In this document: piece by piece, positions 1-64,000 of the stretch | Position numbering within the stretch: the first letter of the stretch is position 1 | How the letters are laid out: the number at the start of each line of letters is the position of its first letter | Source: Clostridia bacterium | Lineage (GTDB): Bacteria; Bacillota; Clostridia; TANB77; CAG-508 | DNA: 64,000 nt | Assembly: GCA_017437145.1 (NCBI GenBank) | Contig: JAFSBT010000008.1 | Location: 273,893-337,892 of the forward strand | Reading direction: 5' to 3' | Notes under the pieces: model-generated | Told to the model about the DNA's origin: nothing | Seen by the model: the letters and a program-made list of their open reading frames with translations, nothing else | Databases searched by the model: none | Made by a program: the position numbers and the translations under genes

Positions 1-140
1 TTAACATTTATAACATTATTTCCAAAAACACCTGTGTAACTACCATCTTCATTTTCATTCCATCTAAAGCATTGTCCACATTCAAATATGTGTTTTGGTT
101 CAAATGAGTCACAATTTTTTAATATATATTTTTGTTCCAT
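1..140 (-). CDS. 8-oxoguanine DNA glycosylase (Ogg-like), N-terminal fragment; gene continues beyond window start
   Basis: Minus-strand ORF starting ATG at 138-140 translates MEQKYILKNCDSFEPKHIFECGQCFRWNENEDGSYTGVFGNNVINV; the GQ(C/S)FRW motif is characteristic of the Ogg N-terminal domain. Partial, so modest confidence. Confidence 0.45.
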   Translation of the reverse strand, partial: MEQKYILKNCDSFEPKHIFECGQCFRWNENEDGSYTGVFGNNVINV

Positions 141-315
141 ATTAACATTCCTTTGCATTATTACTATATTATTGTGTAAAAACTATAAAAATAATAATCT
201 ATGTTTCCTTTAAATCATATTTATTATTTTATCATATTTTTTCGAAATCGTACATATTTATTGACAAAGATTATAATTTGTATTATTATAATCACAATAA
301 GGAAGGTTGATAGTT

Positions 316-450
316 ATGAAATATAAATGTAATGTTTGTGGATATGTTTATGATGATGAAAGCGAAGAAACAAAATTTGTTGATTTACCAGAAGATTGGG
401 TTTGCCCAATTTGTGGAGCAACAAAAGACGCTTTTACTGAATTAGACTAA
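316..450 (+). CDS. rubredoxin
   Basis: 44-aa [47 protein letters not shown] with two CxxCG iron-binding motifs; RBS aaggaagg at 300-307; followed by hairpin terminator. Confidence 0.9.
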
Positions 451-452
451 TA

Positions 453-484
453 AAAAAAGTGTGAAGCATGCTTCACACTTTTTT
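453..484 (+). terminator. rho-independent terminator of rubredoxin gene
   Basis: aaaaagtgtgaagcatgcttcacactttttt: perfect GC-containing stem followed by T-run. Confidence 0.8.
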
Positions 485-598
485 AGTGAATAGTGAAAAA
501 TTAATAATTAATAATTTTTGTTAGAATTTGCTGTTACACAGCAAATTCTTTCATTTATTACTCACTATTCATTATTCATCATTCACCATTCATTACTT
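485..598. repeat. AT-rich palindromic intergenic element (copy 1): inverted 7-bp-periodic arrays flanking 25-bp perfect palindrome GAATTTGCTGTTACACAGCAAATTC (524-548)
   Basis: Left array tagtgaa tagtgaa aaattaa taattaa; right array cactatt cattatt catcatt caccatt cattact (7-nt period); central palindrome arms gaatttgctgt/acagcaaattc are identical to the copy at 36475-36499. Confidence 0.6.
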
Positions 599-1654
599 TT
601 TTAAGTATACTGTTTGTGATGGATAAGCTAGCTCTATTTGTTGTTTTTCTACTGTTGCTAGTATTTCATAATTTAATTGTTCTTTAAATCCTAGAAATTC
701 TTTATAATCTATAATACTTGTATATGATATGATTTGTAAATCTATTCCGTTATTACTAATTGTATCAAAATATACTAAAATACTATCTTTAAATACACTT
801 GTATGCGAATTTAAAAGTTCTCTTAACATGTTTGAAAGCTCATGTACTTTTTCTAACGGAGTATTTAATTCCAATGTTAATCTTAATTCATATCTTCTTT
901 TTTCTCTTTTAGTTGCATTTATTAAACTTGAATCTGCAATAATACTATTTGGAACTACTATAATTTGGTTGTTTATATCTCTTATTCTAGTACTTCTGAA
1001 CGTTATATCTTCTACTGTTCCAACACATGTTGTAGTTTCAATATAATCTCCTATTTCAAAAGGCTTATCTATTATTATTGAAAAACCACCTATTATGTTT
1101 TTTGCTAATTCTTGTGCAGCTAAAGCAACCACTACACTTCCAATTCCAAGTCCAGTTGCTAATCCATTTAAATCATACCCTAATTCTTTAGTTATTATAA
1201 ATCCCGCAATTATATATATTATAGTTTTTATTATTTTACTCAAAAAATTTACTGCAGTATCTGTACCTTTGAAGTTTAATTTCGCTTTTACTTTTTCAAA
1301 TGTATCTGAATCTGAATTAAATAAATTTGCACAACCCTTGGCAATTAAAAAGATGGTACATATTTTAAATATTTTTGTTATACTTGAAAATATATTTTCT
1401 GGGATTTCTAAAACTTTAAGACCTATATATATTCCTAATAAAACGAAAAATATTTTTATTGGTTTATAAAAACCATTTCTTTTTATTTTCTTTTTATCTT
1501 TACTCCTTAAATTAAACATCTTTATTATTATATATGCAAAAACACTGCCAAATATTTTGAAAACAATGGCTATTATTATTGCTAATGCTAAATTAAAAAT
1601 ATTTATATCTTTTATATTTTCAAATATATTTAATAACTGATTTATTATATTCAT
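593..1654 (-). CDS. small-conductance mechanosensitive channel (MscS family)
   Basis: 353 aa; N-terminal TM helices, conserved MscS beta-domain region (VVVPNSIIADSSLINATKREKRRYELRLTLE). Confidence 0.8.
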   Translation of the reverse strand: MNIINQLLNIFENIKDINIFNLALAIIIAIVFKIFGSVFAYIIIKMFNLRSKDKKKIKRNGFYKPIKIFFVLLGIYIGLKVLEIPENIFSSITKIFKICTIFLIAKGCANLFNSDSDTFEKVKAKLNFKGTDTAVNFLSKIIKTIIYIIAGFIITKELGYDLNGLATGLGIGSVVVALAAQELAKNIIGGFSIIIDKPFEIGDYIETTTCVGTVEDITFRSTRIRDINNQIIVVPNSIIADSSLINATKREKRRYELRLTLELNTPLEKVHELSNMLRELLNSHTSVFKDSILVYFDTISNNGIDLQIISYTSIIDYKEFLGFKEQLNYEILATVEKQQIELAYPSQTVYLKK

Positions 1655-1698
1655 TATTACCTCGCTTATTAAATTTATTAGTGAACCATGTTCGCCTA

Positions 1699-2253
1699 TT
1701 ATATGTCATAAAAATATGTTGCTTCTAAGTCTGCTTCAAATAATAATAATGCTAGTGGATATTTTTTAAAAGCTTGACCAATTGTTCCATATAATTCTTT
1801 AGGCTCCGTGAATCCCATATGCCATCTGATTGTATATTTTTCTTCACTTGTTAATTTTATATATTCTGTCGCCATCATTACTGATTTCTCTCCGTGTCCA
1901 TATGGAATAGTATCATCTATTGTATAATAAGGAACTTTTTCCCATACACCTAATTCATTTTTTGCATTTCTATAATCTACTTTATAAAAATTAGTTTTAC
2001 AAATATCATGTAATAATGCAACTATAATTAAAGTTTCTTCTGTAGGTTTTATATCTATAACACATGTTTCAACTTTTTTCTTTAATATTTCATAAACTTT
2101 TAAACTATGTGCTAAAAGTCCGCCTTCAAAATTCCCATGAAATCGTGTACTTGCAGGAGCTTTAAAAAAGTCTGAATTTTCTAAAAATTGAATTAATTCT
2201 TCTATTCCTTCTCTGTTTGTTTGTTTTAATAGTTCTATAAATTGTTCTTTCAT
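1699..2253 (-). CDS. HD-domain phosphohydrolase
   Basis: 184 aa with H...HD metal-binding signature (FHGNFEGGLLAHSLKV ... ALLHDICK). Confidence 0.65.
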   Translation of the reverse strand: MKEQFIELLKQTNREGIEELIQFLENSDFFKAPASTRFHGNFEGGLLAHSLKVYEILKKKVETCVIDIKPTEETLIIVALLHDICKTNFYKVDYRNAKNELGVWEKVPYYTIDDTIPYGHGEKSVMMATEYIKLTSEEKYTIRWHMGFTEPKELYGTIGQAFKKYPLALLLFEADLEATYFYDI

Positions 2254-2323
2254 TAGATCACATCCCTTATTTTTTATATTGTTGGTTAAATAAATTGTAA
2301 TTTGTGTTTGGTAATTGGATATA

Positions 2324-2385
2324 TGTAGGGGAGAACTGTGTTCTCCCGTGCTTTGAAGGCGGGCGAACGAAGTTCGCCCCTACAG
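2324..2385. repeat. GC-rich REP-like palindromic element (TGTAGGGG...CCCCTACA, two hairpins)
   Basis: tgtaggggagaactgtgttctccc...gggcgaacgaagttcgcccctaca; GC-rich island in AT-rich intergenic DNA; same termini as 8 other copies in window. Confidence 0.75.
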
Positions 2386-2432
2386 TATTTGCAATTAATT
2401 CATACCTCAAAATTACAAATTATTTATCTTTT

Positions 2433-2690
2433 TTATTTCTTCAACTCCTCATATGCTTTTCTTACGGCTTTTGCTAACTCAGCACTACATGAAGTTGGTT
2501 TGTTACCACATTTTATATCTTTAAATAAACTTTCTATTTCTTCAACCGTTTTTCCTTCCATTGCTTTAGCTATTGCTTCTAAATTACCAGGGCATCCTCC
2601 ATGAAATTTTATGTTTTTTATAATATTATCTTCTATTTCAAAATCTATTTCACGTGAACATGTTCCTCTTGTTAAATATTTGTACTCCAT
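2433..2690 (-). CDS. small four-cysteine protein (TSCPD/TIGR03905-like)
   Basis: 85 aa MEYKYLTRGTCSREIDF...GGCPGNLEAIAKAMEGKTVEEIESLFKDIKCGNKPTSCSAELAKA; four conserved Cys pattern; assignment from memory only. Confidence 0.4.
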   Translation of the reverse strand: MEYKYLTRGTCSREIDFEIEDNIIKNIKFHGGCPGNLEAIAKAMEGKTVEEIESLFKDIKCGNKPTSCSAELAKAVRKAYEELKK

Positions 2691-2771
2691 AATATCCCCT
2701 CCAACTCCTTGATTTTACTCTAAAAAAATAAAAATAGCAAGTAAATACTTACTATTTTTGTTTTATAGAAC

Positions 2772-4772
2772 TTATTTATTTTCTTTATATACCTTTAACT
2801 GATTTATTAAATCCTGTGCTGTATATTTTTCATTATCCGTATATTTTATTGCTAGTAATGCTTCATTTTCTACTTTTCTTCCTTTTATACCATTACTTCT
2901 ATCATATTTAAATTGTTTTACTGCTGTAATTAAATCAGTTGCATCAATTTTACCATCTCCATTACTATCTCCAGTAATTACGATAGTATATACATATTCT
3001 TTTTCATCTTTTGCAAAAACAATTTTCATTCCTGTTTTCAATATATCATTTTCATTAACTTTACTATCTGCTAAATATATTTCTATTTTCTCTACATTTG
3101 ATTCAATATTACTTAAAAATTTTGCTTTAGTAGTATTTATAGGAACATGTAAAATATATCTATCCTTAACACCATACCCTTTTATCTTCATATAAAATTC
3201 CTCTTCTTCTACTTCAAATTCAACATTTTCAGTAAAGCCTTTTATACATAAATTTCTTACTTGTTTTGTAGTTGCACTTGCATTACTATTAGTACAAAAT
3301 TCTTTATATATATCTCCCCAGTAGCCTACATCCTTTGAATAAATATAACTTTCTCCCTGATTAATTTTTGCACTTTCCCAAAAAGATTGTTGTCCTTCTT
3401 TCTTACTTTCCTCAACGCCTGTATATTCAACTCCGTAATAAGTTACTCCGTCATAGTTATTTTTATATTTTACTGCTATTACAAACTTTTCTCCTGTTAA
3501 AATAACTTCATTATTTAATTTAATTGTATGATATCCTGCATCTAATACTTCAGTTTCCGCAACTTTAGTAAATTTATTAAAATCAAGTTCTCCACCAGTT
3601 CTATTAACGTAAATTTCATATGCAGAATCAACTAAATTTGCAACTGAAACCTCTGTTAATTTTTCAGGAGTGCTTGTTGTTCTTGTAAAGACATTTGCTC
3701 CATAAATGTCAGTTCCTTTTAACCCAAAAATTTCTCTAAGTCCTAACTCATCATGTTGATATAAATTATCATACTGTTTTTCCTTTACATTGTATACTCC
3801 ATAAACTGAGCTTTCAACGAATGTATCTTCATATGAAATATAAAATATTCCATCCTTTGAGAAATTTTCTCCCCATGAATTTAATACAATATAAGCTCCA
3901 TCATTTTGTGGTCTGTGTTTTTCATTAAAATTTTCTTTACTATAATTATCATCCCATCCAATAATAGTAATTTGATGGTCAGGATTTATTGTATTAATTC
4001 CTTCAAAATTATAATCATAATCACAATAATATGCTTCTGAATTAAAATAGTTTTCCTCATCACTAAAGTATTCTTCTCCTTGTGAATACATACATGATGT
4101 AACAGCTCCATATTCTTTTATATGCTCTTTAATTTCATTTCTTATTAAGTCAACTTGCTGTTTACTATAGTGACCACCATTATATTCAATATCTCCATTA
4201 TTATTTTTCCCTTTAATTATACTAGCTATTGAAATATAATCTCCTATGTATGTATCTATAATATTTCCAACTGTCGTTTTAGGTCCATATCCACCTGTAT
4301 AAAAGCTCAATGCTAGAGCTGGATTCCCTCCACCATTAATTTGTCTATTATATATTTTTGCAGAATCAGCTTCTGTTGCATTAATACTAAATTTATTATA
4401 TTCAATATCATTTTTTGTATTTTTTCCAAGAGTAGTTTCTATAATACTATTTGTACTATATATCCAACAAGTTTCACCTTCTTGTTTGTATATATTAATT
4501 TTCATATCGTCCTGTAAAGAGTATTTACTTGGTAAGTTCGTAGCTTTTAATTTATTAGATAAAAATACATTGTTTACACCATAGGTTAAAGTTTTATCAA
4601 ACCCTTTTTGATAATATGTTACAAAATTACCATTATTTGATAAAACAATCTTATCTGTATTAACATATATATCATTATAGTTAGTTTTAGCATAATTAAC
4701 AGAAATATTTAATATCAGTACTAAAAAAACTAATATTGAAATGCTTATTTTTAAAATTTTATTTTTTTGCAT
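2772..4772 (-). CDS. secreted papain-family (C1A) cysteine protease with C-terminal dockerin-like module
   Basis: 666 aa; signal peptide; catalytic motifs QEGETCWIYS (Gln/Cys), HQITIIGWDD (His), NSWGENFSKDGIFYISYE (Asn/Trp); C-terminal GDSNGDGKIDATDL calcium-loop typical of dockerin, about 60% identical to the C-terminus of the 2380-aa protein at 7293-14435. Confidence 0.8.
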   Translation of the reverse strand: MQKNKILKISISILVFLVLILNISVNYAKTNYNDIYVNTDKIVLSNNGNFVTYYQKGFDKTLTYGVNNVFLSNKLKATNLPSKYSLQDDMKINIYKQEGETCWIYSTNSIIETTLGKNTKNDIEYNKFSINATEADSAKIYNRQINGGGNPALALSFYTGGYGPKTTVGNIIDTYIGDYISIASIIKGKNNNGDIEYNGGHYSKQQVDLIRNEIKEHIKEYGAVTSCMYSQGEEYFSDEENYFNSEAYYCDYDYNFEGINTINPDHQITIIGWDDNYSKENFNEKHRPQNDGAYIVLNSWGENFSKDGIFYISYEDTFVESSVYGVYNVKEKQYDNLYQHDELGLREIFGLKGTDIYGANVFTRTTSTPEKLTEVSVANLVDSAYEIYVNRTGGELDFNKFTKVAETEVLDAGYHTIKLNNEVILTGEKFVIAVKYKNNYDGVTYYGVEYTGVEESKKEGQQSFWESAKINQGESYIYSKDVGYWGDIYKEFCTNSNASATTKQVRNLCIKGFTENVEFEVEEEEFYMKIKGYGVKDRYILHVPINTTKAKFLSNIESNVEKIEIYLADSKVNENDILKTGMKIVFAKDEKEYVYTIVITGDSNGDGKIDATDLITAVKQFKYDRSNGIKGRKVENEALLAIKYTDNEKYTAQDLINQLKVYKENK

Positions 4773-5037
4773 TTTTTCTCCCTCTTTATACTATTTTATC
4801 CTAATATAATTATATTTTTTTGTTTAATATTGTCAATGCATTTTTTTGACAACAAAAGTCTCTTAAGGCTGTATTTTTACGGATATTCGTCCTCTATCAT
4901 ATATTATTTTTTCATTACATTTATATTACATTTCCACTTTGTAACACAACTGTAATATAATCTTAATATTTTTGAAATATATTTTTTTTATAAGATATTG
5001 TATAATATAAACATACAAAAGATTTAAGGAGTTACGG

Positions 5038-6156
5038 ATGAGTGTTAATTCTGATTTAAAAAAAGCTGGAATCGACATTGTTCAGCAATTAAATGAAAAA
5101 GATGTTTCTGCTATTGCTAGTAATATTGCTAGCAAACTTTGTCTTGCATTTCCGGAACACAACCTTAAAAGAAACACTTTAATTTCTGCAATTTCTAATA
5201 TAAATATGTATATTGCAAATATGCCTGAAGATTATTCACAAGCTAAATATTTTTACAAAAATAACTCTATATATTTTAAAAGATATTCGTCACCAGAAGA
5301 AATGTCTAATGTGGCTGTACATGAATGTATCCACTTTATTCAGGAAATAACTGATGAAAATTACAATTTAGTAAGAATGGGATTGTATAAAGTAAATTCA
5401 GGTTTAGCAATAAATGAAGCTGCAGTTCAGTTAATGACATCTGAAGCTAACACATGTGAAATTTGCGAAGAAAAATATTATGGTATTAATTTGAAGACTT
5501 CTAGTCCTGATTATTATCCTTTACAATGCGCTATACTTAATCAAATGGCATATTTCACAGGGACTTATCCTCTATACCATAGTACATTAAATAGTAATGA
5601 TATATTTGAAAATACATTTACATTAAAATCAGGAAAAAAAATATATGATAAAATTTCAAAATATTTAGATACACTATTATATTTAGAAAATGATTTAAAT
5701 TATTATATACATGATTTAAGAAATACAGATAAAGTTAGACGTATGAAAACCTTAAACAATATTATCAGTCAAAGAAAAGAAGAAATACGTTCTACATTTT
5801 TTAAAGCACAAAATTTGATTATAAAAAGCTGCTTTGAAAATTCTTTTAAATCAATAAGAAATTTAGATGAAATTAAAGAATTTCAACAAGATTTATATAA
5901 ATTTAAAAATATCATGGGATATACAGAAAATTATACTTTTTATAATGATTTTTACTGTAATATAATGAATTCATTAGAAGATAAAAGAATTTATATTATA
6001 AAACATGGCGAAATTAACTTGTTTGATAAAGATTCAAAAGCACTCTCTTTAATTAATACTACGAAAGAATCCTATAGCTTTGCAAAGGTATTTATGATTA
6101 AATTAAAGAAATTATTTAGAGTTAATGTGAATGGAGAAGATATAAATTATTTATAG
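5038..6156 (+). CDS. hypothetical protein with HExxH motif (putative zinc metallopeptidase-like)
   Basis: 372 aa, no signal peptide, HECIHFIQE motif; no other recognisable family signature; RBS aaggag upstream; hairpin terminator at 6160-6192. Confidence 0.45.
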   Translation: MSVNSDLKKAGIDIVQQLNEKDVSAIASNIASKLCLAFPEHNLKRNTLISAISNINMYIANMPEDYSQAKYFYKNNSIYFKRYSSPEEMSNVAVHECIHFIQEITDENYNLVRMGLYKVNSGLAINEAAVQLMTSEANTCEICEEKYYGINLKTSSPDYYPLQCAILNQMAYFTGTYPLYHSTLNSNDIFENTFTLKSGKKIYDKISKYLDTLLYLENDLNYYIHDLRNTDKVRRMKTLNNIISQRKEEIRSTFFKAQNLIIKSCFENSFKSIRNLDEIKEFQQDLYKFKNIMGYTENYTFYNDFYCNIMNSLEDKRIYIIKHGEINLFDKDSKALSLINTTKESYSFAKVFMIKLKKLFRVNVNGEDINYL

Positions 6157-6159
6157 AAA

Positions 6160-6192
6160 AAATGCTAGTCCTTGACTAGCATTTTTTGTGTT
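6160..6192 (+). terminator. rho-independent terminator
   Basis: aaaaatgctagtccttgactagcatttttt stem-loop plus T-run after 5038-6156 gene. Confidence 0.7.
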
Positions 6193-6364
6193 TGGATTTT
6201 AGATTTTGGCATTTAGAAATATAGGGTAATGTCTACGATGGCATACTCTATACATCCAACTACCAACTACCAAATTCCAATTACCAAATGCATCGACTTA
6301 TAATTTATTTATTGAAATTAATAAAAAACCTACAGGATAAATCCTATAGGTTTTTTGTTTTTAT

Positions 6365-7255
6365 TTAGAACATTTTATATTTTTTGTAAGAAATTACTGC
6401 TACGGCAATTGCAAGCATTATTCCTGGTATTGTAATTATTTCTAATCCTGCTTTATCTATAACTTTGTTAGCTGTTGTATTATCTCCTCCTGTTGTTGAA
6501 CCAGAATTACCAGAGCCAGTTGATGATGCTTCTACAGTTATAGTAAAGCTATCTTCTTTACCTTCATAAACAGCTTTTACTGTATGTGTACCTTGTGTTA
6601 AAGATTGTCCATTTAATGAACTTACTTCTTTTCCATCCCAGTACCATTTACATAAACTTGTTACGTCTTTTGTTGATCCATCACTATATTTTGCTGTTAC
6701 TTTCATACTTGAGACATCTAGGTTTTCACCAACTTTTACAGTTGTTTTTGATGGTTTTGTTATTACTATTTCAGTTAATGTTGCTTCTGATTCACCAGAT
6801 GACTTTAAGCTTATTGTTTTAGATATACTTGCCATATCCTTTGTTGTTTTATCTAAGTCTGTTAATTCAATTCCTGATAATTTAATTGTTGCACTTTCAG
6901 CAGATACTCCTTCTTTTATTTGAACATCTAACGCTATTGTTTTAGTTCCTGATTTAATAGCATCGTCAAATGCTCCCATTAACATACCATCCATGATGAA
7001 GAAATCGCTAGATGATGATGATGCCACATTTATTGTTAAAATATCTGATGGATATTCTAGTTCTGCAACGAATCCATCGATTCCAGAACCTGCTGAAGTA
7101 ACATTTATGTTTACGTTGAATGTAATTTTGTCTCCAGGTTTTGCTTCTGTTGGGCAACTTCCTGTTACACTTGCCTCTATAGCTGCATTAGATTGTACTC
7201 CTATTAGTATTAAGATACACATCACTATACAGCTTACTATTGTTTTAATTTTCAT
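6365..7255 (-). CDS. membrane-anchored cohesin-domain protein (putative dockerin receptor / anchoring scaffold)
   Basis: 296 aa; signal peptide; N-terminal region GDKITFNVNINVTSAGSGIDGFVAELEYPSDILTINV matches cohesin beta-sandwich consensus; Ig-like middle domain; C-terminal TM anchor IITIPGIMLAIAVAVISYKKYK. Confidence 0.6.
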   Translation of the reverse strand: MKIKTIVSCIVMCILILIGVQSNAAIEASVTGSCPTEAKPGDKITFNVNINVTSAGSGIDGFVAELEYPSDILTINVASSSSSDFFIMDGMLMGAFDDAIKSGTKTIALDVQIKEGVSAESATIKLSGIELTDLDKTTKDMASISKTISLKSSGESEATLTEIVITKPSKTTVKVGENLDVSSMKVTAKYSDGSTKDVTSLCKWYWDGKEVSSLNGQSLTQGTHTVKAVYEGKEDSFTITVEASSTGSGNSGSTTGGDNTTANKVIDKAGLEIITIPGIMLAIAVAVISYKKYKMF

Positions 7256-7292
7256 TTTGTTTCCTCCTTTTAATTTAAACTTTAAGTTTTAG

Positions 7293-10200
7293 CTATTTGT
7301 TTCTCCATTCTTTATACATTTTTACTTCGTTTATTAAATCTGAAGCTGTATATTCTTCCTTATCTGTAAATTTAACTGCTAATAATTTAGCGCCTTCTAG
7401 TTTTGTACCTTTTGATCCATTTGATCTTGTGTATTTAAATTGTTTTACTGTGTCTATTAAGTCATTAGCTGTAACTAATCCGTCTCCTGTACAATCTCCT
7501 GTTACTACTACAATATATGTAATAGTTTCTGTTTCATTTTTTACTATTATTCTAGTATTATCCGTTGATGCATATTTTGTATAATCACTGATTACTTCTT
7601 TATCAGCATCTTCTACTGTAGCTGTATAACCTTCCGCTAATTTATCTAGTATAGATTGTATTGCAACTTTTGGATTTATTCCCACTAAGTAATTTACACC
7701 ATTAATTGTTTTCATTCCAAATCCTGCATCATCTGTAAATCCTTTTGCTTGTTGTACAACTGTAATTGTACAAGTTGCTGTAAAGTTTCCATCTTCTGTT
7801 GTTACTGTAATTACTGTTGTTCCTTCTGCTATAGCTGTTACATTTCCTGCTGCATCTACTGTTGCTACGTTTTCATTACTTGATTTCCATATTAATGTTT
7901 TATTTGCTGCATCTTCTGGTTCAACTGTAGCAATGATTTGAGATGTTTTTCCTATTGATAAAGTCATTTCATTTGCACTTAATTTTACTCCTGTAACTTT
8001 TCCTGTTCCAGTTGTTACTGTAACCTTACATGTAGCTGTTTTATTTCCATCCTCTGTTGTTACTGTAATTGTTGCTGTTCCATCTCCTATTCCAGTTACT
8101 TTAGCAGAACCATCTTCTGTTGCTTCTACTTTAGCAACATTTTCATTATCTGATGTCCATGTAAGCTTTTTATTTGTTGCATTTTCTGGATTAATTGTTG
8201 CTACTAATATTATATCAGAATTTTTCATTATGTCAACAGATTCTTTATCTAAAGTTACACTTTCTACGGCTACAAAATCAGTAACTGTTACTTGACATGT
8301 AGCTGTTACTTTTCCATCTAGTGAGCTTGCTGTAATTGTTGCTGATCCAGCTCCAACTGCAATTACTTTTCCGTTAGTATTTACTGTTGCAACTTTTTCA
8401 TCACTTGATGTCCAAATTAATTCTTTATCTGTTGCATTATCTGGTGTTACTGTTGCATTAATTTCAGTACTGTCTCCTGAATATAAATCTAATGTTGTAA
8501 TATCTAACTCTATTTTTTCTACTGGTATTGCTTTAGTTACTACCACATTACATGTTGCTGTAAATCCACCTTCTGCTGATGTAGCTGTAATTGTTGTTTC
8601 ACCTGGCATAATAGCTGTTAATTTTCCTTTTTCATCAATTGTTGTAACTGTTGCATCACTTGATACAAATGTTACATCTTGATTTATAGCATTACTTGGA
8701 GTGAAAATAACTTTTAATGTTTCATTTTTTCCTTCTACTATTTCTAATGCTGTTTTTTCAAATGCTATACTTTCCAATGTTACATTTGACTCTTCAACAT
8801 ACACTTTACATGTTGCTGATTTTCCACCATTAATTGTTGTTACTGTAATTGTTGTTTCTCCTGCTCCTACTGCTGTAATTAAACCATTTACTACTGTTGC
8901 TACTTTTTCATTTGATGATGCCCAAACTACAGATTGTAATGAACTTGCCAATTCTTCTGGTTTAACTGTTTCATTTAATTCTGCAGTTTGTCCTTTTACT
9001 AATCTTAATAATGTTTTATCTAATTCAATTCCTGTTACTTCTGTAGAATCAATTGCTTTAACTGAAATTGTTAATGTAGCTGTTTTTCCTCCATCTGCTG
9101 TTACTGTTACTACTGCATCTCCAACACCTACTGCTTTTACTGTTCCATTTTCATCTACTGATATAACTGATGTGTTGCTTGAACTCCAGTTAGCATCTTT
9201 AACTGATGCATTATCTGGTGCAATTGTTATTAAATTAGCTAATTCTGCTTTACCACCTAAAGTTAATTCCTTAGGAGCTTCTTCTTTAAATGTTACTGAT
9301 TCAACTTCTATTTTTTCATTTACGATTATTTGACATGTTGCACTTACTTTTGCATCTTTTATTGATGTTGCTGTAATTGTAGCTGTTCCTTTTGAAATAC
9401 CTTTCATGATTCCTTTTGAATCAACTGTTACAATTGATGTATTACTTGATTCCCATTTAATTGATTCTGGTGTTGCATCTGATGGAACTATTGTTGCTAC
9501 TAAAGCTTTTTTACCATCAACATCAACATTTGCTGTTTCATTTAGTATTATAGATGTTGCAAATTTAACTTTTGTTGCTACTTTTAATTCATTTTCTGCA
9601 ATATCTTTAATTGTAACTTCACTTAAATCTTCTTTAACTTCTTTAACTAATGTGTCATTATCTTTATTTGTTTTTGTTAATGTCCATCCTTCTACTGGGC
9701 TTAGTGCTTCATTAGCTATAATAATTATTTTGATTCCATTTTCTGTTTGTTCATATTTAACTTCAGCTTTTGGTGCTGTGTTATCTACAACTAATCCTGC
9801 TTTTGTATATTCTTGTTCTGTTGGATTATTTGATGTATCTTTAAATATACCTTTTGGTAATACTAATTCAATTTCGCCTTCTTTACTTCCTGCTGTTACC
9901 GTTGCAACAAAACTTGTTTTTCCGATTTGATTTAATGTTACTGTACTTCCTGTGCTTCCTTCACCTTTTAACATAGCTGTATATCCTTGTGCATTTGTAA
10001 CTGCCTCTGAAGTAATAATTTTGAATGTAGCTTTATTTCCTGTTTTAATACTTGCTGGTGTTGCAGCTTCAATTTTAACTGTTGGTGCTATATTGTCTAT
10101 AATTCCTGAAACTTTTACAACTCCATTATATTTTGCAATATTTCCTGCTTTATCTTTTACATATATGTAGAAATCTCCATTTGATTTAACTGTATCTGTT

Positions 10201-13200
10201 AATGTTGTTGAAGTTGCTGTTTTCCAATCTTCTGTTATTAATTCTACATTTTCATTTGCACTTATTACAAATTTATCTTCTTTACTTTCTGTTGTAATTA
10301 CAATAGTTGCTGATTTTTTATCTTCACTTAGTAATGCTTCGCTAACACTTGTTATTACTGGAGCTGTGTTATCAATTGTTAATAAAAATGTTGGTATTGT
10401 CATATCATATGCTTCTGAGCACTTATTTCCTGCTTCATCAATGAACATTCCTTCAGGAATATATAATTGAACTCTACCATCTCCAAGAGCTTCTGTTACT
10501 TTTATTCCCCAAGTTTTTCCATCTTCTGATTTGGCTTCTGTCGTTAATTTCGCAGAAGCTTCCCCAAATCCATCTAAAGCAGCAAATCTAGCTTCTATTC
10601 CTTCTTGTTTTATAACTTTATCGTCAGAAGTTATTGTATAATTTGCAACTCCATCTTTGTTTATACAGTTATTATCTATACTTTCAATTGTAATTTTTGG
10701 AGCAATATTGTCAAAGCTTAATCCGGCAACTTCTTGTTTTACTGAACTATTTCCTGCTTCATCTGTGAATAATCCTTGAGGTAAGTTTAATTTAACTGGT
10801 CCATTTCCAACTCCACCTTTTACAGTGATTGTCCATGTTTTTCCATCAACTTCTGGTGCTTTTACCTCAACTATTGTACCTTTTATTCCTTCACCTGTTA
10901 ATGTAATTTGTGTTACTTTTTCTTGAACTAAATTTAACGCTTCTGATGTTTTGAATGTATATACTGCAGTTCCTTCGCTGTTTACTGTTGTTTTATCTAA
11001 TGCTGGAGCTGGTAATTCTGGATTTGTATTATCAACTCTTACTTTTGTATTAGTATAATCTTCTACTAAAACATTTCCAGCTTTATCTTTAAACATTTCT
11101 TTTGGAATTTTTAATACTACTTGGCTATTTGCTGTTCCACCTGTTAAAGTAATTGTCCAAATTTTTCCACTTCCTGTTATTTCACCTAATGTTCCTAATT
11201 TATCATCTTTTTCAAATTTATCATTTGTTATACTTGCTTTAACATCCTTATTTAACACAACATCTTCATTTGCTGTTATTGTATATGTTACTTTTCCATT
11301 TTCTTTTACTGCAGGTACAGATGCTGTAATTGTTAATGTTGGTGCTGTGTTATCAAATTCATATTCTCCTGATACTTTAACTCCGTCTTTATTTTCATTT
11401 CCTTGAACATCTTTTAATGTAGCAATTTTAACTTTTACAAAATATGTTCCTGTTAAATTACTTCCATCTACTATGAAAGAAGCAACTTTATCTCCAGCTT
11501 TATAGCTTAATTTAGCTGTTGTATATTCAGTTGGTTCCTCTTCAGCTGTTCTAACAAATGCATATCCAATGTTTGCTCCTGCTGCTAAACCTTTAAATGC
11601 ATCTGTTAATTTTATTTCAACTTTATTTCCATCTTTTTTACCAAACTCAACTCTTGGTGCTATAGCATCAACTTGAATTTTATTTTCTATATATGCTGTA
11701 TTACTTATATTGCCATATGCATCTTTAGCATGTATATAATAAGTTGCATTATTTTCATAAACATATGTAAATTCATATGTAGCTGGTTTTCCATCTATAG
11801 TTATCCATTTTGTATTTTCATCTGCTTTTTCATTTGTATCTATAACATATCCAGCAAGTCCTATTCCCACATCTGTTAATGAATATTTTACTGTTTCAGC
11901 ATATACTTGTCCATTACTAATTTTAATATCACTATTAACTACATATGATAAAGGTTGAGGTACTGGAGCTATATTATCAATCATTTTATTATCTATTACT
12001 ATCTCTTTTGCATCTGAAATGTTTCCAGCTTTATCTTTTACTGATAAATACCATGTTCCTGCGTTTTCAATTGTCGTTTCAATAGTTGCTTTTGTACCAC
12101 TTAATGTTTTCCATCCTGTTGTTACTTTAGATACATCTTTAGTCAATGAAATTATATAGCTATTTAATCCACTTTCTCCTACTTCTTCAACACTTACTTT
12201 AATTTTAGCAACTTTTCCGCCTTCGATACTTTCAATTTCTCCTATTACTGGTTTACTTGTATCAACTTCTGTTATTATTTGTGTATATACACCTATATTC
12301 CCCATTTTGTCCATTATATAAGCATATATTGTTCCATTTACTTTTATATCTTCTTTTATTGTATCTGATGTTATTAATTTCCAATTCTCATCTTTTAGTT
12401 TTGTTTGATCAGCTTCTGTTGTTATTATATATTTATATGCACCACTTGCATCATCTTTTATATTTGATAATGTAATTGTCATATAATATTTTCCAGCTGG
12501 TCTTTCTTTTCCTATAGTTGCTGTTGGTGGTGTTACATCAACCATTATATTTGCATTAGGATTTTTTTGTTTATAATCATTTATTGCAATATTTGTACCA
12601 TCATAACAAATTGTTGCTGTACAATTTTTAAATGCATCTGTTCCTATAGTTTCTATCGGAGTACCTTTTGGTACTATAATAGTTTTCATTCCTGTACAAT
12701 CATAAAAAGCTTTTTCTCCAATTATTTTTAATGATGTTGGTAAAACCAATTCTTTTAAAGCTATACATCCAGAAAATGCCTCTTTTTGAATTTCAGTTAC
12801 TGAATTTGGCATTGTAACTGCTGTTAATTTTGTATTTCCTTTAAAAGCACCTTCTCCAATTATTCTAACTGGTAGTCCATATATTTTATTTAGAAGGGTA
12901 ATTTGTGTGATATTTCCTTTGTTATCTTTAAAGCTATTTATTGTAGCGTATCCATTTTCTCCTTCAGTTAATGTATATATTATATATGCTGGAGATTGTG
13001 CAATTATTGGATTATCTTTTGTGCAATATACTATTAAATTTTTATTGCATGGTATATTTGAAGAATCAAATATAGTTGTTCCAACTGTTGTTAATCCTTG
13101 TGGAACTACTGCAACAGTTAAATTAGAGCATCCTAAAAATGCATTATTTCCTATACTTGTAACTGTTTTAGGTATTTCTACACTTTTTAAAGCAGTTTTA

Positions 13201-14435
13201 TAAAATGCTTGAGCACCTATTGAAGTTAATTTGCTTGGCATATTAACTGTTTCTAATTTTGTACAATTATAAAATACATTAGTACTTAATGATGTTAACT
13301 CATTTGATAAAACAACTTTATTTAAAGAAGTACAATCTCTAAAAGCAGCATTTCCTATTGATGTTACATTACTTAAATTTGCTTCTACTAATGAAGAATA
13401 ACCAAAAGCTAATTCTCCTATATTTTTTACACTTGTAGGTAAATTTAAACTTGAAAGTTTTGTTTTATAAAAAGCATATTCCTCTATTGTTGTTACCTTC
13501 TCGCCTATTAAAACTTCATTTAAATTTGTACAAGCTCTAAACATAGAAGCTGGTATTACTGTAATATTAGATAATTTAGGAAATTTCTCTAATGAAGTTC
13601 CAGCAAATGCCCATTTCCCAATTTTTGTTACACTTGCTTCATTTTCAAAACTAACTGTTTTTAATCCGTTAAAACAATAAAAAGCATGTGAATCAATATT
13701 TGATACTGATTTTCCTATTGTAACTTTTGCATCATTTGTAACGTTTCTCGCAAATGCATATGTTGCTATTGTACTTACAGAAGCTGGCATAGTAAAAGTA
13801 GTTGTACTTTTTGCTAATGGAAATTTTAATAATGTAGTTTTTGCTTTATTATATAAAACTCCATCTTGACTTGAAAATGCTGTATTATCACTATCTACCT
13901 CTATTTTTGTTAATGCAGTACAAGGTTCAAATGATAAAGCACTCATATTTGTTACATATTTACCTATTTTAATTCCTGTAATACCTGTAATTTTTGGTGA
14001 TACTTCTCCTGTTTTTTCATCTGCAGTATAGTCAACTAATCCGTTATTTTTATCAGCATTAAATCCAAATTGAGTTACTTTATAAACGTATTCATTCCAG
14101 TTAGTAAATAAATTTTTTGGAATTCTTATTTTATCTGGTATAGTAACTGTTCCTTTTAAAGTTGAAGCATTTACAAATCTAAAAGAAACTTCTCCTGCAC
14201 CATCAAGTAAGCTATCTTCTTTTAAAATAGTAGCTTTCCACTTAATGCCATTAGTTTCTCCTACATAAACTTTGCCTACTTCGTCATTCCACCAATCGGG
14301 ATTATCTGCATCAAAAACATCTTGATCAATATCCCATACAACTTCTGCTCTGGCAGTTCCTCCTGATATTAATAAGAAAACACAGGCAAGTATTCCTATT
14401 AATAACGCTTTAAAAATTGCACTCCTCTTTAGCAT
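7293..14435 (-). CDS. giant surface protein: signal peptide, BspA-type leucine-rich repeats, about 9 Big_2 Ig-like domains, C-terminal dockerin-like module
   Basis: 2380 aa single ORF; repeated IGxxAFxxCxxLxxIxIPxSVxxIG LRR units; repeated ~85-aa units ...IxWxSSNxxVATVDxxGxVTAxxxGxxTITATxxDGxxxATCxVxV; C-terminus TGDCTGDGLVTANDLIDTVKQFKY... shares module with protease at 2772-4772. Confidence 0.85.
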   Translation of the reverse strand: MLKRSAIFKALLIGILACVFLLISGGTARAEVVWDIDQDVFDADNPDWWNDEVGKVYVGETNGIKWKATILKEDSLLDGAGEVSFRFVNASTLKGTVTIPDKIRIPKNLFTNWNEYVYKVTQFGFNADKNNGLVDYTADEKTGEVSPKITGITGIKIGKYVTNMSALSFEPCTALTKIEVDSDNTAFSSQDGVLYNKAKTTLLKFPLAKSTTTFTMPASVSTIATYAFARNVTNDAKVTIGKSVSNIDSHAFYCFNGLKTVSFENEASVTKIGKWAFAGTSLEKFPKLSNITVIPASMFRACTNLNEVLIGEKVTTIEEYAFYKTKLSSLNLPTSVKNIGELAFGYSSLVEANLSNVTSIGNAAFRDCTSLNKVVLSNELTSLSTNVFYNCTKLETVNMPSKLTSIGAQAFYKTALKSVEIPKTVTSIGNNAFLGCSNLTVAVVPQGLTTVGTTIFDSSNIPCNKNLIVYCTKDNPIIAQSPAYIIYTLTEGENGYATINSFKDNKGNITQITLLNKIYGLPVRIIGEGAFKGNTKLTAVTMPNSVTEIQKEAFSGCIALKELVLPTSLKIIGEKAFYDCTGMKTIIVPKGTPIETIGTDAFKNCTATICYDGTNIAINDYKQKNPNANIMVDVTPPTATIGKERPAGKYYMTITLSNIKDDASGAYKYIITTEADQTKLKDENWKLITSDTIKEDIKVNGTIYAYIMDKMGNIGVYTQIITEVDTSKPVIGEIESIEGGKVAKIKVSVEEVGESGLNSYIISLTKDVSKVTTGWKTLSGTKATIETTIENAGTWYLSVKDKAGNISDAKEIVIDNKMIDNIAPVPQPLSYVVNSDIKISNGQVYAETVKYSLTDVGIGLAGYVIDTNEKADENTKWITIDGKPATYEFTYVYENNATYYIHAKDAYGNISNTAYIENKIQVDAIAPRVEFGKKDGNKVEIKLTDAFKGLAAGANIGYAFVRTAEEEPTEYTTAKLSYKAGDKVASFIVDGSNLTGTYFVKVKIATLKDVQGNENKDGVKVSGEYEFDNTAPTLTITASVPAVKENGKVTYTITANEDVVLNKDVKASITNDKFEKDDKLGTLGEITGSGKIWTITLTGGTANSQVVLKIPKEMFKDKAGNVLVEDYTNTKVRVDNTNPELPAPALDKTTVNSEGTAVYTFKTSEALNLVQEKVTQITLTGEGIKGTIVEVKAPEVDGKTWTITVKGGVGNGPVKLNLPQGLFTDEAGNSSVKQEVAGLSFDNIAPKITIESIDNNCINKDGVANYTITSDDKVIKQEGIEARFAALDGFGEASAKLTTEAKSEDGKTWGIKVTEALGDGRVQLYIPEGMFIDEAGNKCSEAYDMTIPTFLLTIDNTAPVITSVSEALLSEDKKSATIVITTESKEDKFVISANENVELITEDWKTATSTTLTDTVKSNGDFYIYVKDKAGNIAKYNGVVKVSGIIDNIAPTVKIEAATPASIKTGNKATFKIITSEAVTNAQGYTAMLKGEGSTGSTVTLNQIGKTSFVATVTAGSKEGEIELVLPKGIFKDTSNNPTEQEYTKAGLVVDNTAPKAEVKYEQTENGIKIIIIANEALSPVEGWTLTKTNKDNDTLVKEVKEDLSEVTIKDIAENELKVATKVKFATSIILNETANVDVDGKKALVATIVPSDATPESIKWESSNTSIVTVDSKGIMKGISKGTATITATSIKDAKVSATCQIIVNEKIEVESVTFKEEAPKELTLGGKAELANLITIAPDNASVKDANWSSSNTSVISVDENGTVKAVGVGDAVVTVTADGGKTATLTISVKAIDSTEVTGIELDKTLLRLVKGQTAELNETVKPEELASSLQSVVWASSNEKVATVVNGLITAVGAGETTITVTTINGGKSATCKVYVEESNVTLESIAFEKTALEIVEGKNETLKVIFTPSNAINQDVTFVSSDATVTTIDEKGKLTAIMPGETTITATSAEGGFTATCNVVVTKAIPVEKIELDITTLDLYSGDSTEINATVTPDNATDKELIWTSSDEKVATVNTNGKVIAVGAGSATITASSLDGKVTATCQVTVTDFVAVESVTLDKESVDIMKNSDIILVATINPENATNKKLTWTSDNENVAKVEATEDGSAKVTGIGDGTATITVTTEDGNKTATCKVTVTTGTGKVTGVKLSANEMTLSIGKTSQIIATVEPEDAANKTLIWKSSNENVATVDAAGNVTAIAEGTTVITVTTEDGNFTATCTITVVQQAKGFTDDAGFGMKTINGVNYLVGINPKVAIQSILDKLAEGYTATVEDADKEVISDYTKYASTDNTRIIVKNETETITYIVVVTGDCTGDGLVTANDLIDTVKQFKYTRSNGSKGTKLEGAKLLAVKFTDKEEYTASDLINEVKMYKEWRNK

Positions 14436-14536
14436 AAATTTTCCCTCCTAAAAATTTTTCAAAAATTCATGCTTTAAATATACTCGCGAAGAAAAAAAAA
14501 ATCAATAGCAAAATTTCTCGCCCCTTTATTTTTACA

Positions 14537-14572
14537 AAAAAAACGCGCTTCACGTTTTTACGGAAGCGCATT
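14537..14572 (-). terminator. rho-independent terminator of UDG gene (minus strand)
   Basis: GC stem gcgcttc/gaagcgc with following T-run on minus strand (aaaaaaaacgcgcttcacgtttttacggaagcgc on plus). Confidence 0.6.
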
Positions 14573-14690
14573 TCAGGTTTTTTTGTGACTTGAAAATGAT
14601 ATTTATATTACAATTGTGTTACAAAAAACTTTCGTTTTTCTTTAATACTTAGGGATAAGTGTTTTTTAGGGTTCACTTTTTTTGTAAATT

Positions 14691-15227
14691 TTATATTAAT
14701 TTTTTTAAATCTTTCCAAAAATCTATTTTTTTCGACTCATCTCTTAATAATGCTGCTGGATGAAATGTAGGTAAGTATTTAATACCTTCTTTTTCGAACC
14801 AATTACCTCTACTAGCAGTTATTCCATATTCTTTGCCTAAAATATTTTTTAATGCTACACTGCCTAAAAGTACTATAATTTCAGGATTTATTAATTTTAT
14901 TTGTGTATTTAAAAATTCTCGGCAACTATCTGCTTCTTCATCTTCTGGATTTCTATTATTTGGTGGCCTACATTTAACAATATTTGCAATATAAACTTCT
15001 TCTCTTTTTATTCCTGTTCCTTGAAATGCTTGATCCATAAGTTTTCCCGCTTTCCCAACAAAAGGTATTCCTTGAATATCTTCATCTGCTCCTGGTCCTT
15101 CTCCTATAAACATTATTTTCGCATTTCTATTACCAGTACCAATTACAACATTTTTTCTTGCCTTACATAATTTACATTTAGTACAATTTTTACATGCTTC
15201 TTCTAATTTTTCCCATGTTTGATACAT
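14691..15227 (-). CDS. uracil-DNA glycosylase, family 4 (Fe-S type)
   Basis: 178 aa; CKNCTKCKLC cysteine cluster, GEGPGADED and GIPFVGKAG motifs of family-4 UDG. Confidence 0.8.
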   Translation of the reverse strand: MYQTWEKLEEACKNCTKCKLCKARKNVVIGTGNRNAKIMFIGEGPGADEDIQGIPFVGKAGKLMDQAFQGTGIKREEVYIANIVKCRPPNNRNPEDEEADSCREFLNTQIKLINPEIIVLLGSVALKNILGKEYGITASRGNWFEKEGIKYLPTFHPAALLRDESKKIDFWKDLKKLI

Positions 15228-15295
15228 ATGTTATTCTCCTATTTTTTTATATTATATATTATGCATTACCTTTTAAATCAAAATTTCATCAAATA

Positions 15296-15321
15296 GCGGA
15301 CGACCAATGGTCGCCCCTACA
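15296..15321. repeat. GC-rich REP-like element (single unit)
   Basis: gcggacgaccaatggtcgcccctaca; hairpin gacc-aat-ggtc plus CCCCTACA end. Confidence 0.7.
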
Positions 15322-15330
15322 TTATCTCCA

Positions 15331-15900
15331 CTATTTTATATTTAGTCTAGACAATAACTCTTCTACTTGTTTTTCTAGATTACAGTTATTATTATATACA
15401 ATAAAATCTGAATTTTTTTTATAGAACTCATCCTTAGGTTGTGCGTTTAATCTTTCTATTGCTTTTTCCTCTTCAATTTTATCTCTCTTTACTATTCTTT
15501 CTATTTTTACTTTTTCATCTGCCATTACTGCAATAGTAACATCACAAATTGTATTTAACTGTGATTCAATTAATAAAGGAGCATCTATGATGGAATTATT
15601 TTCCACTTGTTTTTTTATTTCATCTACAACATATTTAAATGTAAGATTGTTGATTTTTAGCCTTTCTGTTTCATTATTAAAAATAATTTCAGCTAGTTTT
15701 TTTCTGTTTATCTCTTGATTATCATTTAATATTTTCAAACCGAATGTTTTTACTATTTCTTTATAATAATCTTCATCTTTATTATATAATTTTTTCACAA
15801 TTTCATCTGCATTTATTAATTTATAATTCAATTTTTCTGCCAAAATATTACTAACTGTTGTTTTTCCACTTCCAGATGATCCAGTTATTCCAATTATCAT
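15331..15900 (-). CDS. coaE: dephospho-CoA kinase
   Basis: 189 aa beginning MIIGITGSSGSGKTTVSNIL (P-loop typical of CoaE). Confidence 0.85.
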   Translation of the reverse strand: MIIGITGSSGSGKTTVSNILAEKLNYKLINADEIVKKLYNKDEDYYKEIVKTFGLKILNDNQEINRKKLAEIIFNNETERLKINNLTFKYVVDEIKKQVENNSIIDAPLLIESQLNTICDVTIAVMADEKVKIERIVKRDKIEEEKAIERLNAQPKDEFYKKNSDFIVYNNNCNLEKQVEELLSRLNIK

Positions 15901-16149
15901 TTTAAACTCCTCTAATATTTTTAATTATTCATAAAAAATTTATCTAACATTATACCTATATTTGTTTTTTATTATATCATTTTTCCCTTATAAAATAAAG
16001 AGGCTAGTTAATTATAGTTTACTCCTAACTAAAAATTTAATTCACACCTCTCACATCACACTTCCCACTTCTAATATTTAAAATCTAATACAATTTTATT
16101 GTTTTTTATTATTGTTATAGTATATAATACCTTTTGAAAGGATGTTATT

Positions 16150-17202
16150 ATGACTATAAATTTTTATGATTTTATAAATCAAATAATTCAAAACCCATTT
16201 TTACTAATAATTGTAGGTTTAACCTTAGGTGTTATATTAGTAAATGGTTGGACAGATGCTCCAAATGCAATTGCTACTTGTGTTTCTACAAGGTCATTAT
16301 CTCCCAAAAAAGCAATTGTTATGGCCGCAATATTTAATTTTCTTGGAGTTTTAGTAATGACTTTAATAAGTAGAGCAGTTGCTCAAACAATTTATAATAT
16401 GGTTGACTTTGGAAATGATTCTAACAATGCATTAATTGCTCTTTGTGCTGCTTTATTTGCTATTGTAGCTTGGGCTGTGGCTGCTTGGTTCTTCGGAATT
16501 CCAACAAGTGAAAGTCATGCTTTAATCGCCGGTATTTCTGGTGCTGCTATTGCAATTCAAGGTGGAATTTCTGGTATAAATTCTAGTGAATGGATAAAAG
16601 TTTTATATGGACTTGTTCTATCAACAATTCTAGGTTTTGTATTAGGATTCGTTGTAGTTAAAATTATTATTTTAATATGCAAAAAAATTGAACGAAGAAA
16701 AACAAATAAATTTTTTAAATATGGGCAAATAATGGGTGGCGCAGCTATGGCATTTATGCATGGTGCACAAGATGGGCAAAAATTTATGGGTGTTTTTATG
16801 CTAGGAATATTTTTAGCAAATGGTTATACATCTGTAAATGAATTTTCTATTCCATTATGGTTAATGATTCTTTGTTCAATAATTATGTCTTTAGGAACTT
16901 CTATTGGAGGATATAAAATTATAAAAACTGTTGGTATGGGTATGGTAAAAATGGAAAAATATCAAGGTTTTGCAGCAGATACTGCTGGAGCAATATGTTT
17001 ACTTATTTCTTCATTATTTGGAATTCCTGTAAGTACTACACATACAAAAACAACAGCAATTATGGGCGTTGGAGCTGCAAAAAGACTCTCTTCTGTTAAT
17101 TGGTCAATAGTAAAAGAAATGGTTCTAGCGTGGATTTTAACTTTCCCTGGTTGTGGTCTTTTAGGATTTGCTGCAGCTCATCTATTTATGAAAATTTTTT
17201 AA
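16150..17202 (+). CDS. pit: inorganic phosphate transporter, PiT family
   Basis: 350 aa polytopic; GWTDAPNAIAT and HGAQDGQKFMG PiT signature repeats. Confidence 0.85.
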   Translation: MTINFYDFINQIIQNPFLLIIVGLTLGVILVNGWTDAPNAIATCVSTRSLSPKKAIVMAAIFNFLGVLVMTLISRAVAQTIYNMVDFGNDSNNALIALCAALFAIVAWAVAAWFFGIPTSESHALIAGISGAAIAIQGGISGINSSEWIKVLYGLVLSTILGFVLGFVVVKIIILICKKIERRKTNKFFKYGQIMGGAAMAFMHGAQDGQKFMGVFMLGIFLANGYTSVNEFSIPLWLMILCSIIMSLGTSIGGYKIIKTVGMGMVKMEKYQGFAADTAGAICLLISSLFGIPVSTTHTKTTAIMGVGAAKRLSSVNWSIVKEMVLAWILTFPGCGLLGFAAAHLFMKIF

Positions 17203-17227
17203 AATTATTATATAAGGAGTTTTATTT

Positions 17228-17845
17228 ATGAAAAAAGAAAAATTTAATTATTTTGATGAATTTATAAAAGGAAGTGATTATTCTGTACATTCTATAGAAC
17301 TACTAAATGAAATCTTTGAAGATTTTAATAAAAATTTATTACCTGATAATATTGTGAAAATGCATAAAATTGAGCACGAAGCTGATGAAGAAAAACATGC
17401 TTTAACTAATTATTTATTAAAGGATTTCTTGCCTCCTATTGAAAGGGAAGATATTGTACTTTTGGCACATAAAATAGATAATTTAACAGATAATATCGAA
17501 GAAATTTTAATAAATATTGATATATTTAATGTAACTGCTTTAAGACCTGAAATCTCTGAATTTACAAAATTACTTTATGATTGTTGCAAATCAGTAAATG
17601 CTTTAATTATTGAATTTAAAAATTTTAAAAAGAATTCTAATATCGAAGAAAAAATCATAGAAATAAACCACATGGAAGAAGATGGTGATTCTTTATATTC
17701 AAAATATATGAGAGAATTATATAGAGCAAACAATCCTATAGACATTTTAATTTGGACACAAATACTTAATTGCTTTGAACAATGTTTTGATGCATGTGAA
17801 CAAATAGCTGATGCTGTAGAAAATATAATACTTAAAAATTCATAA
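17228..17845 (+). CDS. PhoU-like DUF47 protein (Pit accessory/regulator)
   Basis: 205 aa helical protein immediately downstream of pit, the usual pit-ykaA arrangement. Confidence 0.7.
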   Translation: MKKEKFNYFDEFIKGSDYSVHSIELLNEIFEDFNKNLLPDNIVKMHKIEHEADEEKHALTNYLLKDFLPPIEREDIVLLAHKIDNLTDNIEEILINIDIFNVTALRPEISEFTKLLYDCCKSVNALIIEFKNFKKNSNIEEKIIEINHMEEDGDSLYSKYMRELYRANNPIDILIWTQILNCFEQCFDACEQIADAVENIILKNS

Positions 17846-17922
17846 TTTATTACTAAAATGGAATGTAAACACATTCCATTTTTTATTGACATATATAACA
17901 ATTTATATTATATACATATATA

Positions 17923-18437
17923 TGGATAAGAAAATTTTAAGAAAAAAATATTTAAAAATAAGACAAAGTTGTAATGTAAATACTGAAAATATCTGTAAAA
18001 AACTGTTTTATTCATCTGAATTTATAAACGCAGAAATTGTATTTACTTATGTTTCTTTTGGAAATGAAATTAGCACCTACAAAATTATCGAAGAATGCTT
18101 TAAATCAAATAAAAAGGTTGCTGTTCCAAAATGTGTTGATAATAATTTAGAATTTTATTATATTAATTCTTTTTCTGATTTAAAATTAGGCTCTTATAAT
18201 ATTTTAGAACCTATAACTAATCTACAAGCAACTAATTTTAAAAACAGTATTTGTATTACTCCTGGTATTGTTTTTGATAAAGAAGGGTATAGAATTGGAT
18301 ATGGTAAAGGATATTATGATAGATTTTTTAAAGATTATACTGGAATCAAAATAGGCCTTTGTTGTAAAGAATGTTTAATTGATGATGTTTGTCCTAATGA
18401 GTTTGACGTGCCGGTAGATTATGTGATCTTGGATTAA
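17923..18437 (+). CDS. 5-formyltetrahydrofolate cyclo-ligase
   Basis: MDKKILRKKYLKIRQ... with GYGKGYYDR motif; start chosen at ATG 17923 after terminator hairpin 17855-17884 rather than ORF-track 17886. Confidence 0.75.
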
Positions 18438-18599
18438 TAATATTCTTATAATTAATCTAAAATATTATTACTTTATTTCTATTTTTGTGTTCGAAAAACT
18501 AATTTTCTCTTATTTTTCATTATTTAATATGTATATTAATCTATTTCACTAAAACAGTAATTATTACACATAATTTAATAATTATTTTTCTCTAAACCC

Positions 18600-18628
18600 T
18601 TGCACAAATTGCATAATCTAGTTATAAT
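18600..18628 (+). promoter_or_regulatory. sigma-A-type promoter of tRNA-Arg
   Basis: TTGCAC (18600-18605) - 17 nt - TATAAT (18623-18628), 11 nt upstream of tRNA 5' end. Confidence 0.6.
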
Positions 18629-18639
18629 AGTATGTGCAT

Positions 18640-18716
18640 GCACCTGTAGCTTAGCTGGATAAAGCGCAAGGCTACGAACTTTGAGACCGGGGGTTCGAAT
18701 CCCTCCAGGTGCACCA
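18640..18716 (+). tRNA. tRNA-Arg (anticodon ACG)
   Basis: Cloverleaf: acceptor GCACCTG/CAGGTGC, D-arm GCTT..AAGC, anticodon stem CAAGG/CTTTG loop CTACGAA, T-loop GGTTCGAATCC, 3' CCA encoded. Confidence 0.85.
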
Positions 18717-18778
18717 CATAGAAAAGTCATGGCTTTAGCTATGGCTTTTTTATGTGGTTTTAAATTGGAGGATTCGCA

Positions 18779-20528
18779 TTATCGTCCATCCTCATCACTT
18801 TGAGTACTACCACTACGTTTCCTTTGTTTTTTATCCCATTCCTCATCTATCTCTTCTTGTGAAATCATTCGCCACTCTTTAACATTAAACGCTCCTCCAG
18901 GAAGTAATCTAATATCTCCTATAACTGGCAAACTTACAAAAGATAGATTCATAAATGCATCTATTCCATCATTTACTTGTGCATATTCTTTTAATTTTTC
19001 CATCTTATTAACAACTTGTTGAGGATTTTCATCTGTCATAAGATTTGCTATTGGCAATGCCAAACTTGCTTTTACTTCACCATTTTCAACATATATTTTT
19101 CCACCTTGCATTTTAGCAATTTCATTTGCTGCTTTTACTATATCTGAATCATTTGTTCCTGCAAGTATCATATAGTGTGAGTCATGTGCAACAGTTGTAC
19201 CAATAGCTCCACGTTTTAATCCCATCCCCTTTAAATAAGCAATTCCTATGTGCATTGTTCCTTTGTGTGATTCTATAACTACTATTTTAATAATATCATC
19301 CTTCAAATTATAGTTGTCCGTAATGCCTTCATCTGTTGTTATTATTTCCCTAGGAACTAAACCTATTATTTTTTTAGGTATTCCTATGCATTCTATATCT
19401 TCCGTAGTTAGTGGTCGCATATTAATTGAATTTTTAACTCTTGACTCAACCTCTTCATCTACATGATTATCTTCCCAATTTAATAATAACTCATGTGTGA
19501 TTTGGATTCCATTTTTATAAACACTGTCTATTCCTACTCCTTCTAAGTCATCTATAACAAGCAAATCACCGATGCACCCCTTCTTCAATTTTTCCTAAAT
19601 CTTCTAATTGAAAATATTGTGCTGCATTGTATGTAGCAGTAATATATGCATCTTCAGGCTGTACACCTAGTTTAATTGCTTTTCGTATTATTGCATCAAT
19701 ATGTCCATCACTTTTTAACTCCTCTGGATGTTTATCATCTGTTGCAAACATTATATTATCTCTATAATTAGGATTATTAATTAACTCTACAAGTGCTTCT
19801 AAATTTTTCGCTGCAGTTCCTTCTCTTATCATTACATAAAAAATTTGATTCAATTCTCTTGCAATATCAATTTTTTCTTTAGCTTCCTCAATTGTACTAC
19901 ACTCATGATCTGATTGTATTCCTGCTTTTATATATTTTATCAGGTCATCTCCTGTTAATCCTGGTGCATGACCATCTACTCTTTTACCTCTTTTATAGGC
20001 CTCTGCAATTTTATCTAAAACCTCTTTATCATCAAATAATACTCCTGGATAATTCATCATTTCTGCAAGTCCTAAAATTCTTTCATCATCTAATTCAAAA
20101 CATATAGCTGTATCTGAACTGTTCAATGTTGCTGCAGATTCATCAAATTCGCTTGCTGGTACACATGACGGAATCATGAAATATACTGATATAGGTAAGT
20201 TTCTAGTTTTTTGAAGCATGTATTTAATTCCATCTATTCCACAAACATTTGCTATTTCATGTGGATCAGTAATAACTGCTGTTGTTCCATGAATGCTTGC
20301 TATTTTTGCAAAATTTTCTGGTGAAATTACAGAACTTTCTAAATGTATATGTCCATCTATAAAGCCAGGAACTATATATTTTCCTGTTATATCTTTTTCT
20401 TGTTTACCATTATAGTTTTTATTAATTCCTATGATTTTTCCATCTTGTATAGCAATATCTCCTTGTATAAAAGTTCTACTTCTTACATCTAGATATTTTC
20501 CATTTTTTAAAACTAAATCCGCTTCCAT
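18779..20528 (-). pseudogene. ade: adenine deaminase, interrupted by +1 frameshift near 19569-19580 (possible sequencing error)
   Basis: N-terminal ORF 19566-20528 (320 aa, MEADLVLKNGKYLD...FIDGHIHLESS metal-binding motif) and C-terminal ORF 18779-19588 (269 aa) overlap by 23 nt in different frames; together 589 aa = full Ade length. Deleting C of in-frame CGG (plus-strand ccg 19569-19571) gives continuous ...KIEEGVHGDLLVIDDLE.... Confidence 0.8.
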
Positions 20529-20608
20529 TTATAACACCTACTTTTCATTCAACATTATAAAGATATTATACTAAATTAAAGTTTTTTAGTAAAGATTGTT
20601 TTTTATAT

Positions 20609-20638
20609 TGTAGGGGTCGGTCAAGACCGAGCCCTACA
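20609..20638. repeat. GC-rich REP-like element
   Basis: tgtaggggtcggtcaagaccgagccctaca, near-perfect palindrome with TGTAGGGG/CCCTACA ends. Confidence 0.75.
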
Positions 20639-20692
20639 TTTTTTTTAATTATATAATAAGACCAAACACATAAAAATATTTTCAAAAAACTC

Positions 20693-20721
20693 TTGCTATT
20701 CTATTTTTTTTGTGTTATTAT
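20693..20721 (+). promoter_or_regulatory. sigma-A-type promoter of tRNA-Pro
   Basis: TTGCTA - 17 nt - TATTAT ending 18 nt upstream of tRNA. Confidence 0.55.
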
Positions 20722-20739
20722 ATATAAGCATTTTGAAAT

Positions 20740-20815
20740 CGGGGTGTAGCTCAGTTGGGAGAGCGCGTGGTTTGGGACCATGAGGTCGCACGTTCGATCC
20801 GTGTCACCCCGACCA
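20740..20815 (+). tRNA. tRNA-Pro (anticodon TGG)
   Basis: Acceptor CGGGGTG/CACCCCG, U8, D-arm GCTC AGTTGGGA GAGC, anticodon stem CGTGG/CCATG loop TTTGGGA, T-arm GCACG TTCGATC CGTGT, 3' ACCA; terminator hairpin follows at 20816-20846. Confidence 0.85.
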
Positions 20816-20975
20816 AAAATAGAGACTTTTACAGTCTCTATTTTTTATGTTTAAGGCTATTTGAAGCCTTTTTTTATTTATCAAACTTTCTCAAAATTTC
20901 TCTATATTCGTGTTATTGCATTCAATTAAAGTTAAGGAAAAGTATCCACCAGTACAACTAGTGGATACTTTTCTT

Positions 20976-21473
20976 TTAAAAATGTGCTTGAACGACTGTA
21001 AATCGATGTTTTTCTGTGCTGTTTCTGGAATATGTTTTACATTTAAGAACTAATTCTAATTTGTTTTTTTTCCTTATAATTTTCAAAACTTGAGCATCGG
21101 TCTCAGCAAAGTTGGGATCATTTCCACTCATAAAGTGAATAGGCCCTTTCCATCTAGGCCTTCCGAGTCCACGAACATTATTACTATAATAGATTCCAGA
21201 AGCATATATGGTTTTCCCGCTATTTAACTTTTCTATTGCCTCATTAACAGAAAAAATCATATCAAGTTTTTGATTACTATTAGCATTAGTTCCGGGTTCA
21301 AGAAAAAGATTTAAACCTAATAGATTTTTTTCACCGATTTCTGAAAATGAAATCGTTTCTTTTCTTTTCATAGTTCCATCTGACACAGCTTTTTGAATTT
21401 CCTCGAAATAATCTTCCGGGAGAACGTCTGAAAGAATGAGTTCCCCTTGACTGTCTTCGGTTTTATACCACAC
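20976..21473 (-). CDS. hypothetical protein (in tRNA-Pro-adjacent higher-GC islet)
   Basis: 165-aa ORF, GC visibly above local background; no recognisable motif. Confidence 0.4.
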   Translation of the reverse strand: MWYKTEDSQGELILSDVLPEDYFEEIQKAVSDGTMKRKETISFSEIGEKNLLGLNLFLEPGTNANSNQKLDMIFSVNEAIEKLNSGKTIYASGIYYSNNVRGLGRPRWKGPIHFMSGNDPNFAETDAQVLKIIRKKNKLELVLKCKTYSRNSTEKHRFTVVQAHF

Positions 21474-21901
21474 AAAATTTTCCTCCTTCTAAAAATAATT
21501 ATTTTCCTATGCTGACCTTAAGCATTTCTGCTTCATAGTTGTAAAAATAAGGATATTTGCGTAAATTTTTACTTTTTTTATTTTACCACTTTTTTATGTT
21601 AATTGCAAGTCATGTAAACTTAAATTTCTTCTTCCCATTCAAAACTACTTGCATTTGTTTTTCAGAAAGGCAGGAATAGGTTACTATACTTAACCAATAA
21701 ACTGCTTAAATGCTCTGCATTTAACTGTACTGTACAAAGCTATTTCGTACTGTAAAAATACAGTACAAAATATTCAAGATATTTTTTTAATTTTAATTAA
21801 TGCTCTAAGATAATTAGATGATATCCTAGAATAGAACACCATCTAACTCTAAAGTTTAAATAAACAAAGCCGCTTTAAGGTTTCCCTTAAAGCGTCTTTG
21901 T

Positions 21902-22543
21902 TTACTCATCAAGAATCATTATTACTCCTGTGAGTTCGAGGATTCCTATTGCAGCCATTTCTCCTTCTGTAAGCTCAACCCCCATGTCCAATTTTTGGCG
22001 GATTTCCATAGCAGCCTGGACACATCCACTATAAAATAATTTTTCCGAACTCTTTCCCGTTTCTTCGAGAACAACTTCATCCATTATTGCTTTGTAAGGA
22101 TACCATTCTAAACAAGCATCCATTGCGTCTACCAACATCCTGCAGTCGCCTTTAGCAATTGGAATATATAAAAGTCCCATAGTGGGTCTCTCATCGTCCG
22201 AAAATTCACACCCTTTTTCTCCCTGCAATGCACATGGTCTACGAATAATAGAGTTATTCACTCTTCCCGCATCTACTTCGCGCGCATTAATGATAGGAAT
22301 TGGTATAAATTCATTTCCATCGGCAGCACAAAAAAATGTAATTGAATACTTCCCAGTATCCAACATTTTTCTAACACCGTCTACTGACATTTCCGGAACA
22401 TCACATGTCATGAGTCCACATCCGCCTCTTTGACAGCATTTACCCCCACATTTTTCACAAATGTTGTGATTTAGGTAAGGGTTTCGCGGGAAATCCCGCA
22501 TTTTTGAAGTAATGTAAGCCTTTTTATCATTGGGTCCCATCAT
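21902..22543 (-). CDS. cysteine-cluster protein (YkgJ/UPF0153-like CxxCxxxCC putative Fe-S or Zn binding)
   Basis: 213 aa; CEKCGGKCCQRGGCGLMTC cluster; GC about 40% versus about 26% background; strong consensus promoter TTGAAA-17-TATAAT on minus strand at 22558-22590; terminator hairpin 21868-21900. Confidence 0.4.
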   Translation of the reverse strand: MMGPNDKKAYITSKMRDFPRNPYLNHNICEKCGGKCCQRGGCGLMTCDVPEMSVDGVRKMLDTGKYSITFFCAADGNEFIPIPIINAREVDAGRVNNSIIRRPCALQGEKGCEFSDDERPTMGLLYIPIAKGDCRMLVDAMDACLEWYPYKAIMDEVVLEETGKSSEKLFYSGCVQAAMEIRQKLDMGVELTEGEMAAIGILELTGVIMILDE

Positions 22544-22702
22544 TTCACTCCTTTGATGAAAAATCTCACCGTTTATTATATCATAAATTTACATAATTTT
22601 CAAATTTAGTATACGTTTTAATTATTTTACCTTTACATTTTTCTTTACAAATATTATAATTATTATCAAATAATAAATACTATTAAAAGGAGCTATTTAT
22701 TT

Positions 22703-23371
22703 ATGAAAAAAATAATTATTACTGGTGCAAGTGATGGTCTTGGAAAAGCAATTGCACAAGAACTAAGAGATGAAGAATTAATTTTAATATCACGAGATGA
22801 AAATAAATTAAAGATACTTTCAGAAGAATTAAATTGTAAATATTATGTATGTGATTTAACTGATTATAATCAAATTACAGATATTATAAGTAAAATTGAT
22901 AATGTTGATATTTTAATTAATAATGCTGGAGTATGGTTAGCGGGAGACATAGAATCTAATAGTTTTGACCAAATTTCAAATTGTATTGATGTTAATACTA
23001 AAGCACCAATTTACATGACAAAAGCAGTTTTACCATTTATGAGACAAAATAATAAAGGATTAATTATTAATGTATGTTCACAAAGTAGTTTTGACAATGA
23101 TGATTTTAGCACAGTTTATAATGCATCTAAATGGGCAATGAGAGGATTTAACAGGTCAATACAAAGAACTTTGAGCAAAGAAAATATCAAAGTTACTGGA
23201 TTTTATCCAGGATTTATGCAAACAGATTTATTTAAAAAAGCTGGAAACGATTATGATACTTCAACAGGTTTAGAAACACAAAAGGTTGCAAAAGCAATTA
23301 GGTTTATAACAGAATGTGAAGATGATGTAATTATTCCAGAATTCGGAATAAAAGATATTGAAAATTATTAA
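22703..23371 (+). CDS. short-chain dehydrogenase/reductase (SDR) family oxidoreductase
   Basis: 222 aa; TGASDGLGKA cofactor motif, NNAG, YNASK catalytic Tyr-x3-Lys. Confidence 0.85.
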   Translation: MKKIIITGASDGLGKAIAQELRDEELILISRDENKLKILSEELNCKYYVCDLTDYNQITDIISKIDNVDILINNAGVWLAGDIESNSFDQISNCIDVNTKAPIYMTKAVLPFMRQNNKGLIINVCSQSSFDNDDFSTVYNASKWAMRGFNRSIQRTLSKENIKVTGFYPGFMQTDLFKKAGNDYDTSTGLETQKVAKAIRFITECEDDVIIPEFGIKDIENY

Positions 23372-23428
23372 AAAGCAGAAACCCTCAGACTTTCATCTGA
23401 GGGTTTATTTTAGCTAAAACCAATAGGT

Positions 23429-24742
23429 TTACATGTTAGAATACTTATCGTACAACAGTTTTAATTCTTTAATTGTGGAATCAATCTCTTCAGGTTTTAA
23501 TTCTTTTCCGTCGAACTTATTTATTTCGTTTTTCGGTATATTCTTCAACAAATACGAATCTAATCCATTCACTCGTTCTTTAATATATACCGTTCCATTA
23601 GCATAATTGTAACGTATATACCAACCATCATCATATACATAAGAATCTTCAAGATTTAATATTACACTACTTACATTTTCTTCTGATAATTCGATAACTG
23701 TAATATCATAGTTAAATGCACTTGCATCCGATGTATCATAATTATGCTTTCCATAATTACAACCGAATGCCTCTTCTAATTCAACATTGGATATTCCGGT
23801 AAATCTTTTTCCATCTTTTAAATATATAGGATATACCAGACTAATTTCATCCTCGTAGTGATTAAAATATGGCATCATAGCGTAGACAGATTCTTCATCT
23901 TCTACTAACACCTCATCCACATCAGTATCCACTTTGATGAATTTTATCCAAAAATTGCTTGGATTAGCATTGTAATACATATAATATAAATCTTTTTTAT
24001 CATCTAAAATATAGTGATAATTAAAATCTATGATTGTTCCACCAGGGAAAGATACTGTTTCACCCACTTGTTTTCCAAGTTTGTAAAACATGAAGTCATT
24101 TCCGCTTCTTACAAGAGACATTTCTTCGTTATAACAGAGTACATTGTCATACTCAACATTTGTTGCGCCGTATAAATCCATGTTACTGTTATTTAAGAAA
24201 TCATAATCCATCGATGTCTCATTTACTTCTATGCTCTTACTTATTCTTCTTTCACCAGAGCTGCCACCATATATGAATATACTATCTCCTGATTTATACA
24301 TAGAGATATTTTCCATTACACTTGTTGGTGAAAAACCAGCTCTCTCTGAGATTGTAACATTTATTCCAGTTACATATTCGGAAATTTCAATATATGTCTC
24401 ATCGCCATAATACAAGATTTTCAAATCTTTATCTGCGTCGAGCATTCTTTGAATATCTTCTTGAACCAAATCAGGAAAATTTTCTTCGTATGGCTGCTTG
24501 GTAATATCTGCTGGTGCTTCATCCAAAACTCTTAACAGCTGACTGTATGGCCGCTTAATGTAGTTATCGGTAAGTTCCGGATTTGGATTGTAATATGCAT
24601 GTATGAACCACGATATCATAATTGCAAGTATTAAAAATACTGTAACGATAAAAGTGATACATTTAATGACCCGATGCCTGTCAAAAAAATCATAAATACC
24701 GACAAAGACTTCCTTGACTCTATTGTTTTCTTTGCTTTCCAT
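23429..24742 (-). CDS. membrane-anchored hypothetical protein
   Basis: 437 aa, single N-terminal TM helix (ITFIVTVFLILAIMISWFI), large extracytoplasmic domain without recognisable motifs; minus-strand promoter TTGCAA-17-TATAAT near 24855-24890. Confidence 0.5.
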   Translation of the reverse strand: MESKENNRVKEVFVGIYDFFDRHRVIKCITFIVTVFLILAIMISWFIHAYYNPNPELTDNYIKRPYSQLLRVLDEAPADITKQPYEENFPDLVQEDIQRMLDADKDLKILYYGDETYIEISEYVTGINVTISERAGFSPTSVMENISMYKSGDSIFIYGGSSGERRISKSIEVNETSMDYDFLNNSNMDLYGATNVEYDNVLCYNEEMSLVRSGNDFMFYKLGKQVGETVSFPGGTIIDFNYHYILDDKKDLYYMYYNANPSNFWIKFIKVDTDVDEVLVEDEESVYAMMPYFNHYEDEISLVYPIYLKDGKRFTGISNVELEEAFGCNYGKHNYDTSDASAFNYDITVIELSEENVSSVILNLEDSYVYDDGWYIRYNYANGTVYIKERVNGLDSYLLKNIPKNEINKFDGKELKPEEIDSTIKELKLLYDKYSNM

Positions 24743-24974
24743 AGATGTCTACCTCTTTCTTTTTTATAGTTTTACTGTTTACTGATTGCTAAATAAGTTT
24801 CTAACTCCTTTCCGGGATACTGTACTCCCTTATTTTCTAAATTTTTAGCTGAAATATTATATCATGTTTTATTACCCTTTGCAAATCTTACGGACATATA
24901 CAAAATTTACTCCTAAATAAAAAATAGCAAATCGTAATTGACTTGCTATTCTTTGTTTAATTTTTATTTTATAA

Positions 24975-26213
24975 TTAAGCTGTTTTTTTACCTACCATTT
25001 TAATACATATGAACATCCCTATAATGTATAAAGCTAAAGTTGCAATTAGTATATAATCATATGTTCTATTTGTTAAGCTTAATATTAATTCAGACATATT
25101 ATTTCCTGTTAATCCAGCAATTCCCCAAGCAGAAAGTGCTAATCCATGAAGTGAGCTTATTTTATCCATTCCAAATCTTTCTGAAAGTAGAGCAGGCAAT
25201 GTTGAAAATCCTCCTCCATATCCTGAATTAACAACTACTAATAATACTATTGTTATAATTCCAAAAACAATTGAACTAGCTCCATTTGAAATTGCAAATG
25301 TTGCTAATGCTATTGCAGTAATTATCATACAGCTTAAGAAAATTATTTTATAAACAGTATTTCTTTCTTTCATTTTATCAGAAAGTGTTGAAAACCCTAT
25401 TCTTCCTAATGCATTAAATGCTGCTGTAACTGATGGAACAATACTTATGATTGTTCCTAAGATAGCTGTTCCCAAAAATGCAACACCTAAAATTTGTTTT
25501 TCATAAGTAATTAAAGCTAATCCACAATGTATGTTAATAAAGAACATTAACCATATTCCTAAGAATGTTTTATCTTTAAACATTTTTAGCATATTTCCAT
25601 CTTTCTTGTCATCATCCTTTTCAATCCAGCCATCTGGTTTTTTCAAAAGTAAATGCCCTACAAACATCATAATGAAATATGTTGCACCTAGAATATAAAA
25701 CATTTTTTCTATACCTAAATTACCTTGTATAAATTCCATTATTGGTGTAGCTATTGCTTTAGCAAGCCCAAATCCCATAATTGAAATTCCTGTTGCAAGA
25801 CCTTTTTGTTCAGAAAACCATAACATTAAAGTTTTTACTGGTGTTAAATATCCTATACCAAGTCCAATTCCCATTATACATCCATAACATAAAAAGATTC
25901 CTAAAAGTGCGATTATACCAGATGTAAATTGAATAAATAGTCCTGTTCCTATCATCCCTAAAGAAAAACATATACATGCTATTAAAGATGATTTATGAAT
26001 GTTTTTTTCAACCATTTTTCCTGCAAAAGCAGCAGACATTCCTAAAAAGAAAATTGCTAATGAAAATGCCCAACCTACTGCAAAAGTGCTCATCCCTATT
26101 TTATCAGCTATTGCTTCTTTAAAAGTTGACCAACAATATACTGTTCCTATTGAACAATGTAAAAGTAATGCCGGTATTGCAGCTCTTGTCCATTTGTTAT
26201 TTAAAATGCTCAT
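24975..26213 (-). CDS. MFS transporter, oxalate/formate antiporter (OFA)-like family
   Basis: 412 aa, 12 predicted TM, N-terminal MSILNNKWTRAAIPALLLHCSIGTVYCWSTF typical of OFA/YhjX subfamily. Confidence 0.75.
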   Translation of the reverse strand: MSILNNKWTRAAIPALLLHCSIGTVYCWSTFKEAIADKIGMSTFAVGWAFSLAIFFLGMSAAFAGKMVEKNIHKSSLIACICFSLGMIGTGLFIQFTSGIIALLGIFLCYGCIMGIGLGIGYLTPVKTLMLWFSEQKGLATGISIMGFGLAKAIATPIMEFIQGNLGIEKMFYILGATYFIMMFVGHLLLKKPDGWIEKDDDKKDGNMLKMFKDKTFLGIWLMFFINIHCGLALITYEKQILGVAFLGTAILGTIISIVPSVTAAFNALGRIGFSTLSDKMKERNTVYKIIFLSCMIITAIALATFAISNGASSIVFGIITIVLLVVVNSGYGGGFSTLPALLSERFGMDKISSLHGLALSAWGIAGLTGNNMSELILSLTNRTYDYILIATLALYIIGMFICIKMVGKKTA

Positions 26214-26532
26214 TTTTCTATCCCCTTTTATTTAAAATACAAGGATTATTTTACCACTAAATATAACATTATTCAAACTTTTTCAGGAAAATTTTTGAGA
26301 ATTTTTAATCTTCCGTAAGCAATATATATTCTCCCATAAATGAGATGATTTGAAATAATAAATTAGTCGGACACCAAATAAGAATAGTGGCAGCATTACT
26401 TCGATATGCTGAAAATTTTAAAATTTTCAGTATAAATTAAAAAGCTAAAATAATTAATTTTTGACAAATGAGTACTTCATTTTCAAAAATTAATATTTTA
26501 GCTTGTGTTTACAGAATTTATTTTTTAAAATA

Positions 26533-26569
26533 TTCTCTGGAGCACGGGCGATGAAACATCGCCCCTACT
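26533..26569. repeat. GC-rich REP-like element
   Basis: ttctctggagcacgggcgatgaaacatcgcccctact; shares 5' ttctctg.agcacgg with copy at 28181. Confidence 0.7.
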
Positions 26570-26610
26570 TATAGATTAAATTCATTGTATATTAAAAATA
26601 ATACATATTT

Positions 26611-28110
26611 TTATTCTTCTATTTTAACCTTTTCTAAATTTTTTTTACTAGGCTCATTTAATAAATTACCTTCATAGTCATACCTTGAACCATGACAAGG
26701 GCAATCCCAAGTTTTTTCTAAATTATTCCATGAAAGTTCACATCCTAAATGCGCACAATATGGTTTCACAGCATATACTTCATCTTCGGATTTTTTATAA
26801 ATTCCGAGCTTCATTCCTTTATAATTTACTACTCCACCTGTTCCAATTTTTAAATCTTCATATTTTATAATTGGAGGAGTTATTTTATTTAACACTAACG
26901 AATGTGCTGTTTGTTTTAACATGTTACCTATTTCTTTTATGTTTTTAATTGGCTCTACTCTTGTAGACGAGTATATATCTTCGTATACGCTATCAACACC
27001 TAAAATTTTATCACTAATTATTTTTGCAGCCACATAGGAGGTTGTCATTCCCCACTTTTTAAATCCAGTAGCAACAAATACATTTGGCATTAACTTTGAG
27101 TACTCGCCTATATATGGTACTTTATCTAAAGTTATACAATCTTGTGTGTTCCATCTATATAGTATGTTTGCTTTAGAATATAGCATTTTTATATAATTTT
27201 CTATGTTTTTGTAATTATCATCTAACTTACTATTATTATCTCCTGACTTATGTTTAGAGCCACTGACTAATAAAAGTCTTTTATCTCCATACTTAGCTGT
27301 TCTAAAAGAAGTTACAGGTTCTTCAGCAGATATATACATTCCTTGGAATAAATCTCTTTTTATGTCTGCCGCAACTACATATGATCTGTCTTGATACATT
27401 TTCATAAAATATACACCCGGAAAGTCTATTATAGGATAATGAGTAGTAATTGCAACATATTTAGATTTCACACTTCCATTTTCAGTATAAGTTTTATAGT
27501 GTTGACCTTCTTTTTTCACATCCACTACTTTAGAATTTTCATAAATACAATCAGCTGGCAATTTTTCTAAAAGTCCTTTTGCATATTTTATAGGATGAAA
27601 TTGAGCCTGGTTAGGAAATTTTATAGCACCTAGTGTTTTAAATGGTAAATCAACTTCATTACAAAATTCTGCTTGGAATCCAAGAGCTTTTACCATTTCA
27701 GTTTCTGTTACTATCTCTTGTACTTTCTCTTCTGAACAAGTATATACATATGCATCTTGTTTTTCGAAATCACAATCGATATTTTGTGACTTTATAATAT
27801 ATTCGATTGAAGAAATCGCATTTTCATGAGAATATAAATATTTTTGAGCAAATTCTTTTCCAAAGTTTTGTATTAAGTAACTATAAAACAATCCATGTTG
27901 GCTCGTAATTTTAGCTGTTGTATTAGCTGTTGTACTTGATAAAACTTTATCTTTTTCTAATAAAACAAATTTAATTCCTTGTTGATGTAAAAGGTATGCA
28001 AGAGTAACACCAACCATACCTGCACCAACAATGGATACTTCTGTTTCAATATCATTATCTAATTTTGAATAATCTTTTGTATTTGTACTTTCTAACCAAT
28101 AAGAATTCAT
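26611..28110 (-). CDS. FAD-dependent oxidoreductase with C-terminal Rieske [2Fe-2S] domain (YhfW-like)
   Basis: 499 aa; N-terminal GAGMVG FAD fold; C-terminal CAHLGC...CPCHGSRYD Rieske motif. Confidence 0.8.
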   Translation of the reverse strand: MNSYWLESTNTKDYSKLDNDIETEVSIVGAGMVGVTLAYLLHQQGIKFVLLEKDKVLSSTTANTTAKITSQHGLFYSYLIQNFGKEFAQKYLYSHENAISSIEYIIKSQNIDCDFEKQDAYVYTCSEEKVQEIVTETEMVKALGFQAEFCNEVDLPFKTLGAIKFPNQAQFHPIKYAKGLLEKLPADCIYENSKVVDVKKEGQHYKTYTENGSVKSKYVAITTHYPIIDFPGVYFMKMYQDRSYVVAADIKRDLFQGMYISAEEPVTSFRTAKYGDKRLLLVSGSKHKSGDNNSKLDDNYKNIENYIKMLYSKANILYRWNTQDCITLDKVPYIGEYSKLMPNVFVATGFKKWGMTTSYVAAKIISDKILGVDSVYEDIYSSTRVEPIKNIKEIGNMLKQTAHSLVLNKITPPIIKYEDLKIGTGGVVNYKGMKLGIYKKSEDEVYAVKPYCAHLGCELSWNNLEKTWDCPCHGSRYDYEGNLLNEPSKKNLEKVKIEE

Positions 28111-28180
28111 ATTACCTCCATTGGTATTTAGTTTAACCAGAAAGTTATAATATATTATTAATTATTGATTATATAGAAAG

Positions 28181-28217
28181 TTCTCTGTAGCACGGACGAC
28201 CAATGGTCGCCCCTACA
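28181..28217. repeat. GC-rich REP-like element
   Basis: ttctctgtagcacggacgaccaatggtcgcccctaca. Confidence 0.75.
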
Positions 28218-28303
28218 TGTTCAATAAGCTCTTAGTCTGATTTTTGTTGAAGAAATTGTTATTTTATGATAGTATATTAATATTAATTTAGAAAGGAGAA
28301 TTT

Positions 28304-29392
28304 ATGGAGATTACTAGACCAACTGTAATGGAAGTAAATTTAGATGCTTTTAATCATAATGTAGAACAAATTCAAAAATATATTGGCACTGATGTGAAAA
28401 TAATGCCTGTTATCAAGGCAAATGCCTATGGAACATATATAAATAAAAGGATTGATATTTTAGAAAAATTTGATATTGTTGCTGTTGCTTTGGTTGATGA
28501 AGCTGTAGAACTTAGAAAAAATGGTTTTACTAAAGAAATTTTTGTTTTAAATCAACCTTATAAAGATGAGATAGATAAAATTATAAAATACAATATAACA
28601 ATTGGATTGAGTTCAAATGATTTTCTTGATGAATTAGGAAAATTAAAATGCCCAGTTAAAATTCACATTGAAATTGGAACAGGTATGGGTAGAACTGGAA
28701 TCAAACCTAGTAGGGTTAATGAGTTTTTAAGTAAAATAAATACCTATTCTAATATAAAAGTTGATGGTATTTATACACACTTATCTTCCGCAGATTATGA
28801 TGATTCATATACAAAAAAACAACTATCCAGTTTTGATGAAGCTGTTAATTCTACAAAAGAAATTTTAGGAGAATTAAAATATATACACTGTTTAGCTTCA
28901 AATGGTATTTTAAATTACCCCGAGCATTCTTATAATTTAGTAAGACCAGGTATTATTTTATATGGATATGAATCATTTGATGGAACAAAAGAAAAAATTA
29001 ATTTAGTTCCTACATGTAAGTTAAAATCTAAAATAACTTATTTAAAAGAAGTTGAAAAAGGAACTTCTATAGGTTATTCCAGAGAGTATATAACAACAAA
29101 CAAAACTAAGGTAGCTACTATTCCAATCGGATATGCAGATGGCTTAAGAAGATGTCTTTCTAATATAGGCGAAGTAGTAATAAATAAGCAGAAAGCTCCT
29201 ATTATAGGCAAAGTTTGTATGGATGGATTTATGGCAGATGTAACTGATATAGAAAATGTTTCTATTGGAGATGATGTGTATATTTGGGATAATAAAATAA
29301 TAACTTTAGAAGAAGTTGCAAACAAAGCAAATACTATTAATTATGAATTTTTAAGTACAATATCTAATAGAGTACCAAGAATATTTAAATAG
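28304..29392 (+). CDS. alr: alanine racemase
   Basis: 362 aa; PLP-lysine motif PVIKANAYG; GC-rich hairpin terminator 29398-29432. Confidence 0.9.
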   Translation: MEITRPTVMEVNLDAFNHNVEQIQKYIGTDVKIMPVIKANAYGTYINKRIDILEKFDIVAVALVDEAVELRKNGFTKEIFVLNQPYKDEIDKIIKYNITIGLSSNDFLDELGKLKCPVKIHIEIGTGMGRTGIKPSRVNEFLSKINTYSNIKVDGIYTHLSSADYDDSYTKKQLSSFDEAVNSTKEILGELKYIHCLASNGILNYPEHSYNLVRPGIILYGYESFDGTKEKINLVPTCKLKSKITYLKEVEKGTSIGYSREYITTNKTKVATIPIGYADGLRRCLSNIGEVVINKQKAPIIGKVCMDGFMADVTDIENVSIGDDVYIWDNKIITLEEVANKANTINYEFLSTISNRVPRIFK

Positions 29393-29439
29393 AGCAAAAG
29401 AGCCTCCCTTGTGGGAGGCTCTTCGCCATATACAGTCCT

Positions 29440-38360: not shown

Positions 38361-40229
38361 TTACAATTCAACCAAATTATATTCCATATTTGCTTTTCCT
38401 AATATTTCCTTCTCCCTATTAGAACATGTAAAAATAATAATTTGATTGTTTTTATAATTTTTATTTATATATTTTAAAATATTTTCCAATCTTTGATTAT
38501 CATAATATGCGAATGCTTCATCTAAAATTATTGGCATACTCTCTGTACTTATTTCTGACATTGCTGATAATCTTAAACTTAGATATAATTGATCAATCGT
38601 TCCTAAACTTAATGCTTTACATTCTATGTACTCACCATTTTTAAGTTCAACTACTAGTCCTCTATCGTCTGTAAAATTACATTTCTTATATGCTCCTTCA
38701 GAAATCACATCTACTATTTTAGATAATTCTTCTGTGAATTTCGGAGTAAATTTTTGTTTCATTTCAGAGTAAGATTCCTCAAGAGTTTCTTTTGCTATAT
38801 CCATTAATTCTTTTAATTTTAATAATTCTTCTTTTTGTTCATTCCAATGCTCAAATTCTTCATCTACTTTAGCCTCTTGCGCAACTTTTTTTAATATACT
38901 ATCTTTTTCAACTTCTAAAGTATGTAATTTAAATTTTGTTTTGTTTATTTCCTCTTCTAAACTTGCTATTTCCTCATTAGTAAAATCCTGTTTTAATAAA
39001 TATTTAATTTCATCAATAGCAATTTTATTTTTATATTCTGCAATGATATTTTCTTCGTTTTCTGTGACTTTTTCTTTTATGATCTTATTTAAACTTTCTA
39101 TTTCTTGTTTTCTTTTTTTAGAGTTTTCTTCTAAAATTTCTATTTCATATTTAATTTTTTTAGTTTGATTGTTTTTTTCTTTATATTTCTTTTTATTTTT
39201 AATTGAATCAATGATTAAATATACTATATAAAACATGACAATTCCACTAGCTGTATACATTAAATATGGATTTAAATCTACAAAAAGTGTTATAACATCA
39301 AATACAATCAAAATAGCAAATATAATCATTTTAACCATTTTGCTCATACCTTTTGTGCTGTTCTCTAAATCATTATTTTTTATTTTATTTTTATAAATTT
39401 CTATTTTCTCATCATCTTCTAGTTTCAAATTGTTATTTATATTTATTTTTTCTTTTTCTAAATTTAGTGATTCCTTCTTGTTTTTTATGTCTTTAATAAT
39501 ATTTACTTTAATTTCTTTTTCTTGTAAATTATTTTTTATATTATCTATTTGCTGATTTAAGTATTCAGTTTGTTCACTATCATTTTCAAAGCTGTTTTTT
39601 TCATTTTTTAAATATTCTAATTTTTCATTTACTATATTTAAAGGTCTTCCTGTAGTTCTTTCTGTTCCTATTTTTTCCAGCATTTCTTTGTTTAATTTAT
39701 CCATTGCTTTATTAAAAGAAACATTATCCTCTCCTGTAGCAAGTAAATTTGTAAGTTTTTGTATTAAGACATTTTGACCTTTTTCATCTAAGGTTACTCC
39801 TTGTTGTTCTACTAATGTTGTGTTTGAAAATAGGGTTTCGTCAATTTTTGTTTGTTCCAAAAAGAATTCATTACCTCTATTTTTATCAACATTAAAAGTT
39901 TTAGAAATATCTTCACCCTTTGAATTATATATTTTAGGATTTTTCTTTGAAAACTCCCTAAAAACTTCAAAGTGCTCACCATTATCTAATTCATATTTTA
40001 TTTTACCTGAATATTCTTTTTCTCCCCATGGTAAATATTTTTCAAAATCTGAAATATCTTTACCATTTTTATTTTTAGATGCACCGTAAAACATTGAAGA
40101 TATAAATTTAAACAATGTTGTTTTTCCCGCTTCATTATCGCCATAAATTAAATTTATATTATCTTTTAAGTTAATTTCTTTATCTGCTAATTTTCCAAAT
40201 CCATTAATTTTCATGTAATTTATTTTCAT
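38361..40229 (-). CDS. SbcC-like AAA ATPase (SMC-fold, YhaN/SbcE-like) with two internal predicted TM helices
   Basis: 622 aa; Walker A GDNEAGKTTL near N-terminus, long coiled-coil, Walker B/D-loop ILDEAFAYYD at C-terminus; hydrophobic stretch MIIFAILIVFDVITLFV...IVMFYIVYLIID mid-protein. Confidence 0.65.
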   Translation of the reverse strand: MKINYMKINGFGKLADKEINLKDNINLIYGDNEAGKTTLFKFISSMFYGASKNKNGKDISDFEKYLPWGEKEYSGKIKYELDNGEHFEVFREFSKKNPKIYNSKGEDISKTFNVDKNRGNEFFLEQTKIDETLFSNTTLVEQQGVTLDEKGQNVLIQKLTNLLATGEDNVSFNKAMDKLNKEMLEKIGTERTTGRPLNIVNEKLEYLKNEKNSFENDSEQTEYLNQQIDNIKNNLQEKEIKVNIIKDIKNKKESLNLEKEKININNNLKLEDDEKIEIYKNKIKNNDLENSTKGMSKMVKMIIFAILIVFDVITLFVDLNPYLMYTASGIVMFYIVYLIIDSIKNKKKYKEKNNQTKKIKYEIEILEENSKKRKQEIESLNKIIKEKVTENEENIIAEYKNKIAIDEIKYLLKQDFTNEEIASLEEEINKTKFKLHTLEVEKDSILKKVAQEAKVDEEFEHWNEQKEELLKLKELMDIAKETLEESYSEMKQKFTPKFTEELSKIVDVISEGAYKKCNFTDDRGLVVELKNGEYIECKALSLGTIDQLYLSLRLSAMSEISTESMPIILDEAFAYYDNQRLENILKYINKNYKNNQIIIFTCSNREKEILGKANMEYNLVEL

Positions 40230-41293
40230 AAAACACCTAATCCTATTTCAATTACTTTTTTTATTTGTTCTTCTGTATATTCATTATTATTTAATTTTTC
40301 TAAACATTTCTTCACAAAAATTCCTTTTAAATTATTCTGCTTTGATATAGCTTCTATGTCATATGGAACTTCCGAAAAATCTTTTATTTTAAGAATATTT
40401 TCTTGATTTATTAATTTTTGTATGTTGTTTAAATTAAGTTGAAAATTTTTATATCCTTTTAAAATAATTTTATACATATTATTATAATCTAGAAGTAAAG
40501 AATTTATTATTTCTACAAGCTCCTCCTCAGAATTTATTGTTGTAATATCAAGTTCTTTTTCTTCAAATATTCTTTTATCTAATTTTATAAAATCTATTTT
40601 TAATTTATTTTTTTCCAATTCAACATCTAGCATTCCATGTTCCCCCAATTCGTCAAATCCGCACGAAATTGCAGAACCAGGATAAATAATATTGGTATTT
40701 TCTTGATAATTAGCTTTATGAATATGTCCTAATGCAATATAATCAAAACCAAGTTTTTTTAAGTCTCCTTCACTTATTGGATTATAACTTGCATCTATTG
40801 CTTTACTAAAATTTAATGACCCATGAACTATTAAAACATTTATTTTATTTTTATTTTTTATTTGTATGTTTTCAATCCCTGAATTTTTACAATAAAAATC
40901 TGTAAATCCATAACCATATATATCAACATCTTCAAATTCATATCTTCTTATTTCAGAATCAAAAATATATACATTTTCATTCCATTTAAAAGTATTATAA
41001 AAAGAATTTTTTAAAAATGGATCATGATTTCCAGGGGTTATAAAAATTTTAGTATCTGGAATTGTTTTAAATAAGTTATTCACATATTCTATTGTGGATA
41101 ACTTTATATATTTATGTTCATATAAGTCTCCTGCAATAAAGAAATATGGAATTTTATTTTGCTTTATATATTCTATTGCATCTTTAAAAGCAGACCTTTG
41201 TTCAAGTCTGCGTAAATCTCCTAAATCTTTTTTCATTGCTAGCACTTTAAATGCATTATCCAAATGCATATCTGCTAAATGTATAAATCTCAT
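40226..41293 (-). CDS. SbcD-like metallophosphoesterase (DNA repair exonuclease subunit, YhaO/SbcF-like)
   Basis: 355 aa; MRFIHLADMHLD, GDLYEH, GNHD, GHIH calcineurin-like phosphoesterase motifs; start overlaps stop of ATPase gene. Confidence 0.7.
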   Translation of the reverse strand: MRFIHLADMHLDNAFKVLAMKKDLGDLRRLEQRSAFKDAIEYIKQNKIPYFFIAGDLYEHKYIKLSTIEYVNNLFKTIPDTKIFITPGNHDPFLKNSFYNTFKWNENVYIFDSEIRRYEFEDVDIYGYGFTDFYCKNSGIENIQIKNKNKINVLIVHGSLNFSKAIDASYNPISEGDLKKLGFDYIALGHIHKANYQENTNIIYPGSAISCGFDELGEHGMLDVELEKNKLKIDFIKLDKRIFEEKELDITTINSEEELVEIINSLLLDYNNMYKIILKGYKNFQLNLNNIQKLINQENILKIKDFSEVPYDIEAISKQNNLKGIFVKKCLEKLNNNEYTEEQIKKVIEIGLGVL

Positions 41294-41303
41294 AAAAATT
41301 CTC

Positions 41304-41873
41304 CTATTTATTTTCTAATTGCTTTATTAATTCATTCCTTGTAATTATTGTATTCACATGCATTGATTTACCTTTTTTTAATTGTAATTCAATTTTTTTA
41401 TCTAAAACATATAAAACCGCTTCATCTAAATTAATATCTAAAATTTTATTTAATTTTCCAATATCTTCAAAGTTTCTATCTTCGCTTGTCCTGTCTGCAA
41501 CAAATAAAATTTTTGCAAATATGTTCATATCAGGCATTCCTGTAGTATGCGCTTCTATAGCTTGTCCCATTTCTGGTGTAAATCCAAAATATTTTATTGA
41601 AAAATGTGCTCCTATTTTTGCATGTAATAAAGTAGTATTTTCTAATTCCATTTCATCAATTTGTATACGATTATTTTTCACATATTCTAATTTTTCTTTA
41701 GGTTCTAGCTCTTTTGCAATATCATGTGCTATACCTATTTTTTGCATTGTTTCAATATCAACTTCATACATATTAGCAATCTCTGCACATCTTTTCATTA
41801 CACATATACTATGATTGTATCTTTTTTCTGAAAGTTTACTTTTTACAACCTCTCTAATTTCTTCTAGGTTCAT
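41304..41873 (-). CDS. yqeK: HD-domain protein YqeK (bis(5'-nucleosyl)-tetraphosphatase)
   Basis: 189 aa; RYNHSICV...HDIAKE HD motif, typical YqeK length. Confidence 0.7.
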   Translation of the reverse strand: MNLEEIREVVKSKLSEKRYNHSICVMKRCAEIANMYEVDIETMQKIGIAHDIAKELEPKEKLEYVKNNRIQIDEMELENTTLLHAKIGAHFSIKYFGFTPEMGQAIEAHTTGMPDMNIFAKILFVADRTSEDRNFEDIGKLNKILDINLDEAVLYVLDKKIELQLKKGKSMHVNTIITRNELIKQLENK

Positions 41874-41916
41874 AGGAACACCTACCTTTCTATAAAAACA
41901 AATAAAACTTTTAACA

Positions 41917-41943
41917 GACGGACGACCACCGGTCGCCCCTACA
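41917..41943. repeat. GC-rich REP-like element
   Basis: gacggacgaccaccggtcgcccctaca. Confidence 0.7.
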
Positions 41944-41959
41944 TTTATTATTAACTATT

Positions 41960-42976
41960 TTATTCCATTGCTAATTTTATTAATTCATCCAATAGTTCTG
42001 AATATTTTAATCCTGAAGCTTCCCATAATTTGGGGTACATACTAATTTCTGTAAAACCAGGTATTGTATTTATTTCATTTATATATATATCATTTGTTTC
42101 TTCATTTACAAAAAAATCAACTCTTGAAAATCCTTTACCATCAATTGCTTTAAATGCTTTCACTGCTAAATGTCTTACTTTCTCTGTCAACTCTTGAGAA
42201 AGAGTAGCAGGTATAATTGTTTTAGATTCTTTGTTTTTATATTTTGCATCAAAACTATAGAACTCTTCTGCAGATTTAATTTCTCCTAAGACAGAAGCTT
42301 TAACATCTTCATTTCCTAAAATTGAACATTCAATTTCCTTACCTATAATGTTTTCTTCTATCAATATTTTGTTATCAAATTGTGCTGCATATTCTATATA
42401 TTCTTTTAATTTCTCACTGTTTTTAGCTTTATTTATTCCTACAGACGAACCAGAGTTTGAAGGCTTAACAAACATTGGATAATTAATTTTACTCTCTACT
42501 CTCTTACAAATATCTTCTAACTCCAAAATTTCTTCATTAAAATTTTTATTTATATAAATATATTTGTTTTTTACTTTTTTTATATAAACATAGTTTGCTT
42601 GTTTTATGCCCGCTCTGTCAAAAATAATCTTAGTATATACTTTATCCATAGCAATGCTTGATGCCAATACCTTGCACCCCACATAAGGTATACCTAATAA
42701 TTCTAACATTCCTTGTATCGTACCGTCTTCACCATATAATCCATGTAATACTGGGAATACTACATCTAGATTTTTTAAAAAGTTATTTATATCCTCTATT
42801 TTTTTATCTTCGCCATTGCTTTTGTCATACCAATTATTGTTTTTATCTATGAAAATATTATAAATTTCATATTTGTCTTTATTTAAATTATTTATAACGG
42901 AATTTGCAGAAATAACAGAAACTTCATGCTCTGTAGATTTCCCACCATAAATTATTCCTATTTTATTTTTTTGCAT
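41960..42976 (-). CDS. ddl: D-alanine--D-alanine ligase
   Basis: 338 aa ATP-grasp enzyme; MQKNKIGIIYGGKSTEHEVSVISA N-terminus. Confidence 0.9.
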   Translation of the reverse strand: MQKNKIGIIYGGKSTEHEVSVISANSVINNLNKDKYEIYNIFIDKNNNWYDKSNGEDKKIEDINNFLKNLDVVFPVLHGLYGEDGTIQGMLELLGIPYVGCKVLASSIAMDKVYTKIIFDRAGIKQANYVYIKKVKNKYIYINKNFNEEILELEDICKRVESKINYPMFVKPSNSGSSVGINKAKNSEKLKEYIEYAAQFDNKILIEENIIGKEIECSILGNEDVKASVLGEIKSAEEFYSFDAKYKNKESKTIIPATLSQELTEKVRHLAVKAFKAIDGKGFSRVDFFVNEETNDIYINEINTIPGFTEISMYPKLWEASGLKYSELLDELIKLAME

Positions 42977-42995
42977 TACAAATTTCCTTTCACTT

Positions 42996-44372
42996 TTACA
43001 TGATTTTTTCTAAGATTTTTGAAAAATTCATAGAATTTGATGCCTTGAGAAGAATTATATCTTCTTCTCTCATTATTTCTTTAATTTTTTCACTTGCCTC
43101 ATCAATAGAATTACATTCAAAAACATTTAACATTCCTTTTTCTTTTGATATTTTAGAAATGCTTTTTGCATATTCTCCAACAGTTATTAGTAAATCTATC
43201 TTATTACGTATAACTTCTTCTCCAACTTTCTCATGAAGCTCTTGTGTAAATTCTCCTAATTCTAGCATATTTCCTAGAATAGCAATTTTTCTACCACCTT
43301 TTGTATTTTTCAAAACTTCTAAAGCAGCTTTTACTGAATCAAAACTTGCATTATAGCTATCATTTATAACCGTTATATTTTCTTTTATTTTTTTTATATC
43401 CATTCTTTTGGCCGTTAATTTAAATTCAGCAATACCTTTTATAATTTTTTCTTCTGGAATATTAAATATCTTACCTGCAACAAAAGCACACAAACTATTA
43501 TAAACAAAATGTTCTCCCGATACAGGTACTGTAATTTCATATTTGTTTTCTTTTGATAACAATTCATACTTGCTACCATTATCTATTATTTCAATGTTAT
43601 CTGCTTTATACATACTATCACTATAAATTCCATATGTATTTACATTTGATAATTTTTCTGTATCATTCCACGAATTTAACAAATCATTATCATTGTTAAT
43701 AATAATGCTTCCATTTTTATCTAATCCTTCAAGCATTTCTAATTTTGCTTTTAATATATTTTCTCTTGAACCTAAATTTCCTATATGTGATGTTCCAATA
43801 TTAGTAAAAATTGCAACATTTGGTTTAGCAATCTTTGTAAGAGTTCTTATTTCACCGAAATGATTCATCCCCATTTCTACTACAGCAATATCATGGTCCT
43901 TTAATTTTAATAATGTTAAAGGAAGCCCTATGTGATTATTATAATTTCCTTCTGTTTTTAATACTTTAAATTGTTGAGATAGTACACTCGCTACTAAATC
44001 TTTTGTACTTGTTTTACCTACACTTCCTGTAATTGCAACTACTGGAATATTATTTTTTTCTCTTTTGTAATTTGCTAATTGTTGTATAGCTTTAATAGTA
44101 TCTTCAACTTGTATAATGCATTTTTCTGAATATTTTTCAATTATTTCTTGGTTAGGAGTTTTATCAACAATAGCTCCTATAGCTCCATTTTGTAATGCCA
44201 CTTCAACAAAGTCATTTCCATCTGCATTTTCTCCTTTTATTGCTAAATACATATCTCCTACTTGTATATTCTTTGTATTTCTCTCGAAATTTTCTATTTC
44301 ATTTTCATTGTTATTAGTAAGTAATTTGCCATTACATACTTCTAAAATTGTTTTTACTGTAATTTTTATCAT
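42996..44372 (-). CDS. murF: UDP-N-acetylmuramoyl-tripeptide--D-alanyl-D-alanine ligase
   Basis: 458 aa Mur ligase; ATP-binding VVAITGSVGKTSTKD. Confidence 0.9.
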   Translation of the reverse strand: MIKITVKTILEVCNGKLLTNNNENEIENFERNTKNIQVGDMYLAIKGENADGNDFVEVALQNGAIGAIVDKTPNQEIIEKYSEKCIIQVEDTIKAIQQLANYKREKNNIPVVAITGSVGKTSTKDLVASVLSQQFKVLKTEGNYNNHIGLPLTLLKLKDHDIAVVEMGMNHFGEIRTLTKIAKPNVAIFTNIGTSHIGNLGSRENILKAKLEMLEGLDKNGSIIINNDNDLLNSWNDTEKLSNVNTYGIYSDSMYKADNIEIIDNGSKYELLSKENKYEITVPVSGEHFVYNSLCAFVAGKIFNIPEEKIIKGIAEFKLTAKRMDIKKIKENITVINDSYNASFDSVKAALEVLKNTKGGRKIAILGNMLELGEFTQELHEKVGEEVIRNKIDLLITVGEYAKSISKISKEKGMLNVFECNSIDEASEKIKEIMREEDIILLKASNSMNFSKILEKIM

Positions 44373-44457
44373 TTTTTCTCCTTTGGTAATAAACTATTAT
44401 ACTTTTTCATATTTTATACCATTTTTTTTGAAATGGAAATAGTTTACTTGAAATTAG

Positions 44458-44487
44458 TTGACAAAAGTGCCTAAAAAAGTGTAAAAT
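44458..44487 (+). promoter_or_regulatory. sigma-A-type promoter of glycopolymer cluster (tagO-like)
   Basis: TTGACA - 18 nt - TAAAAT; RBS aaggaag at 44504-44510. Confidence 0.5.
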
Positions 44488-44519
44488 TGTTACGGAAATA
44501 ATGAAAGGAAGTGCTTTTT

Positions 44520-45605
44520 ATGTGGGGAGATATAGCAATAGCTTTTTTACTTGCAGTTATTACAGCATACGTTGTAACACCTTATACTATTAGATTTGCA
44601 AGAAAAGTGCGTGCTGTTGACATTCCAAGAGGTAATAAAAGAAAAATTCACAAACGTGTAATGCCCAGGCTAGGCGGACTTGCTGTCATAGCTGGTTTTG
44701 CTGTGTCTGTAATTTATTTGCTAATTGTTATGACTCTTGAAGGTTCAGCTTCTTTTGAAAGCTATTATACTCAATTAATAGGTTTCTTTGCTGGAGCTTT
44801 AGTTTTAAGCATTTTCTGTTTTATAGATGATTTAAAAGGAATTCCTGCTATAGTTAAGCTATTAGGCCAAATCATTGCAGCTTGTATAGTAGTTTTCACA
44901 GGAACTTCTATTGAAAGAATTGAATTATTTAATCTTTCGGGAACATTTGTTAACAACGAAACTTTCTTATTAGTTTTTACTGTAATTTGGATTGTAGGAA
45001 TAACAAATGCTATAAATTTAATTGATGGATTAGATGGACTTTCTTCTGGTATTTGTTTGATTTCTTGTATTTCGCTACTTATAATCTTTGCACTTAACGA
45101 TTCACCTATGATATCAATTATTCTTGTAACTGCTTTAGCAGGTGCGGTTTTAGGATTCTTGCCTTTTAATTTTAATCCTGCTAGAACCTTTATTGGAGAT
45201 ACAGGTTCTAACTTTTTAGGTTTTGCGTTAGCTATAATTGCAATAATTGGTGCGGCTAAAACTTATACAGCGATAGTTCTTATTGCTCCATTAATTGTAT
45301 TAGCAATACCTTTATTAGATACTACACTCGCAATCTTTAGAAGAATGATTAAAACTAAATCGCTAAAAGGTATTTTCCAAGCAGATAAAGAACATTTACA
45401 TCATAAAATCATGAAAAGAGGTTATTCACAAAAACAAGCTGTATTTATGCTATATGGTTTAACTGCTACATTAGGTATGTTTGCAATAATTTTATTAGAA
45501 AGCGGAATTTGGAAAGCATTATCTTTTGCTTTAATGGTTATTGCAATAATTGCTGTAGGATATAAAGATTTAATGAAATTAAGAAAAGATGAGGAAACTG
45601 ATTAA
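44520..45605 (+). CDS. tagO: UDP-GlcNAc:undecaprenyl-phosphate GlcNAc-1-phosphate transferase (TagO/TarO/WecA, MraY-like GT4)
   Basis: ATG at 44520 (MWGDIAIAFLL...) preferred over GTG 44511; polytopic; conserved NAINLIDGLDGL motif. Confidence 0.8.
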   Translation: MWGDIAIAFLLAVITAYVVTPYTIRFARKVRAVDIPRGNKRKIHKRVMPRLGGLAVIAGFAVSVIYLLIVMTLEGSASFESYYTQLIGFFAGALVLSIFCFIDDLKGIPAIVKLLGQIIAACIVVFTGTSIERIELFNLSGTFVNNETFLLVFTVIWIVGITNAINLIDGLDGLSSGICLISCISLLIIFALNDSPMISIILVTALAGAVLGFLPFNFNPARTFIGDTGSNFLGFALAIIAIIGAAKTYTAIVLIAPLIVLAIPLLDTTLAIFRRMIKTKSLKGIFQADKEHLHHKIMKRGYSQKQAVFMLYGLTATLGMFAIILLESGIWKALSFALMVIAIIAVGYKDLMKLRKDEETD

Positions 45606-46075
45606 TGAAAAAAGTATTATTTATTTCTAGTACAGGTGGACATTTAAATGAATTAATGCAACTGGAACCAATTTTTAATAAATACGAATACTTTATAATT
45701 ACGGAAAAGGATAAGTCTACTATTGACCTAAAAAATAAGTACGACAAAAAAATTTCATACTTATTTTATGGTACTAGAAAAAAGTTTTTTAGCTATCCTT
45801 TTATTTTTATTGCAAACTGTTTTAAAAGTTTATTTTTATATGTAAAACTACGACCAAAATATATTGTAACTACTGGAACTCATACGGCAGTTCCAATTTG
45901 TTATATTGGAAAATTATTTGGCTCAAGAATAATTTTTATTGAAAGTTTTGCAAATAAAAATACAAAAACTTTATCTGGTAAAATGATTTACCCTATTTCT
46001 AATTTATTTATAGTTCAATGGGAAGAAATGTTAAAACTATATCCAAAAGCAGTTTTAGGAGGTTCAATTTATTAA
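45605..46075 (+). CDS. Alg14-like glycosyltransferase accessory subunit (PssD/Cps14F family)
   Basis: 156 aa; MKKVLFISSTGGHLNELMQL, typical Alg14-like membrane-anchor/enhancer subunit; stop overlaps next start (taATG). Confidence 0.7.
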   Translation: MKKVLFISSTGGHLNELMQLEPIFNKYEYFIITEKDKSTIDLKNKYDKKISYLFYGTRKKFFSYPFIFIANCFKSLFLYVKLRPKYIVTTGTHTAVPICYIGKLFGSRIIFIESFANKNTKTLSGKMIYPISNLFIVQWEEMLKLYPKAVLGGSIY

Positions 46076-46554
46076 TGATTTTAGTATTATTAGGAACTCA
46101 AAATAATAGCTTTGAGAGATTATTAAATAAAATAAATGAATGTATAGAAAAGAATATAATTACTGACCATGTTATTGTTCAAGCGGGTCATACAAAATTC
46201 ACTTCAGATAAAATGGAAATATTTGATTTTATTCCTTTGGCTAAAATGAATACTCTATTAAATGAAGCGGATTTGATTATTACACATGGTGGAGTAGGTT
46301 CAATTACTTCAGCACTTAAACTTGGAAAGAAAGTTATTGCAGTTTCAAGATTAAAAGAATTTAATGAGCATGTAAATAATCATCAAATACAAATTATAGA
46401 TGCATTTGACGCAAATGGATATTTAAAAGGAACTCATAACGTTGATGATATAGAAGAAATATTAAAAAATATATCTAGTTTTAAACCAACTAAATTTATT
46501 AGTAATACTGGAAATATTTTAAATATAGTTTCAGAATTTATTGATAATAATTAA
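46075..46554 (+). CDS. Alg13-like glycosyltransferase catalytic subunit (PssE/Cps14G family, GT28 C-terminal domain)
   Basis: Start ATG 46075 (MILVLLGTQNNSFERLL...) rather than ORF-track 46018; ITHGGVGSI motif. Confidence 0.7.
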   Translation: MILVLLGTQNNSFERLLNKINECIEKNIITDHVIVQAGHTKFTSDKMEIFDFIPLAKMNTLLNEADLIITHGGVGSITSALKLGKKVIAVSRLKEFNEHVNNHQIQIIDAFDANGYLKGTHNVDDIEEILKNISSFKPTKFISNTGNILNIVSEFIDNN

Positions 46555-46567
46555 GAAAGGATAAAAA

Positions 46568-47527
46568 ATGCCTAAAGTAAGTATAATTGTTCCAGTATAT
46601 AATACTGAAAAATATTTAGATAAATGTTTAAATTCTTTGGTAAATCAAACCTTACAAGATATAGAAATTATTGTTGTTAATGATGGTTCAAAAGATAACT
46701 CTGAAGCAATAATAAATAAATTTAAACAAAATTATTCAGATAAAATAGTTTATTTAAATAAACAAAATGGTGGTTTATCTGATGCTAGAAATTATGCTAT
46801 ACCATATGTTAAATCTGAATATATAGGATTTGTAGATTCTGATGACTATGTTGAACTTGATATGTTCGAAAAAATGTACAACATAGCTATTGAAAAAAAT
46901 TTAGACTTAGTTGAATGTAATTTTAATTGGGAATATCCAAATAAAACAAAAGATGATTGTGGAGTTAATTATTTAACAAAAGGAGATTTATTCTTACTAG
47001 GAAGAGTAATGGTATGCAATAAATTATTTAAAGCATCAATCATAAAAGAAAATAATATTACATTTCCAAAATTATTAAATTATGAAGATATAGAATTTTT
47101 TTATAAATTAGCACCATATTTTGAAAATTCTTACCTGTTGCCTAATAGTTTTTATCATTATATTCAAAGAAAAAATTCTATAATAAATAATCAAAATGAA
47201 AAAACAGCAGATATTTTTATAATTTTAAATAACATTATTGAATTTTATAAAAATAATAATTTATTTGATAATTATAAAAATGAATTAGAATATTTATATA
47301 TTAGATTTTTGTTAGGTAGTTCATTTTTAAGAATTGTTAAAATAAAAAATAAAAAATTAAAAAAAGAATTATTAAATAAATCTATAAATGAATTATATTT
47401 AAAATTCCCAAATTGGAAAAATAATAAATTATTAAAAATAAAAAGTAAAAAAAATATGTATTATAAATCTGTAAATAAATTTACATTTAAAATATATTCT
47501 TTTATTTTTAAATTTAAAGGAGCATAA
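46568..47527 (+). CDS. family 2 glycosyltransferase
   Basis: 319 aa; VSIIVPVYNTEKYLDKCLNSLVNQT...VNDGSKD, DSDD motif. Confidence 0.8.
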   Translation: MPKVSIIVPVYNTEKYLDKCLNSLVNQTLQDIEIIVVNDGSKDNSEAIINKFKQNYSDKIVYLNKQNGGLSDARNYAIPYVKSEYIGFVDSDDYVELDMFEKMYNIAIEKNLDLVECNFNWEYPNKTKDDCGVNYLTKGDLFLLGRVMVCNKLFKASIIKENNITFPKLLNYEDIEFFYKLAPYFENSYLLPNSFYHYIQRKNSIINNQNEKTADIFIILNNIIEFYKNNNLFDNYKNELEYLYIRFLLGSSFLRIVKIKNKKLKKELLNKSINELYLKFPNWKNNKLLKIKSKKNMYYKSVNKFTFKIYSFIFKFKGA

Positions 47528-47528
47528 A

Positions 47529-64000: not shown

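Follow-up and report, generated by a model that had tools for sequence, protein, structure and literature searches.

Evidence for a REP/RAYT system in an uncultured low-GC Clostridia genome

The very AT-rich genome of an uncultured gut Clostridia bacterium contains a 64,000-nucleotide stretch (the window; 26.9% GC) in which short GC-rich hairpin repeats recur and adjoin a gene for a putative RAYT, or TnpAREP, protein. Do these repeats and this gene constitute a REP/RAYT system, and does the protein move the repeats? A preliminary description of the window took them to be a complete system. This interpretation is supported at the sequence level, given that the repeats display every sequence-level property of GTAG-tagged REPs and that the ORF at 37829-38299 is a RAYT/TnpAREP. 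With high confidence, we explain the locus as a REP/RAYT system, consisting of a 'REPtron' and dispersed REPs, of the published type TnpAREP subclass 2.4 / RAYT group 4 in an uncultured low-GC Clostridia host. The system is real, yet it falls within an already described class.

A family of GTAG-footed hairpins

The nine loci of the preliminary description each hold what it described, including its quoted cores, and comprise 13 hairpin units. A unit of 23-26 nt consists of TGTAG, a GC-rich stem of 8-9 bp, a loop of 2-4 nt, the return stem and then G. Each has an unpaired 5' (T)GTAG foot, followed directly by a GGG...CCC stem base. The remaining stem varies freely provided that pairing is kept, and at least seven stem types are present among the 13 window units, which is unusually diverse for one genome region. 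Read so that TGTAG comes first, the units are +2324, -2384, -15321, +20609/-20638, -26569, -28217, +31885, -31935, +37668, -37739, -38167 and -41943.

The abundance of the family is not random. TGTAGGG occurs 13 times in the window against 2.6 expected, a count reached in none of 100 shuffles; the two matches at 25656 and 54655 lack a hairpin and were put down to chance. Under a strict definition (GTAG followed by a GC-rich stem of at least 7 bp and a loop of 2-6), the window contains 12 units, whereas 50 Markov controls average 0.06. Folding, a check suggested in the preliminary description, yields hairpins for the units as ssDNA with z-scores of -2.7 to -7.8. In nine aligned units with 8-bp stems, 97% of the cells are paired, versus 80% in shuffles and 33-46% in slid controls, and compensatory changes are found at four of the eight stem pairs. 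Folding of the GTAG strand is favoured because five of these nine units have a G.T pair at one stem position. The supposed degenerate relatives at 49068-49140 and 51328-51362 do not belong to the family: they are hairpins that lack the GTAG foot, show no family similarity and are unique among all sequences compared.

Two doublets fold as single long REPIN-type hairpins of ssDNA, out of three doublets in total. The REPIN-like doublet at 2324..2385, with its GTAG feet outward and a 13-nt spacer, combines unit +2324-2349 (TGTAGGGGAGAAC TGT GTTCTCCC) with unit -2384-2359 (TGTAGGGGCGAAC TTC GTTCGCCC); it lies between the stop of a TSCPD gene (2433) and the start of an HD gene (2253), both on the - strand, and folds with -20.2 kcal/mol (z -7.0). 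The doublet at 31885..31935 has 9-bp stems in units +31885 (TGTAGGGGTCGGTC TT GACTGACCC) and -31935 (TGTAGGGGCAGGTC TT GACCTGCCC), is located between the stop of a sigE-like gene (31996) and the start of a rubrerythrin gene (31790), and folds with -17.7 kcal/mol (z -5.4). Single REPs on the - strand follow coaE and ddl. The REP at 15296..15321 (TGTAGGGGCGACC ATT GGTCGTCC G) lies 10 nt past the coaE stop and upstream of a UDG gene, among tandem - strand genes, and that at 41917..41943 (TGTAGGGGCGACC GGT GGTCGTCC G) lies 17 nt past the ddl stop (41960) and upstream of an HD gene (41873). At 26533..26569 (-), a single REP with the head AGTAG (AGTAGGGGCGATG TTT CATCGCCC, 3' tail GTGCTCCAGAGAA) is positioned 42 nt past the stop of a DAO/Rieske gene (26611-28110, -). 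Its 3' tail recurs in the single REP at 28181..28217 (-; TGTAGGGGCGACC ATT GGTCGTCC, tail GTGCTACAGAGAA), where it gives a second CTACA foot; the latter REP occupies the divergent region between the starts of the DAO/Rieske gene (28110, -) and alr (28304, +). A further divergent region, between the start of an amidohydrolase gene (20528, -) and tRNA-Pro (20740, +), contains a 'double-foot' REP at 20609..20638, a single self-complementary palindrome (TGTAGGGGTCGGTC AA GACCGAGCCCTACA; ssDNA fold -13.3 kcal/mol, z -7.8).

The REPs had been described as often lying between convergent or tandem genes. Tandem placement stands (six of the nine loci), but no convergent locus is found in the window (0 of 9); two loci are divergent and one is intragenic. 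Most copies closely follow the stop codon of the preceding gene and are on the sense strand, with six loci downstream of a gene, so these copies are probably transcribed and could act as RNA 3'-end hairpins as well. GTAG is on the G-rich strand in all seven singleton units (+ strand GC skew, -0.17). Almost every gene here lies on one and the same strand, so that this bias could stem from replication or from transcription.

The family also extends past the window, with four more units in the adjoining ~20 kb (contigs with the same end genes) and REPs dispersed in related MAGs; the absence beyond the window that would argue against a REP-type family is not observed. Among the matches listed, none of which is from this species, a 24-nt variant (TGTAGGGGCGACCNNTGGTCGYCC) is present in at least 118 blocks; these belong to many named assemblies, predominantly Clostridia MAGs, and have a block GC of 27-68%. 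Among these same listed matches, it occurs on several contigs inside single MAGs and in many related MAGs, and it lies mainly outside genes (37 of the 43 copies from blocks with less than 45% GC).

The RAYT gene and its own pair of REPs

The RAYT gene (37829..38299, - strand) is the sole copy in the window and has an sbcC-like gene on one side and the RF-1 gene on the other. Its motifs and predicted fold identify the 156-aa product as an intact HUH/Y1 single-strand DNA nuclease of the RAYT/TnpAREP type. The HUH motif (NHVH; H85, H87), the WQ motif (W120, Q121) and the tyrosine motif (YIINN; Y141, in the context YIINNI) are all intact, and the protein ends 15 aa past the tyrosine. The sequence matches Pfam Y1_Tnp (E 6e-7) and, in the PDB, 4er8 (E 7e-7); its best NCBIfam match is REP_Tyr_transpos at 65 bits, under the model cutoff of 80. 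When the AF2 model (pLDDT 84) was used in Foldseek, 4er8_A ranked at the top (E 2.6e-7, TM 0.66), followed by ISDra2 and IS608 TnpA. Among solved structures, the nearest is thus that of E. coli TnpAREP in complex with a REP hairpin (4er8), with ~26% identity over the aligned core. The E. coli residues that contact GTAG (W94, Q95, E100, H101 and R104; PMC6006769) align to W120, Q121, E126, H127 and R130 of the window RAYT.

How is this gene connected to the repeats? The REP at 38143..38167 (-) lies in frame inside the ORF (TGT AGG GGC GTG CAT TGC ACG TCC, encoding C-R-G-V-H-C-T-S) and its codons specify the tip of a beta-hairpin located between beta1 and helix A (residues 41-50, mean pLDDT 64). 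It is the left arm of a REPtron, and such a copy within the gene is a defining feature of this RAYT subclass. The right arm at 37668..37693 (+; TGTAGGGACGTGC ATT GCACGTCC GC) has the same CGTGC/GCACG stem in inverted orientation and is positioned 136 nt past the RAYT stop, leaving 48 nt before the RF-1 gene start. The right arm forms the third doublet, across a 20-nt AT-rich spacer, with a degenerate REP of the CGACC type at 37714..37739 (-; TGTAGGAGAGACC ATT GGTCGTCC), which lies 90 nt past the RAYT stop and has a degenerate head (GTAGGAG) and two stem mismatches.

The REP-RAYT pairing recurs in relatives. The REPtron is arranged as in the window in L206, L207, L208 and L210, and close relatives carry a REP within the ORF at codon 41-48 together with its inverted, same-stem counterpart past the stop; in L209, a same-stem REP pair flanks the RAYT ORF. 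The insertion site of the in-ORF REP is occupied in many homologs too, with other stems. Of the metagenomic homologs, 76 could be evaluated, and 24 of them have in-ORF REPs at both stereotyped sites, always + then -. In 20 of the 24, the + and - copies share at least 87% identity, with stems that differ from gene to gene, and in-ORF stems of homologs reappear in the flanks on the same contig. The encoded peptides vary among homologs and two reading frames are in use; therefore, the constraint on in-ORF REPs acts on DNA.

Terminators, insertion sequences or fossil repeats

Could the hairpins be ordinary intrinsic (rho-independent) terminators that look alike through a shared need for GC-rich stems? 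They are indeed GC-rich stem-loops, six loci follow a gene on its sense strand, and T runs border both sides of the palindrome at 20609-20638. However, the conserved unpaired TGTAG foot is foreign to terminators, intergenic units lack a following U tract, and a terminator scan of 24-43 kb flagged other hairpins but none of these units. Two loci are between divergent gene starts, copies run in frame inside ORFs, and identical sequences recur across genomes (block GC 27-68%) and are tied to a RAYT gene. We regard a terminator identity as highly improbable. It is just as hard to maintain that the units are ends or MITEs of autonomous IS200/IS605 or DDE insertion sequences and that the ORF is an active IS transposase, despite the Y1_Tnp fold, the matches to IS608/ISDra2 TnpA structures and the hairpins flanking the gene. 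The gene is present once in the window amid housekeeping genes with no tnpB in the window, its tyrosine motif is YIxNN rather than the Y---Q of IS200 transposases (PMC6006769 Table 1), and by both sequence and structure it matches TnpAREP better than IS transposases. The 23-26-nt units have neither terminal inverted repeats nor target duplications. Moreover, the gene cannot transpose as a unit because the hairpins on its flanks form an inverted pair, of which one copy is inside the ORF.

A further explanation, possible although on balance doubtful, holds that the dispersed REPs are old and no longer moved by the window RAYT, being fossils or hairpins that the host maintains for mRNA 3'-end protection, supercoiling or protein binding, while the RAYT handles just its two cognate REPs or serves some other function. 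It overlaps the REP/RAYT explanation and differs solely in present-day mobility. In its favour, the CGTGC stem is confined to the two RAYT-linked REPs, and the other units in the window and flanks differ. CGACC, the commonest dispersed type, is nearly unchanged in dozens of species with different RAYT-flanking REPs, for example in L209, where the GCGATT type flanks the RAYT but the dispersed copies are GCGACC. The location of most copies just past stop codons on the sense strand also fits. Against it, the RAYT-linked stem type is also dispersed in relatives L206, L129, L148, L185 and L175, a second RAYT may be encoded elsewhere in the genome, and a protein that reads foot and structure would tolerate diverse stems with a constant foot; TnpAREPs differ in their reliance on foot, stem and loop (PMC8266576).

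Known relatives and a proposed mechanism

Subclass 2.4 is characterized by NH[IFV]H, WQ and YIxNNP motifs, no tail domain, long and double-foot REPs, and REPs inserted in tnpAREP (Quentin 2018, BMC Genomics 19:475, PMC6006769 Table 1). The assignment of the window system to subclass 2.4 / RAYT group 4 (PMC6006769, PMC5581495) rests on matching of motifs and REP type: both have NH[IFV]H, WQ and YIxNN(P) without a C-terminal tail domain, 'long canonical' REPs with a stem base of three G-C pairs directly after GTAG, 'double-foot' GTAG...CTAC palindromes (20609-20638), in-frame REPs within the tnpAREP gene (38143-38167) and low copy number. Published 2.4 REPs (for instance GTAGGGGCGTATTGCATACGCCC and GTAGGGACGCACTGCGTGCGTCC) have the window format, and REPs such as GTAGGGGCGTATTGCATACGCCC also agree in the foot, the 8-bp stem and the 3-nt loop. 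In contrast, insertions in subclass 2.4 are 'generally' between HuH and Y, whereas the window insertion is between beta1 and helix A, the partner REP has moved to just past the stop codon, and the YIxNNP proline is isoleucine. The host also differs, since the subclass is described as abundant in Cyanobacteria, Bacteroidetes and 'various phyla' and is found here in an uncultured Clostridia genome of ~27% GC.

The repeats share with the GTAG REP superfamily (Di Nocera, De Gregorio, Rocco 2013, PMC3733652) the unpaired GTAG foot, a GC-rich stem of 6-9 bp, a loop of 2-3 nt, frequent G.T pairs, and singletons and dimers with feet outward. Also common to both are a placement mainly in spacers of genes that run the same way and past the ends of coding regions, the occasional copy in frame within a gene, and a link with a gene for a tyrosine transposase. 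The window repeats differ in being GC-rich repeats in 27% GC DNA with unusually diverse stems. That survey lists Proteobacteria, Cyanobacteria, Chloroflexi and the PVC group as hosts and no Firmicutes, and Bertels 2017 mentions Clostridia only under RAYT group 1 (PMC5581495), in agreement with the earlier remark that such systems are infrequently described in low-GC clostridia. Loci 2324, 31885 and 37668 resemble REPINs (Bertels and Rainey 2011, PMC3116915) as two inverted REPs with a short spacer, and the former two also in their single long ssDNA hairpin, whereas five of the eight intergenic window loci are singletons or the double-foot palindrome. E. coli REP/BIME and TnpAREP (PMC3333891; PMC3479197, PDB 4ER8; PMC8266576) share the protein fold, catalytic residues, conserved GTAG-contacting residues and inverted REPs that bracket the gene. 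However, E. coli TnpAREP belongs to subclass 2.2 and has a C-terminal tail contacting GTAG, and its REPs are longer, with a bulge, and absent from inside the gene.

By analogy with E. coli TnpAREP, which acts strand-specifically on a folded single strand (Ton-Hoang 2012, Messing 2012, Corneloup 2021), and with IS608/ISDra2 TnpA, the window RAYT would bind the folded hairpin and GTAG foot on one ssDNA strand. The lagging-strand template is the likely substrate because all seven singletons carry GTAG on the G-rich strand. Cleavage and religation of the DNA by the RAYT would follow, by way of a phosphotyrosine intermediate, and in this way REPs and inverted REP pairs (REPINs) would be newly formed, copied or lost. 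The enzymes from which we infer such mobilisation, those of E. coli, Stenotrophomonas and Marinomonas, belong to other subclasses than the window RAYT (PMC8266576). The RAYT gene bears its own cognate pair, an in-frame REP in a surface loop and an inverted partner just downstream. Across the ~84 kb examined, its CGTGC stem is found only at 38143-38167 and 37668-37693, whereas the dispersed stems are CGACC, CGAAC, AGAAC, CGATG, TCGGTC and CAGGTC. Therefore, the RAYT may not mobilise the dispersed REPs, or it may read only the foot and the stem base.

REP units in the window

GC-rich palindromes carrying TGTAGGG or its complement are present at all nine loci listed in the preliminary description, in a window whose GC content is 26.9%. 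Orienting each palindrome foot first resolves these loci into 13 REP units. Doublets of inverted units have their feet at 2324 (+) and 2384 (-), at 31885 (+) and 31935 (-) and at 37668 (+) and 37739 (-), and a self-complementary palindrome at 20609 (+)/20638 (-) has the double-foot form GTAG...CTAC. Singletons start on the - strand at 15321, 26569, 28217 and 41943, and a further - strand copy starts at 38167 within the RAYT ORF (five of the eight intergenic loci are thus singletons or the double-foot palindrome). The GTAG foot is unpaired and invariant in 13 of 13 units, is preceded by T in 12 of them and is directly followed by the stem. Stems of 8 bp go with loops of 3 nt and stems of 9 bp with loops of 2 nt (loops overall 2-4 nt). 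The stems begin with GGG, or with GGA in two units, and end with CCC or TCC, after which comes a G.

The motif TGTAGGG occurs 13 times in the window against 2.6 expected, a count that no shuffle attains, and a strict structural definition recovers 12 units against 0.06 in Markov controls. Two TGTAGGG hits, at 25656 and 54655, lack any hairpin and were set aside as chance occurrences. Across nine aligned units, 97% of the stem cells are paired, compared with 80% in column shuffles and 33-46% with a slid partner. Both sides change in four of the eight stem pairs, with a covariation score that none of 500 shuffles matched, and the compensated stem types are AGAAC/GTTCT, CGAAC/GTTCG, CGACC/GGTCG, CGATG/CATCG and CGTGC/GCACG. 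One stem position is a G.T pair in five of the nine aligned units and can pair on the GTAG strand only. Folding of the units had been proposed in the preliminary description; as single-stranded DNA they give z-scores between -2.7 and -7.8. Each of the doublets 2324 and 31885 forms a single long hairpin, and the inverted doublet 37668-37739 folds as separate hairpins. A REPIN consists of two inverted REPs and a short spacer that form one long hairpin, and such a doublet replicates as a unit (PMC3116915); in structure, the doublets at 2324 and 31885 correspond to this form. GTAG-tagged REPs, including their G.T pairs and dimers, were defined by Di Nocera et al. 2013 (PMC3733652); they prefer same-direction genes and have occasional in-frame intragenic copies. 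The window REPs resemble them in the 5' GTAG foot, the short GC-rich compensated stem (8-9 bp in the window, 5-13 bp in GTAG-tagged REPs) and the mostly extragenic location (PMC3733652).

The copies had been described as intergenic except for the one in the RAYT gene, often between convergent or tandem genes. With neighbouring genes labelled from Pfam, the intergenic placement holds at eight of the nine loci, the RAYT copy being the one window locus inside an ORF. The tandem setting also holds: same-strand (-) gene pairs flank six loci (TSCPD>HD, coaE>UDG, DAO/Rieske>MFS, sigE>rubrerythrin, RAYT>RF-1 and ddl>HD), usually with the REP 10-60 nt past the upstream stop, and two loci lie at divergent starts (amidohydrolase/tRNA-Pro and DAO/alr). 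The convergent setting does not, since it is found at none of the nine window loci. The GC skew of the + strand is -0.17 throughout, which makes the - strand the G-rich one. GTAG lies on the G-rich strand in seven of seven singleton units, two of them outside the window. The G-rich strand is also the sense strand for almost all local genes, and replication and transcription are therefore not separable as the cause. The interval from the RAYT stop to the REP doublet contains a promoter-like near-consensus site, TTGAAA-17-TATAAT, at 37779-37807 (-); if this site is active, the doublet 37668-37739 would belong to the RF-1 5' leader. Downstream of the 31885 doublet, a comparable site is found at 31826-31854.

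The REPs at 26533 and 28181 have in common an extra 3' tail, CCGTGCTNCAGAGAA (CCGTGCT[A/C]CAGAGAA; 26533-26545 and 28181-28193). Sought in the window and about 200 other loci, this tail has no further occurrence and was rejected as a feature of the family; its confinement to these two REPs suggests that one was derived from the other, flank included. No conserved cleavage dinucleotide (CT) is evident upstream of the foot beyond the T before GTAG. An Rfam scan of the whole window at gathering thresholds returned tRNA-Arg and tRNA-Pro only, with no family for the hairpins.

The 'degenerate relatives' that had been proposed at 49068-49140 and 51328-51362 do not belong to the family: they have no foot, no similarity to it and no other copy among the sequences analysed, and were rejected as hairpins of another kind without GTAG. 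The hairpin at 49060-49150, just past an O-antigen-ligase-like gene, has 27-bp arms and a folding energy of -24 kcal/mol as single-stranded DNA (z -6.7); it carries no GTAG foot and has no second copy in the window or any fetched locus. An AT-rich near-perfect palindrome at 26436-26510 (AAGCTAAAATATTAATTTTTGA ... TCAAAAATTAATTATTTTAGCTT) adjoins the REP at 26533 in a long spacer upstream of an MFS transporter gene. Over 69 nt it shares 94% identity with positions 4919-4985 of a locus from a different species, Clostridiales bacterium SIG349 (L094). An Rfam E-value scan of 26200-26620 gave noise alone and no match, and the palindrome may represent an operator or a further small repeat. The ORF at 7293-14435 (-) encodes 2380 aa with BspA-type leucine-rich repeats and seven Big_2 domains. 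Giant surface proteins of this kind are typical of gut anaerobes, and the ORF is unrelated to the REP/RAYT system.

Copies beyond the window

Absence beyond the window, or a general location inside coding regions, had been named as an argument against a REP-type family. Neither is found. The DNA adjoining the window was covered for about 10 kb per side by contigs with the same end genes, one contig being from a second sample, and these flanks contain four more REP units. One lies between rplI and dnaB, and a doublet lies between the convergent recR and a glycosyltransferase gene. The remaining unit, of the CGACC type, lies about 8 kb beyond the window start (18881-18903 of the fetched locus L201), in frame in a tilS-like gene (Pfam ATP_bind_3); it adds RVGATIGRPL to the protein and gives this organism a second in-frame intragenic REP. 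The total of 17 units in about 84 kb (window and two flanks) would extrapolate to hundreds per genome.

The 24-mer TGTAGGGGCGACCNNTGGTCGYCC is found in at least 118 8-kb blocks from many named assemblies, a count that excludes the window's own species, which is not among the matches listed (no listed block overlaps the window). Among the matches listed, the carriers are mostly rumen or gut Clostridia MAGs, with one isolate, Bengtsoniella intestinalis BP47G; the blocks span 27-68% GC, the 24-mer lies on 4-6 contigs in each of several MAGs, and 37 of 43 copies in blocks below 45% GC lie outside long ORFs. Also among the matches listed, the exact 24-nt REP occurs in MAGs labelled Zoogloeaceae, Burkholderiales, Coriobacteriales, Bacteroides, Betaproteobacteria, Azoarcus, Gammaproteobacteria, Chitinispirillales and Dehalococcoidales (loci L008, L009, L019, L029, L030, L036, L073, L074, L082, L086 and L091), several of which come from termite gut. 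Its presence under labels of other phyla could reflect horizontal transfer or binning contamination. Horizontal spread of the 24-mer, if true, would contradict the view in which REP/RAYT inheritance is almost only vertical.

The RAYT protein and its class

The RAYT gene (37829-38299, -) encodes a 156-aa protein that matches Pfam Y1_Tnp (E 6e-7) and, in sequence, E. coli TnpAREP (PDB 4er8, E 7e-7); its best NCBIfam match is REP_Tyr_transpos, at 65 bits, below that model's cutoff of 80. The AF2 model (pLDDT 84) has 4er8_A as its best structural match (E 2.6e-7, TM 0.66), followed by the ISDra2 and IS608 transposases. The catalytic and contact residues are intact, including H85 and H87 of HUH, WQ at 120-121 and the tyrosine Y141, and the E, H and R residues that contact GTAG in E. 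coli TnpAREP are also present. Together with the REP anatomy, the Y1_Tnp match and the fold match to 4er8 bear out the identity of the repeats and the ORF; the preliminary finding is real and its REP/RAYT interpretation is correct.

What would such a protein do? From the fold and the conserved residues we infer a putative REP-processing nuclease. By homology to E. coli TnpAREP and IS608/ISDra2, RAYT would recognise a folded hairpin and foot on one DNA strand and would then cleave and rejoin the DNA through its tyrosine (PMC3333891, PMC3479197, PMC8266576). The constant foot and stem base, combined with a free, compensated upper stem, fit foot-plus-shape recognition. However, the stem type linked to RAYT (CGTGC) differs from the stems dispersed in the roughly 84 kb covered: the enzyme may tolerate different stems, a further RAYT may exist, or the dispersed units may be older copies kept for other reasons.

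The RAYT motifs are PNHVHL, IWQK and EYIINNIANW. In the definition of TnpAREP subclass 2.4 by Quentin et al. 2018, equivalent to Bertels' group 4, the motifs are NH[IFV]H, WQ and YIxNNP without a tail domain, the REPs comprise a 'long canonical' kind, whose stem base consists of three G-C pairs, and a 'double-foot' kind, and the REP table includes units of the window format (PMC6006769). The same work names in-frame REPs within tnpAREP, usually between HuH and Y, as a notable trait peculiar to the subclass (PMC6006769). The window system is like the subclass in NHVH, WQ and the lack of a C-terminal tail domain (the chain stops 15 residues past the catalytic tyrosine, and the Y helix is the last element of the AF2 model), and likewise in the GGG stem base, the double-foot palindrome 20609-20638 and the in-frame REP 38143-38167. 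It is unlike the subclass in its Y motif, YIINNI, where I replaces P; the consensus of 26 close homologs is YIxNNP, and a few homologs have V or I. The post-beta1 insertion site and the displacement of the partner modify this published theme. Judged by motif and REP features, the system is assignable to subclass 2.4/RAYT group 4.

An identical protein is named 'MAG: transposase [Clostridia bacterium]' at NCBI, and the window has a match in a 155-kb metagenome scaffold. For the MAG of samples SAMN15829930 and SAMN15829894, contigs with this exact RAYT are up to 405 kb long. Autonomous IS200/IS605 elements carry a Y---Q motif, occur in several near-identical copies, have same-strand subterminal hairpins and often carry tnpB. 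Such an element was rejected here: the motif is YIINN, the window has one gene copy with no tnpB nearby, and the hairpins flanking RAYT are inverted, one of them within the ORF. The neighbours of this single copy are housekeeping genes (sbcCD-like genes, RF-1 and ftsA/Z). Close homologs in five fetched loci (L206-L210, 62-70% identity) lie in neighbourhoods wholly different from window 36565-40229, namely after minC, between a sortase-substrate gene and maf, or among glycosyltransferases, so the position of RAYT is not conserved among these relatives; in each of them, as in the window, RAYT looks like a single-copy resident gene. The repeats themselves were also considered as intrinsic terminators, which consist of a GC-rich hairpin with a U tract directly after it. 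The intergenic REPs are GC-rich hairpins, yet no T run follows any of them, and a terminator scan of 24-43 kb flagged other hairpins and no intergenic REP (the in-ORF copy was flagged, weakly); the terminator reading was therefore rejected.

REPs inside RAYT genes

The in-ORF REP (38143-38167) reads TGT AGG GGC GTG CAT TGC ACG TCC, in frame as C-R-G-V-H-C-T-S, and its peptide forms a beta-hairpin tip that separates beta1 from helix A, where confidence in the model core is lowest. Homologs of 60-72% identity have CRGVHCTS, CRGEHCSS, CRGDHWSS or CRGGNLPS at the same site, and homologs of 149-150 aa lack a CRG-type insert. In the DNA of four insert-bearing homologs, a GTAG hairpin at codons 41-48 is accompanied by an inverted same-stem REP, located 16-40 nt past the stop or within a C-terminal extension. 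In one homolog that lacks the insert, this inverted pair lies immediately beyond the ORF. The window partner, at 37668-37693, has the CGTGC stem of the ORF copy and lies inverted 136 nt past the RAYT stop. Given these same-stem inverted partners, the in-ORF copy is the left arm of RAYT's REP pair.

Among 80 fetched metagenomic RAYT homologs (32-64% identity), 76 were evaluable; 53 of the 76 contain in-ORF REPs and 23 contain none. In-frame REPs occur at two fixed sites in 24 homologs, at site 2 alone in 27, often as a double-foot palindrome or doublet, and at site 1 alone in two. In the 24 two-site genes, site 1 lies 14-25 codons past the beta1 motif with GTAG always on the coding strand, and site 2 lies 10-14 codons past HUH in 23 (41 codons in L181) and is always inverted, so that the inverted, near-identical REPs bracket the HUH-coding segment. 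The two copies are at least 87% identical in 20 of these 24 genes, the stems differ widely between genes, and the in-ORF stem type is found again in the flanks of the same contig. The encoded peptides are variable, and translation of the REPs occurs in either of the two stop-free frames (V-G... and C-R-G...), which indicates that the constraint acts on the DNA hairpin. The homologs at L169 and L173 have four tandem in-frame REPs at site 1 (VGTTAPGRP x4) and one inverted at site 2, a REP array growing within the RAYT gene.

In-frame insertion is a hallmark of subclass 2.4 (PMC6006769), which tempers any claim that the in-ORF REP, or the pair, is undescribed. The RAYT-embedded REPs may contribute to how the system works and not be insertions that are simply tolerated. 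Through the pair, the RAYT protein could act on its own gene, either as an off-switch, self-limiting or reversible, in which the segment between the REPs is excised, or as feedback via hairpins or long-range pairing in the mRNA. The pair could also be a protected 'master copy' through which enzyme and repeat stay matched. Taken jointly, the proposals that the RAYT-linked pair functions in self-regulation or as a master copy, or that horizontal spread accounts for the shared 24-mer, seem to us rather unlikely.

REPs together with a domesticated tyrosine transposase are a textbook feature of Gram-negative bacteria and cyanobacteria, and the basic phenomenon is already published. The present analysis places REP/RAYT in uncultured, very AT-rich gut Clostridia and, among the matches listed, finds one REP variant common to many mostly clostridial MAGs, whatever the host GC. 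The preliminary remark that such systems are rarely described in low-GC clostridia agrees with the GTAG-REP survey, which lists no Firmicutes (PMC3733652), and this clostridial group is absent from the REP surveys consulted. GC islands of about 25 nt account for odd GC spikes in such MAGs, the REPs account for 'CRG.../VGA...' and '...APT' inserts in annotated proteins (here RAYT and the tilS-like protein), and some contig breaks in these MAGs are probably caused by REPs. The fixed-site, covarying REP pairs in many RAYT genes constitute a compact test system for the matching of nuclease and repeat.

Follow-up and report, generated by a model that had tools for sequence, protein, structure and literature searches.

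Four neighbouring genes of an uncultured low-GC gut Clostridia bacterium raise the question of whether two of their products, a protease and a giant repeat protein, are held on the cell surface by cohesin-dockerin pairing and, if so, whether the locus amounts to a small cellulosome. The genes lie in a stretch of 64,000 nucleotides, analysed here as a whole and referred to as the window. A sequence-only reading of this DNA had proposed mini-cellulosome-style anchoring, and all four open reading frames on which it drew were found at exactly the positions that it gave:

2772-4772, minus strand: Cwp84-like protease, 666 aa
5038-6156, plus strand: HExxH protein, 372 aa
6365-7255, minus strand: single-cohesin protein, 296 aa
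7293-14435, minus strand: giant LRR/Big_2 protein, 2380 aa

Our analysis indicates that this locus is likely to be a minimal non-cellulosomal cohesin-dockerin surface-attachment system, the cargoes being the giant protein and the protease. Both cargo proteins probably hang on the cell surface through the plug-and-socket mechanism that cellulosomes use; the locus is a new example of a mechanism that is itself already known. The module identities, predicted folds, operon arrangement and gene-pair conservation described below were established computationally. The cohesin and dockerin identities behind the initial proposal hold, but its cellulosome part does not: the locus is not a cellulosome, since it has one cohesin and no carbohydrate-active cargo. 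A cellulosome has a multi-cohesin scaffoldin that organises dockerin-bearing carbohydrate-active enzymes; here, no second cohesin was found in the 64-kb window and, according to Pfam, a glycoside hydrolase domain is absent from both cargo proteins.

The cohesin protein and its C-terminal tail

Three segments can be delimited in the 296-aa protein downstream of its signal-peptide-like N-terminus:

6800-7183, minus strand: cohesin domain (aa 25-152), delimited with Foldseek
6530-6778, minus strand: Big_3 Ig-like stalk (aa 160-242)
6368-6529, minus strand: S/T/G-rich linker, KVIDKAGLE, hydrophobic helix and KKYKMF, from the translation

Judged from its sequence, this protein would be a single-cohesin anchoring protein (a 'mini-scaffoldin') that is co-transcribed with the giant gene. 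Its AF2 model (pLDDT 76.6) contains a cohesin fold and, at the C-terminus, a helix followed by a KKYK tail, the pLDDT being mostly 76-94 in aa 31-150 of the cohesin block and mostly 79-94 in the Big_3 block. The domain first described as cohesin-like folds as a cohesin and not as a generic Ig domain: the model is a beta-sandwich that superposes on solved cohesins, and its top PDB matches in Foldseek, namely 2w1n (4.3e-9), 2vo8 (6e-7), 2xdh (1e-6), 2jh2 (2.5e-6) and 2o4e (2e-5), are all non-cellulosomal cohesins. Furthermore, 5 of the 11 family members match Pfam Cohesin (PF00963; best E 1e-10), and cohesins account for 8 of the 11 matches of the family profile to PDB sequences, including 2xdh (1.7e-4) and 5lxv_A (9.6e-4). 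The window cohesin itself gave no match to Pfam Cohesin at E<=0.1, and a single-sequence PDB search with it returned nothing significant, so that the family profile was needed. Taken together, sequence and structural model indicate that the cohesin of the 296-aa protein is genuine. The Ig-like domain that had been noticed in the same protein is a Big_3 domain (PF07523, E 3.4e-6, 27.6 bits for a cut-off of 21.2).

The C-terminus of this protein had been taken for a transmembrane anchor. A hydrophobic helix followed by KKYK is indeed present, but the segment aligns with the LPXTG sorting signals of homologues, and its own pentapeptide is IDKAG instead of LPXTG. The IDKAG position is aligned with LPKTG of proteins P0014 and P0017, LPATG of lineage L049 and IPHAG of lineage L024, and the pentapeptides found there in related proteins are LPKTG, LPATG, IPHAG, IDKAG and HAAAG. 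The tail motif is retained in P0020 at an overall identity of just 23%; between proteins that are 23% identical, conservation is higher in the tail than in the cohesin. A metagenome scan with the C-terminal tail found nothing, and no sortase gene was found in the 64-kb window. The anchoring mode is uncertain because homologues carry LPKTG or LPATG where the window protein has IDKAG: the tail would be a membrane anchor or, alternatively, a sorting signal that is degenerate or non-canonical. Moreover, the cohesin may fail to reach beyond a thick Gram-positive wall, being carried by only a transmembrane helix, a 25-aa linker and one Ig domain. Therefore, true display would need the putative sorting step or a thin envelope.

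The proposed cargo proteins and their shared dockerin

Both cargo proteins end in an X module followed by a dockerin:

7524-7727, minus strand: X module of the giant protein (aa 2237-2304), beta-rich, directly before the dockerin
7296-7523, minus strand: dockerin of the giant protein (aa 2305-2380), divergent
2997-3200, minus strand: X module of the protease (aa 525-592)
2775-2996, minus strand: dockerin of the protease (aa 593-666), divergent

In the protease, these modules are preceded by a signal peptide, a pro-region, a catalytic domain and a lectin-like domain (aa 337-514). Its proposed identity as a C1A cysteine protease is borne out by its homology to Clostridioides difficile Cwp84 (PDB 4d59/4ci7, E 2e-22) and by the presence of the catalytic motifs. 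The Cys, His and Asn motifs of papain-type enzymes are found in ETC102W, DH266Q and N298SWG (Cys102, His266, Asn298), the His region is alignable with Cwp84, and the lectin-like domain is that of Cwp84 (PF18560, E 2.6e-21), as expected for a Cwp84-like C1A protease. In the orthologue P0024, Peptidase_C1 is matched with an E-value of 5.6e-4 (20.5 bits for a cut-off of 20.7). No match to CWB2 repeats was found in the protease with Pfam, its C-terminus being made of the X module and the dockerin.

The giant protein is an LRR/Big_2 protein, as first described. A signal peptide is followed by BspA-type LRRs (about aa 60-625), by repeats of roughly 105 aa that together span about 1000 aa (aa 630-1655), by seven Big_2 domains (about aa 1656-2228) and by the X module and dockerin. 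Pfam detects LRR_5 in four stretches (E 2e-74) and Big_2 in seven (E 4e-86), and a DN[IT]AP-type motif occurs eight times in the protein with a spacing of 92-113 aa. These features suggest a secreted adhesin-like cargo.

The two proteins do carry the same C-terminal module, their tails being 58% identical along 81 aa (E 1e-27 by tblastn in the window), and the consensus reported for it (TGDxxGDGxxxAxDLIxxVKQFKYxRSNG...YTAxDLIN) is accurate. The similarity begins about 70 aa before the dockerin, in the beta-rich X module; that of the giant protein is alignable with its protease equivalent and with many dockerin proteins. No third copy of the module was found by tblastn in the 64-kb window. A weak tblastn match at 43947-44156 is located inside a Mur ligase gene and was dismissed as chance. 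The AF2 model of the X module and dockerin of the protease (pLDDT 94, pTM 0.86) comprises a beta X module and three helices. The X module is modelled with confidence as a beta domain that packs against the dockerin, with strands through model residue 85 and a pLDDT above 90 except in the first 10 residues, and the three dockerin helices also have a high pLDDT. In Foldseek, the highest-probability match of the dockerin model is the type I dockerin 2ccl_B of C. thermocellum (prob 0.84, TM 0.64, rmsd 3.2).

The first and second loops are DCTGDGLVTAND and KFTDKEEYTASD in the giant dockerin, and DSNGDGKIDATD and KYTDNEKYTAQD in that of the protease. The module had been credited with a canonical dockerin calcium loop. 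This is true of the first loop, with D at positions 1, 5 and 12 in all 8 sequences, but the second is degenerate: it keeps its 12 residues and D12, has K at position 1 in 8/8 sequences and a variable position 5, and is without a conserved Asp/Asn at position 3 or 5. The hallmark of a dockerin with two tandem repeats, a 12-residue EF-hand-like calcium loop in each with Asp/Asn at positions 1, 3, 5, 9 and 12, is thus not found. Since only the first loop is canonical, the module is at most a one-calcium dockerin; the invariant Lys at ligand position 1 of the second loop implies that calcium is probably not bound there. A basic insertion of 7-8 residues separates helix 1 from helix 2, and both cargoes have the helix-1 motif DLIxxVKQ[FY]KY and the helix-3 motif DLIxxVKxYK.

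Homology to verified dockerins extends over the whole module. Compared by hhalign, 8 modules of the lineage and 11 Pfam-verified dockerins align end to end over 62 columns (98.4% probability, E 5e-15), this E-value being not fully independent because the comparison dockerins, which were classified independently by Pfam, had been found with the module's own profile. Taken alone, the protease dockerin reaches 15.5 bits with Dockerin_1 (cut-off 22.9), only its first repeat being matched. In an exhaustive HMMER search of 1.84 billion representative proteins, the full module occurs in only four clusters (the giant protein, the protease, an orthologue and one fragment) and in only two architectures, the protease and the LRR/Ig protein. 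All 8 of the next-best matches that were checked carry Dockerin_1, 7 of them above the threshold; protein P0032 scores 18.4 bits, just under it. The lowest-E PDB matches of the module profile are dockerins; here too, the family profile was needed, a single-sequence PDB search with the module having returned nothing significant. A word-indexed search with the module returned only one protein, and a pattern-based genome scan, which is less than a full genome census, only the orthologous locus L008 and three loci where no more of the module is matched than its N-terminal portion, around the first calcium loop. All readable orthologues (the window, L001 and L003) retain the module. On the evidence of sequence and model, it is a divergent dockerin.

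We tentatively put forward, as one joint reading that is possible but doubtful, that the lineage has an undescribed dockerin subtype (full length, one calcium, an invariant lysine structurally replacing the second Ca2+, a basic insertion of 7-8 aa) together with a new LPXTG-derived sorting signal. The tail of the cohesin protein (KVIDKAG[LV]E, transmembrane helix, KKYK) would then be a processed signal for a variant sortase and not a plain membrane anchor. If this is true, binding by the subtype could be limited to one orientation or be partly independent of calcium.

Gene linkage, proposed attachment and rival readings

Two further elements bear on the transcription of the locus:

6323-6356, minus strand: terminator-like hairpin, a 15-bp stem then a T-rich stretch, ending the giant-cohesin transcription unit
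4809-4836, minus strand: sigma-70-like promoter upstream of the protease gene (consensus 12/12), a pattern match only, the region as a whole showing no enrichment in such sites

The giant and cohesin genes are co-oriented, the cohesin gene being located 37 nt downstream of the stop of the giant gene, and the only terminator-like hairpin on their strand stands after the cohesin gene. Synteny extends to the whole locus in relatives that have cohesin proteins with identities of 68% and 59%; in these, both cargoes carry the module where it is readable, and the protease gene accompanies the pair in the two related genomes with readable flanks (L001 and L008). Furthermore, an adjacent pair of genes encoding a large LRR/Big_2 protein with a dockerin and a cohesin-anchor protein recurs in three further lineages (L004, L049/L053 and L024), with a cohesin identity of 27-32% in L004 and L049/L053. 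Dockerin_1 is above the Pfam cut-off in L049, in L024 and in a C-terminal fragment from L004 (24.0 bits), the full-length L004 protein scoring 18.9 bits. The module and the cohesin protein have the same very narrow distribution. The adjacency is not universal: no cohesin gene is found near the dockerin protein P0032, of intermediate type, and the protein encoded upstream of the cohesin homologue P0017 lacks a dockerin.

The HExxH gene is embedded in the locus by position, as had been reported, but it is not a member of the system. Its product, with the motif H95-E-C-I-H99, lacks a signal peptide, has no Pfam, NCBIfam or PDB match and has more than 2000 homologues. In contigs of the Clostridium sp. 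CAG:452 type, the gene is found directly beside UDG-CoaE, without cohesin or dockerin genes. Because relatives without the system keep it beside UDG, it is a resident core gene conserved in the clade, and its participation in the system was rejected on synteny.

We infer cohesin-dockerin binding, with its calcium dependence, stoichiometry and surface location, along the following lines. The secreted 296-aa protein would stay attached to the cell by its C-terminal tail and would present one acidic cohesin (net charge -8) on the Big_3 stalk. The two secreted cargoes, each ending in an X module and a dockerin, would dock onto it non-covalently; charges are complementary, from -8 to -14 in the cohesins and from +1 to +7 in the dockerins. 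The dockerin would be a lineage-specific variant in which the first EF-hand-like loop should bind calcium and the second, with its 12-residue length kept and its invariant Lys, probably would not. The giant cargo would come from the operon of the cohesin and the protease from its own transcription unit. One cohesin would hold one cargo, and the giant protein and the protease would therefore compete for it.

Every computational test able to tell against a cohesin-dockerin reading came out in its favour. That the shared C-terminal module results from chance or compositional similarity, or from an annotation artefact, has next to no probability: similarity could be inflated by Lys-rich tails in an AT-rich genome, but tblastn matches the tails as strongly as given above with no comparable third match in 64 kb, and this reading is ruled out by that result together with conservation in the readable orthologues, the HMMER search and the confident AF2 model. 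It is rather unlikely that the modules are homologous to cohesins and dockerins without being partners, the dockerin tails binding a wall polymer, another protein elsewhere or calcium alone and the 296-aa protein being an independent small surface or membrane protein. Many dockerin-like modules do lack a nearby cohesin, for instance P0032 (S8 protease, Big_3, X module, dockerin) in L012, and P0017 has a neighbour without a dockerin. However, the operon arrangement with its 37-nt gap, the recurrence of the dockerin-cohesin gene pair in several lineages down to 27% cohesin identity, the equally narrow distribution of both components and the occurrence of a single cohesin in the window for only two module-bearing architectures argue for partnership.

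Even less probable is a partnership restricted to the giant protein, in a two-gene cassette of adhesin and anchor, with the protease dockerin serving another purpose such as docking to the giant protein, or to a cohesin elsewhere in the genome, to process the adhesin. The conserved unit in the distant lineages L004, L049 and L024 is the two-gene pair only, the protease gene is preceded by a promoter-like site of its own, with the HExxH core gene lying between it and the pair, and the two dockerins are just 58% identical. Against this stand the protease gene accompanying the pair in L001 and L008, the helix-1 and helix-3 motifs common to both cargoes, and a window in which a second cohesin is not detectable.

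Comparison with known systems

With both cargoes as partners of the cohesin, the locus would be a clean, minimal case of cohesin-dockerin attachment outside plant-fibre digestion, with one socket and two plugs, by which an uncultured gut Clostridia lineage keeps a giant adhesin-like protein and a protease of the Cwp84 type at its surface. Systems of this kind have probably been under-counted in gut Firmicutes, since both modules score below Pfam thresholds and the cassette is found in several metagenomic lineages that are unrelated. The decay of the second calcium loop and the change at the LPXTG position are variations open to testing, and a compact, orthogonal cohesin-dockerin pair for use in protein engineering could come from them.

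The window module resembles canonical type I dockerins (PF00404, e.g. 2ccl_B of C. thermocellum Xyn10B) in its length of about 70 aa, its predicted three-helix arrangement, its first 12-residue loop (D-x-N/T-x-D-G-x-[IV]-x-x-x-D) and the likeness of its helix 1 motif to that of helix 3, as in internally symmetric dockerins. It differs from them by the K at position 1 of loop 2, by the 7-8 extra residues and by a score below the Pfam cut-off.

In C. perfringens, the cohesins and dockerins are carried by secreted glycoside hydrolases, which assemble with one another. The cohesins of this GH84/GH33 toxin complex (2w1n, 2vo8, 2jh2, 2o4e) are the best structural matches of the window cohesin (Foldseek E 4e-9 to 2e-5, target-length normalised TM 0.53-0.69, identity 12-15%), and an Archaeoglobus non-cellulosomal cohesin is also among the best. 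The C. perfringens pairs are also non-cellulolytic and take part in host-associated functions, and in 2w1n the cohesin is likewise followed by an Ig-like (FN3) domain. In contrast, the C. perfringens system has no dedicated anchored scaffoldin.

Cwp84 is held by cell-wall-binding CWB2 repeats, which the X-dockerin dyad replaces in the window protease. The core of cysteine protease and lectin-like domain is homologous in both (E 2e-22; PF18560), and no S-layer substrate is evident in the window. In C. difficile, Cwp84 is surface-associated via a C-terminal attachment module and is described as an S-layer protein (PMC4089489); the window protease would likewise be attached by its C-terminus.

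By analogy, the closest known counterpart appears to be ScaE of Ruminococcus flavefaciens with its dockerin-bearing LRR proteins and peptidases. ScaE has a single cohesin, is anchored through LPXTG and binds dockerins on LRR proteins and peptidases; 28 LRR modules and 16 peptidase modules of strain FD-1 carry dockerins (PMC2930009). A dockerin with one calcium repeat (group 2) is still able to bind ScaE (PMC12270676). As proposed for the window protein, ScaE is a single-cohesin, cell-anchored scaffoldin that holds dockerin-bearing proteins (groups 4 and 2) directly on the surface. However, ScaE has a canonical LPXTG and is part of a large cellulosome that numbers over 200 dockerin proteins, whereas the window system has one cohesin, two cargoes, no carbohydrate-active enzymes and IDKAG in place of LPXTG. 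Moreover, the group 2 dockerins are truncated to about 40 aa, whereas the window module has its full length of about 74 aa, a second loop that has decayed and an insertion of 7-8 aa.

Cohesin protein, and putative cargo proteins with a common C-terminal module

A reading of the sequence alone had proposed a cohesin-dockerin surface-display locus at 2772-14435. The four ORFs on which it relied are found exactly there, and their translations match the description given for them:

2772-4772, minus strand: protease of 666 aa, homologous to Cwp84 (PDB 4d59/4ci7, PF18560, catalytic motifs)
5038-6156, plus strand: HExxH protein (HECIH), cytoplasmic
6365-7255, minus strand: cohesin protein of 296 aa (ORF, Pfam, AlphaFold2)
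7293-14435, minus strand: giant LRR/Big_2 protein of 2380 aa (ORF, Pfam)

The 296-aa protein comprises, in this order, a signal-peptide-like N-terminus, a beta domain, a Big_3 domain above the Pfam threshold (PF07523), an S/T/G linker and a C-terminal helix that finishes with KKYKMF. Scored alone, it does not match Pfam Cohesin, which is matched by five of the 11 aligned family members (best E 1e-10). Searched against PDB sequences, the family profile retrieved 2xdh (1.7e-4) and 5lxv_A (9.6e-4), cohesins accounting for 8 of the 11 matches. The AlphaFold2 model has a mean pLDDT of 76.6, with values of 80-94 over most of the two beta domains; the best PDB match is the C. perfringens GH84C cohesin-FN3 structure 2w1n (E 4.3e-9), and the other top matches are the GH33 cohesin 2vo8, 2jh2, 2o4e and 2xdh from Archaeoglobus fulgidus, the best fold matches being non-cellulosomal cohesins. 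The first domain is a cohesin, as had been suspected, and the possibility that it folds as an unrelated Ig domain was not borne out by this modelling and fold comparison. No other cohesin is detectable in the 64-kb window.

Residues 211-493 of the protease are homologous to the C. difficile surface protease Cwp84 (PDB 4d59/4ci7, E 2e-22), and the protein also carries the 'lectin-like' domain (PF18560, E 2.6e-21) that is a feature of Cwp84 (PMC4089489). Papain-type catalytic motifs are present (Cys102, His266, Asn298), the Pfam Peptidase_C1 score being marginal (20.5 vs 20.7 bits in the orthologue P0024). In the giant protein, a signal peptide is accompanied by LRR_5 repeats of BspA type (E 2e-74) and by Big_2 in seven stretches (E 4e-86). 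Between LRR_5 and Big_2 lie about 1000 residues of repeats of about 105 aa with a DN[IT]AP motif:

9471-12548, minus strand: repeat region of the giant protein (aa 630-1655), 8 DN[IT]AP motifs spaced by 92-113 aa

These repeats have no Pfam match and are outside any described family; they are presumably Ig-like stalk domains.

The claim that the protease and the giant protein end in the same module holds, their final 81 residues being 58% identical (tblastn E 1e-27). According to tblastn within the window, this module occurs in two copies in 64 kb, with nothing comparable elsewhere; a weak match at 43947-44156, inside a Mur ligase gene, was rejected as due to chance. The similarity extends about 70 residues upstream of the start initially recognized, into a beta-rich module located before the calcium loop, here called the X module:

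2997-3200, minus strand: X module of the protease, beta-rich, about 70 aa, …TGM…Y-x-I-V-V-x-GD
7524-7727, minus strand: X module of the giant protein, beta-rich, about 70 aa, …TGM…Y-x-I-V-V-x-GD

It has no Pfam match and no significant PDB fold match. AlphaFold2 predicts protease residues 515-666 as the beta X module followed by three helices (pLDDT 94, pTM 0.86), the X module being modelled with high confidence and packed on the dockerin. The X module also directly precedes the dockerin in many unrelated proteins (P0027, P0030, P0052, P0056, P0076-78, and in loci L004 and L049).

A divergent dockerin

The shared module is a dockerin, although a divergent one. Pfam Dockerin_1 covers its first repeat alone and remains sub-threshold (15.5 vs 22.9 bits). 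An exhaustive HMMER search of 1.84 billion representative proteins with the module profile found the complete module (E<=1e-10) in four clusters only: the giant protein, its orthologue, the protease and an 85-aa fragment. In the remaining 58 matches, chiefly the first loop and helix are aligned. Eight of these were checked and all match Dockerin_1, seven above threshold (E 1e-9 to 1e-67) and P0032 just below (18.4 bits). Furthermore, hhalign-type profile-profile comparison of eight modules of the lineage with 11 Pfam-verified dockerins aligned 62 columns end to end (98.4% probability, E 5e-15), which upholds the dockerin identity. P0032 (S8 protease of the subtilase type, Big_3, X module and dockerin; locus L012, 10001-11419) carries a dockerin that aligns with the whole shared module while its second loop is still canonical (helix 1 KQY…); its sequence places it as an intermediate between canonical dockerins and the module of the window. 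The P0032 gene is seemingly split from its N-terminal part (9334-10053).

The canonical dockerin calcium loop that had been described is true of the first loop (12 residues, D at positions 1, 5 and 12 in all eight sequences) but not of the second. The latter keeps its 12 residues and Asp12, K-[FY]-[TS]-x-x-x-x-Y-[TS]-[AP]-x-D, with an invariant Lys at calcium-ligand position 1. A largely basic insertion of 7-8 residues, [NKED]G-x-KG-x-x, follows helix 1, and helix 1 (DLIxxVKQ[FY]KY) and helix 3 (DLIxxVKxYK) are still alike. The module thus departs from the two-calcium-loop definition of a canonical dockerin and would bind at most one calcium. Functional one-repeat dockerins are known in R. flavefaciens, where those of group 2 are truncations of about 40 aa bound by ScaE (PMC12270676). 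In contrast, the module of the window is full length and its second loop has decayed, which would be another way of reaching the same result.

Gene pairing, the HExxH gene and the anchor tail

The genomic arrangement suggests that the cohesin and the dockerin are partners. The cohesin gene starts 37 nt past the stop of the giant gene on the same strand, and is followed by the only terminator-like hairpin of that strand:

6356-6323, minus strand: terminator-like hairpin, 15-bp stem

The protease gene carries a separate 12/12 promoter-like site, which is a pattern match only. The order UDG, giant, cohesin, HExxH, protease is found in L001 (cohesin protein 68% identical), and L003 (59%) and L008, from the GTDB representative 'Clostridiales bacterium SIG349', are syntenic as well; the readable cargo proteins of L001 and L003 retain the module. 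Among more distant loci, L004/L005 encode a cohesin-Big_3-LPKTG protein, 32% identical to that of the window, and 18 nt upstream of it an LRR protein of 1231 aa whose dockerin has two repeats. In L049/L053, a protein with a cohesin, two Big_3 domains and LPATG (27-28% identical) is encoded directly downstream of an LRR/Big_2 protein of 1650 aa in which Dockerin_1 exceeds the threshold. In L024, the cohesin-anchor gene is followed, 4 nt on, by that of a protein rich in Big_2 whose N-terminal Dockerin_1 exceeds the threshold. Moreover, net charges are -8 to -14 for cohesins and +1 to +7 for dockerins. However, adjacency has counter-examples, P0017 and P0032, the latter with no cohesin gene nearby in L012.

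The HExxH gene had been considered as embedded in the locus. It does lie between the cohesin and protease genes, with the giant and cohesin genes separating it from UDG and the protease gene on its other side, but by its synteny it is not a component of the system. In Clostridium sp. CAG:452 genomes it directly adjoins UDG and CoaE, without cohesin or dockerin genes, and is therefore a resident core gene. The protein lacks a signal peptide and is without match in Pfam, NCBIfam or the PDB; its family comprises >2000 hypothetical proteins (about 59% identity in the CAG:452 group). It looks like an uncharacterised putative metalloprotein encoded by a core gene of the clade.

The tail of the cohesin protein and its equivalents are located as follows:

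6368-6460, minus strand: anchor tail, KVIDKAGLE, hydrophobic helix, KKYKMF
L004 4932-5036, L049 about 7230-7338, L024 about 8690-8807: equivalent anchor tails (aligned position)

This tail aligns residue for residue with the LPKTG-hydrophobic-KKYKGI tail of P0014/P0017, and the same position is occupied by LPATG in L049, IPHAG in L024 and HAAAG in P0008/P0012, in each case ahead of a TM helix and a KKYK-type tail. With IDKAG, the tail of the window protein departs from the LPXTG definition: it would be a sortase signal that has decayed and come to serve as a membrane anchor, or else a sorting signal of non-canonical type. The 64-kb window contains no sortase gene; in CAG:452-type contigs, one is located at about 6 kb from the HExxH gene. 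The motif KVIDKAG[LV]E has been kept at an overall identity of only 23%: P0020 has ADKVIDKAGVE and ISYKKYK in common with the window protein. With one Ig domain and a 25-aa linker only, the cohesin might not extend past a thick wall if the membrane alone held it. Rather than simply anchoring the protein in the membrane, the tail may act as a sorting signal of non-canonical type.

Genomic surroundings and known cohesin-dockerin systems

The flanks are housekeeping genes of a low-GC (about 27%) chromosome of spore-forming Clostridia (among them MscS, HD protein, UDG, CoaE, PHO4, FtsA/FtsZ, SpoIIGA/sigma-E, Ddl, MurF-like and a wall-glycan cluster), and a protein of the cohesin locus is identical in the NCBI entry 'MAG: Clostridia bacterium'. 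Other features are:

18779-20528, minus strand: adenine deaminase-like gene in two overlapping ORFs (Amidohydro_1 19566-20528; Adenine_deam_C 18779-19588); frameshift, pseudogene or assembly error
20976-21473, 21902-22543, 23429-24742 and 29440-30108, all minus strand: four ORFs (165-437 aa) without Pfam match at E<=0.01
32666-33587, minus strand: SpoIIGA (Peptidase_U4) sporulation gene in two overlapping ORFs (profile positions 1-114 and 116-281), with a sigma-70-family gene (31996-32694) directly downstream; frameshift or assembly error
37829-38299, minus strand: IS200-like Y1 transposase ORF (PF01797, E 6e-7), between the RF-1 gene and an SbcC/SbcD-like pair
44511-64000: large cell-envelope glycan biosynthesis cluster

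The products of this cluster include a GT4 initiating transferase, an Alg14/Alg13-like pair, several GT2, an O-antigen-ligase-like protein, a fucose pyrophosphorylase/GHMP kinase fusion, DUF2142 and an ABC-2 exporter; it includes a very low-GC stretch (19-20%) on the opposite strand at 46-50 kb.

The cohesin-dockerin anchoring interpretation is supported, with qualifications: the modules are identified, the gene pair recurs and the binding is inferred from genomic evidence, but there is no cellulosome, the second loop is decayed, the HExxH gene is excluded and the tail would be a membrane anchor or a non-canonical sorting signal. The system lies outside the definition of a cellulosome and belongs to a known class, the non-cellulosomal cohesin-dockerin systems, and its cohesin is closest in fold to the non-cellulosomal cohesins of C. 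perfringens. Its two variant features are the full-length dockerin, which would bind at most one calcium, and the IDKAG tail. In its proposed mechanism, it resembles ScaE of R. flavefaciens: in that species, dockerin-bearing LRR proteins and peptidases are catalogued as cargo of a single-cohesin anchor (PMC2930009), whereas the system described here stands alone, outside any cellulosome.
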